From positions 1,590,182-1,654,181 of the forward strand of contig JBJLEF010000001.1 in the NCBI GenBank assembly GCA_045565995.1: a stretch of DNA of 64,000 nt, written 5' to 3'. The notes under the pieces are model-generated. The model did no database searches. It was not told the origin of the DNA and saw only the letters and a list, made by a program, of their open reading frames with translations. The DNA is from Pirellulaceae bacterium (GTDB lineage: Bacteria > Planctomycetota > Planctomycetia > Pirellulales > Pirellulaceae). A program made the translations under genes and the position numbers. Positions 1 through 64,000 of the stretch are shown one piece after another (position 1 is the first letter of the stretch; each line of letters starts with the position of its first letter).

Positions 1-128
1 CCCCGTCTGGCGCACCTTAATGGAGTCCTGCAGGTGTTGTCTCAGTTGGCCGAAAAAGATCCGTCTTAACGTCGTTTACCACATTAAGACAATGTGGAAC
101 TGAAACGCTGGAAAGTTACTAGTCGTCT

Positions 129-989
129 ATGCTTGTCGAATTACTCAAAGTTCAAACAAGGGACGGAGTTCGATTGGACGGCGCGCTGAGTGCTGCAGCA
201 ACTTCTTCGAATGAGACTCTGGTGATTTTGCTTCATGGGGTCGGCGGTAACTTCTATGGTAGTCGTATGATGGCCGAATTAGTGACAGCGATTACTGGTA
301 CAGAGACTGATTGCCTGAGGGTGAACACGCGAGGACATGATTACTGTTACACCGGTATGAGTCGGATGGGAATCCGCAGGCTGGGAGCAGGATACGAGCG
401 TATTGAACAATGTATTCAAGATATCGACGCCTGGATGGAATGGGCAGCCTCGAGGTATGCAAAGGTTGTTCTGTTAGGGCATAGCTTGGGAGCTCTGAAG
501 GCAGTTTACTATCAACGTTACCAATGCCATGACTCACTGAAAAAAGTGATTGCCATTTCTCCCCCCCGATTGTCTTATAAGGCTTTTATGGAGGGCGAAC
601 GTAGCGCTGAATTTCGTCAGTCGATTGAAAATTCCCGAACAGCTATTAGGGAAGGTGAACCTGAGCGCTTAGTGGATGTCAGTGTTCCATTTCCACTTTT
701 GATCACGGCTGAATCCTATTTGGATAAGTACGGGGAACAGGAGAAGTACAACCTGGAACCCATGATTGATGGACTTTCGCTGCCCACAGATTTCATTTTC
801 GGTGGTCACGAACTGAAACATAGTGGAATCGTATTTGCGGGATTGGATGGCTCGCTCCGAGCGATTGCAGTCGAAGCGGGGCTCGAACAACAGATTACTG
901 TCCGCGTTATTGAGGAGGCGGATCACATGTATTCGCAACAAGTACCTCAGTTAGCTGCCGCTGTCCTTCCCTTGATTCACCAACACTGA
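129..989 (+). CDS. alpha/beta-fold serine hydrolase (esterase/lipase-like)
   Basis: The 286-aa ORF contains 'LLHGVGGNFYGS' (oxyanion/HG region) and 'LLGHSLGA' (GxSxG nucleophile elbow), with a late 'EEADHMY' His. No signal peptide is evident. Confidence 0.6.
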   Translation: MLVELLKVQTRDGVRLDGALSAAATSSNETLVILLHGVGGNFYGSRMMAELVTAITGTETDCLRVNTRGHDYCYTGMSRMGIRRLGAGYERIEQCIQDIDAWMEWAASRYAKVVLLGHSLGALKAVYYQRYQCHDSLKKVIAISPPRLSYKAFMEGERSAEFRQSIENSRTAIREGEPERLVDVSVPFPLLITAESYLDKYGEQEKYNLEPMIDGLSLPTDFIFGGHELKHSGIVFAGLDGSLRAIAVEAGLEQQITVRVIEEADHMYSQQVPQLAAAVLPLIHQH

Positions 990-1217
990 ATCGCAGGTAA
1001 TGAGATCCCGCAAAATTTCTCTTTGATGGATGGTCCTACGATGACAGCTTTTACTGCATGCTAGCTTCTTAACATTTCTATCAAGTTGCATCTGTCTCGC
1101 GTCCGAACTATTGGACAAAGTTCTCCTTGCCTACCTGGTAAGCGGGGAGGTTTGGGAGTTGTCGGGTATTGAGTTTCGGCAGTTTTGAGAACTTAGGTTG
1201 TTCGTCTAGGGAGAGGT

Positions 1218-1745
1218 ATGTCGTCTAACGATTCAAAAAGCCAGATTTCTTTAGGATTTTTGACAGTGGTAGACAGTGGGGACACTGGATGTGTTGGAGG
1301 TTATCTTATTTTGAACATGGGAGGTCGCCCTCTCGAGTTCCACTGTACTGCTCCTGTTCGCGCAAACCGCGCACAGCAGATTCTCTATGGGGAATCACTC
1401 GCGCCGTTTGTCTTTGGTGAATTGATTGCACGTGCGTTGATTGATAAAGCCGCAATCAAGCCCAGTGTTGTTTTTGCTGATCAGGCTGAAACGCTCAGCG
1501 TTCAGGGTGTCACACAATTACCTGTTGTGCTATTAGGGGGCCCAACAGAAAGTGCACGCACAGATCTACGACATCATTTTCAGGTAGACAGATTTCACTT
1601 GGAATTGGCAACCCAATTTGAGGCTCAAGCAGAAACGCTCGCGCGCTACGTGCGACGCTTTGGTGAGACGATTGACTTAGATGAACCGTTTGGCCGGATT
1701 CGTGATGCGATTGAGGAGGCTCAGCGTGGTGCCCGGGCGGCGTAA
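1218..1745 (+). CDS. hypothetical protein (175 aa), same strand and immediately upstream of SNF2 helicase
   Basis: Clean 175-aa ORF with no recognisable motif. The 'GDTGCVGGYLILNMGGRPLEFHCTAPV' segment is unfamiliar. The gene ends 128 nt before the helicase gene on the same strand. Confidence 0.4.
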   Translation: MSSNDSKSQISLGFLTVVDSGDTGCVGGYLILNMGGRPLEFHCTAPVRANRAQQILYGESLAPFVFGELIARALIDKAAIKPSVVFADQAETLSVQGVTQLPVVLLGGPTESARTDLRHHFQVDRFHLELATQFEAQAETLARYVRRFGETIDLDEPFGRIRDAIEEAQRGARAA

Positions 1746-1785
1746 GGTGAGCAAAGTCAGGATTGCTCCTGCTCCACAAATGAAA

Positions 1786-1838
1786 CCACACATTCCACCA
1801 GAACACACATTCTACCAGAACACACATTCCACCATAAA
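1786..1838. repeat. tandem direct repeat (~2.5 copies of a ~19-nt unit 'ACCAGAACACACATTCY')
   Basis: 'ccacacattccaccagaacacacattctaccagaacacacattccaccat' lies in the intergenic space between the 175-aa ORF and the SNF2 start. Confidence 0.5.
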
Positions 1839-1872
1839 ATAGTACAGAAGTTTGTGATCGGAGGTTTTAGGC

Positions 1873-3762
1873 TTGGCAAATTGGCAAGCGAAAGAACGAA
1901 TGGCTAAGGCGATGACCGGTACGTTGCCGAAGTGGCGTGCTGCGCAAAGTGCCAATGATTTCCCCGAGGTGGTTTCCTGGATTAACCCCAAGGTAACGCG
2001 CGTTGCTGGTGCAGATTCGTTGCTGCCTAGCGTCGATATTTTTCCAACAGGATGGCAAACTGCACTGCAACGGGATCCGGCAGTGAAATCCCACAGGTTT
2101 GATTGGCGGGTTGAAACGCCTCCGGTTCTGACCGTCCCTGTAAACCCTCCACGGGTTAAAGTGATTGGTTTTGCATTCCCGGAATCAGCCAGTTGGGAGT
2201 CCTTCGCCCGTAAGGTAGATGAAAAAGAGCAGGGAAAAAGTAAGTCGGCACACAAACCAAAGGCAGTTACTAATAAGGTACGGGGGAAATCCGATAAACC
2301 GCGGGGGCGTACTCGCGTTCTTCCACCACGAGACATTATCAAACTCGAAGACCGACTTTATTATCTCTTGCAGCCGCCATTGGAATCTATTGCTGCGAAT
2401 GAATCGTTGCGTTTTCCGTTTGCGCCGTTCCCCTATCAGTTTGAAGGTGTGGCCTTCTTGTATTCCCGGTTTGCCGGAATTCTGGCAGATGAAATGGGAT
2501 TGGGAAAAACAATGCAGGCGATCACGACGATTCGCATGCTTCTTTGCTCGGGCGAGGTGCGTAATGTCTTGCTAGTGTGCCCTAAGCCGCTTGTCAGCAA
2601 TTGGAAGAAGGAGTTTGAGCTTTGGGCTCCCGAGATTCCTTTTAGTATTGTCCAGGGTAATTCCAGTCGGCGTGAATGGCAGTGGTCTCAGACGGCTGAT
2701 ATCCCGGTAACTATCGCTAATTACGAACTGGTGCTGCGTGACGAAATGGCAGTGATTAATGAGAACAGCCACTTTGATTTGGTCGTTCTGGATGAAGCTC
2801 AGCGGATTAAAAATAAGTCAAGTTCGACAAGCAAAGTCATTCGAAAGATCCCTCGAACTAGAAGTTGGGCTTTGACCGGAACGCCCGTGGAAAATAGTTC
2901 TGAAGATCTGGTCGGAATCTTTGAGTTTCTTTCGCCGGGGTATCTTTATACCGGTATGGAGCCAGCACGGATTGGCGAAATGGTGGGAGATTATATACTG
3001 CGACGAACCAAAGATGTGGTCATGACCGACATGCCTCCTTGTATGAATCGCGATGCGGAGATTGCGTTGAGTCCGGAGCAATGGGCTCAGTATCAAGTGG
3101 CTGAGAGTGACGGCGTCATCAAATTGAACAATATGGGGGGGGCACTGACAATTCAGCACGTTTTTGAGCTGGTGTTGCGGCTAAAGCAAATCTGCAACTT
3201 TGATCCATTGACCGGAGCGAGTTCGAAGCTTGATCGATTGGAGGCGGATCTGGAAGAAGTTGCCGCCAGTGGAAAGAAGGCGATTGTCTTTAGTCAGTGG
3301 GTAAAGACACTTGAAAAAATTGCGGAACGATTGGAGCGATTTAATCCTCTGCAATATCACGGTCGGATTCCATCAAATCAACGGGATCCTATACTTGATC
3401 GATTTAAGCAGGATCCGGATTGCAGTGTGATTTTGATGAGCTACGGAGCGGGAGCCGTGGGGCTTAATCTTCAGTTTTGTGAATATGTGTTCCTGTTTGA
3501 TCGGTGGTGGAACCCGGCAGTGGAGGATCAGGCAATCAATCGAGCTCATCGAATTGGTGCCAAAGGCGCGGTCACGGTCACGAGGATGATCAGTTCCGGG
3601 ACCATCGAAGAGCGTATTCACCAGGTGCTTGAAGAGAAAAGAGAGTTGTTTGACACTATCCTGTCGCAGGCCAAAGGGCCTTCCAAGTCAGGGTTGTCAC
3701 AAGACGATATTTTTGGATTGTTTCAGCTGAAGATGCCTGCCGCTCAAAGTGGGGGTGTTTGA
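1873..3762 (+). CDS. SNF2/Swi2-family DNA-dependent ATPase (helicase-like), ~170-aa non-helicase N-terminal extension with a basic K/R-rich patch
   Basis: Helicase motifs are present: Q/I 'FPFAPFPYQFEGVAF', Walker A 'ADEMGLGKTMQAI', motif II 'LVVLDEAQRIKN', 'LTGTPVEN', and a helicase-C block 'GLNLQFCEYVFLFDRWWNPAVEDQAINRAHRIGAKGAVTVTRMI'. Confidence 0.85.
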   Translation: MANWQAKERMAKAMTGTLPKWRAAQSANDFPEVVSWINPKVTRVAGADSLLPSVDIFPTGWQTALQRDPAVKSHRFDWRVETPPVLTVPVNPPRVKVIGFAFPESASWESFARKVDEKEQGKSKSAHKPKAVTNKVRGKSDKPRGRTRVLPPRDIIKLEDRLYYLLQPPLESIAANESLRFPFAPFPYQFEGVAFLYSRFAGILADEMGLGKTMQAITTIRMLLCSGEVRNVLLVCPKPLVSNWKKEFELWAPEIPFSIVQGNSSRREWQWSQTADIPVTIANYELVLRDEMAVINENSHFDLVVLDEAQRIKNKSSSTSKVIRKIPRTRSWALTGTPVENSSEDLVGIFEFLSPGYLYTGMEPARIGEMVGDYILRRTKDVVMTDMPPCMNRDAEIALSPEQWAQYQVAESDGVIKLNNMGGALTIQHVFELVLRLKQICNFDPLTGASSKLDRLEADLEEVAASGKKAIVFSQWVKTLEKIAERLERFNPLQYHGRIPSNQRDPILDRFKQDPDCSVILMSYGAGAVGLNLQFCEYVFLFDRWWNPAVEDQAINRAHRIGAKGAVTVTRMISSGTIEERIHQVLEEKRELFDTILSQAKGPSKSGLSQDDIFGLFQLKMPAAQSGGV

Positions 3763-3907
3763 GCTGAAATGAAAAATTTATGCGGTGTATGTTTTTGGCC
3801 TGAGCTGATATGGCAATAAAAATACGAATTGTCTATTATTACGAGGTATTTCTGCGGAATGGTCTGCGCAGAGATAACATTTTGAGCTTGAAATCTCGAG
3901 TAATGAG

Positions 3908-3919
3908 TTCCTTAAGGAA
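3908..3919. promoter_or_regulatory. perfect 12-bp palindrome TTCCTTAAGGAA in the 344-nt AT-rich leader of the giant gene
   Basis: Seen directly. A second short inverted repeat ACCAA-ttt-TTGGT lies at 3966..3978. Confidence 0.25.
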
Positions 3920-4106
3920 TCTTAGATTCGGTGTTTTCCTGCCAATAAATTATAAATCATAAAACACCAATTTTTGGTATTAGTTTTGTCCGTAGGTAAA
4001 ATCAACTGGTTACTGGGTCATCCCCTTTGTTAGATGGTTTGTTCAGTGATTTTGGTTTTCCTTACAGTAGAAACAGCTTGTTGAAGGCTGTATTAAAAGG
4101 CGTCAT

Positions 4107-7100
4107 TTGATGTTTAATCAAGAATCTAAACGTTCTCAAAAGAAATCGAATTCTATTTCATCGAAAAAGAGTTTTGATAGTAAGCGTAAGCTGTTCCTCG
4201 AGAACCTTGAAGATAGGCGGCTCCTGACCGTCGGTCCCCAGTTGATCGGTATTCAGCCCAACGATGGTGAGTTGTTACCGTTTAATTCGGAGCAAGCTTA
4301 CATTCGTGATACTGCACCGCGAGATTTGACATTTAGATTTGATGAAAATCAGGTGTTTAATTCGAATAATCTGGATGGAATCCAGATTACCCGATCTAAT
4401 ACTGATGGTGACTTTACCGCTGCGAGCGTCACGTCCGATTTTAATACCGGTGGTCTTGTGGAGGTGCAATTTACTGCTGCCAAACTGGGAACCGAACAAA
4501 ACGACATCCAGTTAGTATTTAGCAAGCGAGATCAGGGTGGCGCAGGCGCTCCGGAGATTGGTGTTGTTGACAACCGAGTTGAAATCAGTCTGAATACCAA
4601 CCCGGGCAATGAGTCAACGGTTTCTGACCTGCTTACGGCACTGAACCAAAACGCTGATGCATATGCTTTGATTAGAGGTTCCGTCGTTTCTGGCGCAGCG
4701 GGAACGGACGTCGCCACCCCCTCCAATAGTTACTCACCACTGGTTACCGCTGGTGCTAATGATGTAGTGATACAACCCGGCTATATCGGAGTGGCCGATT
4801 CGCCGAACGAAATCATTGTTCGCTTTTCAGAAACCTTGCCAGATGACCTGTATCAGGTTGATGTGTATGGCGAAGGTAAAAATGCGCTTCGCAATAATCT
4901 TGGGATGGCTGTCAACGATGTGACTCTTGATAGTGTTGATAACGGCCAGGACATTTCAACACAATTTGAACTCGATCTGGGCGCTCAGATTATTTCGGTC
5001 GTGCCTCAGCCGATAACGCGTGCTCTCGACGGTACGCTGACACAAAACAAAGATCAGATTCTATTGTTTTTTAACAATGATGATCTTGATCCCGCTTCCG
5101 CACAGGATTCTGACTTTTACCAGTTGATTCGGACTAGTGATACAACGGAATCAACGGACGATGCAGGCTTTGTTTTTACTCCTGACACCGCTGAATATAA
5201 CGCTGAAACAGATGCCGTTCTTCTGACATTTGCCGCTGACTTGGATCAGTTGCCTGGCAGTGGGGCATTTCGTCTGCGAGTTGGTACTTCCGAAGCCTTA
5301 CCAGGAGCTGTCACCTCACTTGTGAGCGCTGATAGCCCTACAAATGATTTTGTAACAGCACAGGGGGTTCCCGCTGCAAGTCTGGAGTCAGGAGGTGTTC
5401 TGATTTCCGGTGAAATCATCGAAGATGCGAATTTTCCTATTGATTTACCGGGTGATAGTACTGATCCGGGACACCGTGAGATCAACTTGCTCGATCAACT
5501 ACATGTCCCGAGTGATTCGGCAGATTCAGATTTAAACATCTCGACAATAAAGTACTGCTTCCAGGATGATCTGGGAATTGTTCCCGGGGATACTGGTGGG
5601 CAGCCTGCGTACAATAATATTACCGAAACGCAGAAGCAACGCACACGCGAAATTCTTGAACAGCTTTCGAACCGAACAGGTGTCCAGTTTATTGAAACTG
5701 AAGGAGAGGGATTCATTGTCGCGACGGCTGATTTAGCTGTTATTGGCATGGTATCAGGTCCGGGTGGAGTACTAGGTGTTAATGGTCCAATCGTGGTCAA
5801 TGGGGTGCCCCGCTCACTCGTTATTATGGATGATGGTGACGAATGGACTGACGAATTTAATGGTTCTTGGTATCAGACGGCGATGCATGAAATCGGACAC
5901 CAGCTTGGCTTGACCCATGCCTATGATCTTCCAGCTCATACATTATTGGGGCAAGACGGTGTTGAACAGGCTCAGTATGGCCCAGCTTTACTCGAAGAAG
6001 ACTTTCCAGGTGATCACGATGAAGTGCACCTTAATCATCTTCATCGTCCTGAAAGTCGTGATATTGATTTATATGAATTTACTCTTACTGCGAAAGGGCT
6101 CTTTACAGCGGAGACATTTGCAGAACGACTGCGTGATTTTAATGAGGGTAATCTTGTACTAAACTCGGCTTTAACTGTCTTTAGGCAAAATGCTGATGGA
6201 TCTCATACAGTCATCGCTCAGAATGACGATTACTTCAGCGATGACTCCTACGTCGAGCTTAATCTGGATCCCGGCACCTATTTCGTAGGGGTATCCTCTA
6301 CCGGTAACACTGCCTATAATCCGACCATTCCAGATTCCGGATTCTACGGAACCTCTGCGGGTATTTATCAACTTAAAATGAACTTCCGATCGGATGTTGA
6401 TGTTGCCTCTGGGAATGTAATGATTGATGCAGACAATCCGCTAGATGCAAATCGCCCTGAAATCGAACTAACAGCTTTAGATGGGGATTCAGATGGTCTT
6501 CCGGGTGGCGTGTTCAATTTTTGGTTTCGTACCGCCGGAGAAACGGACGGCACTCACTCGTCAGGTGAATCTCGCACCATCTTTGTGGATAAATCTGCGG
6601 ATGATGGTGGTAATGGAACGTTGGCTTCGCCATTTAATAATCTTCTTGATGCACTTAATGTCAGTCCAACCGGTGTTCCAAGTTCAACGTCTAATCCTGC
6701 CAGCGTTCAGGAAGGCGATATTCTGCGTATTCTTAGCAATGCTGGTTCCGATGGAGACATTCGAACAGAGTTGGATAATCTTGCTTACGAAATCGGTTTC
6801 GATGATATGGGCAATACGTTGGATGATGGCGCCGTTTTGGAAATCCCGAAAGGCGTGATCGTACAGATTGATGCTGGGGCGGTAATGAAAATGCGTCGCA
6901 GTTGGATTGGTATCGGTTCGACATCGCCCGCTGAGGATCGTGACCGTAGTGGAGGCGCCATTCAGGTTCTCGGCGCCCCTAATTTTATCGATGAACTGGG
7001 TAATCTTGTTCCTCAAACAGGTGACTACTCAGATGCGACACCGCTTCAGGATCTGAAAGGCGAAGAGAATGAAAAAGCGGTTGTTCACTTTACCTCCTAC

Positions 7101-10100
7101 AATGATGAATCGCTCGGACTCGACACCTTTACCTTCGCCACGGAAGCAGTTGCCGGGGATTGGGGGGGGATTCTGATCCATCATGGTGTGGACGGAGCAG
7201 ATCAAACACGGGTCGATTATGCTAAGAATGGTATCTTTCTAAACCACATTAATCATGCTGATATTCGCTATGGTGGTGGCCAGGTGCTGGTAGAGTCTGT
7301 GTCACAGATTATTGATCCAATTGAAATTGTCAACGCCCGCCCAACGATTTCACACAACGAAATCGCCTACAGTCGAGATGCTGCGATCGCGGCTAGTCCG
7401 GACAGTTTTAAAGAATCGAATTTTCATTCTCCTGAGTATCAGGAAGAATTTACGACGAATCCGTTCACAGTGGATTACAAACGAATTGGGCCGGATATTT
7501 ACGGTAACCGCGTCCATGACAATACAACCAATGGCCTGGCAATCCGTGTCGGGACTTTGTCGGGTGACTCGACTCAGAAGCTAACCGTACCGGGTCGACT
7601 GGATGATACAGACATCACGCACATCTTGCAGGAAAACCTGGTCATTGAAAGTACACCAGGTGGACCATTTGAAGAGACTCTTAGTCAATCGCTACAGTTA
7701 GTGACACTGAGTCCTCGTAGTTTAGGGGCAGACGGCTCGTTAGCTGCTGGTACCTACACGTACAAAATGGTTTTTGTAGATAAAAACGGCAATGAGAGTC
7801 TGGCAACCGATGCATCGCGGTCGGTCACGATCAGTGGTTCGGAAAATGGAACTGAATTAAATCAGCTCTTAACGGCAAGCGGAGATTTTGTTGCTCGTCG
7901 ACTTTATCGTCACGACGGTGGGGTAGGAGCCTATCAATTGATTGCGACGATCAATCAGACGGATACACGATATGTAGATGATGGTACGACGCTCAATGGT
8001 GATCTCGACGAAACCGCAACGAGTAAACTGCGGCCTCGATTCGACGCACGCTTGGCGATCGACCCTGCTGTCGTGCTGAAGCTTGACGGAGCGCATATCC
8101 ATACGGAAGTGGGCGCTCAGATTATTGCCGAAGGTCGGGATGGGCACGAAGTCGTTATTACTTCGATTTTAGATGATCGGTATGGTGCTGGAAGCACATT
8201 TGATACTTCTAATGATGGTGCTCCGATTCCAGGTGGTGTCAATGAACCCACTCCTGGTTCCTGGGGTGGTATCTATGCGGCTGCAGAAAGTATCTTATCC
8301 ATCGATAACGCGGTTATCGCTTATGGTGGCGGTGTCACACCGATTGAAGGTACCTTTACTGCCTTCAATACTATCGAAGTTCAACAGGCGAAAGCTCGTA
8401 TTGCCAATAGTATCTTTGAATTCAATGCGGGTGGTTTTGGAGGACAGGCTCCGGCTTCCCGTTATGGTCGCGGAGTGAATGAAGAGAGTGTCATCTTTGT
8501 ACGTAGCGCGCAGCCCGTCATCGTTGGGAATACTTTCCGAAACAATGTCGATGATGATTCGACGACTCGTATTTCCGCGATCAGCATCAATGCCAATGCG
8601 TTAAACCATGAGTTGTTGTTTGATTATGGTCGTAGTACCGGTGAGGCAGGTGCTTTGGGTGGCTATCGGGATAATCACGGTCCGCTCGTGATAGGTAACC
8701 GACTTAGTAACAACGAAATTAACGGGATGGTGATTCGTGGTGAGGTTCTTACCACACAAAGTATTTGGGATGATACCGACATTACCAATGTGTTGTTTGA
8801 CACGATTATCGTGCCAGACTTCCATACGTACGGAGGGTTGCGTCTGCAAAGTAATCCTACGCAGAGTCTGGTTGTTAAACTCGAAGGTGGTAATGCCGGC
8901 TTTGATGTTACCGGCCGTCCGCTGGAGATCGAAGACCGGATTGGTGGAGCCATCCAGATTATTGGCCAACCTAAATCGCCGGTTGTGATTACCTCACTAA
9001 AAGACGATTCTGCCGGTGCTGGGATTCAGCCAAATGGTGATCCGATGGTGGACACTAATAACGATGGCGAATATAACCCGGCGGATTATGTAGATCAGAC
9101 AACGACCAGGATTAACATCAATTTTGGGCCGACGATGCAAAATAATCTGGCCGCGATGCAAACAGTGCAACGTGCGGCTGATTTCTGGTCCACCGCTTTA
9201 GCCGATGATGTCACTGTAACGATCGATGCTGAGTTTGCTGCATTAGGAGCAGGCGTTGCTGGAACCATGTCACCGGTCATGGGGAATATGCTTTATGACC
9301 AATTACGTGATGTGATGATTTCCGATGCTCAGGAACATGAGATTATCGTCGGTCAGTTGCCGGTTTACCAAGGATTAACTACGGATGGTGCAGATGTTTC
9401 GGACACGGTATCGGTAACGAGGGCCAACTTGAAGGCACTGGGGGTTACCAATTTGCCTGTTTCCAATAGCCTTTTTGGGACCGGCGCGATTGATGGCATC
9501 ATGAATATCGCAGATACCTACGATAATGCTGCAGCTGACTTCCTGCAGGTTGCCATTCATGAAATCGGACATGCACTTGGATTTGTCTCAGGTGTTGCAA
9601 ATGTAGATGCCGGGGCGAGTGTGACGAATCTGACCACGATGGATATGTTCCGTCTGGCTCCAGGGCAGGGAATTAATAATTTCACCGATGCCCCACGTAT
9701 GCTTGATCCAACCAAGGATCATGTTTTCTTTGACGGCGGTCACTTTAACCCAAGTCGCATTTCAACGATTGCCGGTCTAACTCGCGGCGATATTCCTCTG
9801 TCAACGGGTGAAGCGACGGGTGACGGCTGGCAGGCAAGTCACTTTAAAAACCGTAACCTGATCAATGGTGTCTATCTCGGCACAATGGATCCGGTCGTGA
9901 ATCCGGCTGCGACGGAAAATGCGAGTGAAAATGACAAACGTGTTCTTGACTTAATCGGTTGGGATGTGATCTATGCCGGACCTGCATCGCCTGGGGATTG
10001 GAATACCGTCTTAATCGATCAGTACGCACACGACCGCAATGTAAGTGTGACTGTTGAAAATGAATCCCGCGATGTGAATGCTCCGGGCCCAAATGCGACA

Positions 10101-13100
10101 GCATTAAAAGCTCAATTCCTTGGTGAATTGGCACCAAATCAAAAGGCTGGTGACGATAATCGACGGCTGGGATTTGAAGTCTCAGGTTTCTTAGCGAATC
10201 CGGACGACGTGGACGTCTTCAGTTTTGAAGCGGAAGCCGGCACGGAAGTCTATATCGACATCGATAAAACCACCCATGCCCTTGATGCTGTATTGGAATT
10301 GCTCGACAGTAATGACCGTGTATTGGTCCGGTCTACCAATTCCTTAGCAGAATCCAATGAAAATGCAGCTTTGGCTGTAGATTCCTCCATGCAGGATAAA
10401 GCCCGCGTTTTGCATCAAGCCGACTCGCCATTCGCCGGGAAGGACTACTGGGCAATCAACCCGCGTGATCCTGGAATGCGAATTCAGCTTCCTGGTCCTG
10501 TTGGAACAAGAAATACTTACCACGTGCGTGTACGCAGTAATACCACTGATGGATTTATCGATGCCTTGCCGATTGGATCCAGCGGATTAACCTCAGGTGC
10601 TTATCAGATGCAAATCCGGCTTGAAGAGCTGGACGAAGTGCCGGGTTCGATGATTCAGTATGCATCGATTGGTTATGCCACTACGGGGATTACCGTCGTG
10701 GGACAGCCAGCTCACTCCTTCCTATCCGGCGAAAATACGGAAGTTGAAACCACTCACCTGCAGAATGATTCCCGTAGCACGGCTCAGTCCATTGGAAATG
10801 TCTTGCAATCCGAACGTGGTGCAATAAGCGTCGCTGGTTATATGCATCCAAACCTTACGGGGAATTCGACCGATTGGGATGAAGACTACTACCGATTTGA
10901 AGTAGCCGCCCAAGAGTTGCGAGGCAGTGAAGTTAATACCTGGCCTGTGGTCATTGACCTCGATTGGGCTGATGGCTTAGGACGGGCGAATCTGAATCTC
11001 GGAATCTACGACGAATCAGGTACTTTGATTTACTGGAGCACGGATTCAAATGTAGCGGACGATCGTCCTCGTCCAAATGTTGACAATCAGGTGGAAGACC
11101 TATCTCGCGGTTCGGTTGGAACTGGTGATCCGCTGATCGGACCGATTAGTCTTTTGCCAGGCGTGTATTATGCTGTTGTTTCGATTGAAGGCCATACTCC
11201 TGATTTTGGCTCAACGACGCAATTAGAACCGGTCAATTCACTTATTCGTATAGCTGAGGATCGTATTGAATCCACAGGTACGCAATCGCATCTCGCCAAT
11301 TCGGGTGACCCATTTGATGGTCACTGGCCCGGACAACAGGGTGGTGATGATGTGGTTCTCAGATATCCTGATGGTACCATTCGTAATGTTCGGACCTTCG
11401 AAGAAGCAGAGCAGCCTGTTTTGTGGAACGAACAGTCGGTGATTCCGTGGACACTGAGCGACGTTAGCCTGATTGTTGCCACGAATGACCGGATGGCAAT
11501 GTATGATCCGTTTACTGGTAGGGAGAGGGTTTTCTACGGGGATGATGTTCATTTTGGTGACGACAACAGAATAGGAGATATCGGGCGGCAATTCGATGGA
11601 ACGGTACATGCATTTTCATCGGCGTTCCTCCCAGTACCAGGTAATGGTTGTGCACCAAGGGATGATAATAATCGGTATCTGGAATTGAATACCGAAATTG
11701 GAAACGCGACAGTTGTTGGTGCAACCGGAATACAAACATTTGAATTAGATCCAGCCAATCCTGATGCTTACAAGCGAGCCAATAATTGTGAGAACGTAGA
11801 TATTGGATACGGTGTTGATATTGAGGCGATGTACTATGGTACGATTAGCCGCCCCCACTCGAATGATCGTTCCTCTGACGATAACTCAAATTCTCCGTCA
11901 GAGCGTCTGTTGGTGGTAGGTAACCGTAATGACCAACTGGTTCAGCAGAACGGTGTGGACTGGAAGACGAATTTGGTTTTGGAATTAGACCCAACGACTG
12001 GAGCAGTTCGTCATACAGGGACTAAAGATCCCGATTTAAATCCTAATGAACACGAAGCTTCTTTAAACGCCTGGGCTGTTGGTAGAATTTTGACAGGTCC
12101 GGAGCTTTCAACAGTGAGTTTTGGCAATCCATTTGGGGCGGCGACGACAACTAATCCGATCAATTTTTCGACGGTTTGGCAAATCACCGATGGGAGCCTC
12201 TTTGAAATTAATGATGGATTCCAGACAACTACATTCGAATTCGATTTTGGGCCAGAGGTTCTACAAGATCTGAACGCCCCGACTGATGCACCTCCACCGG
12301 ATCCATCGAAGGTGATGAAGGATGGTTACTTTTTCGTATTGGATTCAGATTCCAATACGGTTGATGATGAACAAGTCTTCCAATTTGATACGGGAAGCGT
12401 TATCACCTTCACTGAAAATGGTGATCAATTTAATGATGCAACAGTTATCACAATTAATGATGGTATTAGCGGTAAAGCATTTGAGTTTGAAGATACGACG
12501 GCAGCGACACCGGATGGGCTGTCCGATCCGAACGCACAGCAGGTTAATTTTGGTTCTGGTACAAGTGCATTTGGGCTTGCTGCTGAATTAGCGCGTCTGA
12601 TCAATGCTAATAATGATACGGTAATCGTCGCGGAGGCAGTTGGTAACCGTGTCACGCTGATAGATGACAATTCGATCCAAATTACCAACAGTGAAGACCC
12701 TGTTGTGGGTGTCCGACTCGAAGGTGGTGGTGGTGCCGCACCTATTCTGCACATCAAAGATCCATCATTGTTGGTTGATGGTAATACCTTTAGCGTGATG
12801 GAAACTGTATCGAATACGCCGATCATTTTTGAATTCAATAACCTTGCTGTTGGGGGTGGCGTGACGGCCGGTAATATTCAGGTTGATTTCAATGTGACGG
12901 ATACACGACAACAAGTAGCGCAGGCGGTGGCAGCGGCAGTAAGTGGCTCGACTGCTAATACAGGGCTTACTGCACACGTAGGAAATGACCGGGTGGCGAT
13001 TAATGGTCCAATGATTGATATTGGTACTCTAGTCGCTGCTCCAACAGCAGCTAGTCTCGCACTCCCGAGCGTCATTACGGTAGAAGAGAACTTTGATCGC

Positions 13101-16100
13101 GATCAGATAGGTACTGCGGTGCAATCAACGGTGTCGGTCTTTCCAGGGTTTGACGTTGGGTTTTATGAAGATCGTATCAACTTCCTTGGTCCCGAGGTGG
13201 GGGATTTTTCGGGAGTTGCTCCACGATGGCTTGACCTCGCAACCGAAGGTGGTACATCTGATCCTCAGCATATACGAATTGGGTTGTTAGCTCACGATCA
13301 GGGATCTGATTATGCTGATCCATTTGACCCCAATAATCCTCCCGGAACACTAGATGGTATTGCTTCGAAAATAGCAGATGCAATTAATGCCAATTACAAT
13401 CAAGATTTTCCAAATCCAAATCCAAGTCAGACTGTTTCGGCGACGGCAAATGGTGCTGAAGTTTCGGTGATTGGAGGACAGATTAGTACTCCACCAGGGT
13501 CTCCGATATCCGCAGACGGGGCGGGGCCAGGCGGTACTATTCGTGGTTTGACAGCCATCAAGACGGCCACTGGTCGTACGGAGCAATTGTTTGCCGTGAG
13601 TGACGAGGGAGGGCTTTACGAAGTTACAGTCGACCTTCGTGATAACAACCGCCTTAACGTTGAAACGGAATTTGTTGTGTCGTCGACGGCTGATCTAAAT
13701 GGGATCAATTTCACCGGTCTGACTGTCGGTCCACAGAATGTTGAAGATGGAAGATATGCAGATTTGCTTTTTGGTATCGACGAAGAGGGAAGTGTTTTTG
13801 CGTTTGATACCTCAGGTGAACTCCAACCAGTCTTTGGTGATGGTGCTCCTGTACTAGAGCTTTTCGGCTCAATGATGAATCCTACAGTGACACAAACACT
13901 AAGGCCGATTGTTGATGCCAGTGGGATTGTTGATGACGACACATTTAGCGTTCATGGTGAAATTTTCCAATTAGAGAAATCTGGAGTTGATCCGGAGAAT
14001 GGAAATGTCTGGGTTGATATTAGTGGATTTTTTGGTTTTCCACTCGACCCCGTAGGCATTGGGATTGCAATTGCTACTGCAATCAATAACCACCCCTTCC
14101 CCGCAGGTATAGATGTTGGTGCGACAGTTGATTTTAATGGTGATGTCATAATATTTGGCGATGGGTTAGGTGCAGGTGCTGTGGATGCAAGCAGTACTGC
14201 CGGTATCCTGCATCTTTTACCAGATTTGGTGGCCGAGTTTCCGCCGGTCGGTTTGGTCTTTAGTAATCTGGACACTAACCTATTCTGGAACCAGCATTCT
14301 GCAGACGATTCGTCTACTCAGCAAAATGAAACTGACAGATATTCCACTCAAGTTCGTGCTTACTGCGAAGCAGATGATTCGTGGGATAATGTGCACACAA
14401 CAACGGTTATATGCCCAGATCCTGGGGGACCTCTGCAGCTTGAGATTGATAAGAGGCAGCATGATCAGGGGCACGGTATTCCTCCTTCACCGGACGGTAC
14501 TCGGATTGACTACGTCGCGGGGCATTCGAGTCTCCACTTTGGACGTGGGAATGTAGATGGAGATCCTAGATCCTATGATTACATTGGCGGGGCCTATGGA
14601 TCCATGGTTAGTAATGAGTTCTCATTAGCGGGCCGATCGGCAGCAGATAAGCCGATGCTATACTTCAATTATTTCAAGGATAGTGATGCGGCTAGCGTTT
14701 CAATTTCAGACAACGGTGGCGGTTGGGTCACAGTCGCCGGTTTAGGTAATACGGGAGGCGTGTGGGATCAGCAGCGAGTGGATTTAAGTTCTTTTGCCGG
14801 TGCTGAGCATCTTCGACTTAAAGTTGATTTTACCACCGGTAAACGCCAGTCAGGAGATGAGTTACGCGCGATTGAAGGGCAATATATTCGAGATGGGGAA
14901 ACGTTCGTAATTGATAATCAGACCTTTGAGTTTGAAACGGGAATTTCGTTTGTATTTCCATCCGGCGGAACGATGGTTGAAAACTCAACTATTGAGTTGA
15001 CCGACGAAAATGATATCACAACAGTCTTTGAATTTGTTCTGGATATTGCCAATGTTACCACCGGTGATCAGCCTGTCCTCGTGAGTTCAAGTGACAGTGC
15101 CTCCGAAATCGCAACTCGATTCTCTAATGCTTTGCAACTGGAGGGATATGTAACTCATGTTAATAACGAGCGAGTCAATATCCCTGTTAATCGATTAGGT
15201 ACGGGACCGACATTCGTAGTTACAGATGTTAATACTGGACCAATGCTAGAAGGACAGTTGGGACTGAATGTGGATGGTAATACTGGTTTGCCTATTAATG
15301 TCAATGCGGTCCCCGTCTATGTCCACGAAGGGATGGATAGGATTCAAGTTGCTAATGAGCTTGATGTTTCATTGGAAACCGCCTTCTATGCTCCAGTAAT
15401 CGTCACGGAATCAGGTAATGAATTCAGTGATGGGGAAACGTTTACACTTTCCGATGGGGTAGTTGATCCAGCTACCAACTTGGCTTCGCGTCGGGTGTAT
15501 GAGTTTGATACTGGAGTCTTGATAGCTATCCCTGTCGCTGGAGGAGCAAGTGTTGCCGATGGGGAAACAATCACATTTACAAATAGTGCCACTGGCGATG
15601 ATTTGACGTTTGAATTCGAAGATATTGATGTCGCCGATGGTATTGCTGCGGGAAATATCGAAATCGATTATCAGGCTAGTGATTTAATGATATCGTTAGC
15701 GCAGAAGTTCGTTGATGTGGTTAATGCGAACGGCGCACTCATGGGATTGAATGCTCAGGTGATCGATGGCAATCGAGTTCAAATTCATTCGACTCTGGAT
15801 ACTGTTACAGCCACCTCTGGCACATTTGGAATTGATGCTAATAGCACCCCAGGAGTAGGGTTGGATATTGAAATTCAAGCTAGTGGTACGGATATTACAG
15901 ATCAGGATACGTTGACCTTAACGGTACCGGGATTCCCAACAGATACGGCGGTCATTTTTGAATTCAATGACCTTGCTGTTGGTGGTGGCGTGACGTCCCC
16001 AAATATTCAGGTTGATTTCGATGTGACGGATACGCCGGCTGAAATTGCTACAGCCCTTGGTGACGCCATGGTTGGGTTGTTCGCTGGAGTCAACGTAACG

Positions 16101-19100
16101 GAACATTTCGTAGGTCTGGATAATAATGCTGGCGTCTTTGGCGCTACTGCTGTTGGCGGAATTACCATTCGAGACCGCGAAACTATTCGAGTGATTCCAG
16201 GATCGATGATGACGGCGGCAGAGGTTGCGAATGTCGTCGCCGATGGGATTAACCTGACAACTAACCAGAATATTCAGGCCGGGATCGGAGATGCGCAGCG
16301 GATGGTTGTTCTGCAGCACACATCCTTGTTGTCGTCATTCATAGCCTTTAGTGAGAATGCTGGTCAGGCAGTAAAACTCCAATTAGAAACAATCAATGAT
16401 GTGGTCGGCAATGATAGTGTCAAACAACATGGCGATCTACTTCGCATTATCGGGCATGCTGTCGCGGATGCGGGTCCCCTCGGTTTGTTTAATAACGCAT
16501 CTGACTTTGGTGTTGCTAAGCTCCAGAATAACGACCATGAAGGCTTCTACATCGATGACTTTGTCATAGGTTACGCGGAACGCGGTGAAATGATAACGGC
16601 ATTTGATGGAGATGATAACTACGATGGAGATCCCATTGGAGCTTCCCTTGGTGCTTATCAACTGGAGATTCGTCGAGCTTCGGAATATGTCAGTGGAAAC
16701 TTATTTCAACAGACATTTGATACTAATGATCGTCATACATCAGCCTTCCGCATCATAGCTCAGGATGGGGCGGATATAGCGGACGGTGATATCTTCACCC
16801 TGACTGACGGGATGCGTCAGGTTAACTTTGAATTCAGTGATGAAGATAACAGTAACGGAGTAACGCCGGGCAATTTTGAGGTTCCATTCAATTCGGAGCA
16901 ATTAGCCTGGGAAGTTGCTATTTCTATTCGTGATACGATTAATCGCTCTGAAGTACGAGCAGTTTTGGACGTCACGGCCGCTCTAAGTGATGGAACTGAT
17001 GGCACTCGTTTCCCAGATGACGGAGATGGTGACGATCGTGATGACTTAAGAATCGATATTGATCTGTTCGATTTCCCAAATATTCTTTCTTCTAATTTAG
17101 TAGATCTTCACGGAGATGCTTACATTCTTGGTGATGTCAGTTTACGCACTTTTAATCCAGTTTTTCAGCCGGCGGCCGAGCCTAACGATATTCTGTCCCA
17201 GGCAGTGGATACTGGAATCAACGGTCCTCAATCTGCGACATTTGAAGCCACCGGGGCTATTGGAGACAATCAGGATTTGAGTGCGCAACTTGGTAGAGAT
17301 GCTGACCTCTTTCGAATTCAGCTCAATACTGGTGATGAAGTTGATATTCGAGTGGATGCAGCAGCGGGCTCGCTCTTGGATCCCGTTCTTAGCTTCTATG
17401 ATGCCGTCGGTAGTGAATTGGTTGGTGCGCGAGTGGACGCATCGGCAAACGGAGTTGCCGAAATAACTACATTTACTGCTCCGATCGGCGGAACGTTTTA
17501 CATCGGAGTCTCAGGATTCCCAACGGGTGAAAGTAAACCACTCGGTGCTGGCGTAACTTTAATTGATACAGACGATGGTGCCGATACTCCAGTATCCAAT
17601 AATACAGGCTTTTATAGTATCCAAATTTCGACTGGTGCCTTATCTATTGAGGACAGTGCTGCGGTCTTCCAGTTTGTCGAATTCCCAAATGGTATTCTTA
17701 ATACGGGGAGTCAAGTTCGTGGAGATTCTAACCTTCCACGTGAGCAAGGGCAAATCCTGCTGCAAGGAAACCGCATCACTAATTCCCAAACTTACGGTAT
17801 TCATATCGAGGGTGGTAATCGGGTTGCACTAGACGGTAATGCGCCTCATCAGGGTGCTGTTCGACATTTAGATGAACTGAATAATGAAGGACTGGTTCCT
17901 GGTGTGACAGTTATAAATAATCTAATTACTTATAGTGGATCAGGTGGTATTCGATTTAGTGGTGATACCAATGGAGCAGGACTGCCGACTGCTCCAGTTC
18001 CGTTCGGCCGAATAGTCAATAATACAATCGTCGGCATTGGCGGTACGATCATGACTGAGTTTGACGGAAATGATATCGGTATTCAGGTTGACCAAAATGC
18101 TAGCCCAACCTTGTTAAACAATATTATTGCCAATACTGCCCAAGGTATTAATGTTGATCCATCGTCGAATACAACTGTTGTTGGTGGGACGCTTTATCAA
18201 GGGAATCTGTCAAATACTAACTACAGTGGTGAAGATTTCGCTATTTCATTGACTGATATGGACCCGCTTTTTGTTGATCCACGATTCGGTGTGAACAACT
18301 TTTATTTAGATCCTGGTACGCCAGAGAATCCAAACCGCGCGATCGATAGTTCCGTTAGTTCACTGGCCGAACGATTTGAGTTCAATTTAGTGAAAGAGCC
18401 TATCGGATTGGCGCCTTCACCGATTATTGCACCAGTACGCGACGTGACCGGTCAGCTGCGTGTGGATGATCCCTCAGTTGAACCACCAAACGGGCTAGGG
18501 ACTAACGTTTTTATTGATCGTGGTGCAATTGATAGAGCTGATTTTTCGGGTCCAACAGCCGCTCTGATTAACCCGAGGGATAATGATGCAGATGGAGTGG
18601 ATGAGAATTCCGGTCATACGGTTGTTAATCTGGGTGCGAATGCAGTCGTTTCAAGCTTTGAAATCCGACTCAATGACGGTCTAGAGCCCGCGGATCCGAA
18701 TGAAGGAGTTGGTATAGCCGACAACACGGTTACAACCGAAACGGTAGTCTTACGCCAAAATGGTGAACTCCTGTACGACGGCATCGATTACTCATTCAGC
18801 TATAACGAAACAAGTGATACTGTACGCCTAACACCATTGTCAGGAATCTGGACGCCGGATCGTATTTACACAATTGAGTTAGCCAATACCGACCACTGGA
18901 AACTTGTTTCCGAATCGGGTGTTAATATTAATGACGGTGATATATTCAAGATCCTCGATCTCGACGGTAATGAAGCAGATTTCGAGTTTGAACGAGGCTA
19001 TTCGTTGTCCGTTCCACAGACTCTGGAATTACAGATTCCTGAAGAGGCTGGTGGACTTGGTGGCATTGTTGACGGTGAAGTCTTTTCACTGCGAATCGGT

Positions 19101-22100
19101 ACCAATGCTCCTGTAGTTTTTGAGTTTGATCGCGATGCTGATGTAACTGCCGGACGTACTCCGATCCTCTACACCGTGAATAGTACGCTCGATGAAATTG
19201 CGGATGGAATTGTTGCAGCTGTTTCTAATGCCGGAGTTGGAGCAAATCCGGTTAACCTTGGCGACGGTAGAATTCACGTTGGCTCAAATGTTCTTCACAC
19301 CCTCGATACCAGCCTTACCAGCTTGACCCAAACGGGTATTGCCGGGGGTGTCGCTGATGGTGATTACTTTACCATCGATGATGGTAGTAAAATCATCACG
19401 TTCGAATTTGAAAATACCGAAGTTGGCGACGGGCCGCTTGTGGCTGATCCGATCGCGGGTGATGTTGTAATTCAATTTACTACCGAGAAAACTCATATCG
19501 AACTTGCTCAGCTTATTTCCGACTCGATCAATGCAGAAGATCTTAATTTAGATACCGCGACACTGACAGGTGGTATTGTTCATATTGGCGGCACCATGAG
19601 CCACCTATTAAACTCAGCAAATAGTAATCTGTTGCAGCAAGGTGCTCCCGGAGTTCGACCTGAATTCGGAATTCGGATTCCTACCACAGCTGGACAGATT
19701 GCCGGCCTAGATGATGGTGAGACATTTGTCGTGCAGTATGGCTCAAGTGCACCAGTCACCTTTGAATTGAATAATCTCGATGTGGATCCTAGTGTGACGC
19801 TTGGTAACACTAGGATTGACTACAATAATTCAACAACAGTAAATCAGTTGGCGCAGGAAATCGTCATTGCTCTAAAGGGTTCTGGATTGAATTTGGATCC
19901 AGAGATTGTGCCGGGTACCTCCCTGATATCCTTCGGGGCTCGTCCGCAGCACTCACTGGATGTTTCGAATACAGCATTGATCAAAGTAGGGGATCCGAGT
20001 AAAGCTGCGGCGATACCGGTTAATATCCTGCCGCTGGATTCGTTTGATGGAGCTCAAACAGCCGTTCAGATTATCAAAGCAATTCGCTCTGATCAGTCTC
20101 AGGAACAACTCGATGGTATTATTGCTATGCCAACTGGTGCGAATCAGCTGATGGTCACTGGTGCGTTGAATGTCTCAACATTCAGCGATGCATTCCTACC
20201 CGATGATTGGTCTGTTCAGACTCCGCGTGAAATCAAAGAGATAGAAGATTTGGCTACCAATCCACTCAAACCCAATCAGCTTTCCGGCGAAACGATGTAT
20301 ACCATTCAATTGGGAACAGTGGATTACGATATGGGTGATGCTCCTGACGGAAATGGTGTGGCGCCCCAGAATGCCTATCCCACGGTCAGTGGCCACAATC
20401 CAGCGATTCACGTGTCTGGTTCCACCATCTTTCTGGGCGAAAGGGTAGATCCCGATAATGATGGTCAGCCGATTATCGAAGATGATCACGACGGCGATGG
20501 TTATCAAATTGACACTTCGACCGCCGTTGGTATTACGACAGATAGTCCCACAAGCGAAACCCCGACTAATCTGGTCATTTCGAGCGTTGATGTTCTGACC
20601 GTCACGGTCGATGGAAATGGAATTGTCGATGACGACATCCTGGTTGTCGGAAATACGAATTTCCAGCTCGAAACATCCGGTCTTGACCCGGGCAATGGAA
20701 ATGTCTTTGTAGATATTATTCCCGGTACGGACAGCATTAATAATATTGCCGATAAGATTGCGACGGCAATTAATGGCGAAGCAATTGCTGGTGTCAATGC
20801 CACTGCCGTTGGTGCTGATGTTCAAATTACGTCGACTGAGGGCACAGTGGTTGATGCCGATGCGGCTACTGGGATTGATGCAGCAGCACAGCGAGCACAT
20901 GCGGTAGATGGTGAAACCTTTACTATTACGGGTAATGGCAACGACTATACCGTTGAACTTGATAGTGATGGCACCATCATTAATGGAAATATTCAGGCTA
21001 GCTTCGGTGTCGTTGACAGTGCAGATGATCTTGCCGCAACAATCACACAAGCGTTGATCAATGCCAATATTCCTCTAAATCTTAATCCAATTGCCCGAAC
21101 GAATGGTCGCATTGAAATTACCGGCGATGATGCTGATGGCGTGAGCGGTCCTGGTGGCACAGCTATTGGCTTCTTTAACCCGTATGTCTTCACGGAATTA
21201 GTTGTCACGGCATCGCAGGATAGCTTGCTTGATGCCTGGGTTGACTATAACCGTGACGGTGACTGGGATGATCCAAATGAGCAGGTAGCAGCCGCAATGC
21301 AGTTGACTGCGGGTGAAAATGAATTGAGTGTTAAAGCTCCACTGGAGCCAGATTCAGTCCCAGGCCAGACGTTCGCTCGATTCCGAATTAGTGATGTTGG
21401 TGGTTTGCGACCAACTGGCCTCACAACTAACGGCGAAATCGAAGATTACCAAATTGAGATTGTGGATGGCCGACCACCTGAAGCGATCAATGACCCATCC
21501 GTAGCGACTGCTGGATTCGCAACTACGGAAGATGTTGTATTGCCGGTTGGCGCCGTTGATCCAAGTGTGCTCGATAACGATACAGATGCCAATAACAACG
21601 ACATTCGGGTAGATGAGTTCGATGTATTGAGTGCGAGGGGTGCGATCGTGACGGTCGACCAGAACTGGAAGAGTGCCGGAGCATCAAGTGGAACTTTCCA
21701 GTACGATCCGACTGCAGCAGTAGATATTCAGGAGTTACACGACGGTGAAGTTGTTGCCGATACATTCACCTACACCCTGATCGAAGATACGACAACTCCA
21801 AATAGCTTCGGGTTTAAGTCTCAGACTGCAGCCACGGTAACCATCACGTTGACAGGTGTGAACGACGCGCCGATTTCACAAGACATTCCACTGTCGGCCT
21901 TCGAAGATGGAATTGCGGTTACCGCCGACTTTGATGGTGATGACGTCGATAATGATGATGATTTTGATTCACTGACCTTCTCCATTGTAGATACTTTGTC
22001 AGCCGGCGAGGGTACTGTTGCTAATAACGGTGACGGAACATTTACTTTTGTACCAGGCAGCGACTTCCAGGAACTTGCTCAGGACCAAGAGTTTGACGTT

Positions 22101-24305
22101 TCATTCACCTATAAAGCAACAGATCAGCACGGTGAGGATAGTAATGTATCGACGGTCACGATTACGATGACCGGTGTTAATGATGGTCCAACGGCCATAC
22201 CTGATACACGAACGGTTGATCAGAACGTTGTTGCCAGTGAAGCCGCGGACGGTGTGCTAACGAATGATGACGAACCTGATACGGCTGACTCAAAGGTCGT
22301 CACTAAACTTAACGGGACGGATTTAGATATCATCTCCAGTAGTCTGACCATTACGTCAACCAAAGGTGCAACGTTTACGTTGAATGTAGATGGTTCGTTT
22401 AGCTACGATCCAACAACCTCTGTCGAATTGATGGCATTGGACCCGGGTGATACTGCTGATGATTTGTTTACTTATACTATGAGTGATCCTCATGGACAGA
22501 CCTCTCAGACGACAATTACTTTTACGGTAAATGGTGTGAATGACGCACCTATTGCCACGGATGATTCCTATGTAACCGGCCAGACTCAAACTCTGACGGT
22601 CGATCCAGTAGGAGTGCTCGGTAATGATTCCGATGCTGATGCAGATGACTTACCTTTCGTTTCGGAACTGAATGGTAGCACTGCTTTGACCGGTAACAGT
22701 GCAGAAGGTGCTACAGTAACCATCCTTGCTGATGGTTCGTTTACTTACGATCCAACGACGTCAGCAACATTGGCAGCATTAGTTCGTGGCGTCTCGCTCA
22801 GTGATACATTTACGTACACAGTAGAGGATTCACATGGAGCCACGTCAACGGCCATCGTCACGGTGGTAGTGACGGGGGAAAATAAGAATCCTGTAGCGGT
22901 TGATGATGACTTCCTTGGAAATGATGGAGTTTCCGAAGATGACACGTTCGTTGATGCTACAGGTGTTCTGGTGAATGATACGGATGAAGATGATCCCGCC
23001 TCAGCACTGTTTGTCTCGGGCCTGAACGGAATGGGACAGTTAAGTGGTGAAAGTATCAGGGGTGCACTGATTACCATGAATTCTGATGGAACGTTTCTTT
23101 ACGATCCGCGAAATGCAGCCGAACTTCAGGCTTTGGCCGACGGTGATACCACGACGGATACCTTTACCTACACGGTCAGTGACGGTCAGGGAGGCTCCAG
23201 TGAAGGTACTGTTTCGGTAGAAGTGTCTGGTGTTAATGACGCACCGATAGCCAATCCGGATACCGCCTTGGGAGGAAGAAATACTGATCTGATTATTGAT
23301 GTAATCAAGGCTGCTGATGATACTGACCCCGGTCATGATTACGACATTGATGGAACGATTGATGTGGTTACGATTACGGCTCAGCCGGACGTAAATCATG
23401 GTCAGGTTGTTGTAAATGGCGACAAAACAGTAACATTCCAACCAGCAACCGATTTCAGTGGAACGGCAACCTTTAATTATCAACTGACAGATGATTTTGG
23501 GGCGGTATCTAGTGAAGTAACGGTAACGGTTGAAATTAACGATGCTCCCTTTGCTGACGATGATTCGACTGACGCTTACCAAGACGTATTCAATACGCCA
23601 ACACGCATAGATGTCTTAGCTAATGACTCTGATGCGGATGGAACCCTTGATCCGGGAACGGTCACTGTGGTAACTGCTCCGCAGCATGGTAGTTTCACGG
23701 TAGATGTTGACGGAACGATTGTTTATCAACCGGATGATACGCCAACTATCTATGTTGGCCCCGATTCACTCGAGTATACAGTTGCTGATGATGATGGGGC
23801 TGTTTCCAATGTGGCGACCGTATCGATCAACGTGATCCCGGATCCATTCCCATGGCACAACCGTAGTAACGGAATGGATGTTAACAATGATGGATTTGTC
23901 TCGCCTTTAGATGCTTTATTGGTCATCTCGGAATTGAATATATCAGGTTCCTACACCTTACCTGAGCCTAGTGCAGGTTTTACACCACCACCATTTCTCG
24001 ATGTCAATGAAAATGGATCGATCGAGCCGGCCGATGCTCTCCAAATAATTAACCATCTCAATGCTAATGCTAATGGCGAAGGCGAATTTGTAGAACCCTC
24101 AGTAATGGATCTTTCTGAGGTCACTCAGCAAACGCTGGAAACACTCGAAGCACATGGTAATAACGGCTTTGCTTCGGATAATCTGCAGACGACCGGGTTG
24201 TCTCAGGTTCGCAATGAGATTCTAGAAGAATTAATATCAGATATTGCTGATGAGGTTTCTGGTGATAGTCAAGATTCACTGGATGACTTCTTCGGACAGT
24301 TTTAA
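4107..24305 (+). CDS. giant (6732 aa) modular cell-surface/extracellular protein: planctomycete-type N-terminal LExLExRxLL motif, two zincin HExxH metalloprotease-like modules, parallel beta-helix repeats, PPC-like domains, GEVED-like domain, tandem cadherin/VCBS-like repeats, C-terminal dockerin pair
   Basis: Uninterrupted 20.2-kb ORF with only short antisense ORFs. N-terminus is 'KRSQKKSNSISSKK...LENLEDRRLLTV'. Zincin motifs are 'HEIGHQLGLTH' (5886..5918, HExxHxxGxxH) and 'HEIGHALGF' (9558..). PbH1-like 'NNxIxxN' blocks sit near nt 7300-7560, 8380-8760 and 17750-18180. 'DVDVFSFEAEAGTEVYIDID' (10201..) and 'DADLFRIQLNTGDEVDIRVD' (17281..) are PPC-like. 'GEIEDYQIEI' is GEVED-like. Six to seven ~110-aa repeats end in 'GVNDAPI' across 21480..23830. 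'DVNNDGFVSPLDALLVISELN' and 'DVNENGSIEPADALQIINHLN' form a dockerin pair at 23872..24063. Confidence 0.85.
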   Translation: MMFNQESKRSQKKSNSISSKKSFDSKRKLFLENLEDRRLLTVGPQLIGIQPNDGELLPFNSEQAYIRDTAPRDLTFRFDENQVFNSNNLDGIQITRSNTDGDFTAASVTSDFNTGGLVEVQFTAAKLGTEQNDIQLVFSKRDQGGAGAPEIGVVDNRVEISLNTNPGNESTVSDLLTALNQNADAYALIRGSVVSGAAGTDVATPSNSYSPLVTAGANDVVIQPGYIGVADSPNEIIVRFSETLPDDLYQVDVYGEGKNALRNNLGMAVNDVTLDSVDNGQDISTQFELDLGAQIISVVPQPITRALDGTLTQNKDQILLFFNNDDLDPASAQDSDFYQLIRTSDTTESTDDAGFVFTPDTAEYNAETDAVLLTFAADLDQLPGSGAFRLRVGTSEALPGAVTSLVSADSPTNDFVTAQGVPAASLESGGVLISGEIIEDANFPIDLPGDSTDPGHREINLLDQLHVPSDSADSDLNISTIKYCFQDDLGIVPGDTGGQPAYNNITETQKQRTREILEQLSNRTGVQFIETEGEGFIVATADLAVIGMVSGPGGVLGVNGPIVVNGVPRSLVIMDDGDEWTDEFNGSWYQTAMHEIGHQLGLTHAYDLPAHTLLGQDGVEQAQYGPALLEEDFPGDHDEVHLNHLHRPESRDIDLYEFTLTAKGLFTAETFAERLRDFNEGNLVLNSALTVFRQNADGSHTVIAQNDDYFSDDSYVELNLDPGTYFVGVSSTGNTAYNPTIPDSGFYGTSAGIYQLKMNFRSDVDVASGNVMIDADNPLDANRPEIELTALDGDSDGLPGGVFNFWFRTAGETDGTHSSGESRTIFVDKSADDGGNGTLASPFNNLLDALNVSPTGVPSSTSNPASVQEGDILRILSNAGSDGDIRTELDNLAYEIGFDDMGNTLDDGAVLEIPKGVIVQIDAGAVMKMRRSWIGIGSTSPAEDRDRSGGAIQVLGAPNFIDELGNLVPQTGDYSDATPLQDLKGEENEKAVVHFTSYNDESLGLDTFTFATEAVAGDWGGILIHHGVDGADQTRVDYAKNGIFLNHINHADIRYGGGQVLVESVSQIIDPIEIVNARPTISHNEIAYSRDAAIAASPDSFKESNFHSPEYQEEFTTNPFTVDYKRIGPDIYGNRVHDNTTNGLAIRVGTLSGDSTQKLTVPGRLDDTDITHILQENLVIESTPGGPFEETLSQSLQLVTLSPRSLGADGSLAAGTYTYKMVFVDKNGNESLATDASRSVTISGSENGTELNQLLTASGDFVARRLYRHDGGVGAYQLIATINQTDTRYVDDGTTLNGDLDETATSKLRPRFDARLAIDPAVVLKLDGAHIHTEVGAQIIAEGRDGHEVVITSILDDRYGAGSTFDTSNDGAPIPGGVNEPTPGSWGGIYAAAESILSIDNAVIAYGGGVTPIEGTFTAFNTIEVQQAKARIANSIFEFNAGGFGGQAPASRYGRGVNEESVIFVRSAQPVIVGNTFRNNVDDDSTTRISAISINANALNHELLFDYGRSTGEAGALGGYRDNHGPLVIGNRLSNNEINGMVIRGEVLTTQSIWDDTDITNVLFDTIIVPDFHTYGGLRLQSNPTQSLVVKLEGGNAGFDVTGRPLEIEDRIGGAIQIIGQPKSPVVITSLKDDSAGAGIQPNGDPMVDTNNDGEYNPADYVDQTTTRININFGPTMQNNLAAMQTVQRAADFWSTALADDVTVTIDAEFAALGAGVAGTMSPVMGNMLYDQLRDVMISDAQEHEIIVGQLPVYQGLTTDGADVSDTVSVTRANLKALGVTNLPVSNSLFGTGAIDGIMNIADTYDNAAADFLQVAIHEIGHALGFVSGVANVDAGASVTNLTTMDMFRLAPGQGINNFTDAPRMLDPTKDHVFFDGGHFNPSRISTIAGLTRGDIPLSTGEATGDGWQASHFKNRNLINGVYLGTMDPVVNPAATENASENDKRVLDLIGWDVIYAGPASPGDWNTVLIDQYAHDRNVSVTVENESRDVNAPGPNATALKAQFLGELAPNQKAGDDNRRLGFEVSGFLANPDDVDVFSFEAEAGTEVYIDIDKTTHALDAVLELLDSNDRVLVRSTNSLAESNENAALAVDSSMQDKARVLHQADSPFAGKDYWAINPRDPGMRIQLPGPVGTRNTYHVRVRSNTTDGFIDALPIGSSGLTSGAYQMQIRLEELDEVPGSMIQYASIGYATTGITVVGQPAHSFLSGENTEVETTHLQNDSRSTAQSIGNVLQSERGAISVAGYMHPNLTGNSTDWDEDYYRFEVAAQELRGSEVNTWPVVIDLDWADGLGRANLNLGIYDESGTLIYWSTDSNVADDRPRPNVDNQVEDLSRGSVGTGDPLIGPISLLPGVYYAVVSIEGHTPDFGSTTQLEPVNSLIRIAEDRIESTGTQSHLANSGDPFDGHWPGQQGGDDVVLRYPDGTIRNVRTFEEAEQPVLWNEQSVIPWTLSDVSLIVATNDRMAMYDPFTGRERVFYGDDVHFGDDNRIGDIGRQFDGTVHAFSSAFLPVPGNGCAPRDDNNRYLELNTEIGNATVVGATGIQTFELDPANPDAYKRANNCENVDIGYGVDIEAMYYGTISRPHSNDRSSDDNSNSPSERLLVVGNRNDQLVQQNGVDWKTNLVLELDPTTGAVRHTGTKDPDLNPNEHEASLNAWAVGRILTGPELSTVSFGNPFGAATTTNPINFSTVWQITDGSLFEINDGFQTTTFEFDFGPEVLQDLNAPTDAPPPDPSKVMKDGYFFVLDSDSNTVDDEQVFQFDTGSVITFTENGDQFNDATVITINDGISGKAFEFEDTTAATPDGLSDPNAQQVNFGSGTSAFGLAAELARLINANNDTVIVAEAVGNRVTLIDDNSIQITNSEDPVVGVRLEGGGGAAPILHIKDPSLLVDGNTFSVMETVSNTPIIFEFNNLAVGGGVTAGNIQVDFNVTDTRQQVAQAVAAAVSGSTANTGLTAHVGNDRVAINGPMIDIGTLVAAPTAASLALPSVITVEENFDRDQIGTAVQSTVSVFPGFDVGFYEDRINFLGPEVGDFSGVAPRWLDLATEGGTSDPQHIRIGLLAHDQGSDYADPFDPNNPPGTLDGIASKIADAINANYNQDFPNPNPSQTVSATANGAEVSVIGGQISTPPGSPISADGAGPGGTIRGLTAIKTATGRTEQLFAVSDEGGLYEVTVDLRDNNRLNVETEFVVSSTADLNGINFTGLTVGPQNVEDGRYADLLFGIDEEGSVFAFDTSGELQPVFGDGAPVLELFGSMMNPTVTQTLRPIVDASGIVDDDTFSVHGEIFQLEKSGVDPENGNVWVDISGFFGFPLDPVGIGIAIATAINNHPFPAGIDVGATVDFNGDVIIFGDGLGAGAVDASSTAGILHLLPDLVAEFPPVGLVFSNLDTNLFWNQHSADDSSTQQNETDRYSTQVRAYCEADDSWDNVHTTTVICPDPGGPLQLEIDKRQHDQGHGIPPSPDGTRIDYVAGHSSLHFGRGNVDGDPRSYDYIGGAYGSMVSNEFSLAGRSAADKPMLYFNYFKDSDAASVSISDNGGGWVTVAGLGNTGGVWDQQRVDLSSFAGAEHLRLKVDFTTGKRQSGDELRAIEGQYIRDGETFVIDNQTFEFETGISFVFPSGGTMVENSTIELTDENDITTVFEFVLDIANVTTGDQPVLVSSSDSASEIATRFSNALQLEGYVTHVNNERVNIPVNRLGTGPTFVVTDVNTGPMLEGQLGLNVDGNTGLPINVNAVPVYVHEGMDRIQVANELDVSLETAFYAPVIVTESGNEFSDGETFTLSDGVVDPATNLASRRVYEFDTGVLIAIPVAGGASVADGETITFTNSATGDDLTFEFEDIDVADGIAAGNIEIDYQASDLMISLAQKFVDVVNANGALMGLNAQVIDGNRVQIHSTLDTVTATSGTFGIDANSTPGVGLDIEIQASGTDITDQDTLTLTVPGFPTDTAVIFEFNDLAVGGGVTSPNIQVDFDVTDTPAEIATALGDAMVGLFAGVNVTEHFVGLDNNAGVFGATAVGGITIRDRETIRVIPGSMMTAAEVANVVADGINLTTNQNIQAGIGDAQRMVVLQHTSLLSSFIAFSENAGQAVKLQLETINDVVGNDSVKQHGDLLRIIGHAVADAGPLGLFNNASDFGVAKLQNNDHEGFYIDDFVIGYAERGEMITAFDGDDNYDGDPIGASLGAYQLEIRRASEYVSGNLFQQTFDTNDRHTSAFRIIAQDGADIADGDIFTLTDGMRQVNFEFSDEDNSNGVTPGNFEVPFNSEQLAWEVAISIRDTINRSEVRAVLDVTAALSDGTDGTRFPDDGDGDDRDDLRIDIDLFDFPNILSSNLVDLHGDAYILGDVSLRTFNPVFQPAAEPNDILSQAVDTGINGPQSATFEATGAIGDNQDLSAQLGRDADLFRIQLNTGDEVDIRVDAAAGSLLDPVLSFYDAVGSELVGARVDASANGVAEITTFTAPIGGTFYIGVSGFPTGESKPLGAGVTLIDTDDGADTPVSNNTGFYSIQISTGALSIEDSAAVFQFVEFPNGILNTGSQVRGDSNLPREQGQILLQGNRITNSQTYGIHIEGGNRVALDGNAPHQGAVRHLDELNNEGLVPGVTVINNLITYSGSGGIRFSGDTNGAGLPTAPVPFGRIVNNTIVGIGGTIMTEFDGNDIGIQVDQNASPTLLNNIIANTAQGINVDPSSNTTVVGGTLYQGNLSNTNYSGEDFAISLTDMDPLFVDPRFGVNNFYLDPGTPENPNRAIDSSVSSLAERFEFNLVKEPIGLAPSPIIAPVRDVTGQLRVDDPSVEPPNGLGTNVFIDRGAIDRADFSGPTAALINPRDNDADGVDENSGHTVVNLGANAVVSSFEIRLNDGLEPADPNEGVGIADNTVTTETVVLRQNGELLYDGIDYSFSYNETSDTVRLTPLSGIWTPDRIYTIELANTDHWKLVSESGVNINDGDIFKILDLDGNEADFEFERGYSLSVPQTLELQIPEEAGGLGGIVDGEVFSLRIGTNAPVVFEFDRDADVTAGRTPILYTVNSTLDEIADGIVAAVSNAGVGANPVNLGDGRIHVGSNVLHTLDTSLTSLTQTGIAGGVADGDYFTIDDGSKIITFEFENTEVGDGPLVADPIAGDVVIQFTTEKTHIELAQLISDSINAEDLNLDTATLTGGIVHIGGTMSHLLNSANSNLLQQGAPGVRPEFGIRIPTTAGQIAGLDDGETFVVQYGSSAPVTFELNNLDVDPSVTLGNTRIDYNNSTTVNQLAQEIVIALKGSGLNLDPEIVPGTSLISFGARPQHSLDVSNTALIKVGDPSKAAAIPVNILPLDSFDGAQTAVQIIKAIRSDQSQEQLDGIIAMPTGANQLMVTGALNVSTFSDAFLPDDWSVQTPREIKEIEDLATNPLKPNQLSGETMYTIQLGTVDYDMGDAPDGNGVAPQNAYPTVSGHNPAIHVSGSTIFLGERVDPDNDGQPIIEDDHDGDGYQIDTSTAVGITTDSPTSETPTNLVISSVDVLTVTVDGNGIVDDDILVVGNTNFQLETSGLDPGNGNVFVDIIPGTDSINNIADKIATAINGEAIAGVNATAVGADVQITSTEGTVVDADAATGIDAAAQRAHAVDGETFTITGNGNDYTVELDSDGTIINGNIQASFGVVDSADDLAATITQALINANIPLNLNPIARTNGRIEITGDDADGVSGPGGTAIGFFNPYVFTELVVTASQDSLLDAWVDYNRDGDWDDPNEQVAAAMQLTAGENELSVKAPLEPDSVPGQTFARFRISDVGGLRPTGLTTNGEIEDYQIEIVDGRPPEAINDPSVATAGFATTEDVVLPVGAVDPSVLDNDTDANNNDIRVDEFDVLSARGAIVTVDQNWKSAGASSGTFQYDPTAAVDIQELHDGEVVADTFTYTLIEDTTTPNSFGFKSQTAATVTITLTGVNDAPISQDIPLSAFEDGIAVTADFDGDDVDNDDDFDSLTFSIVDTLSAGEGTVANNGDGTFTFVPGSDFQELAQDQEFDVSFTYKATDQHGEDSNVSTVTITMTGVNDGPTAIPDTRTVDQNVVASEAADGVLTNDDEPDTADSKVVTKLNGTDLDIISSSLTITSTKGATFTLNVDGSFSYDPTTSVELMALDPGDTADDLFTYTMSDPHGQTSQTTITFTVNGVNDAPIATDDSYVTGQTQTLTVDPVGVLGNDSDADADDLPFVSELNGSTALTGNSAEGATVTILADGSFTYDPTTSATLAALVRGVSLSDTFTYTVEDSHGATSTAIVTVVVTGENKNPVAVDDDFLGNDGVSEDDTFVDATGVLVNDTDEDDPASALFVSGLNGMGQLSGESIRGALITMNSDGTFLYDPRNAAELQALADGDTTTDTFTYTVSDGQGGSSEGTVSVEVSGVNDAPIANPDTALGGRNTDLIIDVIKAADDTDPGHDYDIDGTIDVVTITAQPDVNHGQVVVNGDKTVTFQPATDFSGTATFNYQLTDDFGAVSSEVTVTVEINDAPFADDDSTDAYQDVFNTPTRIDVLANDSDADGTLDPGTVTVVTAPQHGSFTVDVDGTIVYQPDDTPTIYVGPDSLEYTVADDDGAVSNVATVSINVIPDPFPWHNRSNGMDVNNDGFVSPLDALLVISELNISGSYTLPEPSAGFTPPPFLDVNENGSIEPADALQIINHLNANANGEGEFVEPSVMDLSEVTQQTLETLEAHGNNGFASDNLQTTGLSQVRNEILEELISDIADEVSGDSQDSLDDFFGQF

Positions 24306-24330
24306 GTCTTGAGAAAAAGTCTCTGATGCA

Positions 24331-24371
24331 CTGGCGGGAAAGGTCCGACTTTTCCCGCCAGTTTGTCGTTT
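24331..24371 (+). terminator. rho-independent terminator after giant gene
   Basis: An 11-bp perfect stem 'ctggcgggaaa'/'tttcccgccag' flanks a 9-nt loop and is followed by 'tttgtcgttt'. It lies 26 nt after the stop codon. Confidence 0.7.
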
Positions 24372-24476
24372 AAGCCCTGAGATCTGCTTTGCGTCACAAT
24401 GGGCTAGCAGTTATCTTAAATTCTCAGGGATTTAGCGCCCACTCTCTCAGATTACGGCACCCATAGAAGATATAGA

Positions 24477-25094
24477 GTGAGAATGAACGACGATACCAAT
24501 AGTACTCTATTAGTGCGTGCTAAGGGCGGTGATCGGGATGCCTTAGGTAATCTGCTCAATAGATACCGCCCATATCTGCGGATTCTTGCTCTCAGATATT
24601 TGGACTCAGGCGTGCGGCAGCGCGTCGATCCCTCGGATGTGATTCAGCAGACTTGTTTGGATATTCATCGCGATATCGACGGTTTTCGTGGCGACCATGA
24701 GGCGGAATGGATTGGTTGGGTTCGACGTATTCTCGAAAATAATGTCAACCAGGTGATTCGGCGACACATACAGGCACAGAAACGTTCTGTGCGCAAAGAA
24801 GCGGTTGTCGATAAATCATCAGGTACTCACCGAGTCTATAATGCCGGTCCTGTATCGAAGGAGTCTTCTCCGAGTCATCGAGTGATGAAAGGAGAACGTG
24901 CTGTTCGATTGGCAATCATGCTGGGAAAACTGCCGGAAGTTCAACGAGAAGCCATACGTTTGCGTTATTTGGAGGGCAGAACCCTTCAGCAAATTGCAGA
25001 GAGTATTGGAAGATCGGAGATGGCAGTCGCAGGCCTTTTAAAGCGAGGCCTTCGCAGTCTGCGCGATTTGAGTGGGACAGAGAGTAGTTTTTAA
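24477..25094 (+). CDS. ECF-type RNA polymerase sigma factor (sigma-70 regions 2 and 4)
   Basis: Region 2 reads 'LLNRYRPYLRILALRYL...DVIQQTCLDI'. Region 4 HTH reads 'LPEVQREAIRLRYLEGRTLQQIAESIGRSEMAVAGLLKRGLRSLR'. The 205-aa size fits. Confidence 0.85.
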   Translation: MRMNDDTNSTLLVRAKGGDRDALGNLLNRYRPYLRILALRYLDSGVRQRVDPSDVIQQTCLDIHRDIDGFRGDHEAEWIGWVRRILENNVNQVIRRHIQAQKRSVRKEAVVDKSSGTHRVYNAGPVSKESSPSHRVMKGERAVRLAIMLGKLPEVQREAIRLRYLEGRTLQQIAESIGRSEMAVAGLLKRGLRSLRDLSGTESSF

Positions 25095-25134
25095 TCACCT
25101 TGGTCATGTCACTTCACTGCCGTGACGATACAGA

Positions 25135-27405
25135 ATGACTATGTCTGAACATCTTGTTGAAAATCCTGAATTCGAGGACGAGCCTTCTGAACGGGAAATC
25201 CGCATCAGTAGGTTGCTAGCGGATTTTTTAAAGCAGGAAGATGAAGGAACGGCGGCTAGTCGTGAGCGATTTCTGAAAGAGAATGAAGACGTCGCTGAGG
25301 ATCTTCAAATCCTACTTGAGATGGCCGATATGATTCAGGAAATGGCAGGACCAGTTTCCGGTGATGAACTGGTCTTAGATTCCATTGGACCATCGCCAGA
25401 TCAAGGTGTCTCTAAGCCTCCTTCCCCCGTGCTTGAGGGAAACCATGGACTGGAAGGTCGTCCTGGTCATGGTGAGGATACACCAACCAACCAGGGCGAT
25501 AGCGTTGATTTCTCTTTGCCGGGTGAGTCGATACCTCCGGTCGGAAGGGACTCAAGTATGCCCGAAGGATTTACCTTCGGCGACTACCAATTGTTGGAAG
25601 TGATTGGTCAGGGAGGGATGGGAATTGTCTATCGCGCTCATCAGGCAGGTATTAATCGTGAAGTAGCGGTCAAAATGATCCGTTCAGATCGTTTCCGTTT
25701 TGATAAGGACTTAGCTCGTTTCTACAAAGAAGCACAAACTGCGGGATCAACGCAACACCCGAATATTGTGACCGTATTTGACATCGGTGATGTAAATGGT
25801 CGACATTATTTCTCGATGCAATTGATCGAAGGTGCCGATCTGGCAGCACTAAACCGCGAAAATAAACTTAGTAGTCGGCGCATCGCAGAGATTTTGAAGG
25901 ATGTTGCGAATGGTATTGAAGCAGCACATAAACACGACATCCTCCATCGTGACTTAAAGCCGGCAAATGTATTGGTGCGCGAGTCGGATGGTCAGGCGTT
26001 TGTTACGGACTTTGGTTTAGCCAAACAGGTCGAAAATGAACTGGAACTGACGCAAAGTGGTGATACCGTTGGAACGCCAAGCTATATGGCGCCGGAACAA
26101 GCCAGAGCCGATGAATCTCGTATGGGGCCGGCTTCGGATGTTTACTCGATCGGTGCCATTCTTTACGAGTTGTTGACAGGAGTTCCACCATTTAAGTCGG
26201 ATTCAATGGCTAGTACTGTTGTGGAAGTATTGCATCGTGAAGTGATACCTCCGTCGCACTTGAATGCCAAGGTGAATAAATATCTGGAGGCCATTTGTCT
26301 GAAGTGCCTCGAAAAGAATCCACAATCACGTTACGAATCTGCCAAAGAACTAGCCTCAGACTTCCAGCGTGTGCTTGACGGTCGACCTGTAAAAGCCGTT
26401 ACTGTGGGGAAATCAAGAAAGGCCATTCGCTGGGTTTGTAATGTTCCCTTCTTTGCTCGTCTATCAGGTAATCACTTCCCCAACGTGAGGCCTGCTCATC
26501 GCGTAGTTAATCATTTACTGTGGATCATTCCCGTCTTGCTTTTAGGTTGGTTCGTCTTGTGGCAAAACGTTCGAGAGAGCTATGTCCCGGATTCGATTCG
26601 TATCGGTACGGGGATGAAGGATCAGTTCTATCACCAGGTTGGACTGGAATTGCAAAACGAATTGGTTACGCATTACGATCAGCCCGCCGATATCCAGACG
26701 ACCACCGGTTCCTTAGAGAATGTTAACTTACTGAATTCCGGTGCTATCCATATCGCCATTGCGCAGCTCGAAGTGCTTGCCAATGACAATTCGATCGCTA
26801 AACTCACCCCACTCTATGCTGATAAAGTCCATGTGGTGGTTCGAAAGGGTCTGGGAATCGAAACATTAAGCGATCTCGAACACCGGGTTATTTCTTTGGG
26901 ACCTCCCAACTCGGGGATGAGAATTACGTCGGAGCGAGTCTTGGCGACACTGAATATCGATTACAACAGCATGCAACAAACCTCCAAACCGTTCCAGGAT
27001 ATGCTGACCGATTCGAGTATTGAAGCTGGTATCGTTACAACACGTACAGAGAATCAGGTGCTTCGGCATTTGCTTAATGATACCCGGTTCAAACTGATCG
27101 GTCTTACGATTCCTCAAATCAATGCATTAACTCAAATTGGGTATCATCGAGATCGGATTTCAGGTGAGGGTCTCAGTCAGGTCGAAGCGGAATTAACTTC
27201 CACGGTTGCAACAATGGCATTTTTGGTAAGTAATGCAGATGCCGGAGAGGCCTTAGTGGATCGAATGCTTAATGCCCTGTTTGAAGAACGGGACAACGGT
27301 AGTATTGCAACTCGCTTAAACCTGCTTTCGAGAACGGCAGCGAGTCAGCATCCTATTGATTTTCATCCAGCAGCATTGAGATTCTTTGAAGAATCCGAGG
27401 AATAA
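25135..27405 (+). CDS. Ser/Thr protein kinase (Hanks-type) with acidic N-terminal domain, one TM segment and C-terminal periplasmic-binding-protein-like (TAXI/PhnD-like) sensor domain
   Basis: Kinase motifs are 'IGQGGMGIVYRAHQ', 'VAVKMI', 'HRDLKPANVLV', 'DFGLAK' and 'GTPSYMAPE'. A TM segment 'LLWIIPVLLLGWFVLW' follows. The C-terminal 'NLLNSGAIHIAIAQLEVLANDN...VHVVVRKG' resembles PBP-type solute receptors. The gene directly follows the ECF sigma with a 40-nt gap. Confidence 0.85.
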   Translation: MTMSEHLVENPEFEDEPSEREIRISRLLADFLKQEDEGTAASRERFLKENEDVAEDLQILLEMADMIQEMAGPVSGDELVLDSIGPSPDQGVSKPPSPVLEGNHGLEGRPGHGEDTPTNQGDSVDFSLPGESIPPVGRDSSMPEGFTFGDYQLLEVIGQGGMGIVYRAHQAGINREVAVKMIRSDRFRFDKDLARFYKEAQTAGSTQHPNIVTVFDIGDVNGRHYFSMQLIEGADLAALNRENKLSSRRIAEILKDVANGIEAAHKHDILHRDLKPANVLVRESDGQAFVTDFGLAKQVENELELTQSGDTVGTPSYMAPEQARADESRMGPASDVYSIGAILYELLTGVPPFKSDSMASTVVEVLHREVIPPSHLNAKVNKYLEAICLKCLEKNPQSRYESAKELASDFQRVLDGRPVKAVTVGKSRKAIRWVCNVPFFARLSGNHFPNVRPAHRVVNHLLWIIPVLLLGWFVLWQNVRESYVPDSIRIGTGMKDQFYHQVGLELQNELVTHYDQPADIQTTTGSLENVNLLNSGAIHIAIAQLEVLANDNSIAKLTPLYADKVHVVVRKGLGIETLSDLEHRVISLGPPNSGMRITSERVLATLNIDYNSMQQTSKPFQDMLTDSSIEAGIVTTRTENQVLRHLLNDTRFKLIGLTIPQINALTQIGYHRDRISGEGLSQVEAELTSTVATMAFLVSNADAGEALVDRMLNALFEERDNGSIATRLNLLSRTAASQHPIDFHPAALRFFEESEE

Positions 27406-27473
27406 ATACGAAGTTTTATTGGCTTAGATTAGAGATTAAGCGCCTATCTTTGTGGATAAAAACACCTCTAATT

Positions 27474-27486
27474 AATGGTAACCATT
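27474..27486. promoter_or_regulatory. inverted repeat AATGGT-a-ACCATT ~45 nt upstream of the transporter start
   Basis: Seen directly. This is a candidate operator; no function can be assigned from sequence alone. Confidence 0.2.
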
Positions 27487-27527
27487 GATTTCTTAAGTCA
27501 TGAGAAGATCCACCGGAGTGAAAAGTT

Positions 27528-29021
27528 ATGTCGGAAGAGGGTAAAAAAGGTCACGGTAATTTAACGCTTTACATCATCATCTCGATTGTATTGGCGATTG
27601 CGACGGCACTGGTTCTGCCTATCGTGATGGGAGTGGAAAAAGAAGCCACTACTCTAAGCATCTTCGAAGGCATCGGCATCGGTGGTGAAGTCTTTTTACG
27701 AGCGTTAATGATGATGGTTGTACCGCTCGTGGTCGCTTCGGTTATGAACGGTATTCTCGGTCTCGGCGATGTGCGGAAGCTTGGAAAGCCAGGTTTCACG
27801 GCGGTAGGTTATTATCTGGCAACGACTGTTTTGGCGGTGGCGATTGGTCTTATTACCGTCAATATATTTAATCCCGGGGCTCCAAAAGAGAATCCGGCTA
27901 CAGGCGAGACAGCTGTTGTGCAGTCGGAGGAAGCGGAGCCAGCGACGCACGCTGATGAAATTGTCGTCACTCCCGATGACGTCAGAAAAGTTTTGGACAT
28001 TTTAGAAGATCAAACAGGTCTGGAATCCAGGGAACTGGCGAAGATATTTCCGGGATTATCAGCAGGACTGGAAGAAGAGGAGCCGGGTATCGGGATGATT
28101 TTGGGAAATCTAGTTCTCATGCTATTTGCCGATAATCTGTTTGAGGCCGCCGCCACAATGAATTTACTTCCCTTGATCGTATTCGCGATTATTTTTTCCG
28201 GTATGCTCACGACGATGGGGGAACGAGTTAAAGCGATTACTGATATGATTGAGCAGATTAATGATGCCATGATGAGTTTCGTGATGTTGTTGATGAATCT
28301 AGCGCCTCTGGGGATCTTTTGTTTGATCGCCTCGAACTTCGGTGAAGCGAATGCCAAGGGGGAGTTGATGGATGTGATTTCCCAGAGCGGGATGTTCGTT
28401 CTCACAGTGCTCGTCGGGCTCGGCTTCCACGCATTTGTCACACTTTCAGCTATCTACTGGATCTTCACCAAGAAAAATCCGTATGCCTACATGAAACAAA
28501 TGTCAGAAGCGCTGTTAACAGCATTTTCAACCGCTTCCAGTTCCGCGACGCTGCCACTGACGATGGAATGTGCTAACAAAGCTGGTATTTCCAAGAAATC
28601 GACCAACTTTGTGTTGCCCTTGGGAGCGACGATCAATATGGATGGAACGGCATTATATGAAGCCGCCGCTGCCATCTTTATTGCGAACATTGCTGTTGTG
28701 ACGCATGGTGTTGATCCGTTGACATTTACCGATCAACTCATCGTGGCAGTGACGGCGACATTGGCTGCGATTGGCGCCGCCGGTATTCCGGAAGCTGGTT
28801 TGGTGACAATGATGATTGTGCTTAACGCAGTGGGCTTACCCGTCGAATTGATTTCTTCCGTCTTGGCAATTGACTGGCTTTTGGATCGGTTCCGCACCGC
28901 AACAAATACTTTTGGTGACTCGATTGGTGCTGCTATAGTGGATGAACAGTTTAAGGACATGCGGATTGATGGTGAGGGCTCCCAAGGGCAGGGTACGGAA
29001 ACTGCCGTTGTTCCGGCCTAG
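27528..29021 (+). CDS. dicarboxylate/amino acid:cation (Na+/H+) symporter, DAACS/SDF family (GltP/GltT-like), with an acidic ~70-aa insertion
   Basis: Multiple TM helices are present. The SDF family hallmark 'PLGATINMDGTALYEAAAAIFIA' and 'SSSATLP' are present. The acidic loop is 'ETAVVQSEEAEPATHADEIVVTPDD'. Confidence 0.85.
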   Translation: MSEEGKKGHGNLTLYIIISIVLAIATALVLPIVMGVEKEATTLSIFEGIGIGGEVFLRALMMMVVPLVVASVMNGILGLGDVRKLGKPGFTAVGYYLATTVLAVAIGLITVNIFNPGAPKENPATGETAVVQSEEAEPATHADEIVVTPDDVRKVLDILEDQTGLESRELAKIFPGLSAGLEEEEPGIGMILGNLVLMLFADNLFEAAATMNLLPLIVFAIIFSGMLTTMGERVKAITDMIEQINDAMMSFVMLLMNLAPLGIFCLIASNFGEANAKGELMDVISQSGMFVLTVLVGLGFHAFVTLSAIYWIFTKKNPYAYMKQMSEALLTAFSTASSSATLPLTMECANKAGISKKSTNFVLPLGATINMDGTALYEAAAAIFIANIAVVTHGVDPLTFTDQLIVAVTATLAAIGAAGIPEAGLVTMMIVLNAVGLPVELISSVLAIDWLLDRFRTATNTFGDSIGAAIVDEQFKDMRIDGEGSQGQGTETAVVPA

Positions 29022-29082
29022 AATTCGATGGAGCCATGCGGTTTGAACCCTAGAGATTTACTTTGCAAGAAGACGTAGCAAG

Positions 29083-29766
29083 ATGAAACCTGAGCAAATT
29101 GACGAATTACTAAAACGAACTCTGGACGATCATAAAGTCTCCCGAGGTGAAAAGAAGATTTTGGATGGAATTGTGCGTGAGCACGGCTCTGCTGCGAATC
29201 AACTGGCTTTTTTACGACACCGTGCCTTTGATATGGCGCGTGAACAACTGATGAGTCCTGATGCCAAAGGAGTCCTCGATTGGCTCGAAGACGTGGTGAA
29301 AGCATTTTCCAAGACCGCGCAGGGGCCAGAGGATGAATCGCATGTCTTCTTCAGCCCTGGTGATGATTGCCCTAACGTGATCTCTAACTTGTTTGAGCGA
29401 GCCGAACAGACAGTTGATATATGTGTCTTTACGATTACCGATAACAGAATCACGCAGGCTATTCGGGATGCCTATGTACGTGGCATCAATGTCCGGGTGA
29501 TTACCGATAATGATAAGGCTTTGGATCCGGGTTCTGATGTCGACCGCATGGCTGGACTGGGGATTCCTTTGCGAGTGGATAAGTCACCACATCATATGCA
29601 TCATAAGTATGCCATTTTCGATAAGACAATAACGTTGACCGGTAGCTACAACTGGACTCGTAGTGCTGATCACTATAATGAAGAGAATTTCCTAACCACC
29701 GAAGATCCCAGTATTACGAGGCCATTCATCGGCCATTTTGAGAAACTCTGGGATTCTTTATCGTAA
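29083..29766 (+). CDS. phospholipase D-family single-HKD protein (Nuc-like nuclease/phosphodiesterase fold) with ~90-aa N-terminal extension
   Basis: One HKD motif is present: 'HHKYAIFDKTITLTGSYNWTRSA' (HxKx4Dx6GSxN). There is no second HKD copy, so it would act as a dimer like Nuc or Bfil. No signal peptide is evident. Confidence 0.65.
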   Translation: MKPEQIDELLKRTLDDHKVSRGEKKILDGIVREHGSAANQLAFLRHRAFDMAREQLMSPDAKGVLDWLEDVVKAFSKTAQGPEDESHVFFSPGDDCPNVISNLFERAEQTVDICVFTITDNRITQAIRDAYVRGINVRVITDNDKALDPGSDVDRMAGLGIPLRVDKSPHHMHHKYAIFDKTITLTGSYNWTRSADHYNEENFLTTEDPSITRPFIGHFEKLWDSLS

Positions 29767-30214
29767 CTTGGATGGGGGGGCTCGATGGGTATCTCGAGTC
29801 AGTCATCAACCTTGATGTAATAGATACAGGCTTTGGAGCCCTGACTATTTGGAATGTAAGCGAAATCGCTATTAGGTCAAACCATAGTAGTAAAGAGTAG
29901 CCTGTTGGCTGCTATCTGGAATAACCCCCGGGGTATTGGGGATATTGGAACCCCTTGGATTCTCATGTAATTCAAGGGTTTTTCTTCCAATAAATAGTTG
30001 GCATTAGCGAAGTCATTAATGTCATTGATGTGGATTATTCGCGAACGACCCTTTCATTGTCGAAAGGCAGTAGCCGGCATAATCCGCAGAACCGTCATAG
30101 ATTGGCTGTGTTTCCTGTTTTTTCTAACTAATAGAGAGAACCTAATGGTGCAGCTTTAATACTAGTGGCGATACTTGGGATGTACTTGTCCGTAAAGGGT
30201 TAATACGAAGAACC

Positions 30215-30898
30215 ATGAGTAGTGAATTAACAGAACTAGCGAATCACTTTTTTTCAGCTCCGTTGATTGTTTCAACGGGATTGATGCTATTTGTGATTGC
30301 GTACTGGGTGATTTCTATATTGACCGGTCTGGGGTTAGATGCAATTGACTTCGATCTGGACTTCGATACGGATGCGGATGTGGGTGGAATCGACGGATTT
30401 ATGGGAATCGGTTTATTACCACTCAAATGGCTGAATATCGGAGCAATTCCACTGATGTTGTGGTCTTCGATTTTTGCCGTGGCGTTTTTATTTGCTTCAT
30501 TGGGGGTTGAGCATTATCAGCCATTAACCGAGGAAGCAGCGACCGGCGTCATCGCTGTTCGTGTGATTTGGGTAATGGGTGTAGGAGCTTTAGGCACCAA
30601 ATTTATTACTCAGCCAATGCGAAACTGGTTTAAGGACCGTGCTTTGGACCATCACGAATTTATTGGCAAACAGGCCACAACTCGAATTACAACTCACTCT
30701 ACTCGTGGAAAGATATTTATCGAACGCAAAGAGGGTGATTTGATATCAGAAGCCAGGACGGCTGGAGAAGAAATCCCGAATGGAACTCGGGTAACTGTCG
30801 TGAGTTATGACGAAATTCAGAAGGTGTACATGGTTGCGGAATCGCGTTCGACGGGCGAGGAAACAATAAATAACAACGAGGAAACAAAAAATGTTTAG
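30215..30898 (+). CDS. YqiJ/NfeD-like inner-membrane protein with C-terminal OB-fold (flotillin-partner family)
   Basis: The N-terminal half is hydrophobic with TM helices. The C-terminal 'TTRITTHSTRGKIFIERKEGDLISEARTAGEEIPNGTRVTVVSYDEIQKVYMV' matches the NfeD short-form beta-barrel. Its stop overlaps the flotillin start (ATGTTTAG). Confidence 0.6.
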   Translation: MSSELTELANHFFSAPLIVSTGLMLFVIAYWVISILTGLGLDAIDFDLDFDTDADVGGIDGFMGIGLLPLKWLNIGAIPLMLWSSIFAVAFLFASLGVEHYQPLTEEAATGVIAVRVIWVMGVGALGTKFITQPMRNWFKDRALDHHEFIGKQATTRITTHSTRGKIFIERKEGDLISEARTAGEEIPNGTRVTVVSYDEIQKVYMVAESRSTGEETINNNEETKNV

Positions 30899-33110
30899 CG
30901 AGTTCCTATTCGCACAGAGTAGTATTCCTGGTGGTGGTATGACCATCACCCTGATTGCTATTGGTGCCGGGCTGTTTCTACTGCTGATTCTAGCAGTAGC
31001 CCTTAACAAGTTTTATGTCAAAGTTGGTCCGGACGAAGCTGTGATTCGTACTGGTGTCGGTGGAGTCAACGCGGTCTCTGGTTCAGGGATGTTTGTGATT
31101 CCTCTGGCTCACCAGGCAGAACGTATGGATTTGTCGGTCAAGCGAATTGAAATTAAACGTCAAGGCTCGGAAGGGCTTGTCTGTAAAGACAATATTCGGG
31201 CTGACATTGAAGTCGCATTTTATTTGCGAATTTCAGCGGATAACATGACGATGGTAGCTGCTAAGCTGGGTGCTAAACGAGCCTCAAGCCGTGACGCACT
31301 TATTGAGCTTTTTGACGCTCAGTTTTCTGAAGCATTAAAAACGATCGGTAAGAAGTTTGATTTTGTCGATCTTTATACAGAACGAGATCAATTCAAAGTA
31401 GCCATTACCGAACTTTTGGGTGACCCGGAAGATCTGCAGGGATATGAGCTAGTTAGTACTGCGATTGATTACCTTGAACAAACCCCTGTAGAAGCATTAA
31501 ACCCGTTGAATATTCTTGATGCTGAAGGCATTAAGAAGATTACGGACCTCACTTCGCGTGAAGCTATTCAGTCGAATGATATTGAGCGCGAAAAGGAAAA
31601 GGCGATTACCAAACAGGACGTCGAAGCTCGTGAAGCGATCCTGGCTCTGGAACGTCAGCAGGTTGAAGCCGAAGAACGTCAACGTCGTGAGATTGAAGAA
31701 GTCACAGCTCGTGAACAGGCTCAGGCAGCCGTTGTGAGAGAAGAAGAACGCTTACGTGCAGAATCCCGTCGAATTCAGACGGAAGAGGAACTTCAGGTCG
31801 CTGAAGAGAACAAAGATCGTCAGGTTATTGTTGCTCGTAAGAATAAGGAACGAACGGATGCTGTTGAAACGGAACGTGTGGAACGTGACCGTGGTTTAGA
31901 AGCGACGGATCGTGAACGCGTTATCGCCATAGCTGACATTGAAAAAGACAAAGCGATCGAAGTTGAGAAACGAAATATTCAGGAAGTGATTCGTGAACGT
32001 GTGATTGTCGAACGCGGTGTGGTCGAAGAGCAGGAACGTATCAAGGATACGGAACAGTTCGCAACGGCCGACCGATTGAAACGAGTTACCGTTACCCAAG
32101 CTGAAATGACTGCGGAAGAATCTTTGGTCAAAGAAGTTAAAGCTGCGGATGCCGAAAAGCAAGCTGCTGAACGTCACGCCGAACAGATTGTGATTGAAGC
32201 GGAAGCTCATCGTCAACGAGCTGAGAAAGAAACACAGGCTACCAAAATGTTGGCTGAAGCAAAAACAGCTGACGAAGCCGCTAGTGGATTGGCAGAAGCA
32301 AACGTCACTACAGCCAAAGCAGATGCTAAAGAAAAAGACGGTTACGCGGAAGCTGCTGTTATCCAGCGTAAAGCGGAAGCAGAAGCTAAAGGGCAGGAAG
32401 CAAAAGCTGTGGCAACCGAGAAACAAGGTACAGCCGAAGCAGTGATTGTTCAACGCCACGCAGAAGCAGAAGCGACTGGTATGGTAGCCAAGGCACAAGG
32501 TATCTCGAAAGAGGGTACAGCCGAGGCCGAAGTGATGCAGTTGAAATACAGTTCAGAAGCTCAGGGTATCGAAGAGAAAGCGAATGCGATGAAGCTCTTC
32601 GATTCAGTGGGGAAAGAACACGAAGAATACAAATTGCAACTTAACAAAGATAAAGAAATCGAAATCGCTGCGATTGACGCTCAACGTCAGATTGCAGAAG
32701 CCCAGTCGAATATCATGGGTGAAGCGCTCAAGAGTGCCCGCATTGATATTGTCGGTGGTGAGTCAACCTTCTTCGACCAGGTGGTCAACGCTGTGAAAGG
32801 CGGTAAGGTTGTCGATCGATTCGTGAATAATAGTGAAGTTGTCAGCGATGTTAAGGAAACATTCTTTAACGGCGATCCTGAGTACTTCAAATCTAGAATC
32901 CTTGGTATGGTCGACCAATTCGACCTCAGCACTGATGATGTGAAAGATCTTTCCATCGCAGCTCTAATCGCCAAGATGATCGGTCTCGCTCGAACGGATA
33001 CGATTCGAAATGAGTTGCAGGGACTGTTAGGGATGGCTAAAAGCACCGGTATCTCGAGTGACAAAGCCAGCACTTTCATGGCAGTAAATGCTTCTCAGGG
33101 TGATGCATAA
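30891..33110 (+). CDS. flotillin-like SPFH/Band-7 protein (YqiK/FloT-like), unusually long (739 aa) with extended EA-rich coiled-coil region
   Basis: An N-terminal TM segment precedes 'KFYVKVGPDEAVIRTGVGGVNAVSGSGMFVIPLAHQAERMDLSVKRIEIK' (SPFH start, as in YqiK). Long 'EAEAKGQEAKAV...AEAEATGMVAKAQG' flotillin-type repeats follow. The true start may be M at 30939. Confidence 0.8.
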   Translation: MFSEFLFAQSSIPGGGMTITLIAIGAGLFLLLILAVALNKFYVKVGPDEAVIRTGVGGVNAVSGSGMFVIPLAHQAERMDLSVKRIEIKRQGSEGLVCKDNIRADIEVAFYLRISADNMTMVAAKLGAKRASSRDALIELFDAQFSEALKTIGKKFDFVDLYTERDQFKVAITELLGDPEDLQGYELVSTAIDYLEQTPVEALNPLNILDAEGIKKITDLTSREAIQSNDIEREKEKAITKQDVEAREAILALERQQVEAEERQRREIEEVTAREQAQAAVVREEERLRAESRRIQTEEELQVAEENKDRQVIVARKNKERTDAVETERVERDRGLEATDRERVIAIADIEKDKAIEVEKRNIQEVIRERVIVERGVVEEQERIKDTEQFATADRLKRVTVTQAEMTAEESLVKEVKAADAEKQAAERHAEQIVIEAEAHRQRAEKETQATKMLAEAKTADEAASGLAEANVTTAKADAKEKDGYAEAAVIQRKAEAEAKGQEAKAVATEKQGTAEAVIVQRHAEAEATGMVAKAQGISKEGTAEAEVMQLKYSSEAQGIEEKANAMKLFDSVGKEHEEYKLQLNKDKEIEIAAIDAQRQIAEAQSNIMGEALKSARIDIVGGESTFFDQVVNAVKGGKVVDRFVNNSEVVSDVKETFFNGDPEYFKSRILGMVDQFDLSTDDVKDLSIAALIAKMIGLARTDTIRNELQGLLGMAKSTGISSDKASTFMAVNASQGDA

Positions 33111-33141
33111 GGCATCCGTTAGTACACCTTCGGAATGTGGT

Positions 33142-33179
33142 AGACCAGCCTCCGGCTTCGGATTGCTGGAGGTTGGTCT
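33142..33179 (+). other. stable RNA hairpin between flotillin and the AAA+ gene (12-bp stem with one G-U, 14-nt loop), not followed by a U-tract
   Basis: 'agaccagcctcc'-ggcttcggattgct-'ggaggttggtct' is seen directly. Confidence 0.4.
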
Positions 33180-33320
33180 GCGACTCCTTTCTTCCGCACC
33201 TGTCCGCCAGACCGAAAGGTCTTAGGAGAGTTGTGAGGACGAGGGCACTCCCGGTGTACCACCTGAACTTACCTTCGGATAACTATTCCTCAACGGGATA
33301 TTCATTAGAGAGTTCGTATT

Positions 33321-36300
33321 ATGGCTCAAGAAGAACAGCAGCCAGACAACACGCAGACTCCAGAGGATAATTCACCTCAGCTGGAAAGCGGTACGTATGA
33401 AATTATACGTAACCGACTCAAAAGCTTTGCCGGTGAATTACGGGATCGGCTTAACAGCCTGAACGGAGCGCGTAAGGATGTCTTTGGAGCAATTGAAACC
33501 ACGCTTTTAGGAACGGAGCGTGTGACGACCGCGCACAATTGTGTCCCTCGTGACATGATTGCTATCGGCGAGCAATTCATTTTTGGCTACAACATTCACT
33601 TTGGTCTGCGTCAAACCACGCATCCTGCAGATGTCTTCGCGGTTTACACCTTCCGCGATGGATCATTTCACACAGAAGAGTCTGATCTTCTGACCGATTC
33701 AAACTTTGAACGTGATTTTCAGGAGATTTACAAGTATTACAAAGATGCCGAATTTACGAAGTTCTTCGTGATTGGGCCTTTTGTCTATATGACTTTTCGC
33801 GTTGGTAAAGGCGTTAACGACTATAAGAGTCTAAAATGGAAGATTGAGGATAAGAAGCTCACTTACGTTGATAATCGTAGTGATCATGAAGTGGAATTTC
33901 CATCACAGCACGATTTCCCCTGGCGTCGGGCAACTCGTGACCAATTTGAAGAAGGTCGACATCCGCATGTAAGCATCGACGACCGGTTGTTCGTTGAGAC
34001 GACAGGTGGTGATCTGACCATCAAGATCGAGAACAACACGGAGTCTGGTGAAGGCATATATTCTGAGCCAGTTGAAAACCTCGATCAAACTCTTGATGAC
34101 GCCGAGATTCTTTATGCGGTTAACGGTAGTTTGATTCTGGTAAGGATTCGCCCTTATCAGGAAGAGTCTAACCGATATTTTATTTATAACGACAAGGTTA
34201 AACGTGTGTGGCGTTGTGATTCGATTGAGGAATCCTGCGTGCTGCTGCCTGATGACCATGGTGTCATCTTTGCCAATGGTTATGCACTCGCCACGGGTGA
34301 ATTTAAAGTGTTTGACACTGAGCTTCAACACTTGAAGTTCGATCGTCGACTGGATGCTCCTAATGGTGAAGACTACCTCTATGTTTTTTACTGCGAAGAT
34401 ACGGGAACATACGTCTTACTACGGTACAACCTGATCCAACAGGAAGTAGACACCCCAGTCATCTGTAATGGGACATCATTTTTCCAGGCAGGAGAAATGA
34501 TCTGCTTTCGTGCTCAGGCGGAACCTCAAAAGCACCATGCGCTGCAGATCTGGCAAACTCCGTATGTCTCAGAGGACTACGTGCTGGACACGAACACCGA
34601 TTCATTCTTATATAAAATTGGTAATAAAGATCTCGTGCGTGGGATGGCCGAGTGTTACGAAGTTATTTCGTTGATCGAAAAAGATGATAGCTATTCGGGG
34701 CTATACACGGACCTGGCGAAAGCAGCTGGCGACGTAGCGGATGCCTATTTCTGGTCCACGAATGAGGAATGCTTCAGAATTTCTGAACCACTGGCTGAAA
34801 TTCGTCAGGCTGCAGAATCAGCAATCGATGAATTCGAGAAAGTCGTTCGTGTTAAGCAGAACACTTTAGATCAAACCCGTCAGGTTGAAGCTCGAGTCAC
34901 CGAGATTCTTCGTGTCGTGCAAAACAGTCGATTTGAAAATATCGATGAATTTGTGCAGGCACTGGCGGAATTGCGGGCCGTACGTGGTGAGATTATTTCA
35001 TTGCGTGAATTACGTTACAACAATCCGGAACTGATTAACGATTTGGAATCGCAGGTTTCCGAAAGCAATGATCGTCTCAGCCAACGCTGCGTCGAGTTCC
35101 TACTGCGCGATGATGCTCTGGCTCCCTATGCCAAACGTGTGGATGGACAAGCAGATGCAATTCCGGCATTGACGAAAGTCACCGATGCCAAAGGCTTGGA
35201 AAATGAAATTTCAGCTAGTGCTTCGGAATTGGAAATGCTAATTGATATCGTCAGTAATCTGGAAATTGAGGACGCGACTCAGCGAACTCGAATTATAGAA
35301 AATATTTCGACCATCTTTGGCAAAGTGAACACTGCCCGTGCCTCCCTCAAAGGTAAAGTCAAAGACCTGATGAGTGTCGAAGGAATCGCTGAATTCAATT
35401 CTCAGATGAAACTACTTAATCAGGCGGTGGTTAATTATCTGGATATCTGTGACACTCCTCAGAAGTGTGAAGAATTCCTCACTAAAATGATGATCCAGTT
35501 GGAGGAACTGGAAGGTCGGTTTGCGGAGTTTGATGAGTTTGTTGTTCAACTGACGGATAAACGCGAAGAGGTATACAATGCGTTTGAAACTCGCAAAGTC
35601 AGTCTGGTGGAAGAAAGAAATAAACGAGCATCGTCTCTAATGAATGCGGCGGATCGTATTCTCAAAGGCGTGAAGTCACGTGTTGATAGTTTGGAATCGG
35701 TCAACGAAATCAATGCTTACTTTGCCTCTGATCTCATGATTGAAAAGATCCGCGATTTGGTGGATCAACTCAAACACCTTGATGACAGTGTGAAAGTGGA
35801 TGATGTTCAGAGTCGTCTTAAGACAGTTCGCGAAGATGCTGTAAGACAACTCAAGGACCGCCAGGAGTTGTTTGTTGATGGCGAAAACGTCATCAAGTTT
35901 GGTAAAAATAACTTCTCCGTTAATATCCAGTCATTGGACCTGACTTCCGTTCTGCGAGATGGAGAGATGTTCTATCACCTGACTGGTACAGATTTCTTTG
36001 AACGCATTGATGACGAAGAGTTGCTGGCAACTCGGGATGTTTGGCAGCAGGAAGTTATTTCGGAAAATACAGAGGTGTACCGTGGTGAATACCTTGCATA
36101 TCAGATGTTTGCCGAGTTGCACGATAACACTGAAATGTCTCTCGAGGCATTTTCAGGATTGGATGATGAGCAACGCGTAGCTGAACTCCAAAAGTTCATG
36201 GGGCCACGATATACGGAAGCCTATGCGAAAGGGGTGCATGATCTTGATGCGGCAAAGCTTGTGAAAACTTTGGCAGAGATGGAATTATCTATCGGCTTGC

Positions 36301-38624
36301 TTAGGTATCACACGAAGGCTCGTGCGTTAGCACGTCTGTACTGGGAATACTTTGGTGATAATATCCAAAAGTCGTTGCTCCAGTCACGCTTGAGTGGAGT
36401 AGGGACGATTGCGCAGCTATTCCCAAGTAGTGCCGAACAACAACAGTATGTTGCCGTGATTGAGCCGATGTTGGCTGAGTTTGTGAACTCGACAGGGATG
36501 TTTTCGGAAGACTATGTAAATCAAGCTGCCAACTATCTTTTTGAAGAATTGACAGTTAGTAATCAGTTTGTCATCAGTCGCAAAGCAGCCGAATTGTACG
36601 AAGCTTTTGAACGCCATTTAAAACAGAATAGCTTTGTCGATAAATTCAAATCCAGTGTTACAAAACTCGTCAAGAGCCCTCTGGAGCGATTCATTCTTCT
36701 ACGCGACTGGTTAGAAGCGTTTCTAATGGAAACCACCCAGGATTCGGTCGCAGATGATTACGTGAATGAACTGGCTGTGATGTTGATGAAAGGTTCGTTC
36801 AACAAGAAAAATGTCATCGACGGAACGGTTGAGCGGGTGATCAATGGGATGATTGGTAACCATGGCGTTGTCGAAAAAAATTCATATCAGTTTAATTACA
36901 ACGAATTCATCACCAAGATGGAACGTTTTGAGCGAGTGGTTGTTCCAAAATATCGTGACTATATCGATATTAAAAAAGAAGTGATCGAACGTGCTAAAGA
37001 AGATCTGCGTTTGGATGAATATCGTCCTCGGGTGCTCACGTCATTTGTCCGGAACCGTCTGATTGACGAAGTTTATCTCCCACTGGTTGGTGATAACCTG
37101 GCGAAACAGATTGGTGTGGTCGGCGACCAAAAGCGTACAGACCTGATGGGCTTACTGCTTCTGATTTCTCCTCCGGGTTATGGTAAGACGACGTTGATGG
37201 AGTATGTGGCTAATCGTCTGGGAATTATCTTCATGAAGATTAACGGTCCTGCGATTGGACATGCAGTGACCTCACTAGATCCTGAGGAGGCTCCGAATGC
37301 AGGAGCTCGCGAAGAAGTAGAGAAGTTGAACCTGTCACTTGAAATGGGTGACAATGTGATGATTTATTTGGATGATATCCAGCACTGTAATCCAGAGTTT
37401 CTGCAGAAGTTCATCTCGCTTTGTGACGCTCAAAGAAAAATCGAGGGGGTTTATAAAGGTCAGACTAAAACTTACGACCTACGGGGTCGCAAGGTTTGCG
37501 TCATCATGGCTGGTAACCCGTATACGGAAAGTGGTGAGAAATTCCAGATTCCGGATATGTTGGCCAACCGTGCAGATATCTATAACCTCGGTGAGATTAT
37601 AGGAGATACTCGGGAAGCGTTCGAAATGAGTTACCTTGAAAACTGCCTTACTTCGAATCCAGTGCTCAATAAGCTTGCGAGTCGTAGTCAGAAAGATGTT
37701 TACAATATCATCCGGATTGCTGAAACTGATTCGCAGGAAGGCGTCGAATTTGAGGCTAACTACTCGATGGAAGAAGTTAGCGAAATGGTTAGCACGATGA
37801 AAAAACTGATGCGAGTGCGTGACGTAGTGCTGCAGGTGAATCGTGAATATATTAATTCAGCCGCACAGGCTGATGACTACCGCACGGAGCCTCCATTTAA
37901 ACTACAGGGTTCGTATCGAAATATGAACCGTATTGCTGAGAAGGTTCTTCCGATTATGAACGACGAAGAGCTGGAAACGCTGATTAAAAGCAGCTACGAA
38001 AATGATGCTCAGACGCTTACAAGTGATGCCGAGGCCAATCTCCTCAAACTCTATGAAATGTGTGGTTGGATCGATGAGGAGCGCGCCGCTCGTTGGGATG
38101 ACATTAAGAAAGCCTTCGTCAAAAACATGAAGCTCCGTGGTGTCGGATCCGATGACCAATTTGGGCAGGTCGTACTGCAGATGCAGGGTTTCACGGATGG
38201 TCTGGAAGAAATACGTGAAACAATCAGTGATGGCGTAAAGGATTTGGCGACGACAAAGGCGGAGCCTGTTGTGGTCGAAACGCCAGCTGCTGAAGGAAGC
38301 GAAACTGGTGGCGGAACAGCCGAGGCATTGATGAGCCTGGCAGAGGAATTACGAGCTTATACGACTGGCGCGATTACCGTGGATGAGTCCAAAGGTGTCC
38401 AACGCGTAGCTGTAATGCATAAGGTGCCTAAATCGATCCTCAGTGTGTTGGAGAATCAGTTCCAGGTTATGAATGAGTGGATGAGGCCCATGATGGAATC
38501 ACAGCATGCCAGTGCGCAGACGGTTGAAAAGCTGAGCCAGTCTGTTGATCAATGTCTTAAGTCATATGACAGCCTCATCAGTGGCCTGAGGGGCGACGGT
38601 GACGAGATTAATGCCGAGGAATAA
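33321..38624 (+). CDS. giant (1767 aa) cytoplasmic protein with a single MoxR/dynein/midasin-type AAA+ (AAA_5-like) ATPase domain near aa 1270-1440; remainder beta-rich N-terminal domain plus long alpha-helical regions
   Basis: Walker A is 'LLLISPPGYGKTTLMEYVANRLG' and Walker B is 'VMIYLDDIQHCNPE'. The sensor-1-like 'VCVIMAGNPYTESGEKFQIPDMLANRADIYNL' parallels MoxR 'ATQNP...LPEAQLDRF'. No signal peptide or TM segment is evident. The gene is on the same strand 211 nt after flotillin. Confidence 0.6.
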   Translation: MAQEEQQPDNTQTPEDNSPQLESGTYEIIRNRLKSFAGELRDRLNSLNGARKDVFGAIETTLLGTERVTTAHNCVPRDMIAIGEQFIFGYNIHFGLRQTTHPADVFAVYTFRDGSFHTEESDLLTDSNFERDFQEIYKYYKDAEFTKFFVIGPFVYMTFRVGKGVNDYKSLKWKIEDKKLTYVDNRSDHEVEFPSQHDFPWRRATRDQFEEGRHPHVSIDDRLFVETTGGDLTIKIENNTESGEGIYSEPVENLDQTLDDAEILYAVNGSLILVRIRPYQEESNRYFIYNDKVKRVWRCDSIEESCVLLPDDHGVIFANGYALATGEFKVFDTELQHLKFDRRLDAPNGEDYLYVFYCEDTGTYVLLRYNLIQQEVDTPVICNGTSFFQAGEMICFRAQAEPQKHHALQIWQTPYVSEDYVLDTNTDSFLYKIGNKDLVRGMAECYEVISLIEKDDSYSGLYTDLAKAAGDVADAYFWSTNEECFRISEPLAEIRQAAESAIDEFEKVVRVKQNTLDQTRQVEARVTEILRVVQNSRFENIDEFVQALAELRAVRGEIISLRELRYNNPELINDLESQVSESNDRLSQRCVEFLLRDDALAPYAKRVDGQADAIPALTKVTDAKGLENEISASASELEMLIDIVSNLEIEDATQRTRIIENISTIFGKVNTARASLKGKVKDLMSVEGIAEFNSQMKLLNQAVVNYLDICDTPQKCEEFLTKMMIQLEELEGRFAEFDEFVVQLTDKREEVYNAFETRKVSLVEERNKRASSLMNAADRILKGVKSRVDSLESVNEINAYFASDLMIEKIRDLVDQLKHLDDSVKVDDVQSRLKTVREDAVRQLKDRQELFVDGENVIKFGKNNFSVNIQSLDLTSVLRDGEMFYHLTGTDFFERIDDEELLATRDVWQQEVISENTEVYRGEYLAYQMFAELHDNTEMSLEAFSGLDDEQRVAELQKFMGPRYTEAYAKGVHDLDAAKLVKTLAEMELSIGLLRYHTKARALARLYWEYFGDNIQKSLLQSRLSGVGTIAQLFPSSAEQQQYVAVIEPMLAEFVNSTGMFSEDYVNQAANYLFEELTVSNQFVISRKAAELYEAFERHLKQNSFVDKFKSSVTKLVKSPLERFILLRDWLEAFLMETTQDSVADDYVNELAVMLMKGSFNKKNVIDGTVERVINGMIGNHGVVEKNSYQFNYNEFITKMERFERVVVPKYRDYIDIKKEVIERAKEDLRLDEYRPRVLTSFVRNRLIDEVYLPLVGDNLAKQIGVVGDQKRTDLMGLLLLISPPGYGKTTLMEYVANRLGIIFMKINGPAIGHAVTSLDPEEAPNAGAREEVEKLNLSLEMGDNVMIYLDDIQHCNPEFLQKFISLCDAQRKIEGVYKGQTKTYDLRGRKVCVIMAGNPYTESGEKFQIPDMLANRADIYNLGEIIGDTREAFEMSYLENCLTSNPVLNKLASRSQKDVYNIIRIAETDSQEGVEFEANYSMEEVSEMVSTMKKLMRVRDVVLQVNREYINSAAQADDYRTEPPFKLQGSYRNMNRIAEKVLPIMNDEELETLIKSSYENDAQTLTSDAEANLLKLYEMCGWIDEERAARWDDIKKAFVKNMKLRGVGSDDQFGQVVLQMQGFTDGLEEIRETISDGVKDLATTKAEPVVVETPAAEGSETGGGTAEALMSLAEELRAYTTGAITVDESKGVQRVAVMHKVPKSILSVLENQFQVMNEWMRPMMESQHASAQTVEKLSQSVDQCLKSYDSLISGLRGDGDEINAEE

Positions 38625-38645
38625 TCCTTTCAGGCAGAGGATTTT

Positions 38646-39764
38646 TCATATCGTTAACCAACGATCGCGGCTGGAAACTTCCCAGTTTTCAGAGACCTGC
38701 CCGTCTTCGATCACATAAGCGGATTTATGAAGTGCGCTTGTTGGGCAAATATGCCCCGGAACAGCTAGAAGTTCATCCCCCGGTAGGAAATCACTCGCGT
38801 TTTCGAGACGTAAGACCAGATGCTCCTCGTTTTGAAGAATCGGTTCTGCGTTAGGCAGATCCGGAAAGACGACTCGTTTCGTGACATCAGGATCAGAGGC
38901 ACAGGCTTTATAGCCCAGATCGACAGTGATTGTCTCTTCGGTGGGCCGACTGATCACTCTGGTGAGGATTCGAGCTGCAGGTATGTATTGAAGGTCCGGA
39001 AACATTTTACCGTAGTTGTTATCAAAGAATGTGTTGGTACCGGGACTTAATTCCAAAGCTGGATCAGAGATAGAAGCATAAACCGGGAAGCTCCCGGTTC
39101 CGCCTGCGACGATGCGGGGTACGCTGAGTCCCTCACTCTCGAGTTGATCGCGGAAGTTGGAGGCTAATTGCCAACAGGACATCACGGCCTGCCGACGCGC
39201 TTCCAAGTCGGTCTGGTGATTCTGTCCATCATACAAATGAATGCCTCCAGGTGTGATGCCTGGCAGATCGTCAAATAACTGGTAGATCTGTGTTGCCGTT
39301 TCGCCGGGTGTGATTCCTGTTCGATGTTGCCCGGAATCTAAATCTAGCAGCAGTTCAATCGATTGATTTGCTGCTGACATCGCTTGCGAAAGCTGACGGA
39401 CAGGAGCTTCATGGTCAGCTGTTGCTATCAACTGTACGTCGTTGTATCGCGTCACGAAATCGACGGCTCGTCGAATATTCGGACCGACAAGATTGTATCC
39501 CAGTAGAATATCTTTGACGCCGGCTGCTGCCAGCATTTCCGCTTCGGCAAAGGTCGCACATTTGTGCTTTGTAATTCCCATTCCGAGTTGGATCTTAGTC
39601 ACGGCTTCCATTTTGTGTGTCTTGCAGTGAGGACGCAAGCGAGTGACGTCTCCGGCTTCCCGAAGCATTTCAGCCAGATTTTCATTCATCACTTCACGAA
39701 AAACAACCAAGCCAGGTGAGACGATTGATGAGGTGTCCTGAATTTTGAAATTGCATGCAGTCAT
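38646..39764 (-). CDS. PLP-dependent enzyme of the alanine-racemase-fold DSD1/D-threonine aldolase family
   Basis: 'RLRPHCKTHKM' matches the PLP-lysine block 'RPHxKTHK' of this family. The ~370-aa size fits. Confidence 0.6.
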   Translation of the reverse strand: MTACNFKIQDTSSIVSPGLVVFREVMNENLAEMLREAGDVTRLRPHCKTHKMEAVTKIQLGMGITKHKCATFAEAEMLAAAGVKDILLGYNLVGPNIRRAVDFVTRYNDVQLIATADHEAPVRQLSQAMSAANQSIELLLDLDSGQHRTGITPGETATQIYQLFDDLPGITPGGIHLYDGQNHQTDLEARRQAVMSCWQLASNFRDQLESEGLSVPRIVAGGTGSFPVYASISDPALELSPGTNTFFDNNYGKMFPDLQYIPAARILTRVISRPTEETITVDLGYKACASDPDVTKRVVFPDLPNAEPILQNEEHLVLRLENASDFLPGDELLAVPGHICPTSALHKSAYVIEDGQVSENWEVSSRDRWLTI

Positions 39765-39804
39765 TTTTATACTCGGTGATTACGGTGTTAAATCGTAATG
39801 CATT

Positions 39805-40779
39805 TTAATGAGATTGCTCCCGGTTTACCAAATAGATTCCGCTCGCCACCAGAATCAAGGAGACAAAAATCCAGGATGACAAAGGGTCGTCTCGGAATAT
39901 GGCTGCTGCCGAGATTCCAAATAGTGGAGTAAGGAAGCTGAAAACGGAAATCCTGGTGGCAGAGTATTTCTTTAATAGCATCGTTTGGACGGCGAAGCAC
40001 ATACCTCCCACGATGATGCCCTGATAGACCAGTCCAAAGATAACTTCGTCGTTCACATGCTCTATCGAAATCTGGCCCACCTCAAAGAATAGAGCAGTGG
40101 GGATGAACCAAAGGACTCCGATAAAGTCATGCCAAAGAATGATCGTTCCTGCAGGTACTTTGGCCAGACTGGCTTTGATAAACAATATTTTGATTGCCAG
40201 AATTAAAGCACTCACGATGATGATCATATCGCCAACAATACTTGCCTGATCCGTCGTTGGGGTATTGTTATGGGAAGACTTGATGATCAATGTAACCAGA
40301 GCACTTGCCCCGGCTAACAGGCAACCGAATAGCTGAATCTTCGTGATCCGATGATTGCCGGTGAAGAAGTGCTCGAAGACCAGTACCCAGATGATGTAGG
40401 TGTTAATCAGGATCGTGGTGTGGGTCGAGTTGGTCAGATGAACGCCAATAGTAAAGGTGGCGATTTGAGCGAACAGTAGCGTTCCGGCAAGAAAGCACGG
40501 GCCAAGCTGTCCACGAGTAAGTTTAATCGGTTCCTTTAATAGTCGACACCAAACGACCATAAATAGCGTGGCCATGGCAAAGCGAATTCCGCTGACCGTA
40601 AGCGGTGGTAGACCTAGCAGCGTTTCCTCTGAGAAGAGGCTGTATTTCGCCGCAACAGGATTTCCTCCCCAGCAAGCAGAAGTCAATATTACTAAGCCGA
40701 TGGCCGAAAAGGGTAGTGCAATATTGTTTGAGTCTTGGGACGTCGGTTCAACTGGAGTAAACTTACCGGTATCGTTCAT
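39805..40779 (-). CDS. EamA/DMT-superfamily transporter (10-TM)
   Basis: Two repeated 5-TM hydrophobic halves of ~140 aa are present. The size and composition are typical of EamA permeases. Confidence 0.6.
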   Translation of the reverse strand: MNDTGKFTPVEPTSQDSNNIALPFSAIGLVILTSACWGGNPVAAKYSLFSEETLLGLPPLTVSGIRFAMATLFMVVWCRLLKEPIKLTRGQLGPCFLAGTLLFAQIATFTIGVHLTNSTHTTILINTYIIWVLVFEHFFTGNHRITKIQLFGCLLAGASALVTLIIKSSHNNTPTTDQASIVGDMIIIVSALILAIKILFIKASLAKVPAGTIILWHDFIGVLWFIPTALFFEVGQISIEHVNDEVIFGLVYQGIIVGGMCFAVQTMLLKKYSATRISVFSFLTPLFGISAAAIFRDDPLSSWIFVSLILVASGIYLVNREQSH

Positions 40780-40899
40780 TGCTTTGAATTATGAGCGGAA
40801 ACGTGCATCGTAAACCACCATGTATACTAAAGCCACACCTATGTCTGACAGACTGCCTGAAAAAGCGTAGTTCGTGGTTGATCTTTAATTAAGCGAGAC

Positions 40900-42789
40900 G
40901 TGATGTATTACAAATATTTTTTGGCTTTCATTATTCCGCAGATTTTAAGTTTTTCCCCAATTTCTGTTTTTGCAGCCCAGAGACCAAACGTTGTTTACAT
41001 CATGGCTGATGAACTTGGTTATTTTGAACCGTCTTTTATGGGAAGTCAGACAATCCAGACCCCACGTATTGACGAGTTGGCGCGTCAGGGCGTGTGGTTT
41101 ACTCAGGGTTTGGCAGGATCTTCGGTCTGCGCCCCAACACGATGTTGTTTTTTGACAGGCAAACACTCCGGTCATACTTCTGTTCGGGTGAACGGGGGGG
41201 GGACCCCGCTGCGAAGTGAAGAGGTGACGATTGGAACCATCCTGAAGGAAAGAGGGTACGCCACTGGAGGTTTTGGGAAATGGGGATGTGGTGGCCGCGG
41301 TTCCACCGGAGTTCCTGAGCAGCATGGCTTTGACTTGTTTGTTGGCTATTATGATCAGGTTCATGCCCACAGTTATTATCCACCCTATATCATCCAAAAT
41401 AGTCAGGAGTTGAGGTTGCCTGGAAACCTTGGTGGCGATCAGGGTCAGACATATTCGCACTACGTGATTATGGATCGGGCAAAACAGTTTATTCGTGAGA
41501 ATCAGACAGAGCCATTCTTTTGTTATTTGCCGATCACTCCCCCTCATGGGATGTTCAACATCCCGGACCAGGATCCTGCCTGGGAAAAGTATCGTGATAA
41601 GGATTGGCCTGAATCCGCCAGACGTTATGCAGCGATGGTTACGATGGTCGATCGTCAGGTTGGTGAGATGATTGATCTGCTACAGGAACTGGATCTGGCA
41701 GAAAATACGATTGTATTTTTCAGTGGTGACAATGGCGGCAACGATTATTTCAAATCGGACGAGTATCCGCGTGGACTACATGGGGCGAATGTTCATCCAG
41801 AAACCGGTGAGCAGTTTCGGGGTACGAAAGGAACATTGTATGAAGGGGGATTGCGAATCCCTGCTTTGGCCTACTGGCCGGGAAGAATCGAAGGAGGCCG
41901 TGTTAGTGATCACCTCTGGTATTTTCCCGATATTCTTCCCACTCTTGCGGACATCACAGGAGCTAAAGCCCCAAAGGATATTGATGGAATTTCTTTCTGG
42001 CCGGAGTTACAGGGGAAATACTCGCGCAGAAAACAGGCTCAGCATGAATATCTGTATTGGGAAATTGGAGGGCAAAGAGCTTTGCGATTTAAACAAATGA
42101 AGGCGATCCAACCCGGTGCACAGCGTGATTGGGAACTGTACGATTTGTCAGATGATATCAGTGAATCGGTTAATGTGGCGGAGCAGCAGGGGGAGTTGCT
42201 TGAAGTGATGAAAATGTTTGCGAATTCCGCGCATACTGATGCAAGAGAGGGAACGTTCGCCGACCGCGTGAATCATGAAAAAGACCGACAGGCAAAATGG
42301 GGTTCGACGCGAGTGACTTCGTCGCCACAGAACGTTTCGAAACTGGACACTAAAGGGCTGATTGCGCAAAACGAATGTAAAATTGTAGATTTCAGCAGCC
42401 AAAGTATAGCTGGGAAGCGATTGGCTCAATATGTACTGGATGGTAATCCTCGCACGCATTGGCATACAGAATATGTTCCGGAGGTGCGGAAACAACCTCA
42501 CCACTTAGTTATCGATTTGGGAAAGCCGCGTTCTGTGACGGGTATTCGGTATCTTGCCAGACAGGATGGTGGATACAATGGTGCGATTGCCAGATTTGAA
42601 GTCTACGTAAGTCAGGATGGTGTGAAATTTGAAACACCGGTGGCAACCGGTACGTTTCAACGTAACCGGAGTAATCAGCAACAGACCTTCAGTGAGGTTT
42701 CTGCAAGGTTTGTAAAAATAGTTGCTCTCACTGAAGTTAACGGCGGTCCCTGGGCATCGGCAGCCGAGATTGGAGTCATTGGAAAGTGA
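40900..42789 (+). CDS. arylsulfatase (formylglycine-dependent) with C-terminal F5/8 type C (discoidin) domain; secreted
   Basis: A signal peptide precedes 'RPNVVYIMADELGY' and the sulfatase signature 'SVCAPTRCCFLTGKHSGHTS' (C-x-P-x-R). The C-terminal 'YVLDGNPRTHWHTEY...IRYLARQDGG' is discoidin-like. Confidence 0.85.
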   Translation: MMYYKYFLAFIIPQILSFSPISVFAAQRPNVVYIMADELGYFEPSFMGSQTIQTPRIDELARQGVWFTQGLAGSSVCAPTRCCFLTGKHSGHTSVRVNGGGTPLRSEEVTIGTILKERGYATGGFGKWGCGGRGSTGVPEQHGFDLFVGYYDQVHAHSYYPPYIIQNSQELRLPGNLGGDQGQTYSHYVIMDRAKQFIRENQTEPFFCYLPITPPHGMFNIPDQDPAWEKYRDKDWPESARRYAAMVTMVDRQVGEMIDLLQELDLAENTIVFFSGDNGGNDYFKSDEYPRGLHGANVHPETGEQFRGTKGTLYEGGLRIPALAYWPGRIEGGRVSDHLWYFPDILPTLADITGAKAPKDIDGISFWPELQGKYSRRKQAQHEYLYWEIGGQRALRFKQMKAIQPGAQRDWELYDLSDDISESVNVAEQQGELLEVMKMFANSAHTDAREGTFADRVNHEKDRQAKWGSTRVTSSPQNVSKLDTKGLIAQNECKIVDFSSQSIAGKRLAQYVLDGNPRTHWHTEYVPEVRKQPHHLVIDLGKPRSVTGIRYLARQDGGYNGAIARFEVYVSQDGVKFETPVATGTFQRNRSNQQQTFSEVSARFVKIVALTEVNGGPWASAAEIGVIGK

Positions 42790-44531
42790 TTAATCCCCAA
42801 CTGAATCTAATTGTATTGGTCTTTGTTTGTCTGCCATGGACCATGGTCACAAGCAAGGCTGCCGAACCGATACGCTGTGAAGGTATGTACCCGCATCATT
42901 TACAGGGAGTCTGTCAGGATCCTGACGGAAATTTGTACTGGTCCTTTACCACCACGCTGGTCAAAACAGATTCCATGGGGCAGGTTCTGAAAAAACTGGA
43001 AGTTGCCAATCATCACGGAGACCTGTGTTATGTGGAGGGTCGATTGTTTGTAGCGGTCAATTACGGACAGTTTAATAATCCGTTGGGCCAAGCGAAAAAT
43101 GAAATTGTGGTTTATCAGGCCGAGACACTACAAGAACAGGCACGCTATAAAATACCTCAGGTCAAATACGGTGCTGGTGGAATTGCACACCACGACGGAA
43201 AATTTATTGTGGTAGGTGGTTTGCCAAGCGGCGTCGAGCAAAACTATTTATACGAATATAACGCGTCGTTCATTTTTCAGAAAAGACACGTGCTGGACAG
43301 TGGCTGGACCCGCCTGGGTATTCAGGCGGCGGCATTTGCTGACGGTGTGTGGTGGTTTGGATGTTATGGAAATATATTGCTAAAAGCGTCATCCGATTTC
43401 GAAATGCTGGGTCGTTATAAATTTGACTGCGGTTACGGAATCGAGCAAGCGATAGGGGGCGGACTGTTGACCGCTGGTGGACAATGTGTTGACGACATGG
43501 GTTGCTCGGGTTGGATCACCAGAAGATTCACTCATCAAATGATTTCTGAACAAGTGCCAAAACCAATAACACGAATTGGTTTTGGCTCGTGTGTGAAACA
43601 GCAGAATCCGGCGCCATTGTTTTCCAATATTCTGAGCTACGATCCGGAGCTATTTTTGTTCATGGGAGATAATATCTACGGTGATTCTGATGATATGGCT
43701 GTCCTGAAGGCCAAGTATCAGGCACTGGGAAGAAAGCCCATGTTTCAGAAATTGGTGCAAAAGTCGGTTGTCCTGGCAACATGGGATGATCATGACTACG
43801 GTATGAATGATGGGGGAGCTGGATTCGTACAAAGAGAGGCTTCCCAACAGGTCTTTGTGGATTTCTGGAACGATGGACCGGATTCACCGCGTCGCGCGAG
43901 ACCAGGTGTGTATGACTCGTACGTTTTCGGTCCGGCGGGTAAACGTGTCCAGGTTATTCTTTTAGACACACGGTTTTTTCGTTCAGATCTTAAGACCGGA
44001 CCGCGGCGAGTCGGAGGACCTTACTATCCTGATAAGAATCCGCAGCTGACGATGCTGGGTGAGGTGCAGTGGAAATGGCTGGAAAAGCAGCTCCGGCAGC
44101 CGGCAGAAATTCGGATTATGGTCTCCAGTATTCAGTTTGTTCCCACAGCATCGGGACAGGAAACATGGGATAATCTACCACTGGAGCGACAGCGATTCTT
44201 GGACTTGCTGGCAAAATCAAAGGCTTCTGGATTGTTCGTTGTGTCCGGCGATCGTCACTGGTCTGATTTTTCCAGAATGACGGAAGGTTTGCCGTACCCT
44301 CTGTATGATTTTACCTCGAGTAGTATCAATCAACTGCATTCACGCGGAACGCCGACAAACAATCCCCATCGGTTACTGGACAGGACATTCCACAAAGAAA
44401 ATTTTGGAACCATTGATATCGACTGGAGTCAGGAGGATCCTGAAATTGAGGTGAAAATCGTGGATCTTGATGACAACGTACCATTATCACATTCCTTTAA
44501 ACTGAGTTCATTGCAGGCCGCCCCTAAGTAA
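42786..44531 (+). CDS. PhoD-like calcineurin-type metallophosphatase (alkaline phosphatase D family) with ~230-aa N-terminal domain; secreted
   Basis: A signal peptide is followed by 'LFMGDNIYGDSDD', 'ATWDDHDYGMNDGG' and 'VVSGDRHWSDF' (GDxxY/WDDHD/GDRH). Its start overlaps the sulfatase stop by 4 nt. Confidence 0.65.
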   Translation: MINPQLNLIVLVFVCLPWTMVTSKAAEPIRCEGMYPHHLQGVCQDPDGNLYWSFTTTLVKTDSMGQVLKKLEVANHHGDLCYVEGRLFVAVNYGQFNNPLGQAKNEIVVYQAETLQEQARYKIPQVKYGAGGIAHHDGKFIVVGGLPSGVEQNYLYEYNASFIFQKRHVLDSGWTRLGIQAAAFADGVWWFGCYGNILLKASSDFEMLGRYKFDCGYGIEQAIGGGLLTAGGQCVDDMGCSGWITRRFTHQMISEQVPKPITRIGFGSCVKQQNPAPLFSNILSYDPELFLFMGDNIYGDSDDMAVLKAKYQALGRKPMFQKLVQKSVVLATWDDHDYGMNDGGAGFVQREASQQVFVDFWNDGPDSPRRARPGVYDSYVFGPAGKRVQVILLDTRFFRSDLKTGPRRVGGPYYPDKNPQLTMLGEVQWKWLEKQLRQPAEIRIMVSSIQFVPTASGQETWDNLPLERQRFLDLLAKSKASGLFVVSGDRHWSDFSRMTEGLPYPLYDFTSSSINQLHSRGTPTNNPHRLLDRTFHKENFGTIDIDWSQEDPEIEVKIVDLDDNVPLSHSFKLSSLQAAPK

Positions 44532-44568
44532 ATCAGTCTGCACCGGGAGTCGCCGTTCTACGACAGGA

Positions 44569-45375
44569 TTGCCAACGATGACATCATTTGAATTGACAGT
44601 GGAATTAGCAGAACAGTTTCATCGCGACGGGTATCTTTTAGTGAAAGCGTTGTTCGATCTGGAGGAGATTGCCGGGTTATTACAATTTGCAAAAGCTGAT
44701 ATGGCGCTTGCTGACGAGGCCTATGTGCGGCGCGATGGCGAAGGTGGTGAAACCCGCCTGGCTCTTAGAAACCATCTGGACGATGCGGTACCCTATACTG
44801 CAGTAGTGCGTAGTCAGCGGATAGTGCATGCCATGCAGACGCTTCTCGATGATGAGGTTTATCACTATCATCACAAGATGATGATTAAACAACCCCGAAT
44901 TGGCGGGGCCTGGGAATGGCATCAGGACTATGGCTATTGGTATGATTTTGGTTGCCTTTTTCCCGATATGGGGAGTTGTATGGTGGCAGTGGATCAGGCA
45001 ACTAAGCAAAACGGATGCTTACAGGTCTTACGAGGATCGCATAAAATTGGCCGGGTGGATCATGTTCGCATCGGTGAGCAGGTGGGAGCCGATCCCGAGC
45101 GTGTTGCTGTTGCCAAACAGAAACTTGAATTAGTGGCTGTTGAAATGGAAGCCGGTGACGGGCTGTTTTTTCATGGGAATCTCCTGCATCGATCCGATCA
45201 GAATCGCAGTGATCATCCGAGATGGTCGTTGATCAATTGTTACAATACCCGTCACAATGACCCCTTTGTGCAGGATAGCCGGCACCCTAATTACTCGCCG
45301 CTTGAAACCTGGGACGATGCTAAGGTGAAGGAAAAGTTAATAGGGCATCACGAGACAAAAAGTGCGAAGTTCTGA
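44569..45375 (+). CDS. phytanoyl-CoA dioxygenase (PhyH)-family Fe(II)/2-oxoglutarate oxygenase
   Basis: 'FHRDGYLLVKALFDLEEI', 'WHQDYGYW' (HxD) and 'HGNLLHRSDQNRSDHPRWS' are present. Confidence 0.7.
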   Translation: MPTMTSFELTVELAEQFHRDGYLLVKALFDLEEIAGLLQFAKADMALADEAYVRRDGEGGETRLALRNHLDDAVPYTAVVRSQRIVHAMQTLLDDEVYHYHHKMMIKQPRIGGAWEWHQDYGYWYDFGCLFPDMGSCMVAVDQATKQNGCLQVLRGSHKIGRVDHVRIGEQVGADPERVAVAKQKLELVAVEMEAGDGLFFHGNLLHRSDQNRSDHPRWSLINCYNTRHNDPFVQDSRHPNYSPLETWDDAKVKEKLIGHHETKSAKF

Positions 45376-45538
45376 TGTCATGATGAAAATGCTGTTGCCG
45401 TACCCTTACGAAATGTTGGAGTTTAATAAAGTGCTCCCGAAACAATTCGAAGCAGCGTGTAAGCGGTTGTGCCAGCATTATAATACGTTGAAAAAGGGCG
45501 GAAGACTCTCGCCGCTAACCAAGTAGAATAAACTTACT

Positions 45539-48514
45539 ATGATTCGTCGAATACACTGGAAAAGCGTTCTCCTATTCATCCTGCTGCCATTTCCGGTAAC
45601 AGCTCAGGACGAAGGTTCGCAGAAAGAAATCTACTCTGCCTCCGCCAAAGAATCGGTCAAATTCTTTGACGTTCCGACGGGAATGGAATTGGAGTTGGTT
45701 GCTTCTGAACCACATGTTGTCGATCCAATTGCCATCCGTTTTGATGCCCAGGGACGTATGTGGGTTGTCGAAATGAATGACTATCCTTCAGGTAATGGAG
45801 TCTCGAGGATCAAATTACTAGAGGATTTGGATAGTGACGGCAATTATGAAACCGCCCATGTGTTTGCAGATGATTTGGTTTTTGCTACCGGACTCCAGCC
45901 CTGGAAAGATGGCGTGATTGTGACCCTGGCCGGTCAGGTTGTTTATTTCAAAGATACGGATGGTGACCACAAGGCTGACCAACGCGAAGTATGGTATTCA
46001 GGATTTGCGGAAGACAATCAGCAACTGAGAGCGAATCATCCCCGGCTTGGTCTTGATCAGAATATCTATGTTGCCAATGGATTACGCGGTGGTGTTGTCA
46101 AGAATCCTCGGTTACCGGAAAGCGAACCTCTTAATATTAGCGGTATGGACTTTATGTTCACTCCCGAAACGGGAGACTATCAAACCGTTTCGGGGAACGG
46201 GCAATACGGACTGACATTTGATGATATTGGTAATCGTTATGTGTGTAGCAACCGAAATCCAGCGATGCAAATTATGATTGAAGATCGTTATATCAAACGC
46301 TACCCTTCTGTGCCGGTCTTGTCGGTTAAGAAAGATGTGGTTAAGGCAGGGCAGGATTCCGTGATTTATCCACTGACAAAATTTTGGACTACCTCGAACT
46401 TACACGAAGGGCAGTTTACGGCGGCCTGTGGTGTCATGATTTATCGCGGCCACCAGTTACCCTGGTTAAAGGGGACCATTCTGACATGTGATCCGACCGG
46501 AAATCTCATTCATGCCGAAAAGATACAGTCGACATCGGTGGATAACTCGCGATACAACTATTACGGCCCGTATTATTTCGGGACCCCAACACCGGAACGC
46601 GAATTTCTGGCTTCGAAAGATCATTGGTTCCGAGCGGTAAGTATGCGTACCGGCCCAGATGGTTGCCTGTATATTGTGGACATGCACCGAGCTGTTATTG
46701 AACACCCTCAATGGGTGCCTGATGAATTGAAGGACCGTAAAGATGCTCGAAGCGGTGATGATAAAGGCAGGATTTATCGACTCAAGCCAATCAATGCCCG
46801 GTTGGAGCCTAAATGGAGCTGGAGTATCGAAAATCACTCGACCGAAGAACTCGTCTTGTTGCTTGAGCATCTAAATTCTTGGCAGCGTGACACCGCGTTT
46901 CGACTGTTGTCTGAGAGGAGAGAGGAAGAGGCCGTTGGATTTCTGGGACGTTTATTGAACTACTCGAGAGACCCAATCGCCCGCATTCTGGCGTTACGCC
47001 TGCTTCATGGCTGGGATAAGTTAGAACCGGCTCAGATTATGACGGCGGCAAGTCATTACGATAAGCGGGTTAGAATTCATGCCTGTATGGTGCTTGAAGA
47101 TCATTGGAGTAATACGCCGGAACAGAAAACGCTTGCTAGAAAGCTACTGACAGATCGGGAAAGTGCCGTGCGTTTTCAGGCAATCCTCTCATTTGGTGAC
47201 AAAGTAAATCATGATAGTCCTACCTGGAAAGGGTTGGTGAAAACAGTCGTCAAAGATGAATATATGACTCAGGCTTTTTTGATGGCGTCCGCTGATAATA
47301 TTGGTAATTTAGTAACCTTCGTACTGCAGGACATGACACCAACAGGGATTACTGAGGACAAGCACGCTGAAAACGTGTATAGACTTTATGGCTTAGCTGC
47401 GCGAAGTCTGACGCCGGAGCAACAAACGATTGCTTTGCAATGGATCGCAGAGTTACCGAGTTGGGTTAACAAGGAGGCTGTAGCGCTCGGAGATGTTCGC
47501 GCAGCACGGGCAATGCTGGAAAACTTCGATGCCGCACAAGTCGACTGGCGTTCACAAATTGAATCGCTGCCGGAAGAGAAAAAAGTGAGCTTTAATGTGC
47601 TCTGGATGTTGGCCCGACAATGGATCAATGATGTGGAGTCTCCTGAGTCGTTGAAAAGGGAGGCTTTACAGCTATTGGCATTAGGAAGAGATGCTGAATT
47701 CCTGCTGGCTTTGTTGAATCAAACGGACTTTTCTCATTACCATGTCGACCTGCTTGGTCTGCTTCATTTCGAGAAGGATGCTGCAGTCTGGAATGATATT
47801 ATTAGCCGATTTTCGTCCATGGCACCTGCCGTGAAACGTGCTCTGATTGACGTTGTTCTTCGTGATGTCAGTCGTACCAGCATATTACTTACCGGGCTTG
47901 AGATGGAAGCGATTTCGGTGAATGAAATTGATGCGATTCGTATGAATCGATTGAGAGCGTCTGCAAACACAGAGATTGCTGAACGCGTCAAGGCTCTTCA
48001 GGCAACAACAGTTAATGCAGACCGAGCGGCAGTGTTAGATGAATACAAGGCTGTATTGGAGTTGCAAGCGTTCCCTCGTGCAGGTGAAAAAGTCTTCAGA
48101 CAGAATTGTGCAACCTGTCATCGTATTGGAAATATTGGAAAACAGGTTGCGCCCGATATCTCCGACTCACGGACAAGGCAACCACTCCAGTTACTCACGG
48201 ACATTCTTCAACCCAACAGGGCGATTGATAACAACTATATGCATTACTCAGTCCTGACAAAGGATGGCCAGATTCTGGATGGAATTATTACGGAAGAGAC
48301 TTCCAGTCAAATTACTTTGATGCAACCGGAACGCAAGATTGTGCCTGTGTTACGGACGGAAATCGATGAGATTCAGTCACGTGGAGTTTCATTAATGCCG
48401 GAAGGACTAGAAAAGAAAATTGATCACCAACAGATGGCTGACTTGATTTCGTTTATAAAAAATTGGAGATATCTCGACGGCCGTACTCCCTTGGCGAAAC
48501 CACTCAACGAGTAA
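45539..48514 (+). CDS. PVC-type protein: N-terminal membrane-bound-dehydrogenase-like beta-propeller domain, central HEAT repeats, C-terminal c-type cytochrome (CxxCH)
   Basis: Signal peptide is followed by 'FDAQGRMWVVEMNDYP' and 'PDGCLYIVDMHRAVIEHPQWVPDE'. 'QNCATCHRIGNIGKQVAPDIS' is a heme c site near nt 48110. This architecture is typical of Planctomycetota and Verrucomicrobiota. Confidence 0.75.
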   Translation: MIRRIHWKSVLLFILLPFPVTAQDEGSQKEIYSASAKESVKFFDVPTGMELELVASEPHVVDPIAIRFDAQGRMWVVEMNDYPSGNGVSRIKLLEDLDSDGNYETAHVFADDLVFATGLQPWKDGVIVTLAGQVVYFKDTDGDHKADQREVWYSGFAEDNQQLRANHPRLGLDQNIYVANGLRGGVVKNPRLPESEPLNISGMDFMFTPETGDYQTVSGNGQYGLTFDDIGNRYVCSNRNPAMQIMIEDRYIKRYPSVPVLSVKKDVVKAGQDSVIYPLTKFWTTSNLHEGQFTAACGVMIYRGHQLPWLKGTILTCDPTGNLIHAEKIQSTSVDNSRYNYYGPYYFGTPTPEREFLASKDHWFRAVSMRTGPDGCLYIVDMHRAVIEHPQWVPDELKDRKDARSGDDKGRIYRLKPINARLEPKWSWSIENHSTEELVLLLEHLNSWQRDTAFRLLSERREEEAVGFLGRLLNYSRDPIARILALRLLHGWDKLEPAQIMTAASHYDKRVRIHACMVLEDHWSNTPEQKTLARKLLTDRESAVRFQAILSFGDKVNHDSPTWKGLVKTVVKDEYMTQAFLMASADNIGNLVTFVLQDMTPTGITEDKHAENVYRLYGLAARSLTPEQQTIALQWIAELPSWVNKEAVALGDVRAARAMLENFDAAQVDWRSQIESLPEEKKVSFNVLWMLARQWINDVESPESLKREALQLLALGRDAEFLLALLNQTDFSHYHVDLLGLLHFEKDAAVWNDIISRFSSMAPAVKRALIDVVLRDVSRTSILLTGLEMEAISVNEIDAIRMNRLRASANTEIAERVKALQATTVNADRAAVLDEYKAVLELQAFPRAGEKVFRQNCATCHRIGNIGKQVAPDISDSRTRQPLQLLTDILQPNRAIDNNYMHYSVLTKDGQILDGIITEETSSQITLMQPERKIVPVLRTEIDEIQSRGVSLMPEGLEKKIDHQQMADLISFIKNWRYLDGRTPLAKPLNE

Positions 48515-48523
48515 TCACGAACG

Positions 48524-49708
48524 ATGAAAGAATCTTCTACGGGTAAACGGCTTCCACGTATTACGCTAACACGAAAAGTGGTGTTTGCGACGATGTCGCT
48601 GATGTTATTCGTTGGCGTTTGCGAATTCTCTTTTCAGGCAATAGGATTCGACTTCAGTAAATTGGGCCAGGACTTAAATGCTACCCCGATCTTCTATCGC
48701 ATTCCAACGGAGCCCTTTGGGTCCGCTTACTATAAACGACCGGGGAAACAGACCTGGGCAGGTAAAGTTGTTACCAGTCAAATGCAACGGATTGGCTATG
48801 AATCTAAGTGGTTTCCCGAGGAGGAGCCACAGACCCTTGAATATGATGCGAACGGTTTTCGTAATCCCGATGGATTGAAGAGTTGGAAGATTGCCATGAT
48901 CGGTGATTCTTTTACAGAACTTGGGAATTTGCCACCGGACCAACTAGTTACTTCTCAACTCGGAAAGTTATTAGATGTTTCAGTGAAAAATCTGGGGGTT
49001 TCACACACGGGCCTTTTGAACCAAACAGAGTACCTTCGAGAATTCGGTATTAGTGCTGCAACAGAGGACGTCATTTGGGTGTTTTTTGAAGGGAATGATA
49101 TTCAGGATTATATGATGGAGACTGATCGTGTCGCTGCAATTCAGACTGGCATCTCCGAACATATCGACTTACTGAAGACTCACAAATCTCAAACATCCCT
49201 GGTCAAGGCTGTCTACCAACGAATCTTTGCCAAATCTCGCAAAGAGATCTATGGGCCAGCTGTTAACGCCACACTTAGCGATGGTACCACTCGATTTAAA
49301 ATTGATTATGCACCCCCCAGCCGTGATCAGATCTTCTTGCAGTTGCAGCGATTGGAAGCCGGGATAGAGAAACTGCACAATCTTTGTAAACAGAATGGTT
49401 TGAAGCTTACGTGTGTATATATGCCTTGTAAACGAAGGGCCTTCAGTGATCATCCCTATACCGTCGATACGAATGCTCCGGCTTATCTACAACTTCAATG
49501 GGCACCAAGTGATTTGCCTGAATGGATGCAGGAAGTCTGCAAGGAGAAAGGAATCGGGCTGCTTGATGTAACTGGTCCGCTGAAGCAATTGAATCAGACA
49601 GAGCTTTTGTCACATAACCTGATATTCGATACCCATTTAACCGCAGCCGGAGCCGAAGTGGTGGCTCAAGCCTTAGCTGATACTTTGCGGTCGGACGAGG
49701 AAGATTAG
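48524..49708 (+). CDS. SGNH/GDSL-type hydrolase-fold protein (AlgX/AlgJ-like), N-terminal TM anchor
   Basis: An N-terminal TM segment precedes 'WKIAMIGDSFTELGN' (a GDS(L) block). Confidence 0.45.
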   Translation: MKESSTGKRLPRITLTRKVVFATMSLMLFVGVCEFSFQAIGFDFSKLGQDLNATPIFYRIPTEPFGSAYYKRPGKQTWAGKVVTSQMQRIGYESKWFPEEEPQTLEYDANGFRNPDGLKSWKIAMIGDSFTELGNLPPDQLVTSQLGKLLDVSVKNLGVSHTGLLNQTEYLREFGISAATEDVIWVFFEGNDIQDYMMETDRVAAIQTGISEHIDLLKTHKSQTSLVKAVYQRIFAKSRKEIYGPAVNATLSDGTTRFKIDYAPPSRDQIFLQLQRLEAGIEKLHNLCKQNGLKLTCVYMPCKRRAFSDHPYTVDTNAPAYLQLQWAPSDLPEWMQEVCKEKGIGLLDVTGPLKQLNQTELLSHNLIFDTHLTAAGAEVVAQALADTLRSDEED

Positions 49709-49756
49709 GATGCTTAGGTAACTTACTTGTCATTGGTTGACAGGTAAAACCCCAAA

Positions 49757-50938
49757 ATGATAGTCCAATTTTTCGTAGCCTTCAATAATCGAGACAGCAA
49801 AGATTATTCCGATTCCGAACTAATGGGGCTAGCGGTGGAAACGGCACACACAGAATTCCAAGGGCAGAGGCAGAACTGGGGGGGAGGTCGGTCTAAGCAA
49901 TCTGACATGCCTGCTCCGTCAGGCGGGAATGGTAGTTTACACGATTTGCTTACCTCAGGCGGGATGGAGGAACGTGTCGACCAACTACTAGAGGAGCTTT
50001 TTCCTACCTATCCAGTTTCGCAAGAAAAGGTGGAGCTACCAATTCTCACGGATGACTTTAATCAGTTTGAATTGCTCGAACAGATTGGTCAGGGAGCGTT
50101 TTCTCGTGTTTTCAAAGCGGTCGACAAGAAGTTAGGTAATCGTCTGGTTGTTCTGAAATCCGGCAAAATGATCGAGCAGGAACCCGCAATCGTTGGCCGC
50201 TTGAATCATAAACATATCATGCCGATTTATTCGAGTTGGCAAGATAGAACTGGGATGACTACCATTTGCATGCCTTATTTAGGACGCTATACCCTGAAGG
50301 ACAAAATGGTGGAACTACGGCGTAGAGTTTCTCCGTCGAGACTGGAGCGGCGGCACAACACGGTATTTCCCGTGAATTGGAAGCAACACCAGGACTTTCC
50401 TAATCTACTCACGATACTTCATGAAATCTGCGGAGCATTGGCCTACGCTCACCAGCAGGAGGTATTGCATTTAGATCTTAAGCCCTCTAACGTCCTGATC
50501 GGGTTTTGTGGCCATGCTTTGCTACTTGATTTCAATCTTGCTGGTGACTTTTTGATACACAAGTCGCCAACCGGTGGTACGCTTTCCTATATGTCCCCCG
50601 AGCATTTACGGCGATGTGTACTTCAGGAACCGGTTGAATTAGATGTTCGTTCAGATATCTATTCATTTGGTGTACTAATGTTTGAGATGTTTTATGGTTT
50701 CCGTCCATTCGATAGTGCAGGTCCGGCGATGAGAGCACCGTTTCAGGCGAAAATCATGTTGCAGCGGCAAACAAGAGTAAGCCGAGTATTTAGTGCAATC
50801 GTGCCGAGAATTTCCAGGCGGTTACGAAAGATCATTGAACATTGTTTACAGCCTGATCCGTCAGACAGGTATCCAACGGCTTCAGAATTGCTACTCGATC
50901 TCTCCCGAGTGGATCGGCGACTTCGGTCGAAGCTTTAG
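49757..50938 (+). CDS. Ser/Thr protein kinase-like protein (non-RD, DFN variant)
   Basis: 'IGQGAFSRVFKAV', 'VVLK', 'HLDLKPSNVLIG', 'DFNLAGD' and 'SYMSPEHL' are present. The start codon is uncertain. Confidence 0.7.
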   Translation: MIVQFFVAFNNRDSKDYSDSELMGLAVETAHTEFQGQRQNWGGGRSKQSDMPAPSGGNGSLHDLLTSGGMEERVDQLLEELFPTYPVSQEKVELPILTDDFNQFELLEQIGQGAFSRVFKAVDKKLGNRLVVLKSGKMIEQEPAIVGRLNHKHIMPIYSSWQDRTGMTTICMPYLGRYTLKDKMVELRRRVSPSRLERRHNTVFPVNWKQHQDFPNLLTILHEICGALAYAHQQEVLHLDLKPSNVLIGFCGHALLLDFNLAGDFLIHKSPTGGTLSYMSPEHLRRCVLQEPVELDVRSDIYSFGVLMFEMFYGFRPFDSAGPAMRAPFQAKIMLQRQTRVSRVFSAIVPRISRRLRKIIEHCLQPDPSDRYPTASELLLDLSRVDRRLRSKL

Positions 50939-50958
50939 CGTGCCGTCGGTCGACTAGA

Positions 50959-52800
50959 CTAACGGTCATTCTTAATAAAGATCTGAAATCTACCGCTACC
51001 AACGCTTGGTGAGCGTTCTCCCCATGACTCTAACCACGAAATAAAATCAGGCGAGTAAGGTTTGGAGAATTCCGGGTTTCGATTGTGGACGACTAGCTGG
51101 ATGTCCCGAGTTTCAATTAGCCTTTTAAGTTCTGTTTCCAACTCGGACTGACCACCAAGTTGGTAAGCGCGAAATAAGTCATAGCATTGAGGTGTTGGGT
51201 TTTGACGTCCGGACAGAAAATAGAATTGCGGGCAATCAGGCCCCGCCAGAATGGGCTCGTTAATGGTGGTTTGTTTCTCGATGATTTGTAGAAAAGAGTT
51301 GTATTCCTGTTGTTGTGAGCTTTCGATTTTCAATTTCGCTCGGGTTGTTTGTAGTGACCTGTTGTTCTCGAAGTGTTGTGATCTCGAACCGATCAGCCGT
51401 GGATTCGTATAATTGACGCGGGCAACAGCAAAGACCGCCAATAGCACAATAAACGTAAGCCAAAGTGGTTTGTCGTACGTGGTAGTACGTCCAATAACAC
51501 CGATCAACGTAAGTAGGACAAAGGGAGCACAGTAACAAAAATAGATTCCGGAACTGTATGGGTACTGCGTGATCCCCAAACAAGCAGTAACGATGACTAA
51601 AATAATCGCCGGCATAGGGAGTTCTCTTTTACGATGGCAGTACCACGCCCCGACGGCAATTGCAGGCAGTGAACATTGCATCACGACGAAGGTAGATTGA
51701 TAGACCAGAGGAGTGGAGGCTAGCGTACAAAGGCAGGCACCACACAAGGCGATCGTGGATGTCAGTGGCAGTATCATAGATTTGGGAACTTTGTTCTCAA
51801 AAATCGTTAGCAACAGAATGGGAATACTCGCCAGACACCAAACGCCATTAGGTGGTAGGGCTGCCGCGTGATCTAGTCTGGCTTTTGGTAATTCGAACAA
51901 TCCGTCCATGAGGTTATCTAAGTTGCCTTGAAGGATGTAGGGCAAGGCAAATATAAATAATGGTACGCAAGCAGTTATACCGAAAAGTAGGCAATTCCTG
52001 ACTGCGTCTTTTAAGTCAAGCGTAAATCGTTGACTGCTTTCCAATATGATGGCCATCGCTGCAGCGAGAGGAATTAGAAAATAAGCAACAGTCGAAAGAC
52101 TCAGATGTTTGTGGATTAAAATCCCCACCATTAGCGTAAAGATACCGGCCAGGCAAACGCTTAATATTAGATGGGTATTAGTCTTCGGTTGACGATCACT
52201 TTCAGTCCGCAGAGGTTGGGCGTGGCTAATCCAGATGACAAACAGTGAAGCGGCCACCAGATAGAGTCCAACGATCTTGAATAGTATTGCCACTCCACTA
52301 AAGAGAGCAGCCAGTAGAGTATATCGTCGTGATGATGTTTCATGGAATTTGATTAGTGTCCAGGTAGTCCAACTGGCGGCCATTAAGACATACCACGACG
52401 GTAATGCTGCAAAGTAGTTCGGAAAGCTCCAGGCAACGGAGGTCAAAGTAACAACTCCGGCGACAACAGGACTTACCATGCGCAGGGCAATTAGGTACCA
52501 GACGATGGCAGTCATGGTTGCTCCAATCAGGAGCGGTATTCGAAGCGAGGCTAGATTGATACCGAAGAGCTTAAAGCTACTTGCGTTAATATGACTTAGT
52601 AGCCCGGTGTATGCGTCTTGAAACTCTACATGCGGAGTGTTTCCTGCCAGCGTAAGTTCAGCCGTATGCCCTAGCAAGCCTTCATCATGTGCGATCCATC
52701 CCTCATCATAATGCCATCCCAAATATCCGCTGACGAGTATGCCAATCATGCACACGCCTAGGATCACTGTTTTCCGGGATTGATTCTGTATGGATGTCAT
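50959..52800 (-). CDS. polytopic membrane glycosyltransferase, GT39/ArnT/PMT-like
   Basis: The ORF has about 12 TM helices and a C-terminal soluble domain. The 613-aa size and clustering with a GT2 ArnC-like gene support the call. Confidence 0.45.
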   Translation of the reverse strand: MTSIQNQSRKTVILGVCMIGILVSGYLGWHYDEGWIAHDEGLLGHTAELTLAGNTPHVEFQDAYTGLLSHINASSFKLFGINLASLRIPLLIGATMTAIVWYLIALRMVSPVVAGVVTLTSVAWSFPNYFAALPSWYVLMAASWTTWTLIKFHETSSRRYTLLAALFSGVAILFKIVGLYLVAASLFVIWISHAQPLRTESDRQPKTNTHLILSVCLAGIFTLMVGILIHKHLSLSTVAYFLIPLAAAMAIILESSQRFTLDLKDAVRNCLLFGITACVPLFIFALPYILQGNLDNLMDGLFELPKARLDHAAALPPNGVWCLASIPILLLTIFENKVPKSMILPLTSTIALCGACLCTLASTPLVYQSTFVVMQCSLPAIAVGAWYCHRKRELPMPAIILVIVTACLGITQYPYSSGIYFCYCAPFVLLTLIGVIGRTTTYDKPLWLTFIVLLAVFAVARVNYTNPRLIGSRSQHFENNRSLQTTRAKLKIESSQQQEYNSFLQIIEKQTTINEPILAGPDCPQFYFLSGRQNPTPQCYDLFRAYQLGGQSELETELKRLIETRDIQLVVHNRNPEFSKPYSPDFISWLESWGERSPSVGSGRFQIFIKNDR

Positions 52801-52809
52801 AGCGAGATA

Positions 52810-53541
52810 TTATTTCTTACGGAGACTAACGACTAAGGAACTTCCGAAAGGTGGACGTAATTGAGTTAAGGTCGCTTGTTCGAAACGACAAATTGTTTTT
52901 AGGATAGCGTTTGATACTTTTCCTGGCAGGCTTGCAGGCTTGGGAGTTGTCGGCGATAAGCTCTCTTTTAGTCGTACTAGCAATTTAGCCGGAAACGTCC
53001 AGTGAAATAGATAATGTTGGTTTTCAATTTCAAATCCAGCTTGGCAGGCCTGTTGCCCCATCAGCCGTTTTGTATAGCGAGTTATGTGGTGATTGAAGTC
53101 ATCGTGTTTTGTCCACAGTAGATTGAAGGCGGGGACAGTAAGTAGCATGCGCCCATCTGGATTAAGTAAGTCACGAGCTTTTTTCAATGCTGTTGTCGCG
53201 TCAGGGATGTGCTCTAAAACGTCGAGCATTACAATCCAGTCGAATGGCTGATTGGTTTGGTAAGAATCATCAAAGCGTCCCAGATGAATCCGATCAAAGT
53301 AGGGTCCATTGGGATCTACAATTCGGTCATCGGCTTCGACTCCACGGACACTTCCCAAGGTTTCAAGATCCGGAAAAAACAAACCATCCCCGCATCCCAC
53401 ATCCAGAATCTGTCGGGAGTTATTCGAACCGTCTTGTGCCTTCCAGCGGTTGAGGAGGCTTAGGATGTAGGTTCGTCGGCTTTGCCACCACCAGTGGTGT
53501 TGGTAAAGCTGTCGATATGTGTTGGCGTATTCGGTGTCCAC
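52810..53541 (-). CDS. class I SAM-dependent methyltransferase
   Basis: Motif I 'ILDVGCGDGLF' and 'IVMLDVLEHI' are present. Its start overlaps the upstream GT2 stop by ~80 nt, so the true start may be non-ATG. Confidence 0.7.
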   Translation of the reverse strand: MDTEYANTYRQLYQHHWWWQSRRTYILSLLNRWKAQDGSNNSRQILDVGCGDGLFFPDLETLGSVRGVEADDRIVDPNGPYFDRIHLGRFDDSYQTNQPFDWIVMLDVLEHIPDATTALKKARDLLNPDGRMLLTVPAFNLLWTKHDDFNHHITRYTKRLMGQQACQAGFEIENQHYLFHWTFPAKLLVRLKESLSPTTPKPASLPGKVSNAILKTICRFEQATLTQLRPPFGSSLVVSLRKK

Positions 53542-54506
53542 TTGGATTGATTTGAAATAACCTGATCAACGATAAAAGACGGGCGTCCTTTGACTTCTTC
53601 AAAAACTCGACCGACGTATTCTCCAACGACTCCGAGAAACATCAGTTGCACGCCTGCGAAAAATGAGATGGCAACGGTAATAGCAGTAAACCCGGGAGGA
53701 ATTTCGTTCATGAAGTTGGGCAACTGGTTGGCTGGTGTTAGCTTGGCGTAGACAGCGAAAGCCGCGAGTAGTAATGCAACGAGCACGGATAGGCAGCCAA
53801 TCAGAGTGGCTAATCGAAGGGGGATTAAGGAGAATGAAAAAATCCCGTCGGCAGCCAGTTTAAACAGTTTCCTTAATGTGTACTTCGTATCGCCGGCCTT
53901 GCGTTCTTCACGCTCAATCTCGATTCCGATCTGCTTAAATCCCACCCAACTGCGGATACCTCGCAAGTATCGATGACGGTCGGCATCGGAGGCCAGTAAT
54001 TGCGCCACTCGTCGGCTGATGATTGAGAAATCACCACTATCACGTGGTAGCGGAGTCGACGAAAGTCGTTGGATCATACGGTAGAACACGTTGTAACATA
54101 TTCGCTTGATAATGTTTTCTTTGCGATTGACTCGGATCGCATAAACGACATCGAACCCCTCATTATATTTCTCAAGAAGTGCTTTGATTTTCTCAGGAGG
54201 GTCCTGCAGGTCGCCGTCCATCAAAACAACAGCATCTCCTTCGACATATTCAAGCGCCGCAGCATAGGCTGGTTGCTGACCGAAGTTTCTGGAGAACGAG
54301 ATGACAACTAAACGGTCATCCTCAGTCGCGGCCTCTTGGAGGATGGCAAGTGAATCGTCGCTGCTACCGTCATTAACAAGAATTACTTGATGCGGGCCAC
54401 CGGGCAATTCATCCAATGTAGCAGTCACCCGTCGAATCAGTTCAGGAATGACGTCCTGTTCGTTGTAGACGGGAATGGCGACTGTGATTTGAGGGTGTCT
54501 GATCAT
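53460..54506 (-). CDS. GT2-family polyprenyl-phosphate glycosyltransferase (ArnC/DPM1-like) with C-terminal TM helices
   Basis: 'VAIPVYNEQDVIPELIRRV', 'VILVNDGSSDDS' and 'DGDLQDPPE' are present. Two C-terminal TM segments follow. Confidence 0.8.
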   Translation of the reverse strand: MIRHPQITVAIPVYNEQDVIPELIRRVTATLDELPGGPHQVILVNDGSSDDSLAILQEAATEDDRLVVISFSRNFGQQPAYAAALEYVEGDAVVLMDGDLQDPPEKIKALLEKYNEGFDVVYAIRVNRKENIIKRICYNVFYRMIQRLSSTPLPRDSGDFSIISRRVAQLLASDADRHRYLRGIRSWVGFKQIGIEIEREERKAGDTKYTLRKLFKLAADGIFSFSLIPLRLATLIGCLSVLVALLLAAFAVYAKLTPANQLPNFMNEIPPGFTAITVAISFFAGVQLMFLGVVGEYVGRVFEEVKGRPSFIVDQVISNQSKWTPNTPTHIDSFTNTTGGGKADEPTS

Positions 54507-54516
54507 GATTTATGAT

Positions 54517-55230
54517 TTATTGCTTTTGTCCTTTGAAGTAGACCATACTCCAAAATGGGATTCCCCATCGTTTCAGATGGAACGCTTCAAAAATGACCGG
54601 CTTAAAGTGTTTTGTGAATAGTTTCTTCCAGTGATCCAATGGCCGAGGATGTTTACCACGATCGAATTTGGCCAATGTGCGTGGTATTCCTTTAGAATCC
54701 GGAAGTACAAGATCTAAAATATGAATGTGCCCTTCGTCTGACAGTATGTGCTGAAGACGACTCAGGATTTTATCACTGTTGTCATCATCGATATGATGAA
54801 GGAACGAATTCAACAGAATAAAGTCGGAGCGGTCAGCCTCGGAAGGATGATATTCACGTACATCCTGAAGTCGAAATTCGCACGTTGCTCCATGGGAAGC
54901 GGTGAATCTACGCGTAGCGTTTTCGATATACCGGGGGTTAATGTCCAGCCCAAGATACTCTCGTCCTTGGAAAAATTGTGCATTTGTCCCTGGTCCGCAA
55001 CCAACATCCAGTACGCGTCGGATGTTGGAAAAATCCGTATGTTTAAGCAGCGGTTTGAATTTGTGTTGCGCAAACGGAGCCTGCCACAATTGGTAGACTT
55101 TAGGGAAGGACAAAATGTCTCGTATTCCACTCATATACGCAGTATAGCTTTGGTTGTTCACCGTCTTTCGAATGGAGTCTGGCTGCGGAGAAAAACGGGC
55201 GTGGTTGGGGACTAGTCGTGACGGATGCAC
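54517..55230 (-). CDS. class I SAM-dependent methyltransferase
   Basis: Motif I 'VLDVGCGPGTNAQFF' and 'ILLNSFLHHI' are present. Confidence 0.75.
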   Translation of the reverse strand: MHPSRLVPNHARFSPQPDSIRKTVNNQSYTAYMSGIRDILSFPKVYQLWQAPFAQHKFKPLLKHTDFSNIRRVLDVGCGPGTNAQFFQGREYLGLDINPRYIENATRRFTASHGATCEFRLQDVREYHPSEADRSDFILLNSFLHHIDDDNSDKILSRLQHILSDEGHIHILDLVLPDSKGIPRTLAKFDRGKHPRPLDHWKKLFTKHFKPVIFEAFHLKRWGIPFWSMVYFKGQKQ

Positions 55231-55248
55231 CGGTCATAACGAATCAAA

Positions 55249-55620
55249 TCAGCAGTTTTCCTTAGGAGCGGACGACCCTGGAGGCCATTGTAGATTGCAC
55301 CCACCCATCAGGTGATAGTGCAAGTGGAAAACAGTTTGCCCGCCATTTTCCCCGCAATTACAAATAATACGGTAGCCGTCTTCGGCGAGTCCCTGCTCGC
55401 GAGCGATCGTTTGGATGACTAAGAACAAGTGTCCGATCAGTTCTTTATCTTCAGACTTGATTTGGTCAATGGACGGGATCTCTTTTTTCGGAATCACCAA
55501 AATGTGAATCGGTGCCTGAGGAGCGACATCGTGAAAGGCTAAGCATTGATCATCTTCATAGACAATGCTGGCTGGAATCTCACCATCGATAATCTGTTTG
55601 AAAATCGTAGATTCGTTCAT
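55249..55620 (-). CDS. HIT (histidine triad) family nucleotide hydrolase
   Basis: 'HLHYHLMGG' is an HxHxHxx motif in a 123-aa protein. Confidence 0.85.
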   Translation of the reverse strand: MNESTIFKQIIDGEIPASIVYEDDQCLAFHDVAPQAPIHILVIPKKEIPSIDQIKSEDKELIGHLFLVIQTIAREQGLAEDGYRIICNCGENGGQTVFHLHYHLMGGCNLQWPPGSSAPKENC

Positions 55621-55907
55621 CAGGAGCCTCTCTCTTGTAGCTGGCCTAGTGTAATGGCATCATCGGGATTCATATCCGGAATCCCTTGATAAATCGGCAT
55701 CAGCAAGGAGCCTTCCTGATTGATCAGGCCGCCATCAATAGGAGTATCGAGTTCCTCCATGATTCGCGATTGGATTTTCTTTTTCCCGATCCCCTCATTA
55801 ATAGATTGTATTACTGAGTCTTCGGCTATGCTGAGCGTGCTGGCGGTCACGGGACATCGAAGAATCGAGAGGAGTTGCGGATCAATCATAATAATAGCTC
55901 GGAACAC
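55620..55907 (-). CDS. Trm112/YcaR-like (UPF0434) small protein
   Basis: The N-terminal 'LLSILRCPVTASTL' resembles a Trm112 start that has lost its zinc ligands. The call is weak. Confidence 0.35.
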   Translation of the reverse strand: MFRAIIMIDPQLLSILRCPVTASTLSIAEDSVIQSINEGIGKKKIQSRIMEELDTPIDGGLINQEGSLLMPIYQGIPDMNPDDAITLGQLQERGS

Positions 55908-55984
55908 GAATGAAGGAATTCAAGTCTATTATACCAACGCTAACGGTATCTGTTTGTAGCGACTGGTCACAACACCCTCAGTGC

Positions 55985-56019
55985 ATAAAAAAGGGACATC
56001 CTAGTGAGGATGTCCCTTT
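55985..56019 (-). terminator. rho-independent terminator (minus strand) after the 99-aa gene
   Basis: A 12-bp perfect stem 'aaagggacatcc'/'ggatgtcccttt' flanks a 6-nt loop. On the minus strand it is followed by TTTTTTAT. Confidence 0.7.
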
Positions 56020-56087
56020 AGTTTTACGTGGAGAATAATCTGATGTGAGAGAGAGAGAAGTAGATTGAATCTCAACGTATTTAAGGC

Positions 56088-56387
56088 TTAGTGGGTCTGC
56101 GTAGGTTCCAAAGCGTCGTTTTCTTTTGTTGGGCGTGATGAGCTAGTTGCCCATTCCTTGGTTAGTTCTTCGAAAACTTCTGGAGTTTCGTAGCGAACAT
56201 GTTTGCCGTCAGCCATTGGGCCCACAAGTCCTTGTAAAACAGGAAGTCCGCGGATTGTCAGATCTGTATGACAGTCGTCCATTCCAATTTGTTCGAATTC
56301 ACTTACCAACGTATCTTCCGATACAAAGTCATTCATTAAGAATGAGCCGTCAGAAGCTCGGGTTATAACTCGAAAAGTCCGTTTCAT
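56088..56387 (-). CDS. hypothetical protein (99 aa)
   Basis: Clean ORF followed by a strong terminator. No motif was recognised. Confidence 0.35.
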   Translation of the reverse strand: MKRTFRVITRASDGSFLMNDFVSEDTLVSEFEQIGMDDCHTDLTIRGLPVLQGLVGPMADGKHVRYETPEVFEELTKEWATSSSRPTKENDALEPTQTH

Positions 56388-56786
56388 TTCATCACCTAAC
56401 AGGGATAACTTTGGTTCCCACTTTGTTTGTCAGCTTGTTCCAGGAAGTTCTTGTTAGAATCCAAAATCGGTGGAGTAAGTTGACCGAGAGAGTGCCTCTC
56501 GCTGAAGAACATATCGACGACTTGCTTCAACAAAAAAGAGAAATAATTTGGTGCGCGATATCATGGGTTCATTTGGACCAGCCCTAACAACGGCCTTTAG
56601 CGGCATGAGCGATACAACCGACACTCGCGATTGCTTTTCGATTACAGGAAGTTACGAATAGTCTGGATATAGGGATGAGTTCTGTTCTGGATAGAGGTGC
56701 AACGTCCGGTTATGCAGGTCGTTCGAACTGGTTCAGATCTACCATCTTGCCACGAGCTTCTAATAGGCTAAAACAGTAGTACTCTA

Positions 56787-56869
56787 GGAAGGTATGCGAA
56801 TTGGTGAGCGACCTGATTCGAAATCAGGGGCCGGGTGACCGGTTGCGGGTTCGAGTCCCGTGCCTTCCG
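56787..56869 (+). tRNA. candidate tRNA-Ser (anticodon CGA), class II with long variable arm
   Basis: Acceptor GGAAGGT/GCCTTCC has a U-G at 7-66. The anticodon arm is cctga-TTCGAAA-tcagg. The variable arm is ccgg-gtga-ccgg. The T-arm is gcggg-TTCGAGT-cccgt. A T-run follows. I could not fold the D-arm canonically by eye. Confidence 0.5.
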
Positions 56870-56986
56870 CTTTTTTATGCGCATGGATTTACCTTAATTC
56901 GTTGCGTAGCGGGAGAAAAAACCTTACGCTTCAATGAGTAAGTCATATGACAGAGGTCCGGGATAACGACTGTAAATGAGAGAATT

Positions 56987-57796
56987 ATGAACGCTAACGA
57001 TCAACAGAAATCAAACAACTCAGACGTGGCGGAGCGTATTAAAGATGAAGTCCGAATTTACTTTTATCCCAAGATTATCTTTTTGTTGCCGACACTAGTC
57101 TACTGTTTCCTCGCGGCCTGCTACCTGCAATTTGTCGGGGTGGACACCGAGGCCCCGGTAGCTCAACAGGCACCTGATCAAGCCGCTGTGGAGGGAGTAG
57201 AACAGGATGGGCGAGCTGCTGAAGAAGTGTTCATTGCTCCGCAGGTGACTACCACGGTTATCTTTATGTTGGTGTTCATCTTCAACCTTGTCGTGATAGG
57301 GTTTGATTTCCCATCGAACCGCTTTATAGCATTGATTGCCTTCTTGTTTCTGGGAGTGGCAGTTTTATGGATTCTTAGTAAAGAGAATCCGGAATTGCTT
57401 GGTGGTATTGGAGACTTTATCAGCAGCTTTAAGCCTTCAGCGAATGCTACATTCTACTGGGTCTTGACGGTGATGCTGGGTAGTTTGTTCGGCATTATGT
57501 TTTTAGCTCGATCGTTGGATTATTGGGAGATTCGTCCCAATGAAGCAGTTCACGTGCACGGACTTCCTCGGCATAAGAAACGGTACTCAGCACATCACAT
57601 GCGATTTGAAATGGAAGTGAATGATATCTTCGAACACATGTGGCCCTTCAAAGCGGGACGTCTTTATATTCGTCCGACTAACGAGAAGCAGCAATATGTT
57701 CTCGACAATGTGATGAACGTTCGCAAAGTAAACGATCAGGCTAATCAGATTCTTAGTGCGTTACAGGTCCAGGTACGAGAGGACGCCGAAGTCTAG
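56987..57796 (+). CDS. hypothetical membrane protein (4 predicted TM)
   Basis: Hydrophobic segments include 'IIFLLPTLVYCFLAACYL', 'TTVIFMLVFIFNLVVIGF', 'IALIAFLFLGVAVLWIL' and 'FYWVLTVMLGSLFGIMFLA'. Confidence 0.4.
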   Translation: MNANDQQKSNNSDVAERIKDEVRIYFYPKIIFLLPTLVYCFLAACYLQFVGVDTEAPVAQQAPDQAAVEGVEQDGRAAEEVFIAPQVTTTVIFMLVFIFNLVVIGFDFPSNRFIALIAFLFLGVAVLWILSKENPELLGGIGDFISSFKPSANATFYWVLTVMLGSLFGIMFLARSLDYWEIRPNEAVHVHGLPRHKKRYSAHHMRFEMEVNDIFEHMWPFKAGRLYIRPTNEKQQYVLDNVMNVRKVNDQANQILSALQVQVREDAEV

Positions 57797-57840
57797 GTGC
57801 CCAAGCTATCTAAACTTTCGAGATGGCTTTGATGATCGCC

Positions 57841-60800
57841 TTAGAAAGGGAAGAGTTTCGTGGGAAGCTCTTTGAATTGTTCCAGCACGTTTGGCAACCG
57901 AGGCCACACCGGTGTTGGCTCAGGTAGTTCACTTGTTGCTTCCCGCTCGATGATTGTCGCTTGTTTAGCAATGTTGTCCTGTTGGTAGGGTGCGTACTTG
58001 GTTAAATATCGCGGCCAGTAACTGCTCAGATATTCGTAGCAGTCTGAGACCCGGCCCTGCCCGGGTTGAGAGTAGGCGATCGAAATGTCCTTCATCAATT
58101 CCCGGTATTCGCGCTGTTGAAACCACAGGTCGTACACTTGAAGATTATCAATTTCGACATGCCCGGAGGACATCAAGTCAAAGCCCACTCGTAAATCCGT
58201 GAGCCCTTGAGTTGGTAAATCATCCACAATCAAGACATAACGATTCCATTTGGCGGTCAAGGGATTGATATTACGCGTCGTAGTGAGGCCGGACTCTGGT
58301 TTTCCAATTGTACGTGGTCGATAGTAGACCTTCCCATGCAGTCGACCTTCGATGGATAGGCGAATGGAAGGTTGATGGTCCGGCGTCGTAGTTCTCATCC
58401 ACACCGTGAATGCCACCCGACCCGTTGGTGGCACATTGAAGGGCTCACTGCGAATCCAGAGGACCTGCCTTGAGGAGGGGGGGCGATGTAATGAAATATG
58501 TTGCGCGCCGCTCTGCGGGGAATCTCGAACTATTTCGACTCGATTTCCTGCCTGACTGTTATATAGCCATCCTGGTAATGCCTGATTTCCGGAAGTTGCT
58601 TCGAAGTCAGCATTCTTCAAGGGAGTTCGACTGCTGGGCTGTTGTAACGGGCCTAGTCGTTGGTTTATTTTTAAAAGACTATTATGAAGTTGAGGAACGA
58701 CTTCCTGATTGTACTGTACATTAGCGCCAATGACCTGAGCTTCCGCGTGGTCGATTCGGACTGCGATCAGATCAAACGGTTCCATGACCAATTGCCAGGT
58801 GGCACCCTTAGGATGCCATCGAAAACTGGACTTGGCATCCTGTCCCAATGCGACAGGATGTCCATTTGGGGGTAACAGTAATTCCACCTGAGCAGTAGTG
58901 GCCCAGGGCGCATTGTTTAATACGTAGAGGTATGTCGACCGTTGAGTTTCATCTACGGCAAGGTGCCGGCGAATAACCAGAGGCTGAGCAATTGGAACCC
59001 CATCCGCCCGGACGGTTTCGAATTTTACGGCCGGCAATTGTTGGTAGCTGTGGAAGATTTGGCGTGTAGCATCTTCCTGCCCCATCGAAAGCAGCCATCC
59101 TCCGTCGACAAATATCTGTTGATCAGACTTGGCTAGTGCCGAAATAAATCGCTGCCGATTGAACTGGTGAGACGGAGTAAGTGTGTTGGCAAACCAGGTG
59201 TTGGTGTTGTCCGGTCCCCAAGGTGATTGTTGTTCTAAATCCGTCAGTCTGGCAACATGAGGTGAATGCTGGAACAGGATCCCGGTTGTTCGCTGCCGAC
59301 CATATAATTTGCCAATCCCGGGAGAGCGGTTCAATTCCATTTGTACGTGTTGGCTTACAGGGTCGAGCACTGGGCTCGTCTGCTTAGGCTGGAGCCAAAC
59401 GACATGATCGAATGCGCCGGTCGCAGTAGGGTTCAGTCCAAGCTGACTCAGTAAATTGTCCAGCGAGTTTTGAGAGGGGAGGAGCGGCCTTGCTAACTGG
59501 CGAGCGTGTCGTGTTGCATACAATTCAGAAGTTGACAGATAAATTCGAGCTTTTGAATTGGAGGAAAAAGTTTGTTGGAGATCTTCAGCCAGTTGAACAT
59601 AGAAATTCATCAATTCCTTGCTGATCCAGGTCGTCCATTCTCGCCGGTAGCGTTGGTGAATAGCCTGGAGGTTTTCTTTGTGAGTGGCACTGGGAACTAA
59701 CTGCTGTTGCTCGAAGAATCGTGTCAGAGTCTTTTCATCCGGAACCCAATTGGTACTAGGTAACTGAGTGTATGTACTAGGAGTTAATTCAAGACAGATA
59801 CCACCAAAGCTGTCATGTTGTTGGTAACGTTCAACGACAGACGTGAGTAGTTTTCTTAACACCCCCTGAACTCGGGGATCTAACGGATTGTAAAGTGCCT
59901 GGCTAGCTAGCGTTGTATTCGTATCAGGACTGTATTTTAAGTAAATACTTTTGTCATACTCGCCAATCGCCTCCAGTTCATGTAACCTTCCCGACAACTG
60001 GAAAGCGGGAATGAACACTAATTTTCTCTCGTCAAAAATACGAAACAGCATTTCGACGACGTCTTTCTTTATTGGGTCTTGTCCATTGGAAAAGAATACA
60101 CCGCTATCGTATTTGGGTCGTGAGTTGAAATACGCACTTGGAAACAGACTGCTGCCATCACTTAACACATTGAGAATGGTACCGGAATTCCCTGCATACT
60201 GTAGGTAGTCAGCTAGCCGAACTCCTCCCTGGTAAAAAGTATTCCAGTCATCGAGAGTGGTGGTGTTGTCGCCCGCCTTGGCCTCCAACGCGCCGAAATT
60301 CTCCATGAAAAAGGGTTTATGGAAGTAGGTCAGTGCTTGCCGCTTACTTCGAGTTGTCGGCATGGCGTCTGCTGACCGGGAATCGTTCGAATACAGATCT
60401 GAGATTCTTCCCTGCAGCTCGGAGACCTGGATCTCGCCAAAGATCGCATCTCGGGTGCCAAATTGATTTCTTAAAACTAACATCGGGTGTTTTGTTTTGG
60501 GCCAGAATAAAATTTTATGTTTTAGAGAAGTCGTACCTTGGGACCATTCCGGTTTGTGGAGATAAAAACCAGAGTCGATTCCCAGAGGCATGATTTTCCC
60601 GAGTGCATTGGGCTCCAAAATGCTAAGGGCCATTGTTTGAGGTACGTTGGATGGATATTCCACTTCCAGCAAATGAGGACGATTTAGATGTTCGATCGTT
60701 AACGGATATGCTTGCCAACCACCTTCGGTAAGTTTGCTATACGGTTTACCATCATGTTCTATTTCTTGAACCTGCTCATTGCCAAATGGCTTAAATCCTA

Positions 60801-61923
60801 AGTCGCTAGGAGATGATCCGGTTAAGTATTTCAACTGCTCGGTGGGATTGAGTGAGGCTAGGTGTTCCCACCATGCAGGGTTTGCCGGATTAAACTTTAG
60901 AATTTCCTTCCATTTGGCTTGTTGGGCGGGAGGAGCGTCGATGCCACCAACCACGACAAATTGAATTCTTCGAGTGGCGAGTGGAGCGGGACGAACGAGC
61001 GTGTCGGTAAATCTTTTGGAATCCACTCGAAACTCAATGTTGTAGACACCAGGACGAGAAGGGATTGGAAGTTTTAGATTATTCCAAACTGGGAACTTAC
61101 TTTGAGTCTGCAGTTCAACCAAATGTTGTTGTTGATGAATAACTTGTTGTTGGTCGGTTGCAATCAGGAATACAGAGTACTGAAAAGTGCCACTGCGTTC
61201 GCGACCGATTAAATGCGGAATTAACGAGACTTCAAAAGTTTCATTAGGATGGAAGACCATCGTCGGGCGTTTGTGTTGAATGCGGAGTACGTCATCAGGT
61301 GCCCGTCTGACTTGCCCGCGATTGCCATCTTCATCTAACAACATATCCAAGGACTTAAATAGAAATTGTTCGATTGGGCGATCTACTTCAAACGTTAGTT
61401 CGGGATTGTCCACGGAAACGAGATTAATCTTCAATCTTGCATTACGTGAAGTGGTTAGTGAGACATCTAACGCATCATATTCCTGGGCGGTTTGCTGGGA
61501 GACCGAAATTTGATTGTGCAGAGTGCTAAAGCCATCCGCCGGGTGATTACTTGTTAGAACACTTGATGGGCTTAGTTCTACTCCATGGTTCATCAGGTGT
61601 TGGAAATGACCTTCGGAGACTTCAATGGTGCCAGACCATTGGACAGGCTTGCCTCCACCCCACGCGATACGAAGTCGGGTGTCTATCGATGAGTTTGTCA
61701 TGCGTCCCGGCCTAAGGCCAGCTTGCATGGTCCCCAATCCGTTCTTGGAAGCTGGCACCCCGCCGACTTGTCGAATTCCATTGGTTGGATTGGAAGGGCG
61801 GGGCACAATCGGAGTGGGCTGCGCTATCGCTGTCGAAAGTGTGAACACAATCGAAACCAACGCTAAGCCAAACTGACCTGTCATCCCATGAGTTAGCACG
61901 TTGTGGTAGTCTCCCTGCTTCAC
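57841..61923 (-). CDS. large (1360 aa) secreted hypothetical protein with C-terminal CBM4_9/galactose-binding-like beta-sandwich
   Basis: A signal peptide 'FGLALVSIVFTLSTAIAQP' is present. The C-terminal 'NADFEATSGNQALPGWLYNSQ...VEIDNLQVYDL' resembles a CBM4_9-type domain. The long ORF has few antisense ORFs. Confidence 0.55.
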   Translation of the reverse strand: MKQGDYHNVLTHGMTGQFGLALVSIVFTLSTAIAQPTPIVPRPSNPTNGIRQVGGVPASKNGLGTMQAGLRPGRMTNSSIDTRLRIAWGGGKPVQWSGTIEVSEGHFQHLMNHGVELSPSSVLTSNHPADGFSTLHNQISVSQQTAQEYDALDVSLTTSRNARLKINLVSVDNPELTFEVDRPIEQFLFKSLDMLLDEDGNRGQVRRAPDDVLRIQHKRPTMVFHPNETFEVSLIPHLIGRERSGTFQYSVFLIATDQQQVIHQQQHLVELQTQSKFPVWNNLKLPIPSRPGVYNIEFRVDSKRFTDTLVRPAPLATRRIQFVVVGGIDAPPAQQAKWKEILKFNPANPAWWEHLASLNPTEQLKYLTGSSPSDLGFKPFGNEQVQEIEHDGKPYSKLTEGGWQAYPLTIEHLNRPHLLEVEYPSNVPQTMALSILEPNALGKIMPLGIDSGFYLHKPEWSQGTTSLKHKILFWPKTKHPMLVLRNQFGTRDAIFGEIQVSELQGRISDLYSNDSRSADAMPTTRSKRQALTYFHKPFFMENFGALEAKAGDNTTTLDDWNTFYQGGVRLADYLQYAGNSGTILNVLSDGSSLFPSAYFNSRPKYDSGVFFSNGQDPIKKDVVEMLFRIFDERKLVFIPAFQLSGRLHELEAIGEYDKSIYLKYSPDTNTTLASQALYNPLDPRVQGVLRKLLTSVVERYQQHDSFGGICLELTPSTYTQLPSTNWVPDEKTLTRFFEQQQLVPSATHKENLQAIHQRYRREWTTWISKELMNFYVQLAEDLQQTFSSNSKARIYLSTSELYATRHARQLARPLLPSQNSLDNLLSQLGLNPTATGAFDHVVWLQPKQTSPVLDPVSQHVQMELNRSPGIGKLYGRQRTTGILFQHSPHVARLTDLEQQSPWGPDNTNTWFANTLTPSHQFNRQRFISALAKSDQQIFVDGGWLLSMGQEDATRQIFHSYQQLPAVKFETVRADGVPIAQPLVIRRHLAVDETQRSTYLYVLNNAPWATTAQVELLLPPNGHPVALGQDAKSSFRWHPKGATWQLVMEPFDLIAVRIDHAEAQVIGANVQYNQEVVPQLHNSLLKINQRLGPLQQPSSRTPLKNADFEATSGNQALPGWLYNSQAGNRVEIVRDSPQSGAQHISLHRPPSSRQVLWIRSEPFNVPPTGRVAFTVWMRTTTPDHQPSIRLSIEGRLHGKVYYRPRTIGKPESGLTTTRNINPLTAKWNRYVLIVDDLPTQGLTDLRVGFDLMSSGHVEIDNLQVYDLWFQQREYRELMKDISIAYSQPGQGRVSDCYEYLSSYWPRYLTKYAPYQQDNIAKQATIIEREATSELPEPTPVWPRLPNVLEQFKELPTKLFPF

Positions 61924-62020
61924 TCCAAATCCCTAGAACAAGACTGGGGATTAGCTGTGCAATAAAGCGGAATTATAGTGCTTTTCGGTAAACAGAGAAC
62001 AGACCAATCTGAGTGGAGTT

Positions 62021-63283
62021 CTAGTGCTGTTTCTGCAGAGAATCCGGTAGAATTACGCCCTGAGCCAGCAAGTCAGCAGGGGATTTGAAAAGCATTTCAA
62101 AGGCTTGGATAATGTCTTTCCGACGACTTCCAATTTCATTCGATTCCCAGCGATCATCGGGCTTTGCATAGAGTCGTAGATTTCCCTCCTCTGTGGTAAC
62201 TGAAAACCAAGCGGGTGCTAGAATCCCGAGTCGCTCATTGGCGAATTTAGAAAGTGTGAATTGTTGAGCCAGAGGGGTTACGTCCTCACTAGGGGATTCA
62301 AGCTGCTGGAGCAGAGAACGATGGCTTCGGGGGGCTTGTTCATGCCATCGGCCGGTCATCCATTCCTCTAATGTGGAGTTAACACATTCGGACTGGAGCA
62401 ATTCCGAATTCCTAAAGGGTGCCACTTTGGGCACCTCGGACGACTGTGGTATGAATTTTGTGACAAACAAGGGGACGTGCAATTGGTCGGTGGCCGGTTG
62501 GGAATGCTCGTGGCCCACACCTCCATGGTGTCCCAGAGCCTGACTTCGTGGCGAGGTGACAATCAGCAGTGTCGTCTCACGGAGATTTTGTGCCAGGCTT
62601 TGAATCTGATCCAATAGGAATCCCAGACATGTATCCAGGACGCTGGCCTGAGCAGCATAGGCATGAACAACCTGCATGATTTCATCCGGATCGCTGTCGT
62701 TTACCAGAGGTCCGATGGGCGGCTGAGCGATGTTTGCTACTTCAGGATCTTCTTCGCCAAAGAATTGTTCCCGATAAGCCAAGGGGGCGTCCCAAACGAC
62801 TCCCAGATTACTGTGATGAATCCAGGTAAGATCGTGAGTAAGCCCTTGCTCCAATTCTTTCATCACCAGACTGATAAACTGTGCGGTGGCAGTTAGTTCA
62901 AGGGAGTCAGCGATCGCTGTTGAGATAGCGGCTGGTATGGTTTTGATCTCGGTAAATTCCTGACAGCCAGAAACATTCGTCAGAGAATCTCCTTCTTGAA
63001 TCAACAGGCTGGATTGGCCTCTCTCCGTCAATTGCTGCATTAGAGTTGGTCTGGCTTCAGTCGAGATTGCGTGTTGGCCAGTGAGTACGCTTCGCATGGA
63101 AGACTCAAAACAGGTACTTGAACTAAGGCAGTACTCAGCGGTCATACCAATGGCTGCCAAATTATCGAATGCTGGCGTGGGATTCCAAGTATTTCCATAA
63201 GGTGAAAGGTATCTCGCACTTAGTTGATCAATAGTAATGATAATAGCTTTAGGCATGGCTTTAGCAGGGATTTCCCGTCTCAA
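62021..63283 (-). CDS. alkaline-phosphatase/sulfatase-superfamily protein with degenerate active-site motif
   Basis: 'AIIITIDQLSARYLSPYGNTWNPTPAFDNLA...TCFESSMRSVLTGQH' follows the sulfatase/AP core layout. The C/S-x-P-x-R signature is replaced by 'TCFES'. Confidence 0.4.
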   Translation of the reverse strand: MRREIPAKAMPKAIIITIDQLSARYLSPYGNTWNPTPAFDNLAAIGMTAEYCLSSSTCFESSMRSVLTGQHAISTEARPTLMQQLTERGQSSLLIQEGDSLTNVSGCQEFTEIKTIPAAISTAIADSLELTATAQFISLVMKELEQGLTHDLTWIHHSNLGVVWDAPLAYREQFFGEEDPEVANIAQPPIGPLVNDSDPDEIMQVVHAYAAQASVLDTCLGFLLDQIQSLAQNLRETTLLIVTSPRSQALGHHGGVGHEHSQPATDQLHVPLFVTKFIPQSSEVPKVAPFRNSELLQSECVNSTLEEWMTGRWHEQAPRSHRSLLQQLESPSEDVTPLAQQFTLSKFANERLGILAPAWFSVTTEEGNLRLYAKPDDRWESNEIGSRRKDIIQAFEMLFKSPADLLAQGVILPDSLQKQH

Positions 63284-63383
63284 TCTAATGGTGGATTGTG
63301 TGGATTCATGACCGTTCTATAGTACTAGTTTTTACACGTTCTATTAGAATAATTGAATAGTCTTAAGATCGGATCTTTTCAAT

Positions 63384-63995
63384 ATGCAACTAACCAGCCG
63401 ATTGCTCGTGGCAGCAGCTAAAATTATTAGCGGCTATACTGTGCGCTGGAAGCATGTAATGCCGGACACCTGCCAGCGAATCTACTTTGCCAATCATACA
63501 AGTCACCTTGATGCATTGGTACTCTGGGCGGGGCTGCCTGCTCACTTACGGGAAATTACGCGTCCGGTCGCTGCGAAAGATTATTGGGAGAAAGGGTGGA
63601 TACGTCGGCATGTGGCCAGTGCTTTTAATGCCTTGTTGATTGATCGTCGTGAAGTCAAGGTCCACCAGAGTCCAGTGGACTTGATGATTCGTGAGATGGA
63701 TGACAAATACAGTTTGATCATCTTTCCTGAAGGCAGTCGTAATGCCAAAGAGGAAATGAATAAGTTCAAAAGTGGTTTGTATTATTTGGCAAAGAAGCGC
63801 CCCGATCTCGAGCTAGTGCCAGTTTATTTAGATAATATGAATCGTATACTACCGCGTGGAGAAGTGTTGCCCGTACCACTGCTGAGCAACATCACGATCG
63901 GAGCTCCCATTTGGCTGGAACAGGGAGAATCGAAACAGCAGTTTCTGGGTCGTGCTCGCCAGTCGATTATTAGATTGAGGGATGACGAAGAGTAA
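63384..63995 (+). CDS. 1-acyl-sn-glycerol-3-phosphate acyltransferase (PlsC/LPLAT family)
   Basis: The HxxxxD motif 'ANHTSHLDALVL' and block III 'IIFPEGSRN' are present. Confidence 0.8.
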   Translation: MQLTSRLLVAAAKIISGYTVRWKHVMPDTCQRIYFANHTSHLDALVLWAGLPAHLREITRPVAAKDYWEKGWIRRHVASAFNALLIDRREVKVHQSPVDLMIREMDDKYSLIIFPEGSRNAKEEMNKFKSGLYYLAKKRPDLELVPVYLDNMNRILPRGEVLPVPLLSNITIGAPIWLEQGESKQQFLGRARQSIIRLRDDEE

Positions 63996-64000
63996 TGCTT

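Follow-up and report, generated by a model that had tools for sequence, protein, structure and literature searches.

A 6731-residue planctomycete protein is most likely an exported, surface-retained fibre and belongs to a widespread family

Analysis of a 64,000-nucleotide stretch of Pirellulaceae DNA (the window) revealed that its giant 20-kb open reading frame (4110..24305, including the ATG start and the stop codon) is a real, uninterrupted gene, encoding a protein of 6731 amino acids whose uncharacterised family is widespread among the Pirellulales and other Planctomycetia. The frame is intact, its matched domains have defined identities, the architecture is conserved across the family, a slot in the scaffold holds interchangeable cassettes, and both zinc motifs are intact in this lineage. 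The protein is most likely exported and held at the cell surface as a fibre, on which heads for binding and hydrolysis are displayed; its location, anchoring, export route and orientation, together with any catalytic activity or substrate, are what we infer from the features of the gene described below, all of which lie on the plus strand.

The preliminary description had reported a single frame at 4107-24305, and an open frame of 6732 codons does run from a TTG at 4107; the ATG one codon downstream, at 4110 (codon 2), is the more plausible start, and all residue numbers given here are counted from it. A terminator-like hairpin with a 15-bp stem (24330..24362) lies 25 nt past the stop codon. 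The concern that repeats had been collapsed or expanded during assembly was not borne out: TRF detected no tandem DNA repeats within the frame, and the longest internal repeat, which is also the sole notable direct repeat, is of 91 nt at 90% identity, so that collapse or expansion is unlikely and was dropped as an explanation. There is a negligible probability that the frame arose through misassembly, is a pseudogene or stands open by chance. Such a reading could draw upon the unusual length and upon a frameshift in the contig of the nearest relative (L001), though that assembly has a coverage of just 2.9x, whereas the frame is free of stops across 6731 codons, has collinear, unbroken homologues in many independent assemblies, lacks near-identical DNA repeats and lies in a window whose GC content is even throughout its 64 kb. 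The frame had also been described as one of the largest bacterial ORF classes; the 20-kb length is real, but size alone is unremarkable within the Planctomycetota, where genes of more than 20 kb occur in 15 of 29 genomes (PMC5177795) and from which Big_9, Cadherin and Dockerin_1 domains in proteins of more than 5000 residues mainly come (PMC11573180).

At least 554 collinear loci were identified in Planctomycetota among GTDB species genomes, mostly in Pirellulaceae and including cultured strains (e.g. Novipirellula rosea JCM 17759 and Pirellulaceae SH467), with several paralogues per genome. The closest relative, in the 'Rhodopirellula sp. NAT69' MAG, is 91% identical. More than 80 collinear homologues are 4000-8000 residues long, the frame is open to the end of the locus in 73 of the 80 loci fetched, and one homologue of 6755 residues (P0008) covers 5896 of the 6731 residues in the same order, with dozens more covering over 4000. 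Family members go by differing annotations ('DVUA0089 family protein', 'matrixin family metalloprotease' or 'peptidase'), and our literature search found no published description of the collinear family or of the module and cassette slot described below. It is the scaffold that makes up the family's conserved core, namely the N-terminal region, the first beta-helix, the repeated modules, the cadherin-like repeats and the dockerin. Neighbouring genes encode an alpha/beta hydrolase, a SNF2 helicase, an ECF sigma factor, Ser/Thr kinases, transporters and sulfatases. These were considered as partners of the giant protein and rejected, there being no cohesin, secretion or anchoring gene within the 64-kb window.

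The protein is very acidic (1012 Asp and Glu versus 307 Lys and Arg residues), contains only five Cys residues, and is without a Pfam or NCBIfam match over about 60% of its length. Searches were conducted with segments of the protein as opposed to a single query. When ten unannotated segments were scanned with relaxed Pfam settings, only noise and the PPC matches that were already known emerged, and phmmer searches of all PDB sequences with aa 750-3600 and aa 3340-5697 retrieved nothing at E<0.1.

At the N-terminus, a basic, hydrophilic leader precedes the planctomycete N-terminal export motif (KLFLENLEDRRLLTVGPQLIGIQPNDG; 4110..4244), and hydropathy analysis detected no hydrophobic signal segment or h-region. 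The corresponding Pfam model, PF07595, scored 23.5 bits, 2 bits under its cut-off of 25.5; the LENLEDRRLL sequence is evident by eye after the basic leader, and the motif and its flanks are conserved in 27 long homologues. In Tuwongella immobilis, the N-terminal motif is found on eight of the ten longest proteins, and eight of 20 detected motif proteins were confined to the SDS (S3) fraction (PMC8567305). The window protein shares with the giant PF07595 surface proteins of Rhodopirellula baltica and T. immobilis its phylum, an RRLxxExLExRxLL-type motif, a length of more than 4000 residues and extracellular repeat domains, differing in its sub-threshold PF07595 score. Other signals and anchors were considered and dropped, since the giant protein contains no transmembrane segment, LPXTG motif, PEP-CTERM signal, RTX repeat or cysteine switch. 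The earlier view of a multifunctional, dockerin-bearing cell-surface exoprotein is thus partly supported, in that the export motif, the absence of transmembrane segments, the acidic composition and the wholly extracellular domain set all fit it. The conserved N-terminal region that follows (4245..5516; aa 46-469) has no Pfam match and probably consists of Ig-like repeats.

Exactly two HExxH motifs occur in the entire protein, in agreement with the preliminary description, and both lie in domains that score above their profile cut-offs. The first, HEIGHQLGLTH at aa 593-603 (nt 5886-5918), satisfies the extended metzincin consensus HExxHxxGxxH that had been assigned to it, and falls within an M10/MMP-like catalytic domain (zincin 1; 5517..6029) identified by Pfam, phmmer and Foldseek. 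Peptidase_M10 (PF00413) matched with 39.2 bits against a cut-off of 24, covering profile positions 68-127 of 159, phmmer retrieved MMP-3 (E about 1e-3), and Foldseek matched the AF2 model of the domain to MMP-11, MMP-8 and MMP-13 with a probability of 1.0 and a TM-score (target) of about 0.6; pLDDT in the loop after the zinc motif is <50. Zincin 1 therefore shares with matrixins and other M10 metzincins the zinc-binding consensus, an above-threshold profile and a predicted MMP fold. However, it differs in having only a partial Pfam match, in the decay of the motif among orthologous domains, and in the absence of a cysteine-switch prodomain (PRCGxPD), there being no PRC motif in the giant protein and none of its Cys residues in such a context. 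It differs additionally in its Met-turn, which has Leu (TLLGQ) where relatives have TIMGS or TIMGQ, a change common to the window protein, L003 and L001; this observation sits against the idea of a fibre that carries protease heads. The HExxH of zincin 1 is kept in 25 of 77 relatives in one alignment and the full motif in 39 of 78 in another locus set, and on the basis of these comparisons about half of the family has lost the zinc motif.

Zincin 1 is followed by a PPC-like beta-sandwich of the DVUA0089/FDP family (6057..6359; aa 650-750), which scored 32.6 bits with NF038127 (cut-off 29) and matched the collagenase PPC domain 5sv5 and the ColG collagen-binding domain in Foldseek. With these profile and model-based matches, this domain is better supported than the two PPC domains called previously. 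Matches were indeed observed at both of the latter sites, namely at 10206..10346 (DDVDVFSFEAEAGTEVYIDID; aa 2033-2079; 23.6 bits with PF04151) and 17298..17516 (RDADLFRIQLNTGDEVDIRVD; aa 4397-4469; 20.8-25.3 bits), but they fall just below the Pfam threshold of 25.9 and are suggestive only. A further PPC-like motif (DWDEDYYRF...; 10857..11144) was recognised by sequence pattern alone.

The pectate-lyase-like beta-helices of the preliminary description were upheld as right-handed parallel beta-helices, with pectin-lyase-like fold and profile matches. Block 1 (6507..9074; aa ~800-1655) is a long helix that ends in GAGIQPNGDPMVDTNNDG and is the best-conserved block of the family, whereas block 2 (17721..18899), which is conserved with homologues P0004 and P0061, contains a Pfam Beta_helix match at aa 4547-4692 (33.2 bits versus 25.9). 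Among the structures matched by the beta-helix are PfbA and SRRP, which are adhesins, and autotransporter passengers, at identities of just 6-16%. Identity is similarly restricted to 6-16% in comparison with the AlgG C5-epimerase, phage capsule depolymerases (tailspikes) and pectate lyases, and the helix of the window protein is far longer, multi-unit and interrupted by inserted domains. Since the fold is common to enzymes and to purely structural adhesins, it does not decide whether glycan is cleaved.

The second zinc motif, HEIGHALGF at aa 1817 (nt 9558), fits the HExxHxLGF/Y motif and belongs to a metalloprotease domain (zincin 2; 9075..9986; aa 1656-1959) that is inserted at a fixed junction of the scaffold, 27% along the protein. 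NF038122 matched aa 1681-1952 with 179.2 bits against a cut-off of 80, spanning model positions 2-274 of 274. Comparison of the collinear loci showed that zincin 2 is a cassette, occupying a slot that in relatives is empty or filled by other domains: 107 of 163 relatives are empty at the junction, and the remainder carry unrelated domains, the types being the NF038122 protease, a subtilase complete with its prodomain, a BNR propeller, vWA-like and choice-of-anchor L domains and two unknown domains. At least seven unrelated types thus share one junction, and clustering of the relatives by scaffold sequence leaves the types intermingled. The presence of a subtilase with its prodomain among the cassettes argues that the slot displays active enzymes. 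PF28492 was considered as the identity of the commonest cassette and rejected, given that homologues with precomputed PF28492 matches do not carry that cassette.

The NF038122 zinc motif is kept in eight of ten cassette copies, and the cassette is 94% (L003), 79% (L004) and 51% (L008) identical across orthologues. The suggestion that no other part of the protein is as well conserved was rejected; it holds in comparison with L001 and L003, where the cassette is 91-94% identical, but beta-helix 1 is more conserved in the comparisons with L004 and L008. Relatives of NF038122, or 'metallo_LGF', metalloproteases are free-standing proteins of 285-508 residues, typically 330-430, from several phyla; many bear PEP-CTERM (PF07589) and one, P0368, also bears a dockerin. 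The window cassette shares with them the full-model match and HEIGHALGF, whereas here the domain is an internal loop insert of a giant protein without PEP-CTERM. We know of no biochemical characterisation of the NF038122 family. Both zincins are therefore present as described previously, although they are not equivalent parts of a family core, one decaying and the other being an optional cassette. With about half of the family lacking the zincin 1 motif and two-thirds of members being cassette-free, proteolysis cannot be the family's core function.

The largest component of the giant protein was missed by the preliminary description, and is a module of ~80 residues with a beta3-alpha-beta2 topology that is absent from Pfam and NCBIfam. 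Array I (12180..17006) has seven full copies (12423-12692, 12768-13010, 13920-14144, 14967-15197, 15546-15794, 15888-16133 and 16770-17006) and at least two partial copies with unannotated spacers between them, and array II (18912..21128) has five full copies (19059-19289, 19344-19595, 19701-19943, 20616-20837 and 20895-21128) and one partial copy. The AF2 model of the module has a pLDDT of 90, and the module occurs in 1787 protein clusters, mostly of giants with 5-23 copies. Within array I, a possible MAM-like jelly-roll domain (14457..14879) was detected weakly, with InhA-like_MAM or MAM matches in two of seven homologous segments (E about 0.006); nothing useful was retrieved from PDB with a family profile of aa 3350-3595.

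Array II is followed by a GEVED domain (21231..21455; aa 5708-5782), which was correctly anticipated, scoring 44.6 bits with PF20009 (cut-off 24.4) and containing the motif GEIEDY. Next comes an array of about seven cadherin-like/Big_9/VCBS repeats (21477..23843). The six to seven VNDAP-terminated repeats expected here were found as six with VNDAP-type ends, at aa 5917-6476, and a seventh that ends in VIPDP; scores were 218.6 bits for Big_9, 198.6 for tandem-95 and 185 for Cadherin_4 (six stretches each), and 138 for Cadherin_5 and 126.6 for VCBS (five each). GEVED is known as a stalk-adjacent domain of fibrillar adhesins (PMC10952558). The window protein shares with CshA-type fibrillar adhesins a head-stalk-anchor logic, a GEVED domain just before the stalk array and evolution by domain shuffling (PMC10952558), but it lacks the CshA_NR2 ligand-binding domain and the LPXTG anchor, adds beta-helices and the new alpha/beta module to the stalk, and carries protease domains.

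The C-terminus had been described as a tandem dockerin. A dockerin is present, but as a single type I module (23874..24062; PF00404) with the usual two calcium-loop and helix segments (DVNNDGFVSPLDALLVISELN and DVNENGSIEPADALQIINHLN), the loops being recognised by DVNNDGFVSPLD (aa 6590) and DVNENGSIEPAD (aa 6631); Dockerin_1 scored 41.2 bits against a cut-off of 22.9 over profile positions 2-57 of 57. It is followed by an acidic tail of 80 residues (24063..24302) that begins GEGE and ends SLDDFFGQF. Dockerin and tail are conserved in 99 homologues, the dockerin always being followed by an acidic tail of 80-120 residues, and tails in the family end with acidic and then hydrophobic residues, e.g. 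DDFFGQF, DEAFGDLI and DSIFGAF. To our knowledge, classical cellulosomal dockerins have no acidic tail after the dockerin.

These features can be accommodated in a single model, to which we give somewhat more credence than doubt. The basic leader and LExLExRxLL motif would direct export, and outside the cell the polypeptide would fold into an elongated, calcium-rich and highly acidic fibre comprising two right-handed beta-helices, at least 12 of the ~80-residue alpha/beta modules, GEVED and about seven cadherin-like repeats. The dockerin-like calcium module and conserved acidic tail would retain the fibre at the cell surface, leaving the distal part to display modules for binding (PPC-like, perhaps also MAM-like) together with hydrolytic heads, i.e. 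the MMP-like metzincin and a beta-helix of polysaccharide lyase/epimerase/depolymerase fold. In this lineage, an extra head, the NF038122 zinc protease, would have been acquired by a surface loop where beta-helix 1 ends. Such a fibre might attach to polymers of particles or host surfaces and cleave protein, perhaps glycan as well, in the service of a marine bacterium associated with particles or algae.

Several other roles were weighed against this display of binding and protease heads. The protein could be a purely structural or adhesive fibre (a holdfast, fimbria-like structure or cell-cell adhesin) in which the protease-like domains are vestigial, serve in binding or act only in self-processing. 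This seems unlikely, though it has a good deal in its favour: the conserved family core is the scaffold, the HExxH of zincin 1 is gone from about half of relatives and the Met-turn methionine is replaced in the window protein, most members are cassette-free while several cassette types are adhesin-like (vWA-like, choice-of-anchor L), and the beta-helix matches include adhesins and autotransporter passengers. Arguing otherwise are the intact zinc motifs of this lineage, the retention of the cassette at 51-94% identity among orthologues, the existence of NF038122 relatives with the same motif as free-standing secreted proteins, and the subtilase cassette, whose prodomain suggests display of an active enzyme. 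The variability of the slot might alternatively be read as that of a polymorphic toxin or contact-dependent competition protein with the cassette as delivered effector, given the many unrelated types interspersed at one junction. That reading was already disfavoured, and was rejected as highly improbable on the basis of cassette position and domain types: cassettes are internal rather than C-terminal, consist of proteases, propellers, vWA-like and choice-of-anchor L domains as opposed to known toxin folds, and are missing from most members, and downstream of the gene are an ECF sigma factor and a kinase instead of a small immunity-like gene. MARTX toxins, in which a conserved repeat scaffold carries exchangeable central effector domains, provide an analogy only; they share the logic of a giant conserved scaffold with unrelated functional domains swapped at a defined position, but no sequence relationship was detected, and the cassettes here are of extracellular hydrolase or adhesin types, without an autoprocessing cysteine protease domain.

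The remaining alternatives concern the C-terminus. The preliminary description held that planctomycete dockerins have no known cohesin partners, which is too strong, since a 'planctosome', in which zinc peptidases form part of a cohesin/dockerin complex, has been put forward on computational grounds for the Nemodlikiaceae, freshwater Planctomycetes (PMC6461901). It is quite doubtful that the window protein is a subunit of this cellulosome-like kind, its dockerin plugging into the cohesin of a separate surface scaffoldin for multi-enzyme degradation of polypeptides. The Dockerin_1 match is above threshold with both calcium loops, dockerin-bearing zinc peptidases feature in the published proposal, and P0368 is a stand-alone NF038122 relative with a dockerin; in both systems, dockerin and zinc metallopeptidases are paired in a planctomycete and extracellular protein degradation is proposed. 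However, the planctosome is itself a computational hypothesis for a different family, and it places its peptidases on a cohesin adaptor as separate, small subunits, whereas the window protein is one 6731-residue chain unlike a cellulosomal enzyme subunit, no cohesin is encoded in the 64-kb window, and the dockerin is always followed by the conserved acidic tail, in which it departs from the planctosome model. There is also a slim chance that the protein is a giant type I secretion adhesin like LapA, BapA, SiiE or MpIBP, with the acidic tail as secretion signal and the dockerin-like loops as a calcium folding ratchet in place of RTX. It resembles these proteins in its size, acidity, calcium-dependent repeats of VCBS and cadherin-like types, C-terminal tail and want of a classical signal peptide; the tail ends with acidic and then hydrophobic residues and has calcium-binding modules directly upstream, and the BapA/LapF adhesin C-terminal model NF045619 gave a weak, sub-threshold match (57 bits versus 180). 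That score is far under the cut-off, though, and GGxGxD nonapeptides are absent from the giant protein, no ABC transporter, membrane-fusion or TolC-like gene occurs among the window ORFs, and the strongly conserved N-terminal motif is a planctomycete export-linked feature (PMC8567305).

Giant genes are a recognised yet functionally opaque feature of Planctomycetota, and the gene described here represents a common family as opposed to a strain-specific curiosity. Establishing the function of one member would annotate hundreds, given that the family comprises at least 554 loci, has several paralogues per genome and includes cultured members. An entry in domain catalogues for the 80-residue module, with its confident predicted fold and about 1800 clusters, would light up much of the 'dark' sequence of giant proteins. 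The precisely bounded slot for cassettes amounts to an experiment in domain exchange performed by nature, and suggests that the fibres serve to present hydrolases or adhesins well away from the cell. The conserved dockerin and tail provide a concrete bait for binding partners of planctomycete dockerins. Tentatively, and as a possibility that we regard as falling short of probable, the family as a whole may constitute a programmable surface-display scaffold, in which a conserved giant fibre, its rod built in part from the new-fold 80-residue module, has one or more defined loop slots in the beta-helix for repeatedly swapped heads and a planctomycete-specific dockerin-plus-tail device for anchoring or sorting that needs no classical cohesin. 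Were that the case, a planctomycete could adjust, in modular fashion, which targets its surface fibres attach to or degrade.

The giant gene runs uninterrupted on the forward strand from 4107 (TTG) to 24305, the single open frame claimed for it in the preliminary description. Codon 2 is an ATG, at 4110, and this was taken as the start because homologues start equally far upstream of the conserved N-terminal motif; the protein is then 6731 aa long, and residues are numbered from that ATG. An AT-rich spacer of 345 nt lies directly 5' of the start, a hairpin with a 15-bp stem is located 25 nt 3' of the stop, and GC content varies little along the window (0.45-0.50). Judged from the sequence alone, collapse or expansion of repeats in the assembly, the concern raised in the preliminary description, is unlikely. 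TRF detected no tandem repeats in the gene, and the sole notable direct DNA repeat, of 91 nt at 90% identity, links two modules 3.1 kb apart (12814-12904 and 15943-16033; modules 2 and 6 of the ~80-aa repeat described below, ..IIFEFNNLAVGGGVT.GNIQVDF.VTDT). The repeats of the protein are therefore ancient and have diverged in DNA sequence. The 91-nt repeat, the only near-identical one inside the gene, suggests that modules 2 and 6 were recently involved in a duplication or a gene conversion.

Searches with Pfam and NCBIfam profiles (scores given against cut-offs, in bits) supported most of the domains originally proposed. The two predicted zincins were recovered as a Peptidase_M10 domain (zincin 1; aa 549-606, HEIGHQLGLTH at aa 593; 39.2 vs 24) and as a match to the full NF038122 metalloprotease model (zincin 2; aa 1681-1952, HEIGHALGF at aa 1817; 179 vs 80), and the GEVED domain was likewise upheld (aa 5708-5782; 44.6 vs 24.4). 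Matches were also obtained to DVUA0089/FDP, a PPC-like domain (aa 650-750; 32.6 vs 29), Beta_helix (aa 4547-4692; 33.2 vs 25.9) and Dockerin_1 (aa 6589-6651; 41.2 vs 22.9). The two PPC domains on the list, at aa 2033-2079 (23.6) and aa 4397-4469 (20.8-25.3), fell below the cut-off of 25.9, and the PF07595 N-terminal motif (aa 25-43) scored 23.5 vs 25.5. Big_9, Cadherin_4, Cadherin_5, tandem-95 and VCBS profiles each gave five to six matches, and a regular expression search found six VNDAP-type repeat ends, with VIPDP closing a seventh repeat, in keeping with the six to seven such repeats counted previously. What had been read as a tandem dockerin is a single dockerin, whose two calcium loops are the normal pair. 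Motif and hydropathy scans of the whole chain found no RTX nonapeptides, LPXTG, PEP-CTERM, cysteine switch or transmembrane segment. The protein is strongly acidic (D+E 1012, K+R 307) and has only five cysteines.

BLAST comparison revealed that the giant homologues retrieved are collinear end to end with the window protein: P0008, a protein of 6755 aa from a Pirellulaceae MAG, aligns in the same order over 5896 of 6731 residues (35-53% identity), and in dozens of others the aligned part exceeds 4000 residues. With aa 470-1655 as query, a word-indexed search gave 159 matches, the named ones all from Planctomycetota (Pirellulaceae, Planctomycetaceae, Thermoguttaceae, Fuerstiella, Aureliella and Pirellula) and labelled ad hoc, for example as 'DVUA0089 family protein', 'matrixin family metalloprotease' or 'peptidase'. 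GTDB species-representative genomes contain at least 554 confirmed loci; the closest among those listed were from the 'Rhodopirellula sp. NAT69' MAG (91% identity) and an uncultured Pirellulaceae MAG (86%). The gene is also carried by cultured strains, among them Novipirellula rosea JCM 17759, Ca. Laterigemmans baculatus JC640 and Pirellulaceae bacterium SH467, the complete genome of which encodes two paralogues. The reading frame stayed open to the end of the locus in 73 of 80 loci fetched. The orthologue on the ENA contig L001 is syntenic, the SNF2 helicase found upstream in the window preceding it there too, and frameshifts split it into ~12 called genes in an assembly of 2.9x coverage, a case which illustrates how metagenome annotation fragments and under-counts members of the family. 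Precomputed PF28492 matches were present on several members (P0181, P0182, P0187, P0204 and P0236).

Sequence comparison indicates that the two zincins are not equivalent within the family. An M10-like domain was located at the equivalent position in 77 of the giants retrieved, and only 25 of these keep HExxH; among 78 GTDB loci matching the domain, HExxHxxGxxH is kept in 39 and lost in 38, degenerate versions including MTGIGFMLGLE and AAGVGLLLGLQ. The window protein retains the three histidines and the glutamate of the zinc motif, and has a leucine in place of the Met-turn methionine (TLLGQ) in common with loci L001 and L003; relatives have TIMGS or, at locus L004, TIMGQ. Zincin 2 is an insert in the family scaffold. 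In most members the sequence ..GAGxxPxGxPxxDTNNDG is followed by a linker of 1-13 aa and then PGDWxxIxLxxYSHDRNV.., and it is exactly at this junction that 304 aa are inserted in the window protein. No insert is present in 107 of the 163 members that have both flanks, and the insert types found in the others are unrelated to one another. The commonest of these 56 inserts (29) is a cassette of ~285 aa, seen for example in P0078, P0054, P0014 and L078, which lacks HExxH and matches nothing in Pfam or NCBIfam; the others comprise vWA-like cassettes with a DxSxS motif (11), NF038122 (8), choice-of-anchor L (5; NF038133, 131 bits), a second unknown type (2) and one subtilase that includes the prodomain (Peptidase_S8, 189 bits), and a BNR/sialidase-like propeller was encountered once, in a first census. 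When members were clustered by flank sequence the cassette types were interspersed, a suggestive pattern given that the clustering was average-linkage over ~400 aa and not a tree reconciliation.

Further variation was observed elsewhere in the chain. In P0094 (aa 1217-1549 and 1665-2122) the BNR-propeller cassette is accompanied by an NF038122 domain at a second position, and in P0271 an M36 fungalysin domain (aa 2-334) precedes the M10-like domain; the family therefore has more than one variable site. Outside the giants, relatives of the NF038122 cassette are stand-alone proteins of ~330-430 aa from Thermoguttaceae, Verrucomicrobiota and Proteobacteria, many with PEP-CTERM tails and one with a dockerin, the best non-orthologous match having 46% identity. 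HE(I/V)GHALG(F/Y) is kept in 8 of 10 copies of the cassette, and identity to the window copy is 94%, 79% and 51% in the orthologues L003, L004 and L008. The cassette is conserved, though not beyond the first beta-helix (aa ~800-1655).

No other part of the family is as well conserved as this beta-helix, which sits between the zincins. The structure of aa 470-1655 was predicted from a 23-sequence family alignment (pLDDT 75, pTM 0.63), and Foldseek comparison related its first domain to the catalytic domains of MMP-11, MMP-8 and MMP-13, and its second to collagenase PPC and ColG collagen-binding domains. The pectate-lyase-like label given previously is thus right as far as the fold is concerned, and the block may or may not be catalytic. 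Approximately 60% of the chain is without a Pfam or NCBIfam match, and aa 750-5697 gave no PDB sequence match at E<0.1. Within this region an ~80-aa module was spotted by eye and extended by iterated HMM search inside the protein (consensus ..DGETFtI.dg....FEFd.....v..GN..V.f....t...iA..i..AIN...l.a...g..i.It), revealing 12 full copies between aa 2772 and 5673 plus several partial N-terminal hairpins. AlphaFold2, run on the 12 paralogous copies, confidently predicts a beta-beta-beta-alpha-beta-beta fold (pLDDT 90.3). Against 1.84 billion representative proteins the module profile matched 1787 at E<=1e-3, of which 629 reached <=1e-10 and 167 reached <=1e-30, most of them 2000-8000 aa long with 5-23 copies; fragments built almost wholly of the module have no Pfam match. 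Named module proteins are from Pirellulaceae or Pirellulales MAGs, together with one 1.6-kb contig binned as Desulfosarcina. Module 3 and its linker (aa 3252-3378; 13863-14243) are missing in the closest relatives, L001 and P0001-P0003, and copy number therefore changes by whole modules even between close relatives. Weak MAM-like hints were found at aa ~3450-3590 in two of seven homologous segments.

The N-terminus has a basic, hydrophilic leader of ~28 aa followed by LENLEDRRLLTVGPQLIGIQPNDG, both closely conserved among homologues, and hydropathy analysis found no hydrophobic core there. Read by eye, this is the planctomycete-specific motif for which a role in export was originally suggested in R. 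baltica. It occurs in 52 proteins of Tuwongella immobilis, including eight of the ten longest; 20 of the 52 were detected, eight of them exclusively in the SDS-soluble (S3) fraction (PMC8567305). The C-terminus is equally conserved: across 99 homologues PWxNP is followed by two dockerin segments, GEGE and an acidic, low-complexity tail of 80-120 aa with an acidic-then-hydrophobic end (..SLDDFFGQF in the window protein; ..DEAFGDLI, ..DSIFGAF or ..LDAAMADLL in homologues).

Upstream of the gene are an alpha/beta hydrolase and the SNF2 helicase. Directly downstream on the same strand is an ECF-type sigma factor (24477-25094), then a Ser/Thr kinase fused to a periplasmic-binding-like NMT1_3 domain (25135-27405), a pair that could act as regulators; a symporter and a PLD-like protein are also downstream and, farther on, sulfatase, PhoD, DUF7133-cytochrome c and other typical Pirellulaceae genes. 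The region 30215-38624 encodes, in order, an NfeD/YqiJ-like membrane protein, a 739-aa ORF without a Pfam match and a protein of 1767 aa that combines DUF3686 ('ATPase involved in DNA repair') and DUF7902 with an AAA domain, and on the reverse strand 57841-61923 encodes a 1360-aa ORF, unannotated apart from a sub-threshold GHL10 match.

The best-supported interpretation is that the protein is an exported, surface-retained fibre presenting binding and hydrolytic heads; its export route, orientation, anchoring and activity we infer. Beta-helices, the ~80-aa module, GEVED and a cadherin-like stalk would form the scaffold, GEVED having been defined as a stalk-adjacent domain of CshA-type fibrillar adhesins (PMC10952558), and the beta-helix could feasibly bind or cut glycans. 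That the protein is an adhesin with a structural role only, its protease domains being vestigial, is a serious alternative, since the family clearly needs neither protease, albeit one we consider rather unlikely: both zinc sites are intact here, and real proteolytic capacity is accordingly favoured in this lineage. The dockerin would suit a 'planctosome' subunit docked via cohesin (PMC6461901), which seems improbable; no partner was found among the neighbouring genes of the window. It is more doubtful still that the protein is an adhesin of the type-I-secretion-like kind with the acidic tail as signal. A polymorphic toxin is scarcely credible.

About half of planctomycete genomes are known to carry genes longer than 20 kb (PMC5177795), and an earlier study described Big_9, Cadherin and Dockerin_1 as a signature of huge proteins in Planctomycetota (PMC11573180). 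The giants and their signature are thus already known. No description of the family-level anatomy, the uncatalogued module or the bounded cassette slot was found in the literature searched, and what is given here is a computational description of an uncharacterised surface protein. Taken as a surface fibre with heads, the protein belongs to a family in which it is the scaffold that is conserved and the enzymatic heads that vary.

Follow-up and report, generated by a model that had tools for sequence, protein, structure and literature searches.

What is the module that recurs through a giant protein of this marine planctomycete: a genuine domain or a by-product of composition, a known family or a new one, and what could it do? 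In the 64,000-nt stretch of DNA analysed here (the window), all copies lie within a single plus-strand ORF (4107..24305; 6,732 aa according to the ORF list and its translation), for which the ATG at 4110 is the probable true start. A profile search found no modules in other frames or ORFs of the window. The nearest genomes are two MAGs, one assigned to Rhodopirellula sp. and the other to an uncultured Pirellulaceae, and in orthologous stretches of two Pirellulaceae MAGs the frame is kept open over ~1,020 codons at 81–83% identity. Beyond the modules, Pfam and NCBIfam assign to the protein two zincins, PPC, β-helix, GEVED, cadherin-like/Big_9 and dockerin domains. PPC and Beta_helix are the sole matches between nt 12009 and 18608, and matches to Cadherin_4/5, Big_9, VCBS and tandem-95 are confined to the C-terminal part, after nt ~21,500. 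The succession of module region and GEVED domain is also found in homologous giant proteins. From this setting (PF07595, dockerin, cadherin/Big_9, PPC and zincins), we infer that the host protein is probably extracellular, either secreted or at the surface. A sulfatase with an F5/8 type C domain is encoded nearby, within the window.

Profile HMMs run on the giant protein detected 12 full modules and four half-modules that consist of the hairpin alone, all within nt 12177–21122 (Table 1). The sequence-only reading had noticed more than 12 recurrences, and its nine quoted peptides were all found in the ORF where it had placed them. The seed HMM, built from seven copies of the giant protein and iterated, recovered five unseeded full copies (33.7, 10.2, 5.7, 5.4 and 11.3 bits, the last after one iteration) as well as half copies limited to the N-terminal part. 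Once iterated, it scored each of the 12 full copies at 47–86 bits, against a maximum of 2.8–4.6 bits for shuffled proteins (n=100, 100-aa blocks, local D/G/F composition preserved). A family-wide HMM seeded mostly with copies from other proteins re-found 12/12 modules at 15–95 bits. A fifth hairpin candidate (12315-12422) did not score significantly, and a possible helix-only remnant, scored with an IN-half HMM that excluded the window's protein, was marginal. Modules are acidic and virtually cysteine-free. Although the protein is acidic and Gly- and Thr-rich and its copies are mutually just 10–45% identical, the notion that the repeat is a composition effect in a D/G/F/T-rich protein instead of a homologous domain is refuted by the shuffle control and the recovery of unseeded copies, by an unbiased database scan in which the same profile matches 1,794 proteins and by an AF2 model that folds the unit at pLDDT 91.7.

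Table 1. Modules, half-modules and flanking domains of the giant protein, with window coordinates
Feature	Position (nt)	Strand	Evidence
Planctomycete extracellular motif, N-terminal (LENLEDRRLL)	4182..4238	+	PF07595, 23.6 bits, slightly below the cut-off of 25.5
Zincin metalloprotease domain 1 (M10-like, HEIGHQLGLTH)	5754..5927	+	PF00413, E 6.6e-10
Zincin metalloprotease domain 2	9150..9965	+	NF038122, E 4.4e-55
Half-module 1, hairpin only (DGSLFEINDG..TTFEFDFG)	12177..12266	+	Hairpin HMM 26.6 bits; shuffle maximum 3.0
Full module 1 (aa 2774-2860)	12426..12686	+	48.8-51.9 bits, unseeded
Full module 2 (aa 2887-2973), first AF2 model	12765..13025	+	82-95 bits
Possible helix-only remnant (TLDGIASKIADAINA), marginal	13347..13391	+	5.6 bits; shuffle maximum 4.9
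Full module 3 (aa 3272-3351), FQLE replaces FEF	13920..14159	+	48-50 bits after iteration, unseeded
Half-module 2, hairpin only (DGETFVIDNQTFEFETGISFVFPSGG)	14877..14972	+	Hairpin HMM 28.6 bits
Full module 4 (aa 3621-3696)	14967..15194	+	10.2 bits in the first pass (unseeded), 57.6 after iteration
Half-module 3, hairpin only (DGETFTLSDG...YEFDTGVLIAIPVAGG)	15411..15545	+	Hairpin HMM 30.0 bits
Full module 5 (aa 3814-3894)	15546..15788	+	84-100 bits
Full module 6 (aa 3928-4009)	15888..16133	+	33.7 bits, E 1.4e-12, unseeded
Full module 7 (aa 4222-4299)	16770..17003	+	78-88 bits
Half-module 4, hairpin only (DGDIFKILDLDGNEADFEFERGYSLSVPQTLELQIPEEAGG)	18915..19055	+	Hairpin HMM 33.9 bits
Full module 8 (aa 4985-5059), high-confidence AF2 model	19059..19283	+	Profile HMM; nt 19047-19319 modelled
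Full module 9 (aa 5080-5161)	19344..19589	+	72-88 bits
Full module 10 (aa 5199-5277)	19701..19937	+	80-97 bits
Full module 11 (aa 5504-5575), with FQLE as in its paralogue, module 3	20616..20831	+	5.4 bits in the first pass (unseeded), 46-48 after iteration
Full module 12 (aa 5597-5672)	20895..21122	+	69-85 bits
GEVED domain, right behind the module region	21231..21455	+	PF20009, E 3.4e-11
Dockerin type I domain, C-terminal	23874..24062	+	PF00404, E 2.4e-10

The range of identities among the 12 modules (10–45%, mean 23.5% at the protein level) applies outside a patch shared by modules 2 and 6. These two had been taken for near-identical long copies; in protein they are identical at 26/41 positions, and the shared patch is 91 nt long with 90% DNA identity (12814-12904 versus 15943-16033). 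Modules 3 and 11 share 76% DNA identity over 59 nt.

The repeating unit proved longer than the ~55 aa initially proposed. It measures ~90 aa (~80–95 aa), with conserved strands ('G.G.V.LG') that continue beyond the helix, and it opens with a DGxTF/FEF β-hairpin, followed by a GN strand, by an amphipathic helix with A-I-N at its end and by more strands. An AF2 model of module 8 with 81 family members (pLDDT 91.7, pTM 0.83) predicts the order b1-b2-b3-helix-b4-b5-b6. The independent model of module 2, computed with 12 sequences (pLDDT 74.6), gives beta-beta-beta-helix-beta-beta; the two agree through the helix, after which the 12-sequence model is one strand shorter. Of the two alternatives envisaged earlier, a new β-sandwich or a β-α family, the β-α family is supported and the sandwich is not. 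The module comprises two units, which are separable since the hairpin is also found stand-alone. Unit 1 is the hairpin 'DGxTFxIxDG...(V/T)FEFD', for which no known relative was recognisable and which in its solo form is followed by 'SGYSLxVPxxAGG'; 340 stand-alone hairpins and 690 within full modules were counted in 160 proteins. Unit 2 is a strand-helix-strand element ('GN.pIpF..sDT..qIA.aI..AIN....Lgl.p..lG.GrV.LG'). The family consensus is 77–92% conserved at D20, G21, F24, F35, E36, F37, A62 and A68, and its columns 68–70 read A (80%), I (68%) and N (38%). Judging by strand alternation, the Glu of FEF (92% conserved) probably points away from the core.

The acidic loop after this strand (FEF-D-x-[DN]-G) could be read as a putative calcium site, making the modules Ca2+-dependent rigidifying repeats of the cadherin or RTX kind. 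The consensus 'FEFDSDGTV' is indeed similar to a DxDxDG-type loop, and acidic modules in a marine organism, adjoined by a Ca-binding dockerin and cadherin-like domains, would suit such a role. However, just 188 of the 729 family copies (26%) have E.D.[DN]G behind the FEF strand, the loop varies from 3 to 30 residues, a good fit in the window is limited to module 12 (VELDSDGTIINGN) and the modules have no EF-hand or RTX matches. We therefore regard calcium-dependent stiffening as highly unlikely.

The module is far from restricted to this locus. Against 1.84 billion proteins, the 12-copy profile (HMMER) retrieved 1,794 representatives with E≤1e-3, of which 189 reach E≤1e-30. Family proteins are mostly giant (1,000–8,000 aa) with 5–23 copies apiece; 1,079 copies were counted in 159 of them, with a tandem period of 90–140 aa, and a dockerin-like motif terminates 58 of 161. 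All hosts bearing a name belong to Pirellulales, Pirellulaceae or Planctomycetota, and these proteins are called after their other domains only. For none of the 12 copies in the window did Pfam or NCBIfam give a significant match, and both were equally silent on the module region of three homologues with 15–18 copies. In particular, cadherin, VCBS, BIg, FG-GAP and RTX families, already doubted as relatives on inspection, had no match in the module region, single-module scans included. The module is thus best read as a new domain family without a Pfam or NCBIfam model that is common among the giant multidomain proteins of the Pirellulales.

The earlier impression that no known family is related stood as far as significant Pfam or NCBIfam matches are concerned, but not for the C-terminal half of the module, which appears to be related, very distantly and below threshold, to the Flagellin hook IN motif (PF07196) and to the flagellin, FliD and phage tail sheath outer domains. 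PF07196 was the only Pfam family to recur among the 81 members (6/81, best E 5.5e-5); the family consensus scored 15.7 bits and the one matching member whose score was read 21.8 bits, so that an existing Pfam family was reached only below its gathering threshold of 22.7 bits. The top PDB sequence matches of the profile were FliD 6iwy (E 0.0048), FliC 4nx9 (0.024) and the tail sheath 9hz7 (0.025), and 4/81 members matched PHROG 165 (tail sheath). The distant relationship is drawn from the convergence, among four lines of evidence, of the PF07196, PDB-sequence and PHROG 165 matches. Foldseek retrieved nothing from the PDB at E<1 (best E 1.1), and hhalign against an H. pylori FliD fragment with genuine PF07196 gave a probability of 5%. 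A 91% hhalign probability against A3 was discounted as circular, because A3 had been assembled from fragments chosen by the same profile.

One might still consider the module an ordinary PF07196 member missed by HMMER, and hence nothing new. This would accord with PF07196 being the only recurring Pfam match, with FliD and FliC being the top matches by sequence and structure, and with the helix-terminal A-I-N, which fits the Ile-Asn hallmark of the family; the excerpt of PMC9751261 consulted describes the IN motif as a central Ile-Asn pair in ~55 aa. Read by eye, I-N or V-N stands at the motif place in five of the 12 window modules (LINAN, AINNH, VVNAN, SINAE and AINGE), only nearby in modules 7 (DTINRS) and 12 (ALINAN), and is absent in the rest. 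Nevertheless, all matches lie under the gathering score, none of the 12 window copies matches PF07196 even at E≤10, and the 55 positions of PF07196 align to module residues ~22–81 only. PF07196 offers no counterpart to the conserved DGxTF/FEF hairpin, the module's strongest signature and one that also occurs stand-alone, and the protein context is non-flagellar. Plain membership in PF07196 is consequently unlikely.

In its predicted fold, the module appears similar to outer domains of flagellin and FliD and to those of phage tail sheaths. With PF07196, P. aeruginosa FliC D2 (4nx9) and H. pylori FliD D2-D3 (6iwy) it appears to share the succession of a strand, an amphipathic helix that closes with (A)-I-N and a further strand, and the flagellin and FliD outer domains are likewise surface-exposed, variable and often repeated units. 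Unlike PF07196, the module carries the additional conserved N-terminal hairpin, and unlike flagellin and FliD it belongs to giant proteins of planctomycetes that are not flagellar, where as many as 27 copies form an array; Pfam and NCBIfam scans found no Flagellin_N/C or FliD_N/C in the host protein. The tail sheath outer (protruding) domains compared (PDB 9c39_H, 8kee_A, 9cb9_A and 9khy_a; 9–17% sequence identity to the module) are also a solvent-exposed decoration of a bigger assembly, but as single insertions in a polymerising protein and not as arrays, and nothing resembling a sheath core was seen in the giant protein.

On these grounds, we propose, with a probability of roughly 0.6, that the module is an autonomously folding extracellular α/β domain of ~90 residues, combining a novel hairpin with a distant Flagellin_IN-like unit, and that it probably serves as a spacer or adhesive bead. 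The role itself is suggested by analogy and by the domain context. As stable, acidic, cysteine-free beads, the modules would set the protein's functional domains (the two zincin peptidases, PPC domains, β-helix and cadherin-like repeats) apart and hold them outwards, and the C-terminal dockerin would presumptively anchor the protein. Their flagellar and phage relatives suggest, by analogy, that they may adhere weakly to surfaces or glycans as well. Cadherin_4/5, Big_9, VCBS and tandem-95 of the same polypeptide are comparable in being extracellular repeats of ~90–100 aa with a presumed spacer or adhesion role, but they have all-β Ig or cadherin folds, whereas the module is mixed α/β.

A competing reading makes binding primary: the modules would be lectin-like or carbohydrate-binding and hold enzymes on algal polysaccharide or on the surface of another cell. 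The structural relatives do include surface-exposed domains involved in binding. PMC9751261 reports alginate binding by the Sphingomonas A1 flagellin p5, whose β-domain has the IN motif, although the excerpt does not assign the binding to this domain. The nearby sulfatase with its F5/8 type C domain would also fit, as would the polar T23, T25, T34 and E36 that recur on one strand face. Conversely, no CBM or lectin family was matched by the giant protein, its modules or the family members, the conserved positions are mostly core hydrophobic and turn residues, and 12–27 divergent copies per protein suit structural repeats more than specific binding sites. By analogy, a primarily carbohydrate-binding role is conceivable, though we consider it doubtful.

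The spacer and bead reading leaves the conserved FEF Glu unexplained, and its 92% conservation hints at a specific function. As a long shot, the composite module may be specific to Planctomycetota, a stand-alone DG/FEF hairpin unit fused to a captured decoration domain of flagellar or phage type. Through β-strand complementation, arrays of full and hairpin-only units might lock together as a rigid shaft, and shafts of this kind could be the protein basis of surface fibres of Pirellulales that bear peptidases away from the cell, 'planctosome'-like (PMC6461901), with the almost invariant FEF Glu as an inter-unit contact or ligand residue.

The 'giant genes' for which planctomycetes are known encode products that for the most part lack annotation (PMC5177795). 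The module family alone reveals no new mechanism. The modules make up ~1,100–1,400 residues of the giant protein and, at ~90 aa per copy, cover comparable stretches in many further giant proteins, with 1,079 copies counted among the top 159. A curated HMM would fill long annotation blanks in many Pirellulales proteins, supply defined domain boundaries for structural and binding work, and document a likely evolutionary link between the surface-decoration domains of flagella and phages and the non-flagellar giant surface proteins.

The repeat lies inside one very long plus-strand ORF (window 4107..24305; 6,732 aa). All peptides quoted in the sequence-only reading, which had described a ~55-aa module, were found where it placed them. 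An HMM built from seven aligned copies from this giant protein retrieved, in its first pass, a non-seed copy at aa 3927-4012 (33.7 bits, E = 1.4e-12) and further non-seed copies at aa 3620-3698 (10.2 bits), 2773-2862 (5.7), 5503-5577 (5.4) and 2691-2720 (4.5), and one further iteration recovered the copy at aa 3272-3351. As a control, the protein was shuffled 100 times within 100-residue blocks, which kept local composition; the maximum score was 2.8 bits in the first round and 4.6 bits over any round. At convergence, 12 full modules scored 47-86 bits, and four N-terminal half copies, detected with a dedicated hairpin HMM, reached 26.6-33.9 bits (shuffle maximum 3.0). The recovery of unseen copies and the low shuffle scores confirm a genuine module repeat. 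Its unit is longer than ~55 aa, as conserved strands continue past the helix ('L.l.p..lG.G.V.LG', then 'h.vD.s...L...G.PG'). Six-frame translation revealed no module elsewhere in the window. A fifth hairpin candidate (aa 2737-2772) scored only 1.4 bits with the hairpin HMM and was not retained; the orthologous fragment P0005 conserves it. Extra copies limited to the IN part (aa 4033-4060 and 5313-5327) did not score above shuffles, and a candidate helix-only remnant, TLDGIASKIADAINA (aa 3081-3095), was marginal (5.6 bits vs a shuffle maximum of 4.9).

Word-indexed homologue searches with three alignments gave no family depth, their sole yield being 5, 4 and 2 short metagenome fragments; the profile of the 12 copies was therefore searched exhaustively with HMMER against 1.84 billion representative proteins. 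Of the 1,794 proteins matched at E<=1e-3, 642 reached E<=1e-10 and 189 reached E<=1e-30; most measured 1,000-8,000 aa and contained 5-23 matched stretches. The best 159 proteins contain 1,079 module copies (729 full length), in tandem arrays with a start-to-start spacing of 90-140 aa. All named matches belong to Pirellulales, Pirellulaceae or Planctomycetota MAGs, and the proteins are named after other domains ('GEVED domain-containing', 'tandem-95 repeat protein', 'DVUA0089 family') or as 'hypothetical'. Three homologues with 15-18 copies share the GEVED, cadherin/Big_9 and dockerin tail of the giant protein, and their module arrays had no Pfam match. The family consensus, AGGxGIADGETFTITDGTNTVTFEFDSDGTVTPGNVPIPFTPTDTADEIADAIVAAINSAxxGLGLTPTNLGDGRVHLGGGHTVDVSGSSLTLSGVPG, and its conserved positions agree with the consensus first proposed from the sequence.

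The module is made of two units that can be separated. Its hairpin, 'DGxTFxIxDG..FEFD', also stands alone, followed by 'SGYSLxVPxxAGG' in place of the strand-helix-strand part; across 160 proteins we counted 340 stand-alone hairpins vs 690 within full modules, and 164 of the 340 have a full module within the following 40 residues. All four stand-alone hairpins of the giant protein lie upstream of a full module. This DG/FEF hairpin is the most conserved part of the module and has no known counterpart. AlphaFold2 modelled module 2 with a pLDDT of 74.6 (residues 1-60 near 90) when the alignment held the 12 window copies only, and module 8 with a pLDDT of 91.7 and a pTM of 0.83 when it held 81 diverse family members. 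The predicted structure is an alpha/beta domain, in line with the beta-alpha repeat family that the sequence-only reading had offered as one option and against the beta-sandwich that it had offered as the other.

Features of the giant protein, of the module 8 model and of the family consensus
Feature	Position	Support
Planctomycete extracellular motif 'LENLEDRRLL'	N-terminal	PF07595, 23.6 bits
Zincin metalloprotease domain, M10/matrixin-like, HEIGHQLGLTH	window 5754-5927	PF00413-like
Zincin metalloprotease domain 2, HEIGHALGF	window 9150-9965	NF038122, E 4.4e-55
PPC domains and right-handed beta-helix		Pfam
GEVED domain		Pfam
Six cadherin-like/Big_9/VCBS repeats		Pfam, NCBIfam
Type I dockerin	C-terminal end	Pfam
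b1, DGxxF strand	residues 12-17	module 8 model
b2, FEF strand	residues 23-28	module 8 model
b3	residues 38-41	module 8 model
Helix	residues 48-62	module 8 model
b4	residues 69-72	module 8 model
b5	residues 75-77	module 8 model
b6	residues 84-87	module 8 model
Conserved Asp	D20	84% in family
Conserved Gly	G21	84% in family
Conserved Phe	F24	77% in family
Conserved Phe	F35	92% in family
Conserved Glu	E36	92% in family
Conserved Phe	F37	81% in family
Conserved Ala	A62	82% in family
Conserved Ala	A68	80% in family

The module region of the giant protein had no Pfam or NCBIfam match, and the 12 window copies scanned singly gave no meaningful Pfam match even at E<=10, which bears out the remark that the module does not match cadherin, VCBS, BIg, FG-GAP or Hemolysin-type Ca repeats. 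Against PDB sequences, the 12-copy profile found nothing better than E = 0.38. When the 81 family members were scanned singly, Flagellin_IN (PF07196) was the sole Pfam family matched more than once (6/81; best E = 5.5e-5), each of the 43 other families listed being matched once. The alignment to PF07196 spans module residues ~22-81, with scores of 15.7 bits for the family consensus and 21.8 for one member read, both short of the gathering score, 22.7. The proposed newness of the family therefore stands in part: the existing Pfam repeat family gives a distant signal below its gathering score and, judged from sequence, the module is not a PF07196 member by that family's own criterion. With the 81-sequence profile, the top PDB match was Helicobacter pylori FliD (6iwy, E = 0.0048), followed by Pseudomonas aeruginosa flagellin (4nx9, E = 0.024) and a tail sheath protein (9hz7, E = 0.025), all aligned to the strand-helix-strand part. 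An identical list came from the first model, which was of lower confidence. Among PHROGs, weak matches to the tail sheath family phrog_165 recurred in 4/81 members. A commoner weak match, in 9/81 modules (proteins P0006-P0155), was to phrog_18828, a phage family whose function is not annotated and which may be another phage protein with the same decoration domain.

According to one article (PMC9751261), the IN motif spans ~53-55 residues, has an Ile-Asn pair at its centre and belongs to the central domains, variable in sequence, of flagellins and hook-associated proteins; the article also likens the flagellin p5 beta-domain to the finger domain of phage T4 gp11. In the module, by comparison, the helix ends in A-I-N (80%, 68% and 38% in the family). 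Foldseek found no match in the PDB (best E = 1.1), and hhalign against one genuine PF07196-bearing FliD fragment gave a probability of only 5%. A 91% hhalign probability against an alignment of FliC, FliD and sheath fragments was discarded as circular, these fragments having been picked by the module's own profile. Escherichia coli K-12 FliD and FliC, in which an independent Flagellin_IN profile was sought, contain no PF07196. The C-terminal two-thirds of the module probably belong to the same broad superfamily as the outer domains of flagellin, FliD and sheath proteins. The module is a new family or variant inside a known fold group, the decoration domains of flagellin, FliD and sheath.

Compared in pairs, the 12 modules are 10-45% identical (mean 23.5%), and DNA-level repetition is nearly absent apart from a 91-nt patch shared by modules 2 and 6 (12814-12904 vs 15943-16033). 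This pair had been called near-identical, which is true of the patch, with 90% identical DNA, but not of the protein, where only 26/41 residues are identical; outside the patch, protein identity is ~40%. The patch looks like the product of recent local intragenic gene conversion. Modules 3 and 11 share a weaker patch (76% identity over 59 nt; 13964-14022 and 20660-20718). Between the arrays, stretches at window 14200-14880 and 16130-16760 (aa ~3365-3590 and ~4010-4220) resemble the ends of jelly-roll domains, e.g. 'LYFNYF...SVSISDNGGGW...VDLSSFAG..LRLKVDF' and 'GFYIDDFVIGYAERGE', and had no Pfam match at E<=0.01. The second stretch and the start of module 7 are conserved in the metagenome fragment P0002.

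A single-protein query for related loci returned two orthologous loci only. Two MAGs, one of a Rhodopirellula sp. and one of an uncultured Pirellulaceae, are the closest genomes, with 85-86% identity over 351 aa; their orthologous stretches are open for ~1,020 codons at 81-83% identity, and the giant gene is therefore real and conserved. Because its two zincin domains differ in kind and each is followed by PPC/DVUA0089-type domains, the giant protein is probably a surface-displayed multi-protease rather than an adhesin alone. Its neighbours are typical of planctomycetes: a sulfatase with an F5/8 type C domain, DUF7133 with cytochrome c, an ECF sigma factor and Ser/Thr kinases. Immediately 3' of the giant gene and on the same strand, window 24477-27405 (+) encodes the ECF-type sigma factor and, after it, a fusion of a Ser/Thr kinase with an NMT1-like periplasmic binding domain; both may be regulators of the giant gene. 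Further along, a 1,767-aa protein (33321-38624, +) carries DUF3686 ('ATPase involved in DNA repair', E = 2.4e-186) together with DUF7902 and an AAA domain; 5' of it lie a YqiJ/NfeD-like membrane protein and an ORF of 739 aa for which Pfam gave no match. The sulfatase fused to the F5/8 type C (discoidin) domain (40900-42789, +) adjoins a PhoD-like phosphatase and a PhyH dioxygenase, the expected gene content of a polysaccharide-degrading marine planctomycete.

The modules are acidic and almost cysteine-free, and the numerous copies diverge strongly; the residues they keep in common are mainly hydrophobic ones of the core and those in turns. The host protein shows secretion, surface and dockerin features. 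The modules would be autonomously folding extracellular beads, setting the catalytic and binding domains apart and extending them outward in a giant protein, secreted or at the surface, that ends in a dockerin. By analogy with their flagellar and phage relatives, in which such domains are surface-exposed, they may add weak adhesion. Such a spacer does not account for the near-invariant Glu of FEF, which, by strand alternation, should be directed away from the core. A calcium loop (FEF-D-x-[DN]-G) is a weakened alternative, as this motif is present in only 26% of copies. The proposed role as bead and spacer fits the dockerin-based peptidase assemblies ('planctosome') proposed in planctomycetes (PMC6461901) and agrees with the general picture in which giant genes code mainly for surface proteins (PMC5177795). 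The module does not represent a new kind of biology. It occurs in giant planctomycetal surface proteins, where unknown repeats are expected, and is a genuine, widespread and presently unmodelled domain family that merits a curated HMM.

Follow-up and report, generated by a model that had tools for sequence, protein, structure and literature searches.

Background

The question raised by this locus is whether a gene pair encoding an NfeD-like membrane protein and a flotillin, followed on the same strand by the gene of a 1767-aa ATPase, constitutes a functional unit, and if so, what such a unit might do. The initial annotation of the window (the whole 64-kb stretch of DNA analysed here) proposed, as a candidate, a novel three-gene membrane-microdomain system and considered that it could equally be a membrane-associated stress or defence module. 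Similar pairs occur in E. coli (yqiJK) and B. subtilis (yuaFG, the latter gene also known as floT), where a gene for an NfeD-like protein with three transmembrane (TM) segments lies immediately before, and tightly coupled to, a gene for a flotillin-like SPFH protein. Hinderhofer et al. 2009 (PMC2636767) describe both as NfeD2-SPFH2 operons; unlike the window, they contain no ATPase gene, and none is mentioned in that article.

Results and discussion

Organization of the locus

Open reading frames read from the sequence of the window comprise three consecutive genes on the + strand, encoding a YqiJ/NfeD-like protein, a flotillin and the ATPase, at exactly the coordinates that the initial annotation assigned to its three co-directional frames. 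The features of the locus are the following:

29083..29766, + strand: single-HKD PLD-superfamily protein, 227 aa, MitoPLD/Zucchini-like (PLDc_2 1.4e-26)
29952..29978, + strand: terminator-like hairpin with T-run between the PLD and YqiJ-like genes (consensus scan; 10-pair stem, then TTTTTCTTCC)
30215..30898, + strand: YqiJ/YuaF-type NfeD-like membrane protein, 227 aa, three TM segments and a C-terminal soluble domain (Pfam, hydropathy, synteny)
30891..30898, + strand: overlap between the end of the YqiJ-like frame and the start of the flotillin frame, ATGTTTAG (read directly)
30891..33110, + strand: flotillin/YqiK-type SPFH protein, 739 aa (Band_7, TM segment, composition, homologue names)
33140..33181, + strand: 17-bp stem-loop just past the flotillin stop codon, without a T-run (fold of the 33111-33320 spacer)
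33321..38624, + strand: DUF3686-family soluble ATPase, 1767 aa (Pfam)
33501..34556, + strand: beta-propeller-like domain of the ATPase, residues ~61-412, within DUF3686 and preceded by a helix at 23-55 (AF2 model, Foldseek)
34605..35867, + strand: long helical rod of the ATPase, residues ~429-849, with DUF7902 inside
37038..38120, + strand: MoxR-like AAA+ module of the ATPase, residues ~1240-1600

The genes that flank the triad in the window are housekeeping and metabolic genes. The first two core genes overlap by 8 nt, as had been claimed, the YqiJ-like frame ending in AAT GTT TAG and the flotillin frame starting with ATG TTT AGC; many related loci have an overlap (-8 or -4) or a gap of 0-5 nt at this junction. 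The spacer that follows the flotillin gene does contain the hairpin attributed to it, although its length is 210 nt (33111-33320) rather than 211 nt. The spacer folds with -86.8 kcal/mol (z -4.47), and its stem-loop is not flagged by the terminator scan and has no match in Rfam. This stem-loop is identical in two close relatives (L003 and L004), different hairpins occurring instead in L043 and L009, and in 62% of 63 loci the stop codon of the flotillin gene is followed by a strong hairpin (z < -2 relative to mononucleotide shuffles). In three Pontibacter loci (L062, L064 and L073) a T-run follows the corresponding hairpin, and these loci contain an additional inserted gene, or enough space to accommodate one. 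Given these Pontibacter hairpins, and the strong hairpin and 210-nt distance here, co-transcription of the flotillin and ATPase genes is not assured; in some genomes the gap between the two is ~0-20 nt (longest-ORF gaps, tblastn match starts). The terminator-like hairpin upstream of the YqiJ-like gene is only suggestive, since such sites are no commoner in the region than in shuffled sequences.

The NfeD-like protein and the flotillin

The first core protein matches the Pfam family YqiJ_N with 22.3 bits (1.5e-4), just missing the cut-off of 23, and NfeD with 20.2 bits (6.7e-4), below the cut-off of 29.1; its Pontibacter orthologue in L064 clears the YqiJ_N cut-off with 29.5 bits. It has three TM-like hydrophobic windows (residues 18-36, 75-93 and 108-131), and its orthologues directly precede the flotillin gene in most homologous loci. 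As with NfeD2/YqiJ-YuaF genes, its gene directly precedes an SPFH2 gene and is coupled to it, by way of the overlap in the window; most related loci show the same arrangement.

The second protein combines three features of the SPFH2/flotillin class, namely an SPFH (Band_7) domain, an N-terminal membrane anchor and a long E/A-rich coiled coil, and its homologues carry the database names flotillin family protein or YqiK. A single N-terminal TM window (residues 19-37, mean Kyte-Doolittle 2.82) is followed by the SPFH domain (~44-247), the coiled coil (~241-560) and a C-terminal domain (561-739); residues 241-560 consist to 63% of E/A/K/R/Q, including 19% E and 18% A. The full-length protein has no Pfam match, probably owing to a composition filter, and the first 256 aa alone match SPFH/Band_7 (PF01145) at residues 44-247 with 54.3 bits (2.3e-14; cut-off 23.6). 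The Pfam family Flot (PF15975) yields nothing at E<=1 to 10 in residues ~238-647 or in the last 198 aa, where the HMMER bias filter may suppress matches. Comparison by phmmer with the gene located upstream of the ATPase in other phyla gives E values of 1e-190 to 0. The long coiled coil of the supposedly enlarged flotillin is present, and the extra length is a trait of the whole subfamily, with full-length copies in related loci of ~660-770 aa as compared to ~510-550 aa for the flotillins of the yqiJK and yuaFG operons.

The DUF3686 ATPase

Profile searches assign the ATPase to the Pfam families DUF3686 (2.4e-186, residues 39-477) and DUF7902 (3.3e-29, residues 598-681), which could not be seen by the initial annotation, in addition to AAA (8.7e-7) and AAA_5 (5.1e-5). 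The ATPase has more than 4300 homologues, and a query with its N-terminal DUF3686 part matches 739 clusters of 50% identity at E<=0.001, the long members among the matches listed measuring ~1550-2040 aa. A hydropathy scan detected no TM segment in the protein, whose domain order is beta-propeller, helical rod and a single MoxR-like AAA+ module. The AF2 model of the N-terminal 900 aa (mean pLDDT 79) contains ~26 strands paired as hairpins, and its Foldseek matches in the PDB are all beta-propeller proteins (IFT-A, Elp1, clathrin heavy chain, prolyl oligopeptidase, paraoxonase and WD-repeat proteins), with E values of 1e-7 to 1e-3 and TM-scores so low (0.08-0.17) that the likeness concerns the type of domain only. 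The helical part is akin to spectrin-like bundles or coiled coils and not to an alpha-solenoid.

The AAA+ module had been called MoxR-type, and its fold is indeed closest to MoxR members. MoxR proteins such as NorQ, CbbQ and RavA are ~250-500 aa long and usually work with a vWA partner. By comparison, the window ATPase is extended at its N-terminus by ~1200 aa that comprise propeller, rod and helical domains, and a scan of its neighbours, covering the main ORFs from 25135 to 44531, found no vWA domain. The module has a Walker A motif SPPGYGKTT (1283-1291), a Walker B motif VMIYLDD (1346-1352), sensor-1 AGNP and a PDMLxNRAD arginine. Walker A, Walker B and sensor-1 are intact and invariant, and the PDMLxNRAD pattern is present in 47 of 53 sequences. 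Walker B ends in DD rather than in the DE of the MoxR class; it reads hhhhDD in 53/53 sequences examined, and the canonical hhhhDE is absent from all of them. This substitution suggests slow, switch-like hydrolysis, and it could also mean weak hydrolysis or none.

Conservation of the flotillin-ATPase linkage

The linkage of the flotillin pair with the ATPase is real. A flotillin gene lies directly upstream of the ATPase gene on the same strand in 61 of the 65 assessable homologous loci (94%), which bears out the proposal of a conserved three-gene unit and decisively contradicts the possibility, raised with that proposal, that ATPase homologues never co-occur with flotillin/NfeD. In the other four loci (L053, L057, L081 and L082) there is no flotillin gene within 8 kb of the ATPase. 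Linked loci span at least six phyla (Planctomycetota, Bacteroidota, Verrucomicrobiota, Desulfobacterota, Hydrogenedentota and Calditrichia), include the cultured planctomycete genera Gimesia, Symmachiella, Rhodopirellula, Stieleria and Roseiconus, and differ from one another in the genes flanking the triad. All three proteins are unusually conserved, with mean pairwise identities across phyla of 55% (ATPase) and 57% (flotillin), and the pairwise divergence of the ATPase correlates with that of the flotillin and of the NfeD-like protein (Pearson 0.81; Spearman 0.42 and 0.35, respectively).

A published operon of the same architecture

The arrangement is not new, contrary to the initial annotation: Ravi, Anantharaman et al., mSystems 2024 (PMC11237479) already described an operon of YqiJ/YuaF, band-7/flotillin and a beta-propeller+coiled-coil+AAA+ protein, exemplified by the neighbourhood of ANH61663.1 in Dokdonia donghaensis. 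Their account also covers a variant with PLD(HKD), placed in 'some Proteobacteria', and an extension with CesT/Tir-PspA, and calls the abbreviated operons without the latter 'more widely distributed'; its passages on the operon give no clade, Pfam name, structure or experiment for the ATPase. The window shares with this operon the gene order, the three domain architectures and the optional PLD(HKD) gene, and differs in that the PLD variant occurs here in Planctomycetota and Bacteroidota. Searches by phmmer (E<=1e-3) of the 64-kb window and of the Planctomycetota loci detected no PspA or CesT homologue, and the window therefore fits the abbreviated form. In four loci (L046, L074, L076 and L077) CesT_Tir_1, PspA and HTH-S24 genes adjoin the triad, and one of them, Roseivirga L046, which was fetched as a homologue of the window's ATPase, reproduces the full published gene order. 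Through this locus the ATPase family is identified with that of PMC11237479. Our literature search found no experimental study of the flotillin-ATPase operon.

The upstream PLD gene

The gene upstream of the triad encodes a PLD-superfamily protein whose translation contains the HxK(x)4D(x)6GSxN motif as HHKYAIFDKTITLTGSYN. Its best solved relatives are structures of mitochondrial cardiolipin hydrolase (9lkx, 2.9e-26; 4ggj, 1.3e-23), i.e., MitoPLD/Zucchini, followed at a greater distance by Nuc (3e-12) and NucT (1.7e-7). Like MitoPLD/Zucchini (PLD6), it has one HKD motif and a similar size, and it differs from these in an extra helical N-terminal segment of ~85 aa and in having no TM anchor, none being detected by a hydropathy scan. 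Homologues lie directly upstream of the three core genes in L003, L004, L009, L043, L075 and L083-L085, and in Roseivirga L046 the homologue (E 2e-62) adjoins the triad. Because related Planctomycetota and one Bacteroidota genome have the gene in a syntenic position, the unit here probably consists of four genes rather than three, with the PLD gene as a probable accessory component. A role on lipid is tentative, as the nearest solved relatives include nucleases (Zucchini and Nuc).

Alternative explanations

The automatic Pfam and NCBI names of DUF3686, "DNA repair ATPase" or "ATPase involved in DNA repair", would imply that the ATPase acts in DNA repair and that its adjacency to the flotillin is a historical accident. 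Weak RuvB/RuvB_N and clamp-loader matches agree with these names, but they are confined to the P-loop and reflect generic AAA+ similarity, the fold being closest to MoxR chaperone-like ATPases. Profile scans detected no DNA-binding, repair or nuclease domain in the protein, and a literature search found neither evidence behind the name nor any paper that uses the family name or accession. The adjacency itself is kept in 94% of assessable loci across phyla while the flanks change; this conserved synteny means that the evidence against shared location by accident is largely in hand, and we regard that explanation as very improbable.

A defence function, in which the AAA+ protein would sense infection, the PLD protein would be a nuclease effector, and flotillin/NfeD would perturb the membrane, had been put on an equal footing with the membrane module. 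It could account for the weak resemblance of the PLD protein to DrmC, NucT and DpdK (PADLOC gives weak DrmC/Mko/DpdK matches), for an AbiEii fragment that adjoins the ATPase in L053 and a DUF3800 gene inserted in L064, for the HTH-S24 repressor of the Bacteroidota loci, and for the presence of the system in several phyla at >50% identity, a distribution that horizontal transfer could produce. However, the PLD protein is far closer to MitoPLD (2.9e-26) than to DrmC or NucT, PADLOC has no match for the YqiJ-like protein or the flotillin, and its sole match for the ATPase is a spurious Csm6 (0.0034) in which no stretch exceeds the threshold. The surroundings are housekeeping and metabolic genes rather than a defence island, the system occurs in many cultured planctomycete genera, and its extreme conservation and fixed architecture are unusual for fast-evolving defence genes. 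The evidence thus leans against defence, which we consider unlikely. It is also quite unlikely, in our opinion, that the ATPase and flotillin form a coat-like apparatus that bends or vesiculates membranes, with the AAA+ module as a built-in uncoating or assembly motor. The top Foldseek matches (IFT-A, Elp1 and clathrin heavy chain) do have a beta-propeller plus helical architecture, the ATPase is genetically linked to a membrane scaffold, and its family is well represented in the Planctomycetota, whose endomembranes are complex; but the TM-scores of 0.08-0.17 limit the likeness to domain type, the helical part is spectrin-like or coiled coil rather than alpha-solenoid, and the family is no less present in Bacteroidota and Desulfobacterota, neither of them noted, to our knowledge, for such endomembranes.

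A proposed membrane-maintenance module

The explanation that we favour, and to which we give a slightly better than even chance, is a membrane-maintenance module whose ATPase acts as a remodeller of flotillin/NfeD assemblies or of their clients. Published accounts of SPFH scaffolds include partnerships with AAA+ machines and protein quality control, HflK/C acting with FtsH and FloA-NfeD stabilising unfolded proteins. The likeness to HflK/C-FtsH, in which an SPFH scaffold of the inner membrane is functionally coupled with an AAA+ machine, is an analogy only: FtsH is an AAA protease of the classical clade, anchored in the membrane, and HflK/C lie on the periplasmic side, whereas the window ATPase is soluble, MoxR-like, without a protease domain and three times larger. 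PspA/ESCRT-III with Vps4-type ATPases may offer another parallel, in that a polymer on the membrane has an AAA+ remodeller of its own, and the Bacteroidota triads are physically linked to a PspA gene; here, however, the polymer would be SPFH, the AAA+ clade is different, and Pfam detects no MIT domain in the ATPase.

The three core genes, together with the PLD gene in this lineage, would then represent a conserved membrane-associated module. By comparison with solved SPFH/NfeD complexes, the translationally coupled YqiJ-like protein and long flotillin would together form an SPFH cage or scaffold at the inner membrane, on its cytoplasmic side. The ATPase would oligomerise via its MoxR-like AAA+ ring, as NorQ/CbbQ suggest, and its beta-propeller and helical-rod arms might bind the flotillin assembly or proteins contained in it; such contact with flotillin/NfeD is putative. 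ATP turnover may open, disassemble or unload the assembly in a chaperone-like remodelling analogous to the action of FtsH within HflK/C cages or of Vps4 on ESCRT-III/PspA polymers. More speculatively, the MitoPLD/Zucchini-like PLD protein may act on a lipid (e.g., cardiolipin) of the same membrane patch, and the hairpin after the flotillin gene may hold expression of the ATPase below that of the abundant scaffold. The triads of some Bacteroidota, which adjoin CesT/Tir-PspA under an HTH-S24 repressor, point to stress of the envelope or membrane as the physiological setting of the system, and the contextual analysis in PMC11237479 arrives at the same suggestion.

Organization of the gene cluster

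The three open reading frames of the triad were found where the initial annotation had placed them, downstream of a PLD gene, with the following layout:

29083-29766, upstream of the triad: single-HKD PLDc_2 protein
30215-30898, + strand: YqiJ/NfeD-like protein, 227 aa
30891-33110, + strand: flotillin, 739 aa
33140-33181, in the 210-nt flotillin-ATPase spacer: 17-bp stem without a T-run
33321-38624, + strand: large ATPase, 1767 aa

The NfeD-like and flotillin frames overlap by 8 nt (ATGTTTAG). The NfeD-like protein has three hydrophobic segments and gives only borderline Pfam matches to YqiJ_N and NfeD, and its Pontibacter orthologue scores above the YqiJ_N cut-off. The flotillin has a single TM segment at its N-terminus, residues 241-560 consist to 63% of E/A/K/R/Q, and its homologues are labelled flotillin or YqiK in databases. 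The whole flotillin yielded zero matches in Pfam and NCBIfam scans, which is probably a filter artefact because residues 1-256, scanned alone as an N-terminal fragment, match SPFH/Band_7 in Pfam (2.3e-14). The middle and C-terminal fragments did not match the Pfam Flot domain, a match that HMMER's bias filter may suppress; a sequence search against PDB chains found no match for either the full-length flotillin or its SPFH part alone.

Conservation across phyla

Scanning one genome per species detected at least 545 relatives of the ATPase, from which 80 loci were kept; they come from Planctomycetota (Planctomycetia, Phycisphaerae), Bacteroidota (Pontibacter, Rufibacter, Roseivirga and others), Verrucomicrobiota, Desulfobacterales, Hydrogenedentota and Calditrichia, with 51-97% identity to the window ATPase. 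Enough upstream sequence was available at 65 loci, and at 61 of them a flotillin of the same subfamily (phmmer E from 1e-190 to 0) lies directly upstream of the ATPase on the same strand; in most loci a YqiJ-like gene precedes it. The possibility raised in the initial annotation, that the ATPase never co-occurs with flotillin/NfeD, is therefore clearly contradicted, and the synteny across phyla supports its interpretation of a conserved system. The genes flanking the triad vary from locus to locus, and the gap between flotillin and ATPase is near zero in several genomes. Pairwise divergences of the three proteins correlate (Pearson about 0.81 in both comparisons; Spearman 0.42 for ATPase versus flotillin and 0.35 for ATPase versus NfeD). 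The triad is a conserved unit, present in at least six phyla, and its three proteins are as conserved as core housekeeping proteins.

Four loci (L053, L057, L081, L082) have no flotillin within 8 kb of the ATPase. Directly upstream of the ATPase lies a Pkinase gene (4877-7684) in L082 and an AbiEii toxin-like fragment (7372-7884) in L053, a Cytophagales MAG. Three other loci contain a short extra flotillin-like ORF just upstream of the full-length flotillin (L044, 2451-3044; L058, 4201-4770; L074, 5008-5559), which may have arisen by partial duplication or a frameshift, or may be a second small gene of SPFH type.

The large ATPase

Pfam places DUF3686 at residues 39-477 of the ATPase (2.4e-186), DUF7902 at residues 598-681 and one AAA+ module near residues 1279-1400; no TM segment was detected in the protein. 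AlphaFold2 models, built in two pieces from 22-sequence alignments (mean pLDDT 79 for residues 1-900 and 71.5 for residues 881-1767), predict the following architecture:

residues 23-55: helix
residues 61-412: propeller-like beta domain, about 26 strands
residues 429-849: helical rod
residues about 921-1160: helical domain
after the helical domain: AAA+ alpha/beta core and lid, then a poorly predicted tail

In sequence searches Cdc48/p97 and the classical AAA family had a slight edge. The AAA+ fold is MoxR-like, and both the NP..E.G...P..L..R segment and the motif string that comes after Walker B match the MoxR pattern; the label "MoxR/dynein-type", assigned to the AAA+ domain in the initial annotation, is therefore retained. 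The nucleotide-binding motifs are intact. Among 53 compared sequences from several phyla, Walker A (PGYGKTT) and sensor-1 (AGNP) are invariant and an arginine-bearing PDMLxNRAD pattern is present in 47. Walker B (window 37356-37376, residues 1346-1352) reads hhhhDD rather than hhhhDE in all 53, i.e., the usual catalytic glutamate is swapped for an invariant aspartate.

Only 739 clusters (50% identity) match a DUF3686 N-terminal query at E<=0.001, and the long members listed measure about 1550-2040 aa, with the domain N-terminal in nearly all of them; DUF3686 is the marker of a compact family. A search of PHROGs returned a generic clamp-loader P-loop match and nothing else. In L068, a Rubripirellula MAG, the ATPase is broken into two ORFs (7920-10250 and 10572-13235), which reflects either a pseudogene or an assembly error.

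The spacer between flotillin and ATPase

Folding of the 210-nt spacer is far more stable than that of shuffled sequence (z -4.47). No RNA family in Rfam matched its hairpin (scan of 29700-39000), and the spacer contains no credible small ORF. A promoter and terminator scan, whose models do not extend to planctomycete promoters, detected neither a canonical terminator nor a sigma-70-like promoter in the spacer, and its sites were no more frequent than in shuffled sequence. Two close relatives have an identical stem, which thus carries no covariation information; in more distant relatives unrelated hairpins replace it. In 62% of 63 loci the 100 nt that follow the flotillin stop contain a strong hairpin (z < -2, mononucleotide shuffles), and in the Pontibacter loci L062, L064 and L073 it is followed by a T-run, as in a true terminator. 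Six Bacteroidota loci (L062, L064, L073, L077, L046, L058) have 0.6-1.8 kb of extra sequence between flotillin and ATPase, which in L064 includes a DUF3800 gene and in the Roseivirga locus L046 a 113-aa ORF with zero Pfam matches. Hairpins are common after genes. The spacer hairpin may nevertheless be a recurrent element within the operon, an attenuator or mRNA stabiliser that reduces expression of the ATPase relative to the scaffold, and the ATPase may be transcribed independently in this genome.

The PLD gene and other neighbours

PLD homologues lie directly upstream of the triad in five loci (L003, L004, L009, L043, L075) and one (2e-62) adjoins the system in Roseivirga. A search starting from the PLD gene found three further metagenomic contigs (L083-L085), each with a PLD homologue (54-63% identity) directly upstream of the triad; one of these contigs has a different upstream flank. 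The PLD gene thus probably belongs with the triad in the window's lineage, and a terminator-like hairpin at 29952-29978, between the two, may separate them transcriptionally. The initial annotation had called the product a single-HKD nuclease. The single HKD motif and PLDc_2 assignment hold; the closest solved relatives are the mitochondrial cardiolipin hydrolase (MitoPLD) and Zucchini (2.9e-26), well before Nuc and NucT, and "nuclease" is therefore one possible reading among others.

Farther upstream, a giant ORF (4107-24305, + strand, 6732 aa) whose fragments match a Peptidase_M10/Reprolysin zinc-metalloprotease motif, Beta_helix, GEVED and many Big_9 and Cadherin_4/5 repeats, with a dockerin at the C-terminus, resembles a giant adhesin-like or surface protein; the PLD-derived contigs L083 and L084 carry comparable giant genes upstream of the system. 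It is followed by a gene for a Ser/Thr protein kinase fused to an NMT1_3/phosphonate-binding-like periplasmic domain (25135-27405, + strand). Downstream of the ATPase are a D-serine dehydratase-like/alanine racemase-fold gene (38646-39764, - strand) and an EamA transporter gene (39805-40779, - strand), in the same order as in L084. L002, L083 and L084 likewise carry a homologous dehydratase-like gene no more than a few kb downstream, and this neighbourhood is probably local synteny within the family and not part of the system.

Relation to a published operon

Ravi, Anantharaman et al. (mSystems 2024, PMC11237479) describe operons that join CesT/Tir-PspA with three more genes, for a YqiJ/YuaF 3TM protein, a band-7/flotillin protein and a protein with beta-propeller, coiled coil and AAA+ domain; they report a PLD(HKD) hydrolase in some Proteobacteria and abbreviated operons without PspA that are more widespread, and tabulate the gene order in Dokdonia. 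Roseivirga locus L046, found as a homologue of the window ATPase, reproduces that tabulated order exactly, with PLD and HTH-S24 on the minus strand followed by CesT_Tir_1, PspA, YqiJ, flotillin and ATPase, and the window and published ATPases therefore belong to the same family. Compared with the operon as described there, the window carries the abbreviated form plus PLD; no PspA or CesT homologue was found within the 64 kb. The arrangement is thus already published, as a comparative-genomics observation, and the initial claim that no such flotillin-associated ATPase had been described fails because the operon type is in the literature. An earlier survey of prokaryotic SPFH operons (Hinderhofer et al. 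2009, PMC2636767) nowhere mentions an ATPase. Our literature search found no paper on DUF3686 or PF12458, none combining "DNA repair ATPase" with flotillin, and no experimental work on the flotillin/NfeD-ATPase module.

In some Bacteroidota the triad is linked to PspA, CesT and an HTH-S24 repressor. The LexA/CI-like repressor gene (HTH + Peptidase_S24; L046 1932-2729, - strand, also in L074, L076 and L077) is divergently placed beside CesT/Tir-PspA-YqiJ-flotillin-ATPase, which suggests regulation by self-cleavage under stress in this phylum.

Possible functions

That the triad is a functionally linked module appears very probable to us. By analogy with solved SPFH complexes and with work on FloA-NfeD, the YqiJ-like protein and flotillin would form a membrane cage or scaffold. 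By analogy with NorQ, CbbQ, FtsH-HflKC and Vps4, the ATPase would oligomerise through its AAA+ ring, dock on the scaffold or its clients through the propeller and rod arms, and remodel or unload them. The DD form of Walker B is suggestive of slow hydrolysis, and PLD might, speculatively, modify lipid in the membrane patch. This particular mechanism of docking and remodelling we rate slightly below an even chance, and the combined statement, linked module plus mechanism, slightly above. A more specific proposal, doubtful at present, is a supercomplex of ATPase and flotillin/NfeD cage in which the ATPase, its arms on the dome, would be a dedicated ATP-driven opener/unloader and the MitoPLD-like enzyme would remodel the enclosed lipid, making it a bacterial SPFH equivalent of HflKC/FtsH or ESCRT-III/Vps4.

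The initial annotation considered a defence role equally possible, and a weak DrmC similarity of PLD and occasional defence-type neighbours point that way. We disfavour it because none of the three core proteins has a meaningful PADLOC match, conservation is at the housekeeping level, the architecture is fixed and the neighbours are housekeeping genes. Domain-type similarity is the sole basis for a coat-like, membrane-shaping role, and for a true DNA-repair role there is nothing beyond the database name "DNA repair ATPase", a name we regard as misleading.

Conclusions

This analysis quantifies the synteny across phyla, assigns the ATPase with its DD Walker B to the MoxR class, identifies it with DUF3686 and its misleading name, extends the link between PLD and triad to Planctomycetota and Bacteroidota, with an affinity of the PLD to MitoPLD/Zucchini, and describes the recurrent post-flotillin hairpin. 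The flotillin-ATPase module is well defined, widespread, uncharacterised and worth experiments; the practical gain is that the annotation is corrected and that experiments have a clear candidate to test, with cultured hosts among its carriers (Gimesia, Rhodopirellula, Pontibacter). The function of bacterial flotillins is still debated, we know of no characterised energy-consuming partner of any flotillin, and in the triad a flotillin/NfeD scaffold is joined by a MoxR-like ATPase of very large size. Should the ATPase indeed act on this scaffold, it would reveal how SPFH assemblies come to be opened or recycled and tie them to the PspA membrane-stress response. As an opener/unloader, the ATPase would become the first partner of any flotillin known to consume energy, and would provide an experimental handle on what bacterial flotillins do.

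Follow-up and report, generated by a model that had tools for sequence, protein, structure and literature searches.

What might a bacterium do with a protein of 1767 residues that carries an AAA+ ATPase module deep in its chain and bears the NCBI product name 'DNA repair ATPase'? This question is raised by a locus in a Pirellulaceae genome, which we analysed in a window of 64 kb (the whole stretch of DNA considered here). The open reading frame is uninterrupted from its ATG start (by translation), just as an earlier note on this DNA had read it, and the encoded ATPase has no TM segment (maximum of 1.04 in a 19-residue Kyte-Doolittle window). The protein and its parts are as follows.

33321..38624, + strand: giant soluble AAA+ ATPase of the DUF3686 family (ORF, translation, Pfam)
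33435..34751, + strand: DUF3686 domain, residues 39-477, with a leading helix (23-55) and a beta-propeller of about seven blades (strands 61-412)
34605..35867, + strand: long-helix, coiled-coil-like arm, residues 429-849, with helices of 48-58 residues each (DSSP on the model)
35112-35363, + strand: DUF7902 inside the helical arm, residues 598-681 (Pfam PF25472, E=3.3e-29)
35868..37100, + strand: small beta element (about 874-895), compact helical domain (about 941-1160) and pre-AAA helices to residue 1260 (models)
37101..37730, + strand: single MoxR-clade-like AAA+ module with lid, residues 1261-1470 (motifs, model)
37167-37193, + strand: Walker A, SPPGYGKTT, residues 1283-1291, with PPGYGKTT invariant in the family
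37356-37376, + strand: Walker B, VMIYLDD, residues 1346-1352, with D1351-D1352 invariant
37731..38255, + strand: conserved C-terminal helical extension, residues 1471-1645, with the invariant block YRTEPPFKLQGSYRNMNR at residues 1520-1537
38256..38621, + strand: poorly conserved linker and terminal helix, residues 1646-1767 (pLDDT <50 at about 1644-1710; conservation 0.14-0.18)

Domain searches revealed more than the earlier note, which had recognised nothing besides the ATPase module, with Pfam PF12458 (DUF3686) matching residues 39-477 over its entire model (1-448 of 448; E=2.4e-186; 620 bits against a cut-off of 25) and PF25472 (DUF7902) matching residues 598-681; no NCBIfam family model matched the ATPase. 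The note's description of a beta-rich N-terminal stretch of about 400 residues followed by about 800 helical ones held in AlphaFold2 models, which place strands at residues 61-412 and mostly helices at 429-1260. These models, built as two monomer halves, are of moderate confidence (mean pLDDT about 72, pTM 0.45), with the propeller region mostly at pLDDT 70-87, the compact helical domain at 80-93 and model positions 704-770 (residues about 1644-1710) below 50. Conservation within the folded part is lowest at residues 1001-1160. The Foldseek comparison that the note had proposed for a predicted structure returned domain-sized matches to propellers (DCAF1 WD40, clathrin terminal domain, Vps18 and prolyl oligopeptidase) as well as MoxR-type neighbours for the AAA+ module, and the DUF3686 propeller is predicted to be a target-recognition module.

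The Walker and sensor motifs lie at about residues 1270-1420, near where the note had placed them, and are the best-conserved part of the protein. There is one AAA/P-loop module in the chain, so that the 'single' in the note's 'single AAA_5 module' stands, and the AAA_5 label is less secure, with that model passing its cut-off (23.7 against 22 bits) but PF00004 AAA scoring higher (29.9 bits) and Pfam AAA_3 giving no match on the ATPase. The alpha/beta core is followed by an alpha-helical lid, with sensor-1 at N1399 and an invariant arginine finger at R1417, and the predicted structure has a pre-sensor-1 beta-hairpin (1373-1387; strands 1373-1378 and 1381-1386), located after helix alpha3 and before the sensor-1 strand. 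A conserved loop of about 18 residues (NGPAIGHxVTSLDP..APNA, residues 1308-1328), a candidate for the helix-2 insert of the MoxR clade, precedes helix alpha2 and is not a hairpin in the model. As modelled, the module is MoxR-clade-like, its nearest structural neighbours being MoxR proteins and its nearest folds NorQ, which activates nitric oxide reductase, and CbbQ, a Rubisco activase. Neither the single sequence nor a family profile found a solved relative when searched against the PDB, the matches (Cdc48, RuvB, Rix7) being at P-loop level only. Where the Walker B consensus is hhhhDE, this family has D-D throughout, its catalytic Glu replaced by Asp, and this invariant substitution could mean slow, switch-like hydrolysis rather than processive remodelling.

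A phyletic survey of the kind the earlier note had called for recovered at least 4,317 homologues in 745 clusters at 50% identity and at least six phyla. Homologues keep an architecture of 1,550-1,930 aa down to about 30% identity, and among the matches listed PF12458, PF25472 and PF00004 occur together in 120/120. Because length and architecture are kept family-wide, constant over the 745 clusters, the frameshift or gene fusion that the note had raised as a possible artefact is ruled out. Its suggestion of an uncharacterised family survives in part: literature searches on DUF3686, PF12458, flotillin + DNA repair ATPase and YqiK + AAA+ yielded no study of this protein's function, but the family is a known Pfam entry and is described by Ravi et al. 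2024 alone.

Upstream on the same strand lie the YqiJ/NfeD and flotillin genes, the conserved company of the ATPase in related loci, together with a PLD gene and a spacer hairpin.

29083..29766, + strand: single-HKD PLD-family hydrolase, 227 aa (PLDc_2 E=1.4e-26; NucT/DrmC-like at sub-threshold scores)
30215..30898, + strand: YqiJ/NfeD-type membrane protein, 227 aa, with three TM-like segments
30891..33110, + strand: flotillin-like partner, 739 aa, with SPFH/Band_7, an N-terminal hydrophobic anchor (residues 12-47) and a long E/A/R-rich coiled coil
33140..33181, + strand: 17-bp GC-rich hairpin in the 210-nt flotillin-ATPase spacer (folding energy)

The gene order is YqiJ/NfeD, SPFH/flotillin and, last, the ATPase, with the stop of the NfeD-type gene overlapping the flotillin start by 8 nt. 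A same-strand flotillin precedes the ATPase in 60/63 loci and the flotillin, in its turn, has the ATPase after it in 57/58, a linkage that is near-obligate both ways, on the same strand, across at least six phyla. At least four loci have no adjacent flotillin, namely L010, L017 and L037, where upstream sequence is full, and L070, where 1.5 kb of opposite-strand genes lies upstream. The YqiJ/NfeD gene is present in 51/61 related loci with sufficient upstream sequence; in the window its YqiJ_N (E=1.5e-4; 22.3 against a gathering threshold of 23) and NfeD (E=6.7e-4; 20.2 against 29.1) matches fall in the expected order, both just below cut-off. PF01145 Band_7 matches the first 270 aa of the flotillin (E=8.5e-14; 52.4 bits against 23.6), whose C-terminal region is also conserved and contains an IDIVGG... 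block. A Pfam scan of the full-length flotillin gave no Band_7 match; this subfamily is missed when scanned at full length, and the association is thereby hidden from routine annotation.

Other genes join the cassette in some lineages. The PLD gene, an accessory specific to some lineages including this Planctomycete one, is the same-strand gene immediately 5' of NfeD in eight related metagenome loci and in L008, with an association spanning Planctomycetota, Verrucomicrobiota and Bacteroidota. Many Bacteroidota loci add PspA, which is bacterial ESCRT-III, and a CesT-like chaperone. Since searches of the 64-kb window with tblastn and HMMs built from the Bacteroidota genes found no homologue of PspA, CesT or the HTH protein, the cassette here is the 'abbreviated' form. 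The note's statement that no vWA protein is nearby was borne out within about +/-8 kb of the ATPase, and a comparison of 80 related loci brought up no recurrent vWA-like gene; nor did the related loci hold a further conserved neighbour cluster beyond the cassette genes.

The flotillin-ATPase spacer is strongly structured (MFE -86.8 kcal/mol, z=-4.47), and z falls below -2 in 19/27 related spacers. Its hairpin arms are unique within the window, which rules out a REP-like repeat; a terminator scan did not call the hairpin, and an Rfam search over 29-40 kb gave no match in the spacer. The hairpin is possibly an intercistronic attenuator or processing signal, and the structured spacer could end transcription between flotillin and ATPase.

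Because the ATPase gene almost always directly follows the flotillin gene, we propose that the protein is most likely an ATP-driven remodeller of the membrane scaffold that flotillin and NfeD (and PspA) would form, a role read from genomic context and predicted folds and one that we hold to be somewhat better than an even bet. A soluble mechano-enzyme of about 200 kDa would work with two upstream-encoded membrane proteins, the 3-TM YqiJ/NfeD-type protein and the SPFH/flotillin. Like those of NorQ, CbbQ and RavA, its AAA+ modules would come together as a ring, in which the invariant R1417 would act in trans, and the propellers, held out on helical arms, would dock on the cytoplasmic flotillin/NfeD assembly, or on PspA where present. 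ATP turnover may then assemble, disassemble or recycle the scaffold, or extract clients, perhaps in membrane maintenance or envelope stress, with FtsH acting with HflK/C and Vps4 with ESCRT-III as proposed parallels. Counting against this role, MoxR-family ATPases usually act via vWA partners, and there is none here; the D-D Walker B, the loci that lack an adjacent flotillin and a spacer that might terminate transcription also weigh against it.

The annotated alternative, a true DNA-repair ATPase, draws on the Pfam description of DUF3686, the NCBI product name and a weak RuvB match (E about 1e-3 to 1e-5), but that match is limited to about 35-50 residues at the P-loop, the ATPase has no DNA-binding, nuclease or SMC/Rad50 domain that we could find, its structural neighbours are MoxR chaperones and its sole conserved neighbours are membrane-scaffold genes. 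With no repair role found in the literature either, we give this reading almost no weight and consider it ruled out by the lack of both repair domain and repair context. The 'DNA repair' name is an annotation artefact unsupported by sequence or context; it probably stems from coiled-coil likeness to SbcC/Rad50-type entries and is misleading as it propagates via genome annotation. Foldseek matches to clathrin heavy chain, Vps18 and nucleoporin-type chains might instead suggest a membrane-coat-like, protocoatomer-type protein (beta-propeller plus helical repeat, a kind known from reports on Planctomycetes) whose ATPase would be vestigial. Poor query-normalised TM-scores (<=0.16, with very high rmsd) and helix geometry, the helices running 48-58 residues with no short solenoid repeats, rule this out, and it is highly implausible also for a protein whose ATPase motifs are best conserved and whose family is abundant beyond the PVC group (Bacteroidota, Clostridia, Desulfobacterota).

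A further reading is a canonical MoxR-type maturation chaperone that serves some enzyme complex with no tie to flotillin, by inserting a cofactor or by activating it; flotillin would then be a mere membrane platform. NorQ and CbbQ as nearest folds favour it, yet 160 loci show neither a vWA adaptor nor a client enzyme conserved in the neighbourhood, the propeller and coiled-coil arms would stand in for the vWA partner logic, and the linkage to one flotillin subfamily runs two ways, which we take as an argument for the scaffold as the actual partner; we regard such a chaperone as unlikely. Improbable too is an anti-phage or conflict system in which the MoxR-like ATPase senses an infection-induced perturbation of membrane or scaffold and switches on an effector, such as a PLD-family nuclease or phospholipase. 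MoxR-type ATPases are known from some NTP-dependent conflict systems, the upstream single-HKD PLD has weak DrmC, NucT and DpdK similarity here and in the closest relatives, and in some Bacteroidota loci flotillin and ATPase are separated by small inserted ORFs that look like nucleases or DNA mimics (DUF559, PDDEXK_3, DMP19). Those insertions vary by locus, however, as selfish insertions would, and the PLD is confined to 5/80 loci in one set and 9/80 in another. In PADLOC-DB v2 the PLD gene alone matches DrmC-type models, at sub-threshold scores; NfeD and flotillin have no match and the ATPase only a sub-threshold one to Csm6 (E=0.0034, no stretch above cut-off), so that for the three core genes a known defence system is rejected. 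The core proteins are also about 50% identical between phyla, unlike fast-evolving defence genes, and around the cassette the window holds a kinase, transporters and sulfatases rather than defence genes.

The scaffold-remodeller reading can be carried further, if more tentatively. Bacterial flotillins and PspA build large membrane-bound assemblies, and an ATPase that, in at least six phyla, hardly ever occurs apart from a single flotillin subfamily is the obvious candidate for the scaffold's energy-dependent step. It is conceivable, although we would sooner bet against it, that the family is the missing ATP-driven recycler of bacterial membrane scaffolds: six MoxR-clade subunits, each with a propeller-tipped arm, would form a hexamer that disassembles or reshapes flotillin (SPFH) cages and any co-encoded PspA/ESCRT-III polymers, as a non-homologous Vps4 counterpart in bacteria.

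Compared with known systems, the earlier note's interpretation as a whole is partly supported, with its likeness to midasin and dynein giving way: midasin/Rea1 and dynein heavy chains are eukaryotic and concatenate six AAA+ modules in one chain as an intramolecular ring, whereas this ATPase has one and would have to homo-oligomerise. Against NorQ, CbbQ and RavA, MoxR proteins of about 300-350 aa with a vWA partner, it is about six times larger, lacks both that partner and an AAA_3 match, is marginal for AAA_5, has D-D in Walker B and is partnered with a flotillin scaffold. It shares with HflK/C-FtsH and the prohibitin-m-AAA protease an SPFH scaffold coupled genetically or physically to an AAA+ ATPase, but FtsH is anchored in the membrane as an AAA protease of the classical clade and sits inside the cage, whereas the ATPase here is soluble, without a protease domain, of another AAA+ clade and paired with flotillin-type rather than HflK/C-type SPFH. 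With Vps4/CdvC and ESCRT-III, the Bacteroidota version of the operon has in common a candidate ATP-driven recycler beside an ESCRT-III-like PspA gene; a 2025 review (PMC7619361) states that a Vps4-like ATPase for ESCRT-III-type polymers appears absent in bacteria. The closest precedent is the 'beta-propeller + coiled-coil + AAA-ATPase' protein that Ravi et al. 2024 (mSystems 9:e00847-23, PMC11237479) described in CesT/Tir-PspA-YqiJ/YuaF-Band-7/flotillin operons, some of which, reported for some Proteobacteria, include a PLD (HKD) hydrolase. The cassette and its flotillin association are thus already described, and ours fits that description (the paper's text and its Table S3 entry, Dokdonia donghaensis) in domain order, gene order (YqiJ/NfeD, flotillin, ATPase) and occasional PLD (HKD), being an 'abbreviated operon' without the CesT-PspA dyad and, with no essential difference, a Planctomycete member. 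New beyond that work are the MoxR-clade assignment suggested by the models, the invariant D-D Walker B, the quantified two-way linkage, the PLD association in Planctomycetota, Verrucomicrobiota and Bacteroidota, and the recurrent structured spacer.

Genomic context provided the key result on the giant ATPase, revealing a near-obligate, two-way linkage to a flotillin with a membrane anchor and to its NfeD partner. The cassette in the window is arranged as follows.

30215-30898 (+): NfeD-like protein, 227 aa, with three TM-like segments; YqiJ_N and NfeD matches are sub-threshold
30891-33110 (+): flotillin-like protein, 739 aa, its start overlapping the stop of the NfeD-like gene by 8 nt
33321-38624 (+): giant ATPase, 1767 aa, a single ORF with ATG at 33321 and stop at 38624

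Scanning a single genome per species recovered at least 585 loci, and among the best 80 a flotillin homologue (37-77% identity) lay directly upstream of the ATPase on the same strand in 67; for loci with 2.3 kb or more available upstream the figure was 60 of 63, and the NfeD-like gene was present in 51 of the 61 with enough sequence. Seeding from the flotillin alignment instead gave 58 metagenome loci with at least 1.5 kb of downstream sequence, and in 57 of them the giant ATPase follows the flotillin on the same strand. All-against-all ORF clustering of the best 80 genome loci revealed no other cross-phylum neighbour family and nothing conserved downstream of the ATPase. The complete genome of Symmachiella dynata, with independent gene calls, holds the three-gene unit intact between unrelated opposite-strand genes.

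The 739-aa protein at full length has no Pfam match, and its first 270 aa scanned alone match SPFH/Band_7 above cut-off (E=8.5e-14). Beyond this lie a long coiled coil rich in E, A and R and, towards the C-terminus, a conserved block, a combination that marks the protein as a flotillin of YqiK/FloT type. The full-length miss of this subfamily is probably due to the low-complexity E/A-rich coiled coil, and the Symmachiella orthologue (5626-7713 of its locus, L081) likewise carries no precomputed annotation. Because Band_7 emerges only from a scan restricted to the N-terminal 270 aa, the flotillin-ATPase link is hidden from routine annotation. The operon context of the family is already published: Ravi et al. 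2024 (mSystems 9:e00847-23, PMC11237479) described the cassette by comparative genomics, and their Table S3 entry for Dokdonia donghaensis agrees in order and architecture.

For the ATPase itself, Pfam and AlphaFold2 models of residues 1-1000 (mean pLDDT 71.6) and 941-1767 (mean pLDDT 72.0), built from 33-sequence alignments, gave the following residue-numbered features.

23-55: helix (model)
39-477: DUF3686 (PF12458), entire Pfam model covered, E=2.4e-186
61-412: beta-rich domain (model)
429-849: very long helices, about 420 residues, then a small beta element (model)
598-681: DUF7902 (Pfam), E=3.3e-29
about 941-1160: compact helical domain (model)
about 1261-1470: one AAA+ alpha/beta core with lid (model)
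1283-1291: Walker A, SPPGYGKTT
1346-1352: Walker B, VMIYLDD
N1399: sensor-1
R1417: Arg finger
to about 1645: conserved helical extension, then a low-confidence tail (model)

These coordinates bear out the AAA+ motif positions of the earlier note, and the models agree with its description of a beta-rich N-terminus, a long helical stretch and a single AAA+ module; it was also right that a MoxR-like module sits in a protein that is oversized, uncharacterised and has no vWA partner nearby. Its statement that there are no other recognisable domains is contradicted by the DUF3686 and DUF7902 matches, and the midasin/dynein-style architecture it proposed does not hold, the models having one AAA+ core. 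Among P-loop models PF00004 scored 29.9 bits against 23.7 for AAA_5 (cut-off 22), and a sequence scan found no TM segment, marking the ATPase as soluble.

Foldseek against the PDB returned, as domain-sized matches to the N-terminal domain, exclusively seven-bladed propellers at probabilities of about 1.0 (DCAF1 WD40, clathrin terminal domain, Vps18, prolyl oligopeptidase), with low TM-scores because the query was a 1000-residue multi-domain model; on these matches DUF3686 is predicted to be a beta-propeller. In the modelled AAA+ module a two-stranded hairpin (1373-1386) precedes the sensor-1 strand as a pre-sensor-1 hairpin, and there is a conserved loop of 18 residues ahead of helix 2. The block from sensor-1 to the Arg finger, GNPYTESGEKFQIPDMLANR, we take to be similar to the MoxR/AAA_5 pattern, as a lead only. 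Neither the single sequence nor the family profile found a solved relative, both matching Cdc48, RuvB and Rix7 around the P-loop only. Across 22 sequences (31-52% identity) conservation peaked in the AAA core (mean top-residue frequency 0.77; propeller 0.51; helical parts 0.30-0.50), K1289, D1351, D1352, N1399 and R1417 were invariant, and the Walker B catalytic Glu was Asp in all members.

The family is widespread, with at least 4,317 homologues at E<=1e-10 among 5.8 billion proteins searched, and this Planctomycete gene is an ordinary representative of it. The top 120, in which Planctomycetota predominate, are about 1,610-1,900 aa and all carry PF12458, PF25472 and PF00004; one ENA protein is 100% identical and one, from a Planctomycetaceae MAG, 90% identical, which assigns the window to a Planctomycetaceae bacterium. 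With the N-terminal 490 aa as query, exhaustive HMMER searching gave 745 clusters at 50% identity; full-length members span 1,550-1,930 aa, also where identity falls to 30-35%, a conserved size that excludes a frameshift or gene-fusion artefact. The best 80 of the at least 585 loci divide into Bacteroidota (33), Verrucomicrobiota (20), Planctomycetota (17), Clostridia (5), Desulfobacterota (3), Kiritimatiellota (1) and one of unknown phylum. Searches of the accessible literature returned no paper mentioning DUF3686 or PF12458, none linking flotillin with "DNA repair ATPase", and no experimental work on the giant ATPase.

Around these core genes the surroundings vary, and the window contains the following.

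25135-27405 (+): kinase-TRAP protein, 756 aa; Pkinase E=4e-53, C-terminal TAXI/NMT1_3-type TRAP solute-binding domain E=8e-27
29083-29766 (+): single-HKD PLD-family gene; PLDc_2 E=1.4e-26, weakly NucT/DrmC-like
29952-29978: terminator-like hairpin with T-run, between PLD and NfeD
33111-33320: flotillin-ATPase spacer, 210 nt; MFE -86.8 kcal/mol, z=-4.47
33140-33181: 17-bp GC-rich hairpin in that spacer, unique in the window
40900-42789 (+): fusion of a sulfatase and an F5/8 type C (discoidin) carbohydrate-binding domain; more large ORFs lie downstream

The kinase protein, in which TIGR02122 also exceeds its cut-off, apparently couples a Ser/Thr protein kinase to a periplasmic-type ligand-binding module; the sulfatase is typical for polysaccharide-degrading Planctomycetes and bears no relation to the ATPase. 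As in the window, a PLD gene lies directly upstream of NfeD in the closest relatives, namely one genome locus (L008) and eight metagenome loci; those of the eight that include the ATPase show 53-74% identity in it. A few Verrucomicrobiota and Bacteroidota loci carry the PLD gene elsewhere near the cassette. At the corresponding position Symmachiella dynata has a divergent GDPD (glycerophosphodiester phosphodiesterase) gene (L081 4014-4793, -), which may be a coincidence or a second lipid-headgroup enzyme tied to the system. Some loci carry three further genes ahead of the cassette, one CesT_Tir_1/YbjN-like (E=3.5e-51), one for PspA/IM30 (E=3.5e-36) and a divergent one for an HTH_3 regulator (13-17 of the best 80 genome loci, all Bacteroidota; 27/80 metagenome loci), and the 64-kb window has no homologue of the three.

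Spacers of related loci (60-450 nt) had z below -2 in 19 of 27 against mononucleotide shuffles, and the window's spacer hairpin, which has no Rfam match and no call from a simple terminator scan, may serve for attenuation or processing and in this way set the flotillin:ATPase ratio. Many Bacteroidota and Verrucomicrobiota spacers hold 1-4 small ORFs that vary by locus (DUF559, PDDEXK_3, DMP19-like, DUF3592, DUF6141 or no match), so placed in these loci:

L056 7871-9771
L015 8612-9241
L020 818-1258
L026 9519-9938
L040 8528-9952

Small and perhaps selfish genes seem to have an insertion hot spot in this spacer.

We lean slightly towards a giant ATPase that remodels a flotillin/NfeD scaffold. Its single AAA+ module would oligomerise into a ring, as its structural neighbours among MoxR proteins do, and the invariant Arg finger makes sense only in trans. 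The targets of the propellers, carried on long helical arms, would be the cytoplasmic flotillin/NfeD assembly or PspA, and ATP turnover could drive assembly, disassembly, recycling or client extraction. A dedicated disassemblase is less likely than not, and with its invariant D-D Walker B the enzyme could also be slow and switch-like. A canonical MoxR maturation chaperone acting on a client other than flotillin seems unlikely, neither a vWA protein nor a client enzyme being conserved nearby. A defence system is hinted at by the adjacent PLD gene and by small nuclease-like ORFs in some loci, but we consider it distinctly improbable given that the core genes are negative in PADLOC and highly conserved, and that the small ORFs vary between loci as selfish insertions would. 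Homologues carry NCBI names such as "DNA repair ATPase" or "ATPase involved in DNA repair" (e.g. Symmachiella dynata, Gimesia panareensis); a role in DNA repair found no support here, nor did a membrane-coat protein, and we give either almost no credence.

What the giant ATPase does is relevant to the remodelling of flotillin and PspA assemblies in bacteria. PspA, band-7/FloT, NfeD and HTH regulators have been linked (Popp et al. 2022, PMC9239133), and a 2025 review (PMC7619361) describes a Vps4-like ATPase as apparently absent in bacteria. HflK/C-FtsH, prohibitin-m-AAA and ESCRT-III-Vps4 offer functional parallels to the proposed scaffold-remodelling role, although the giant ATPase falls outside all three families.
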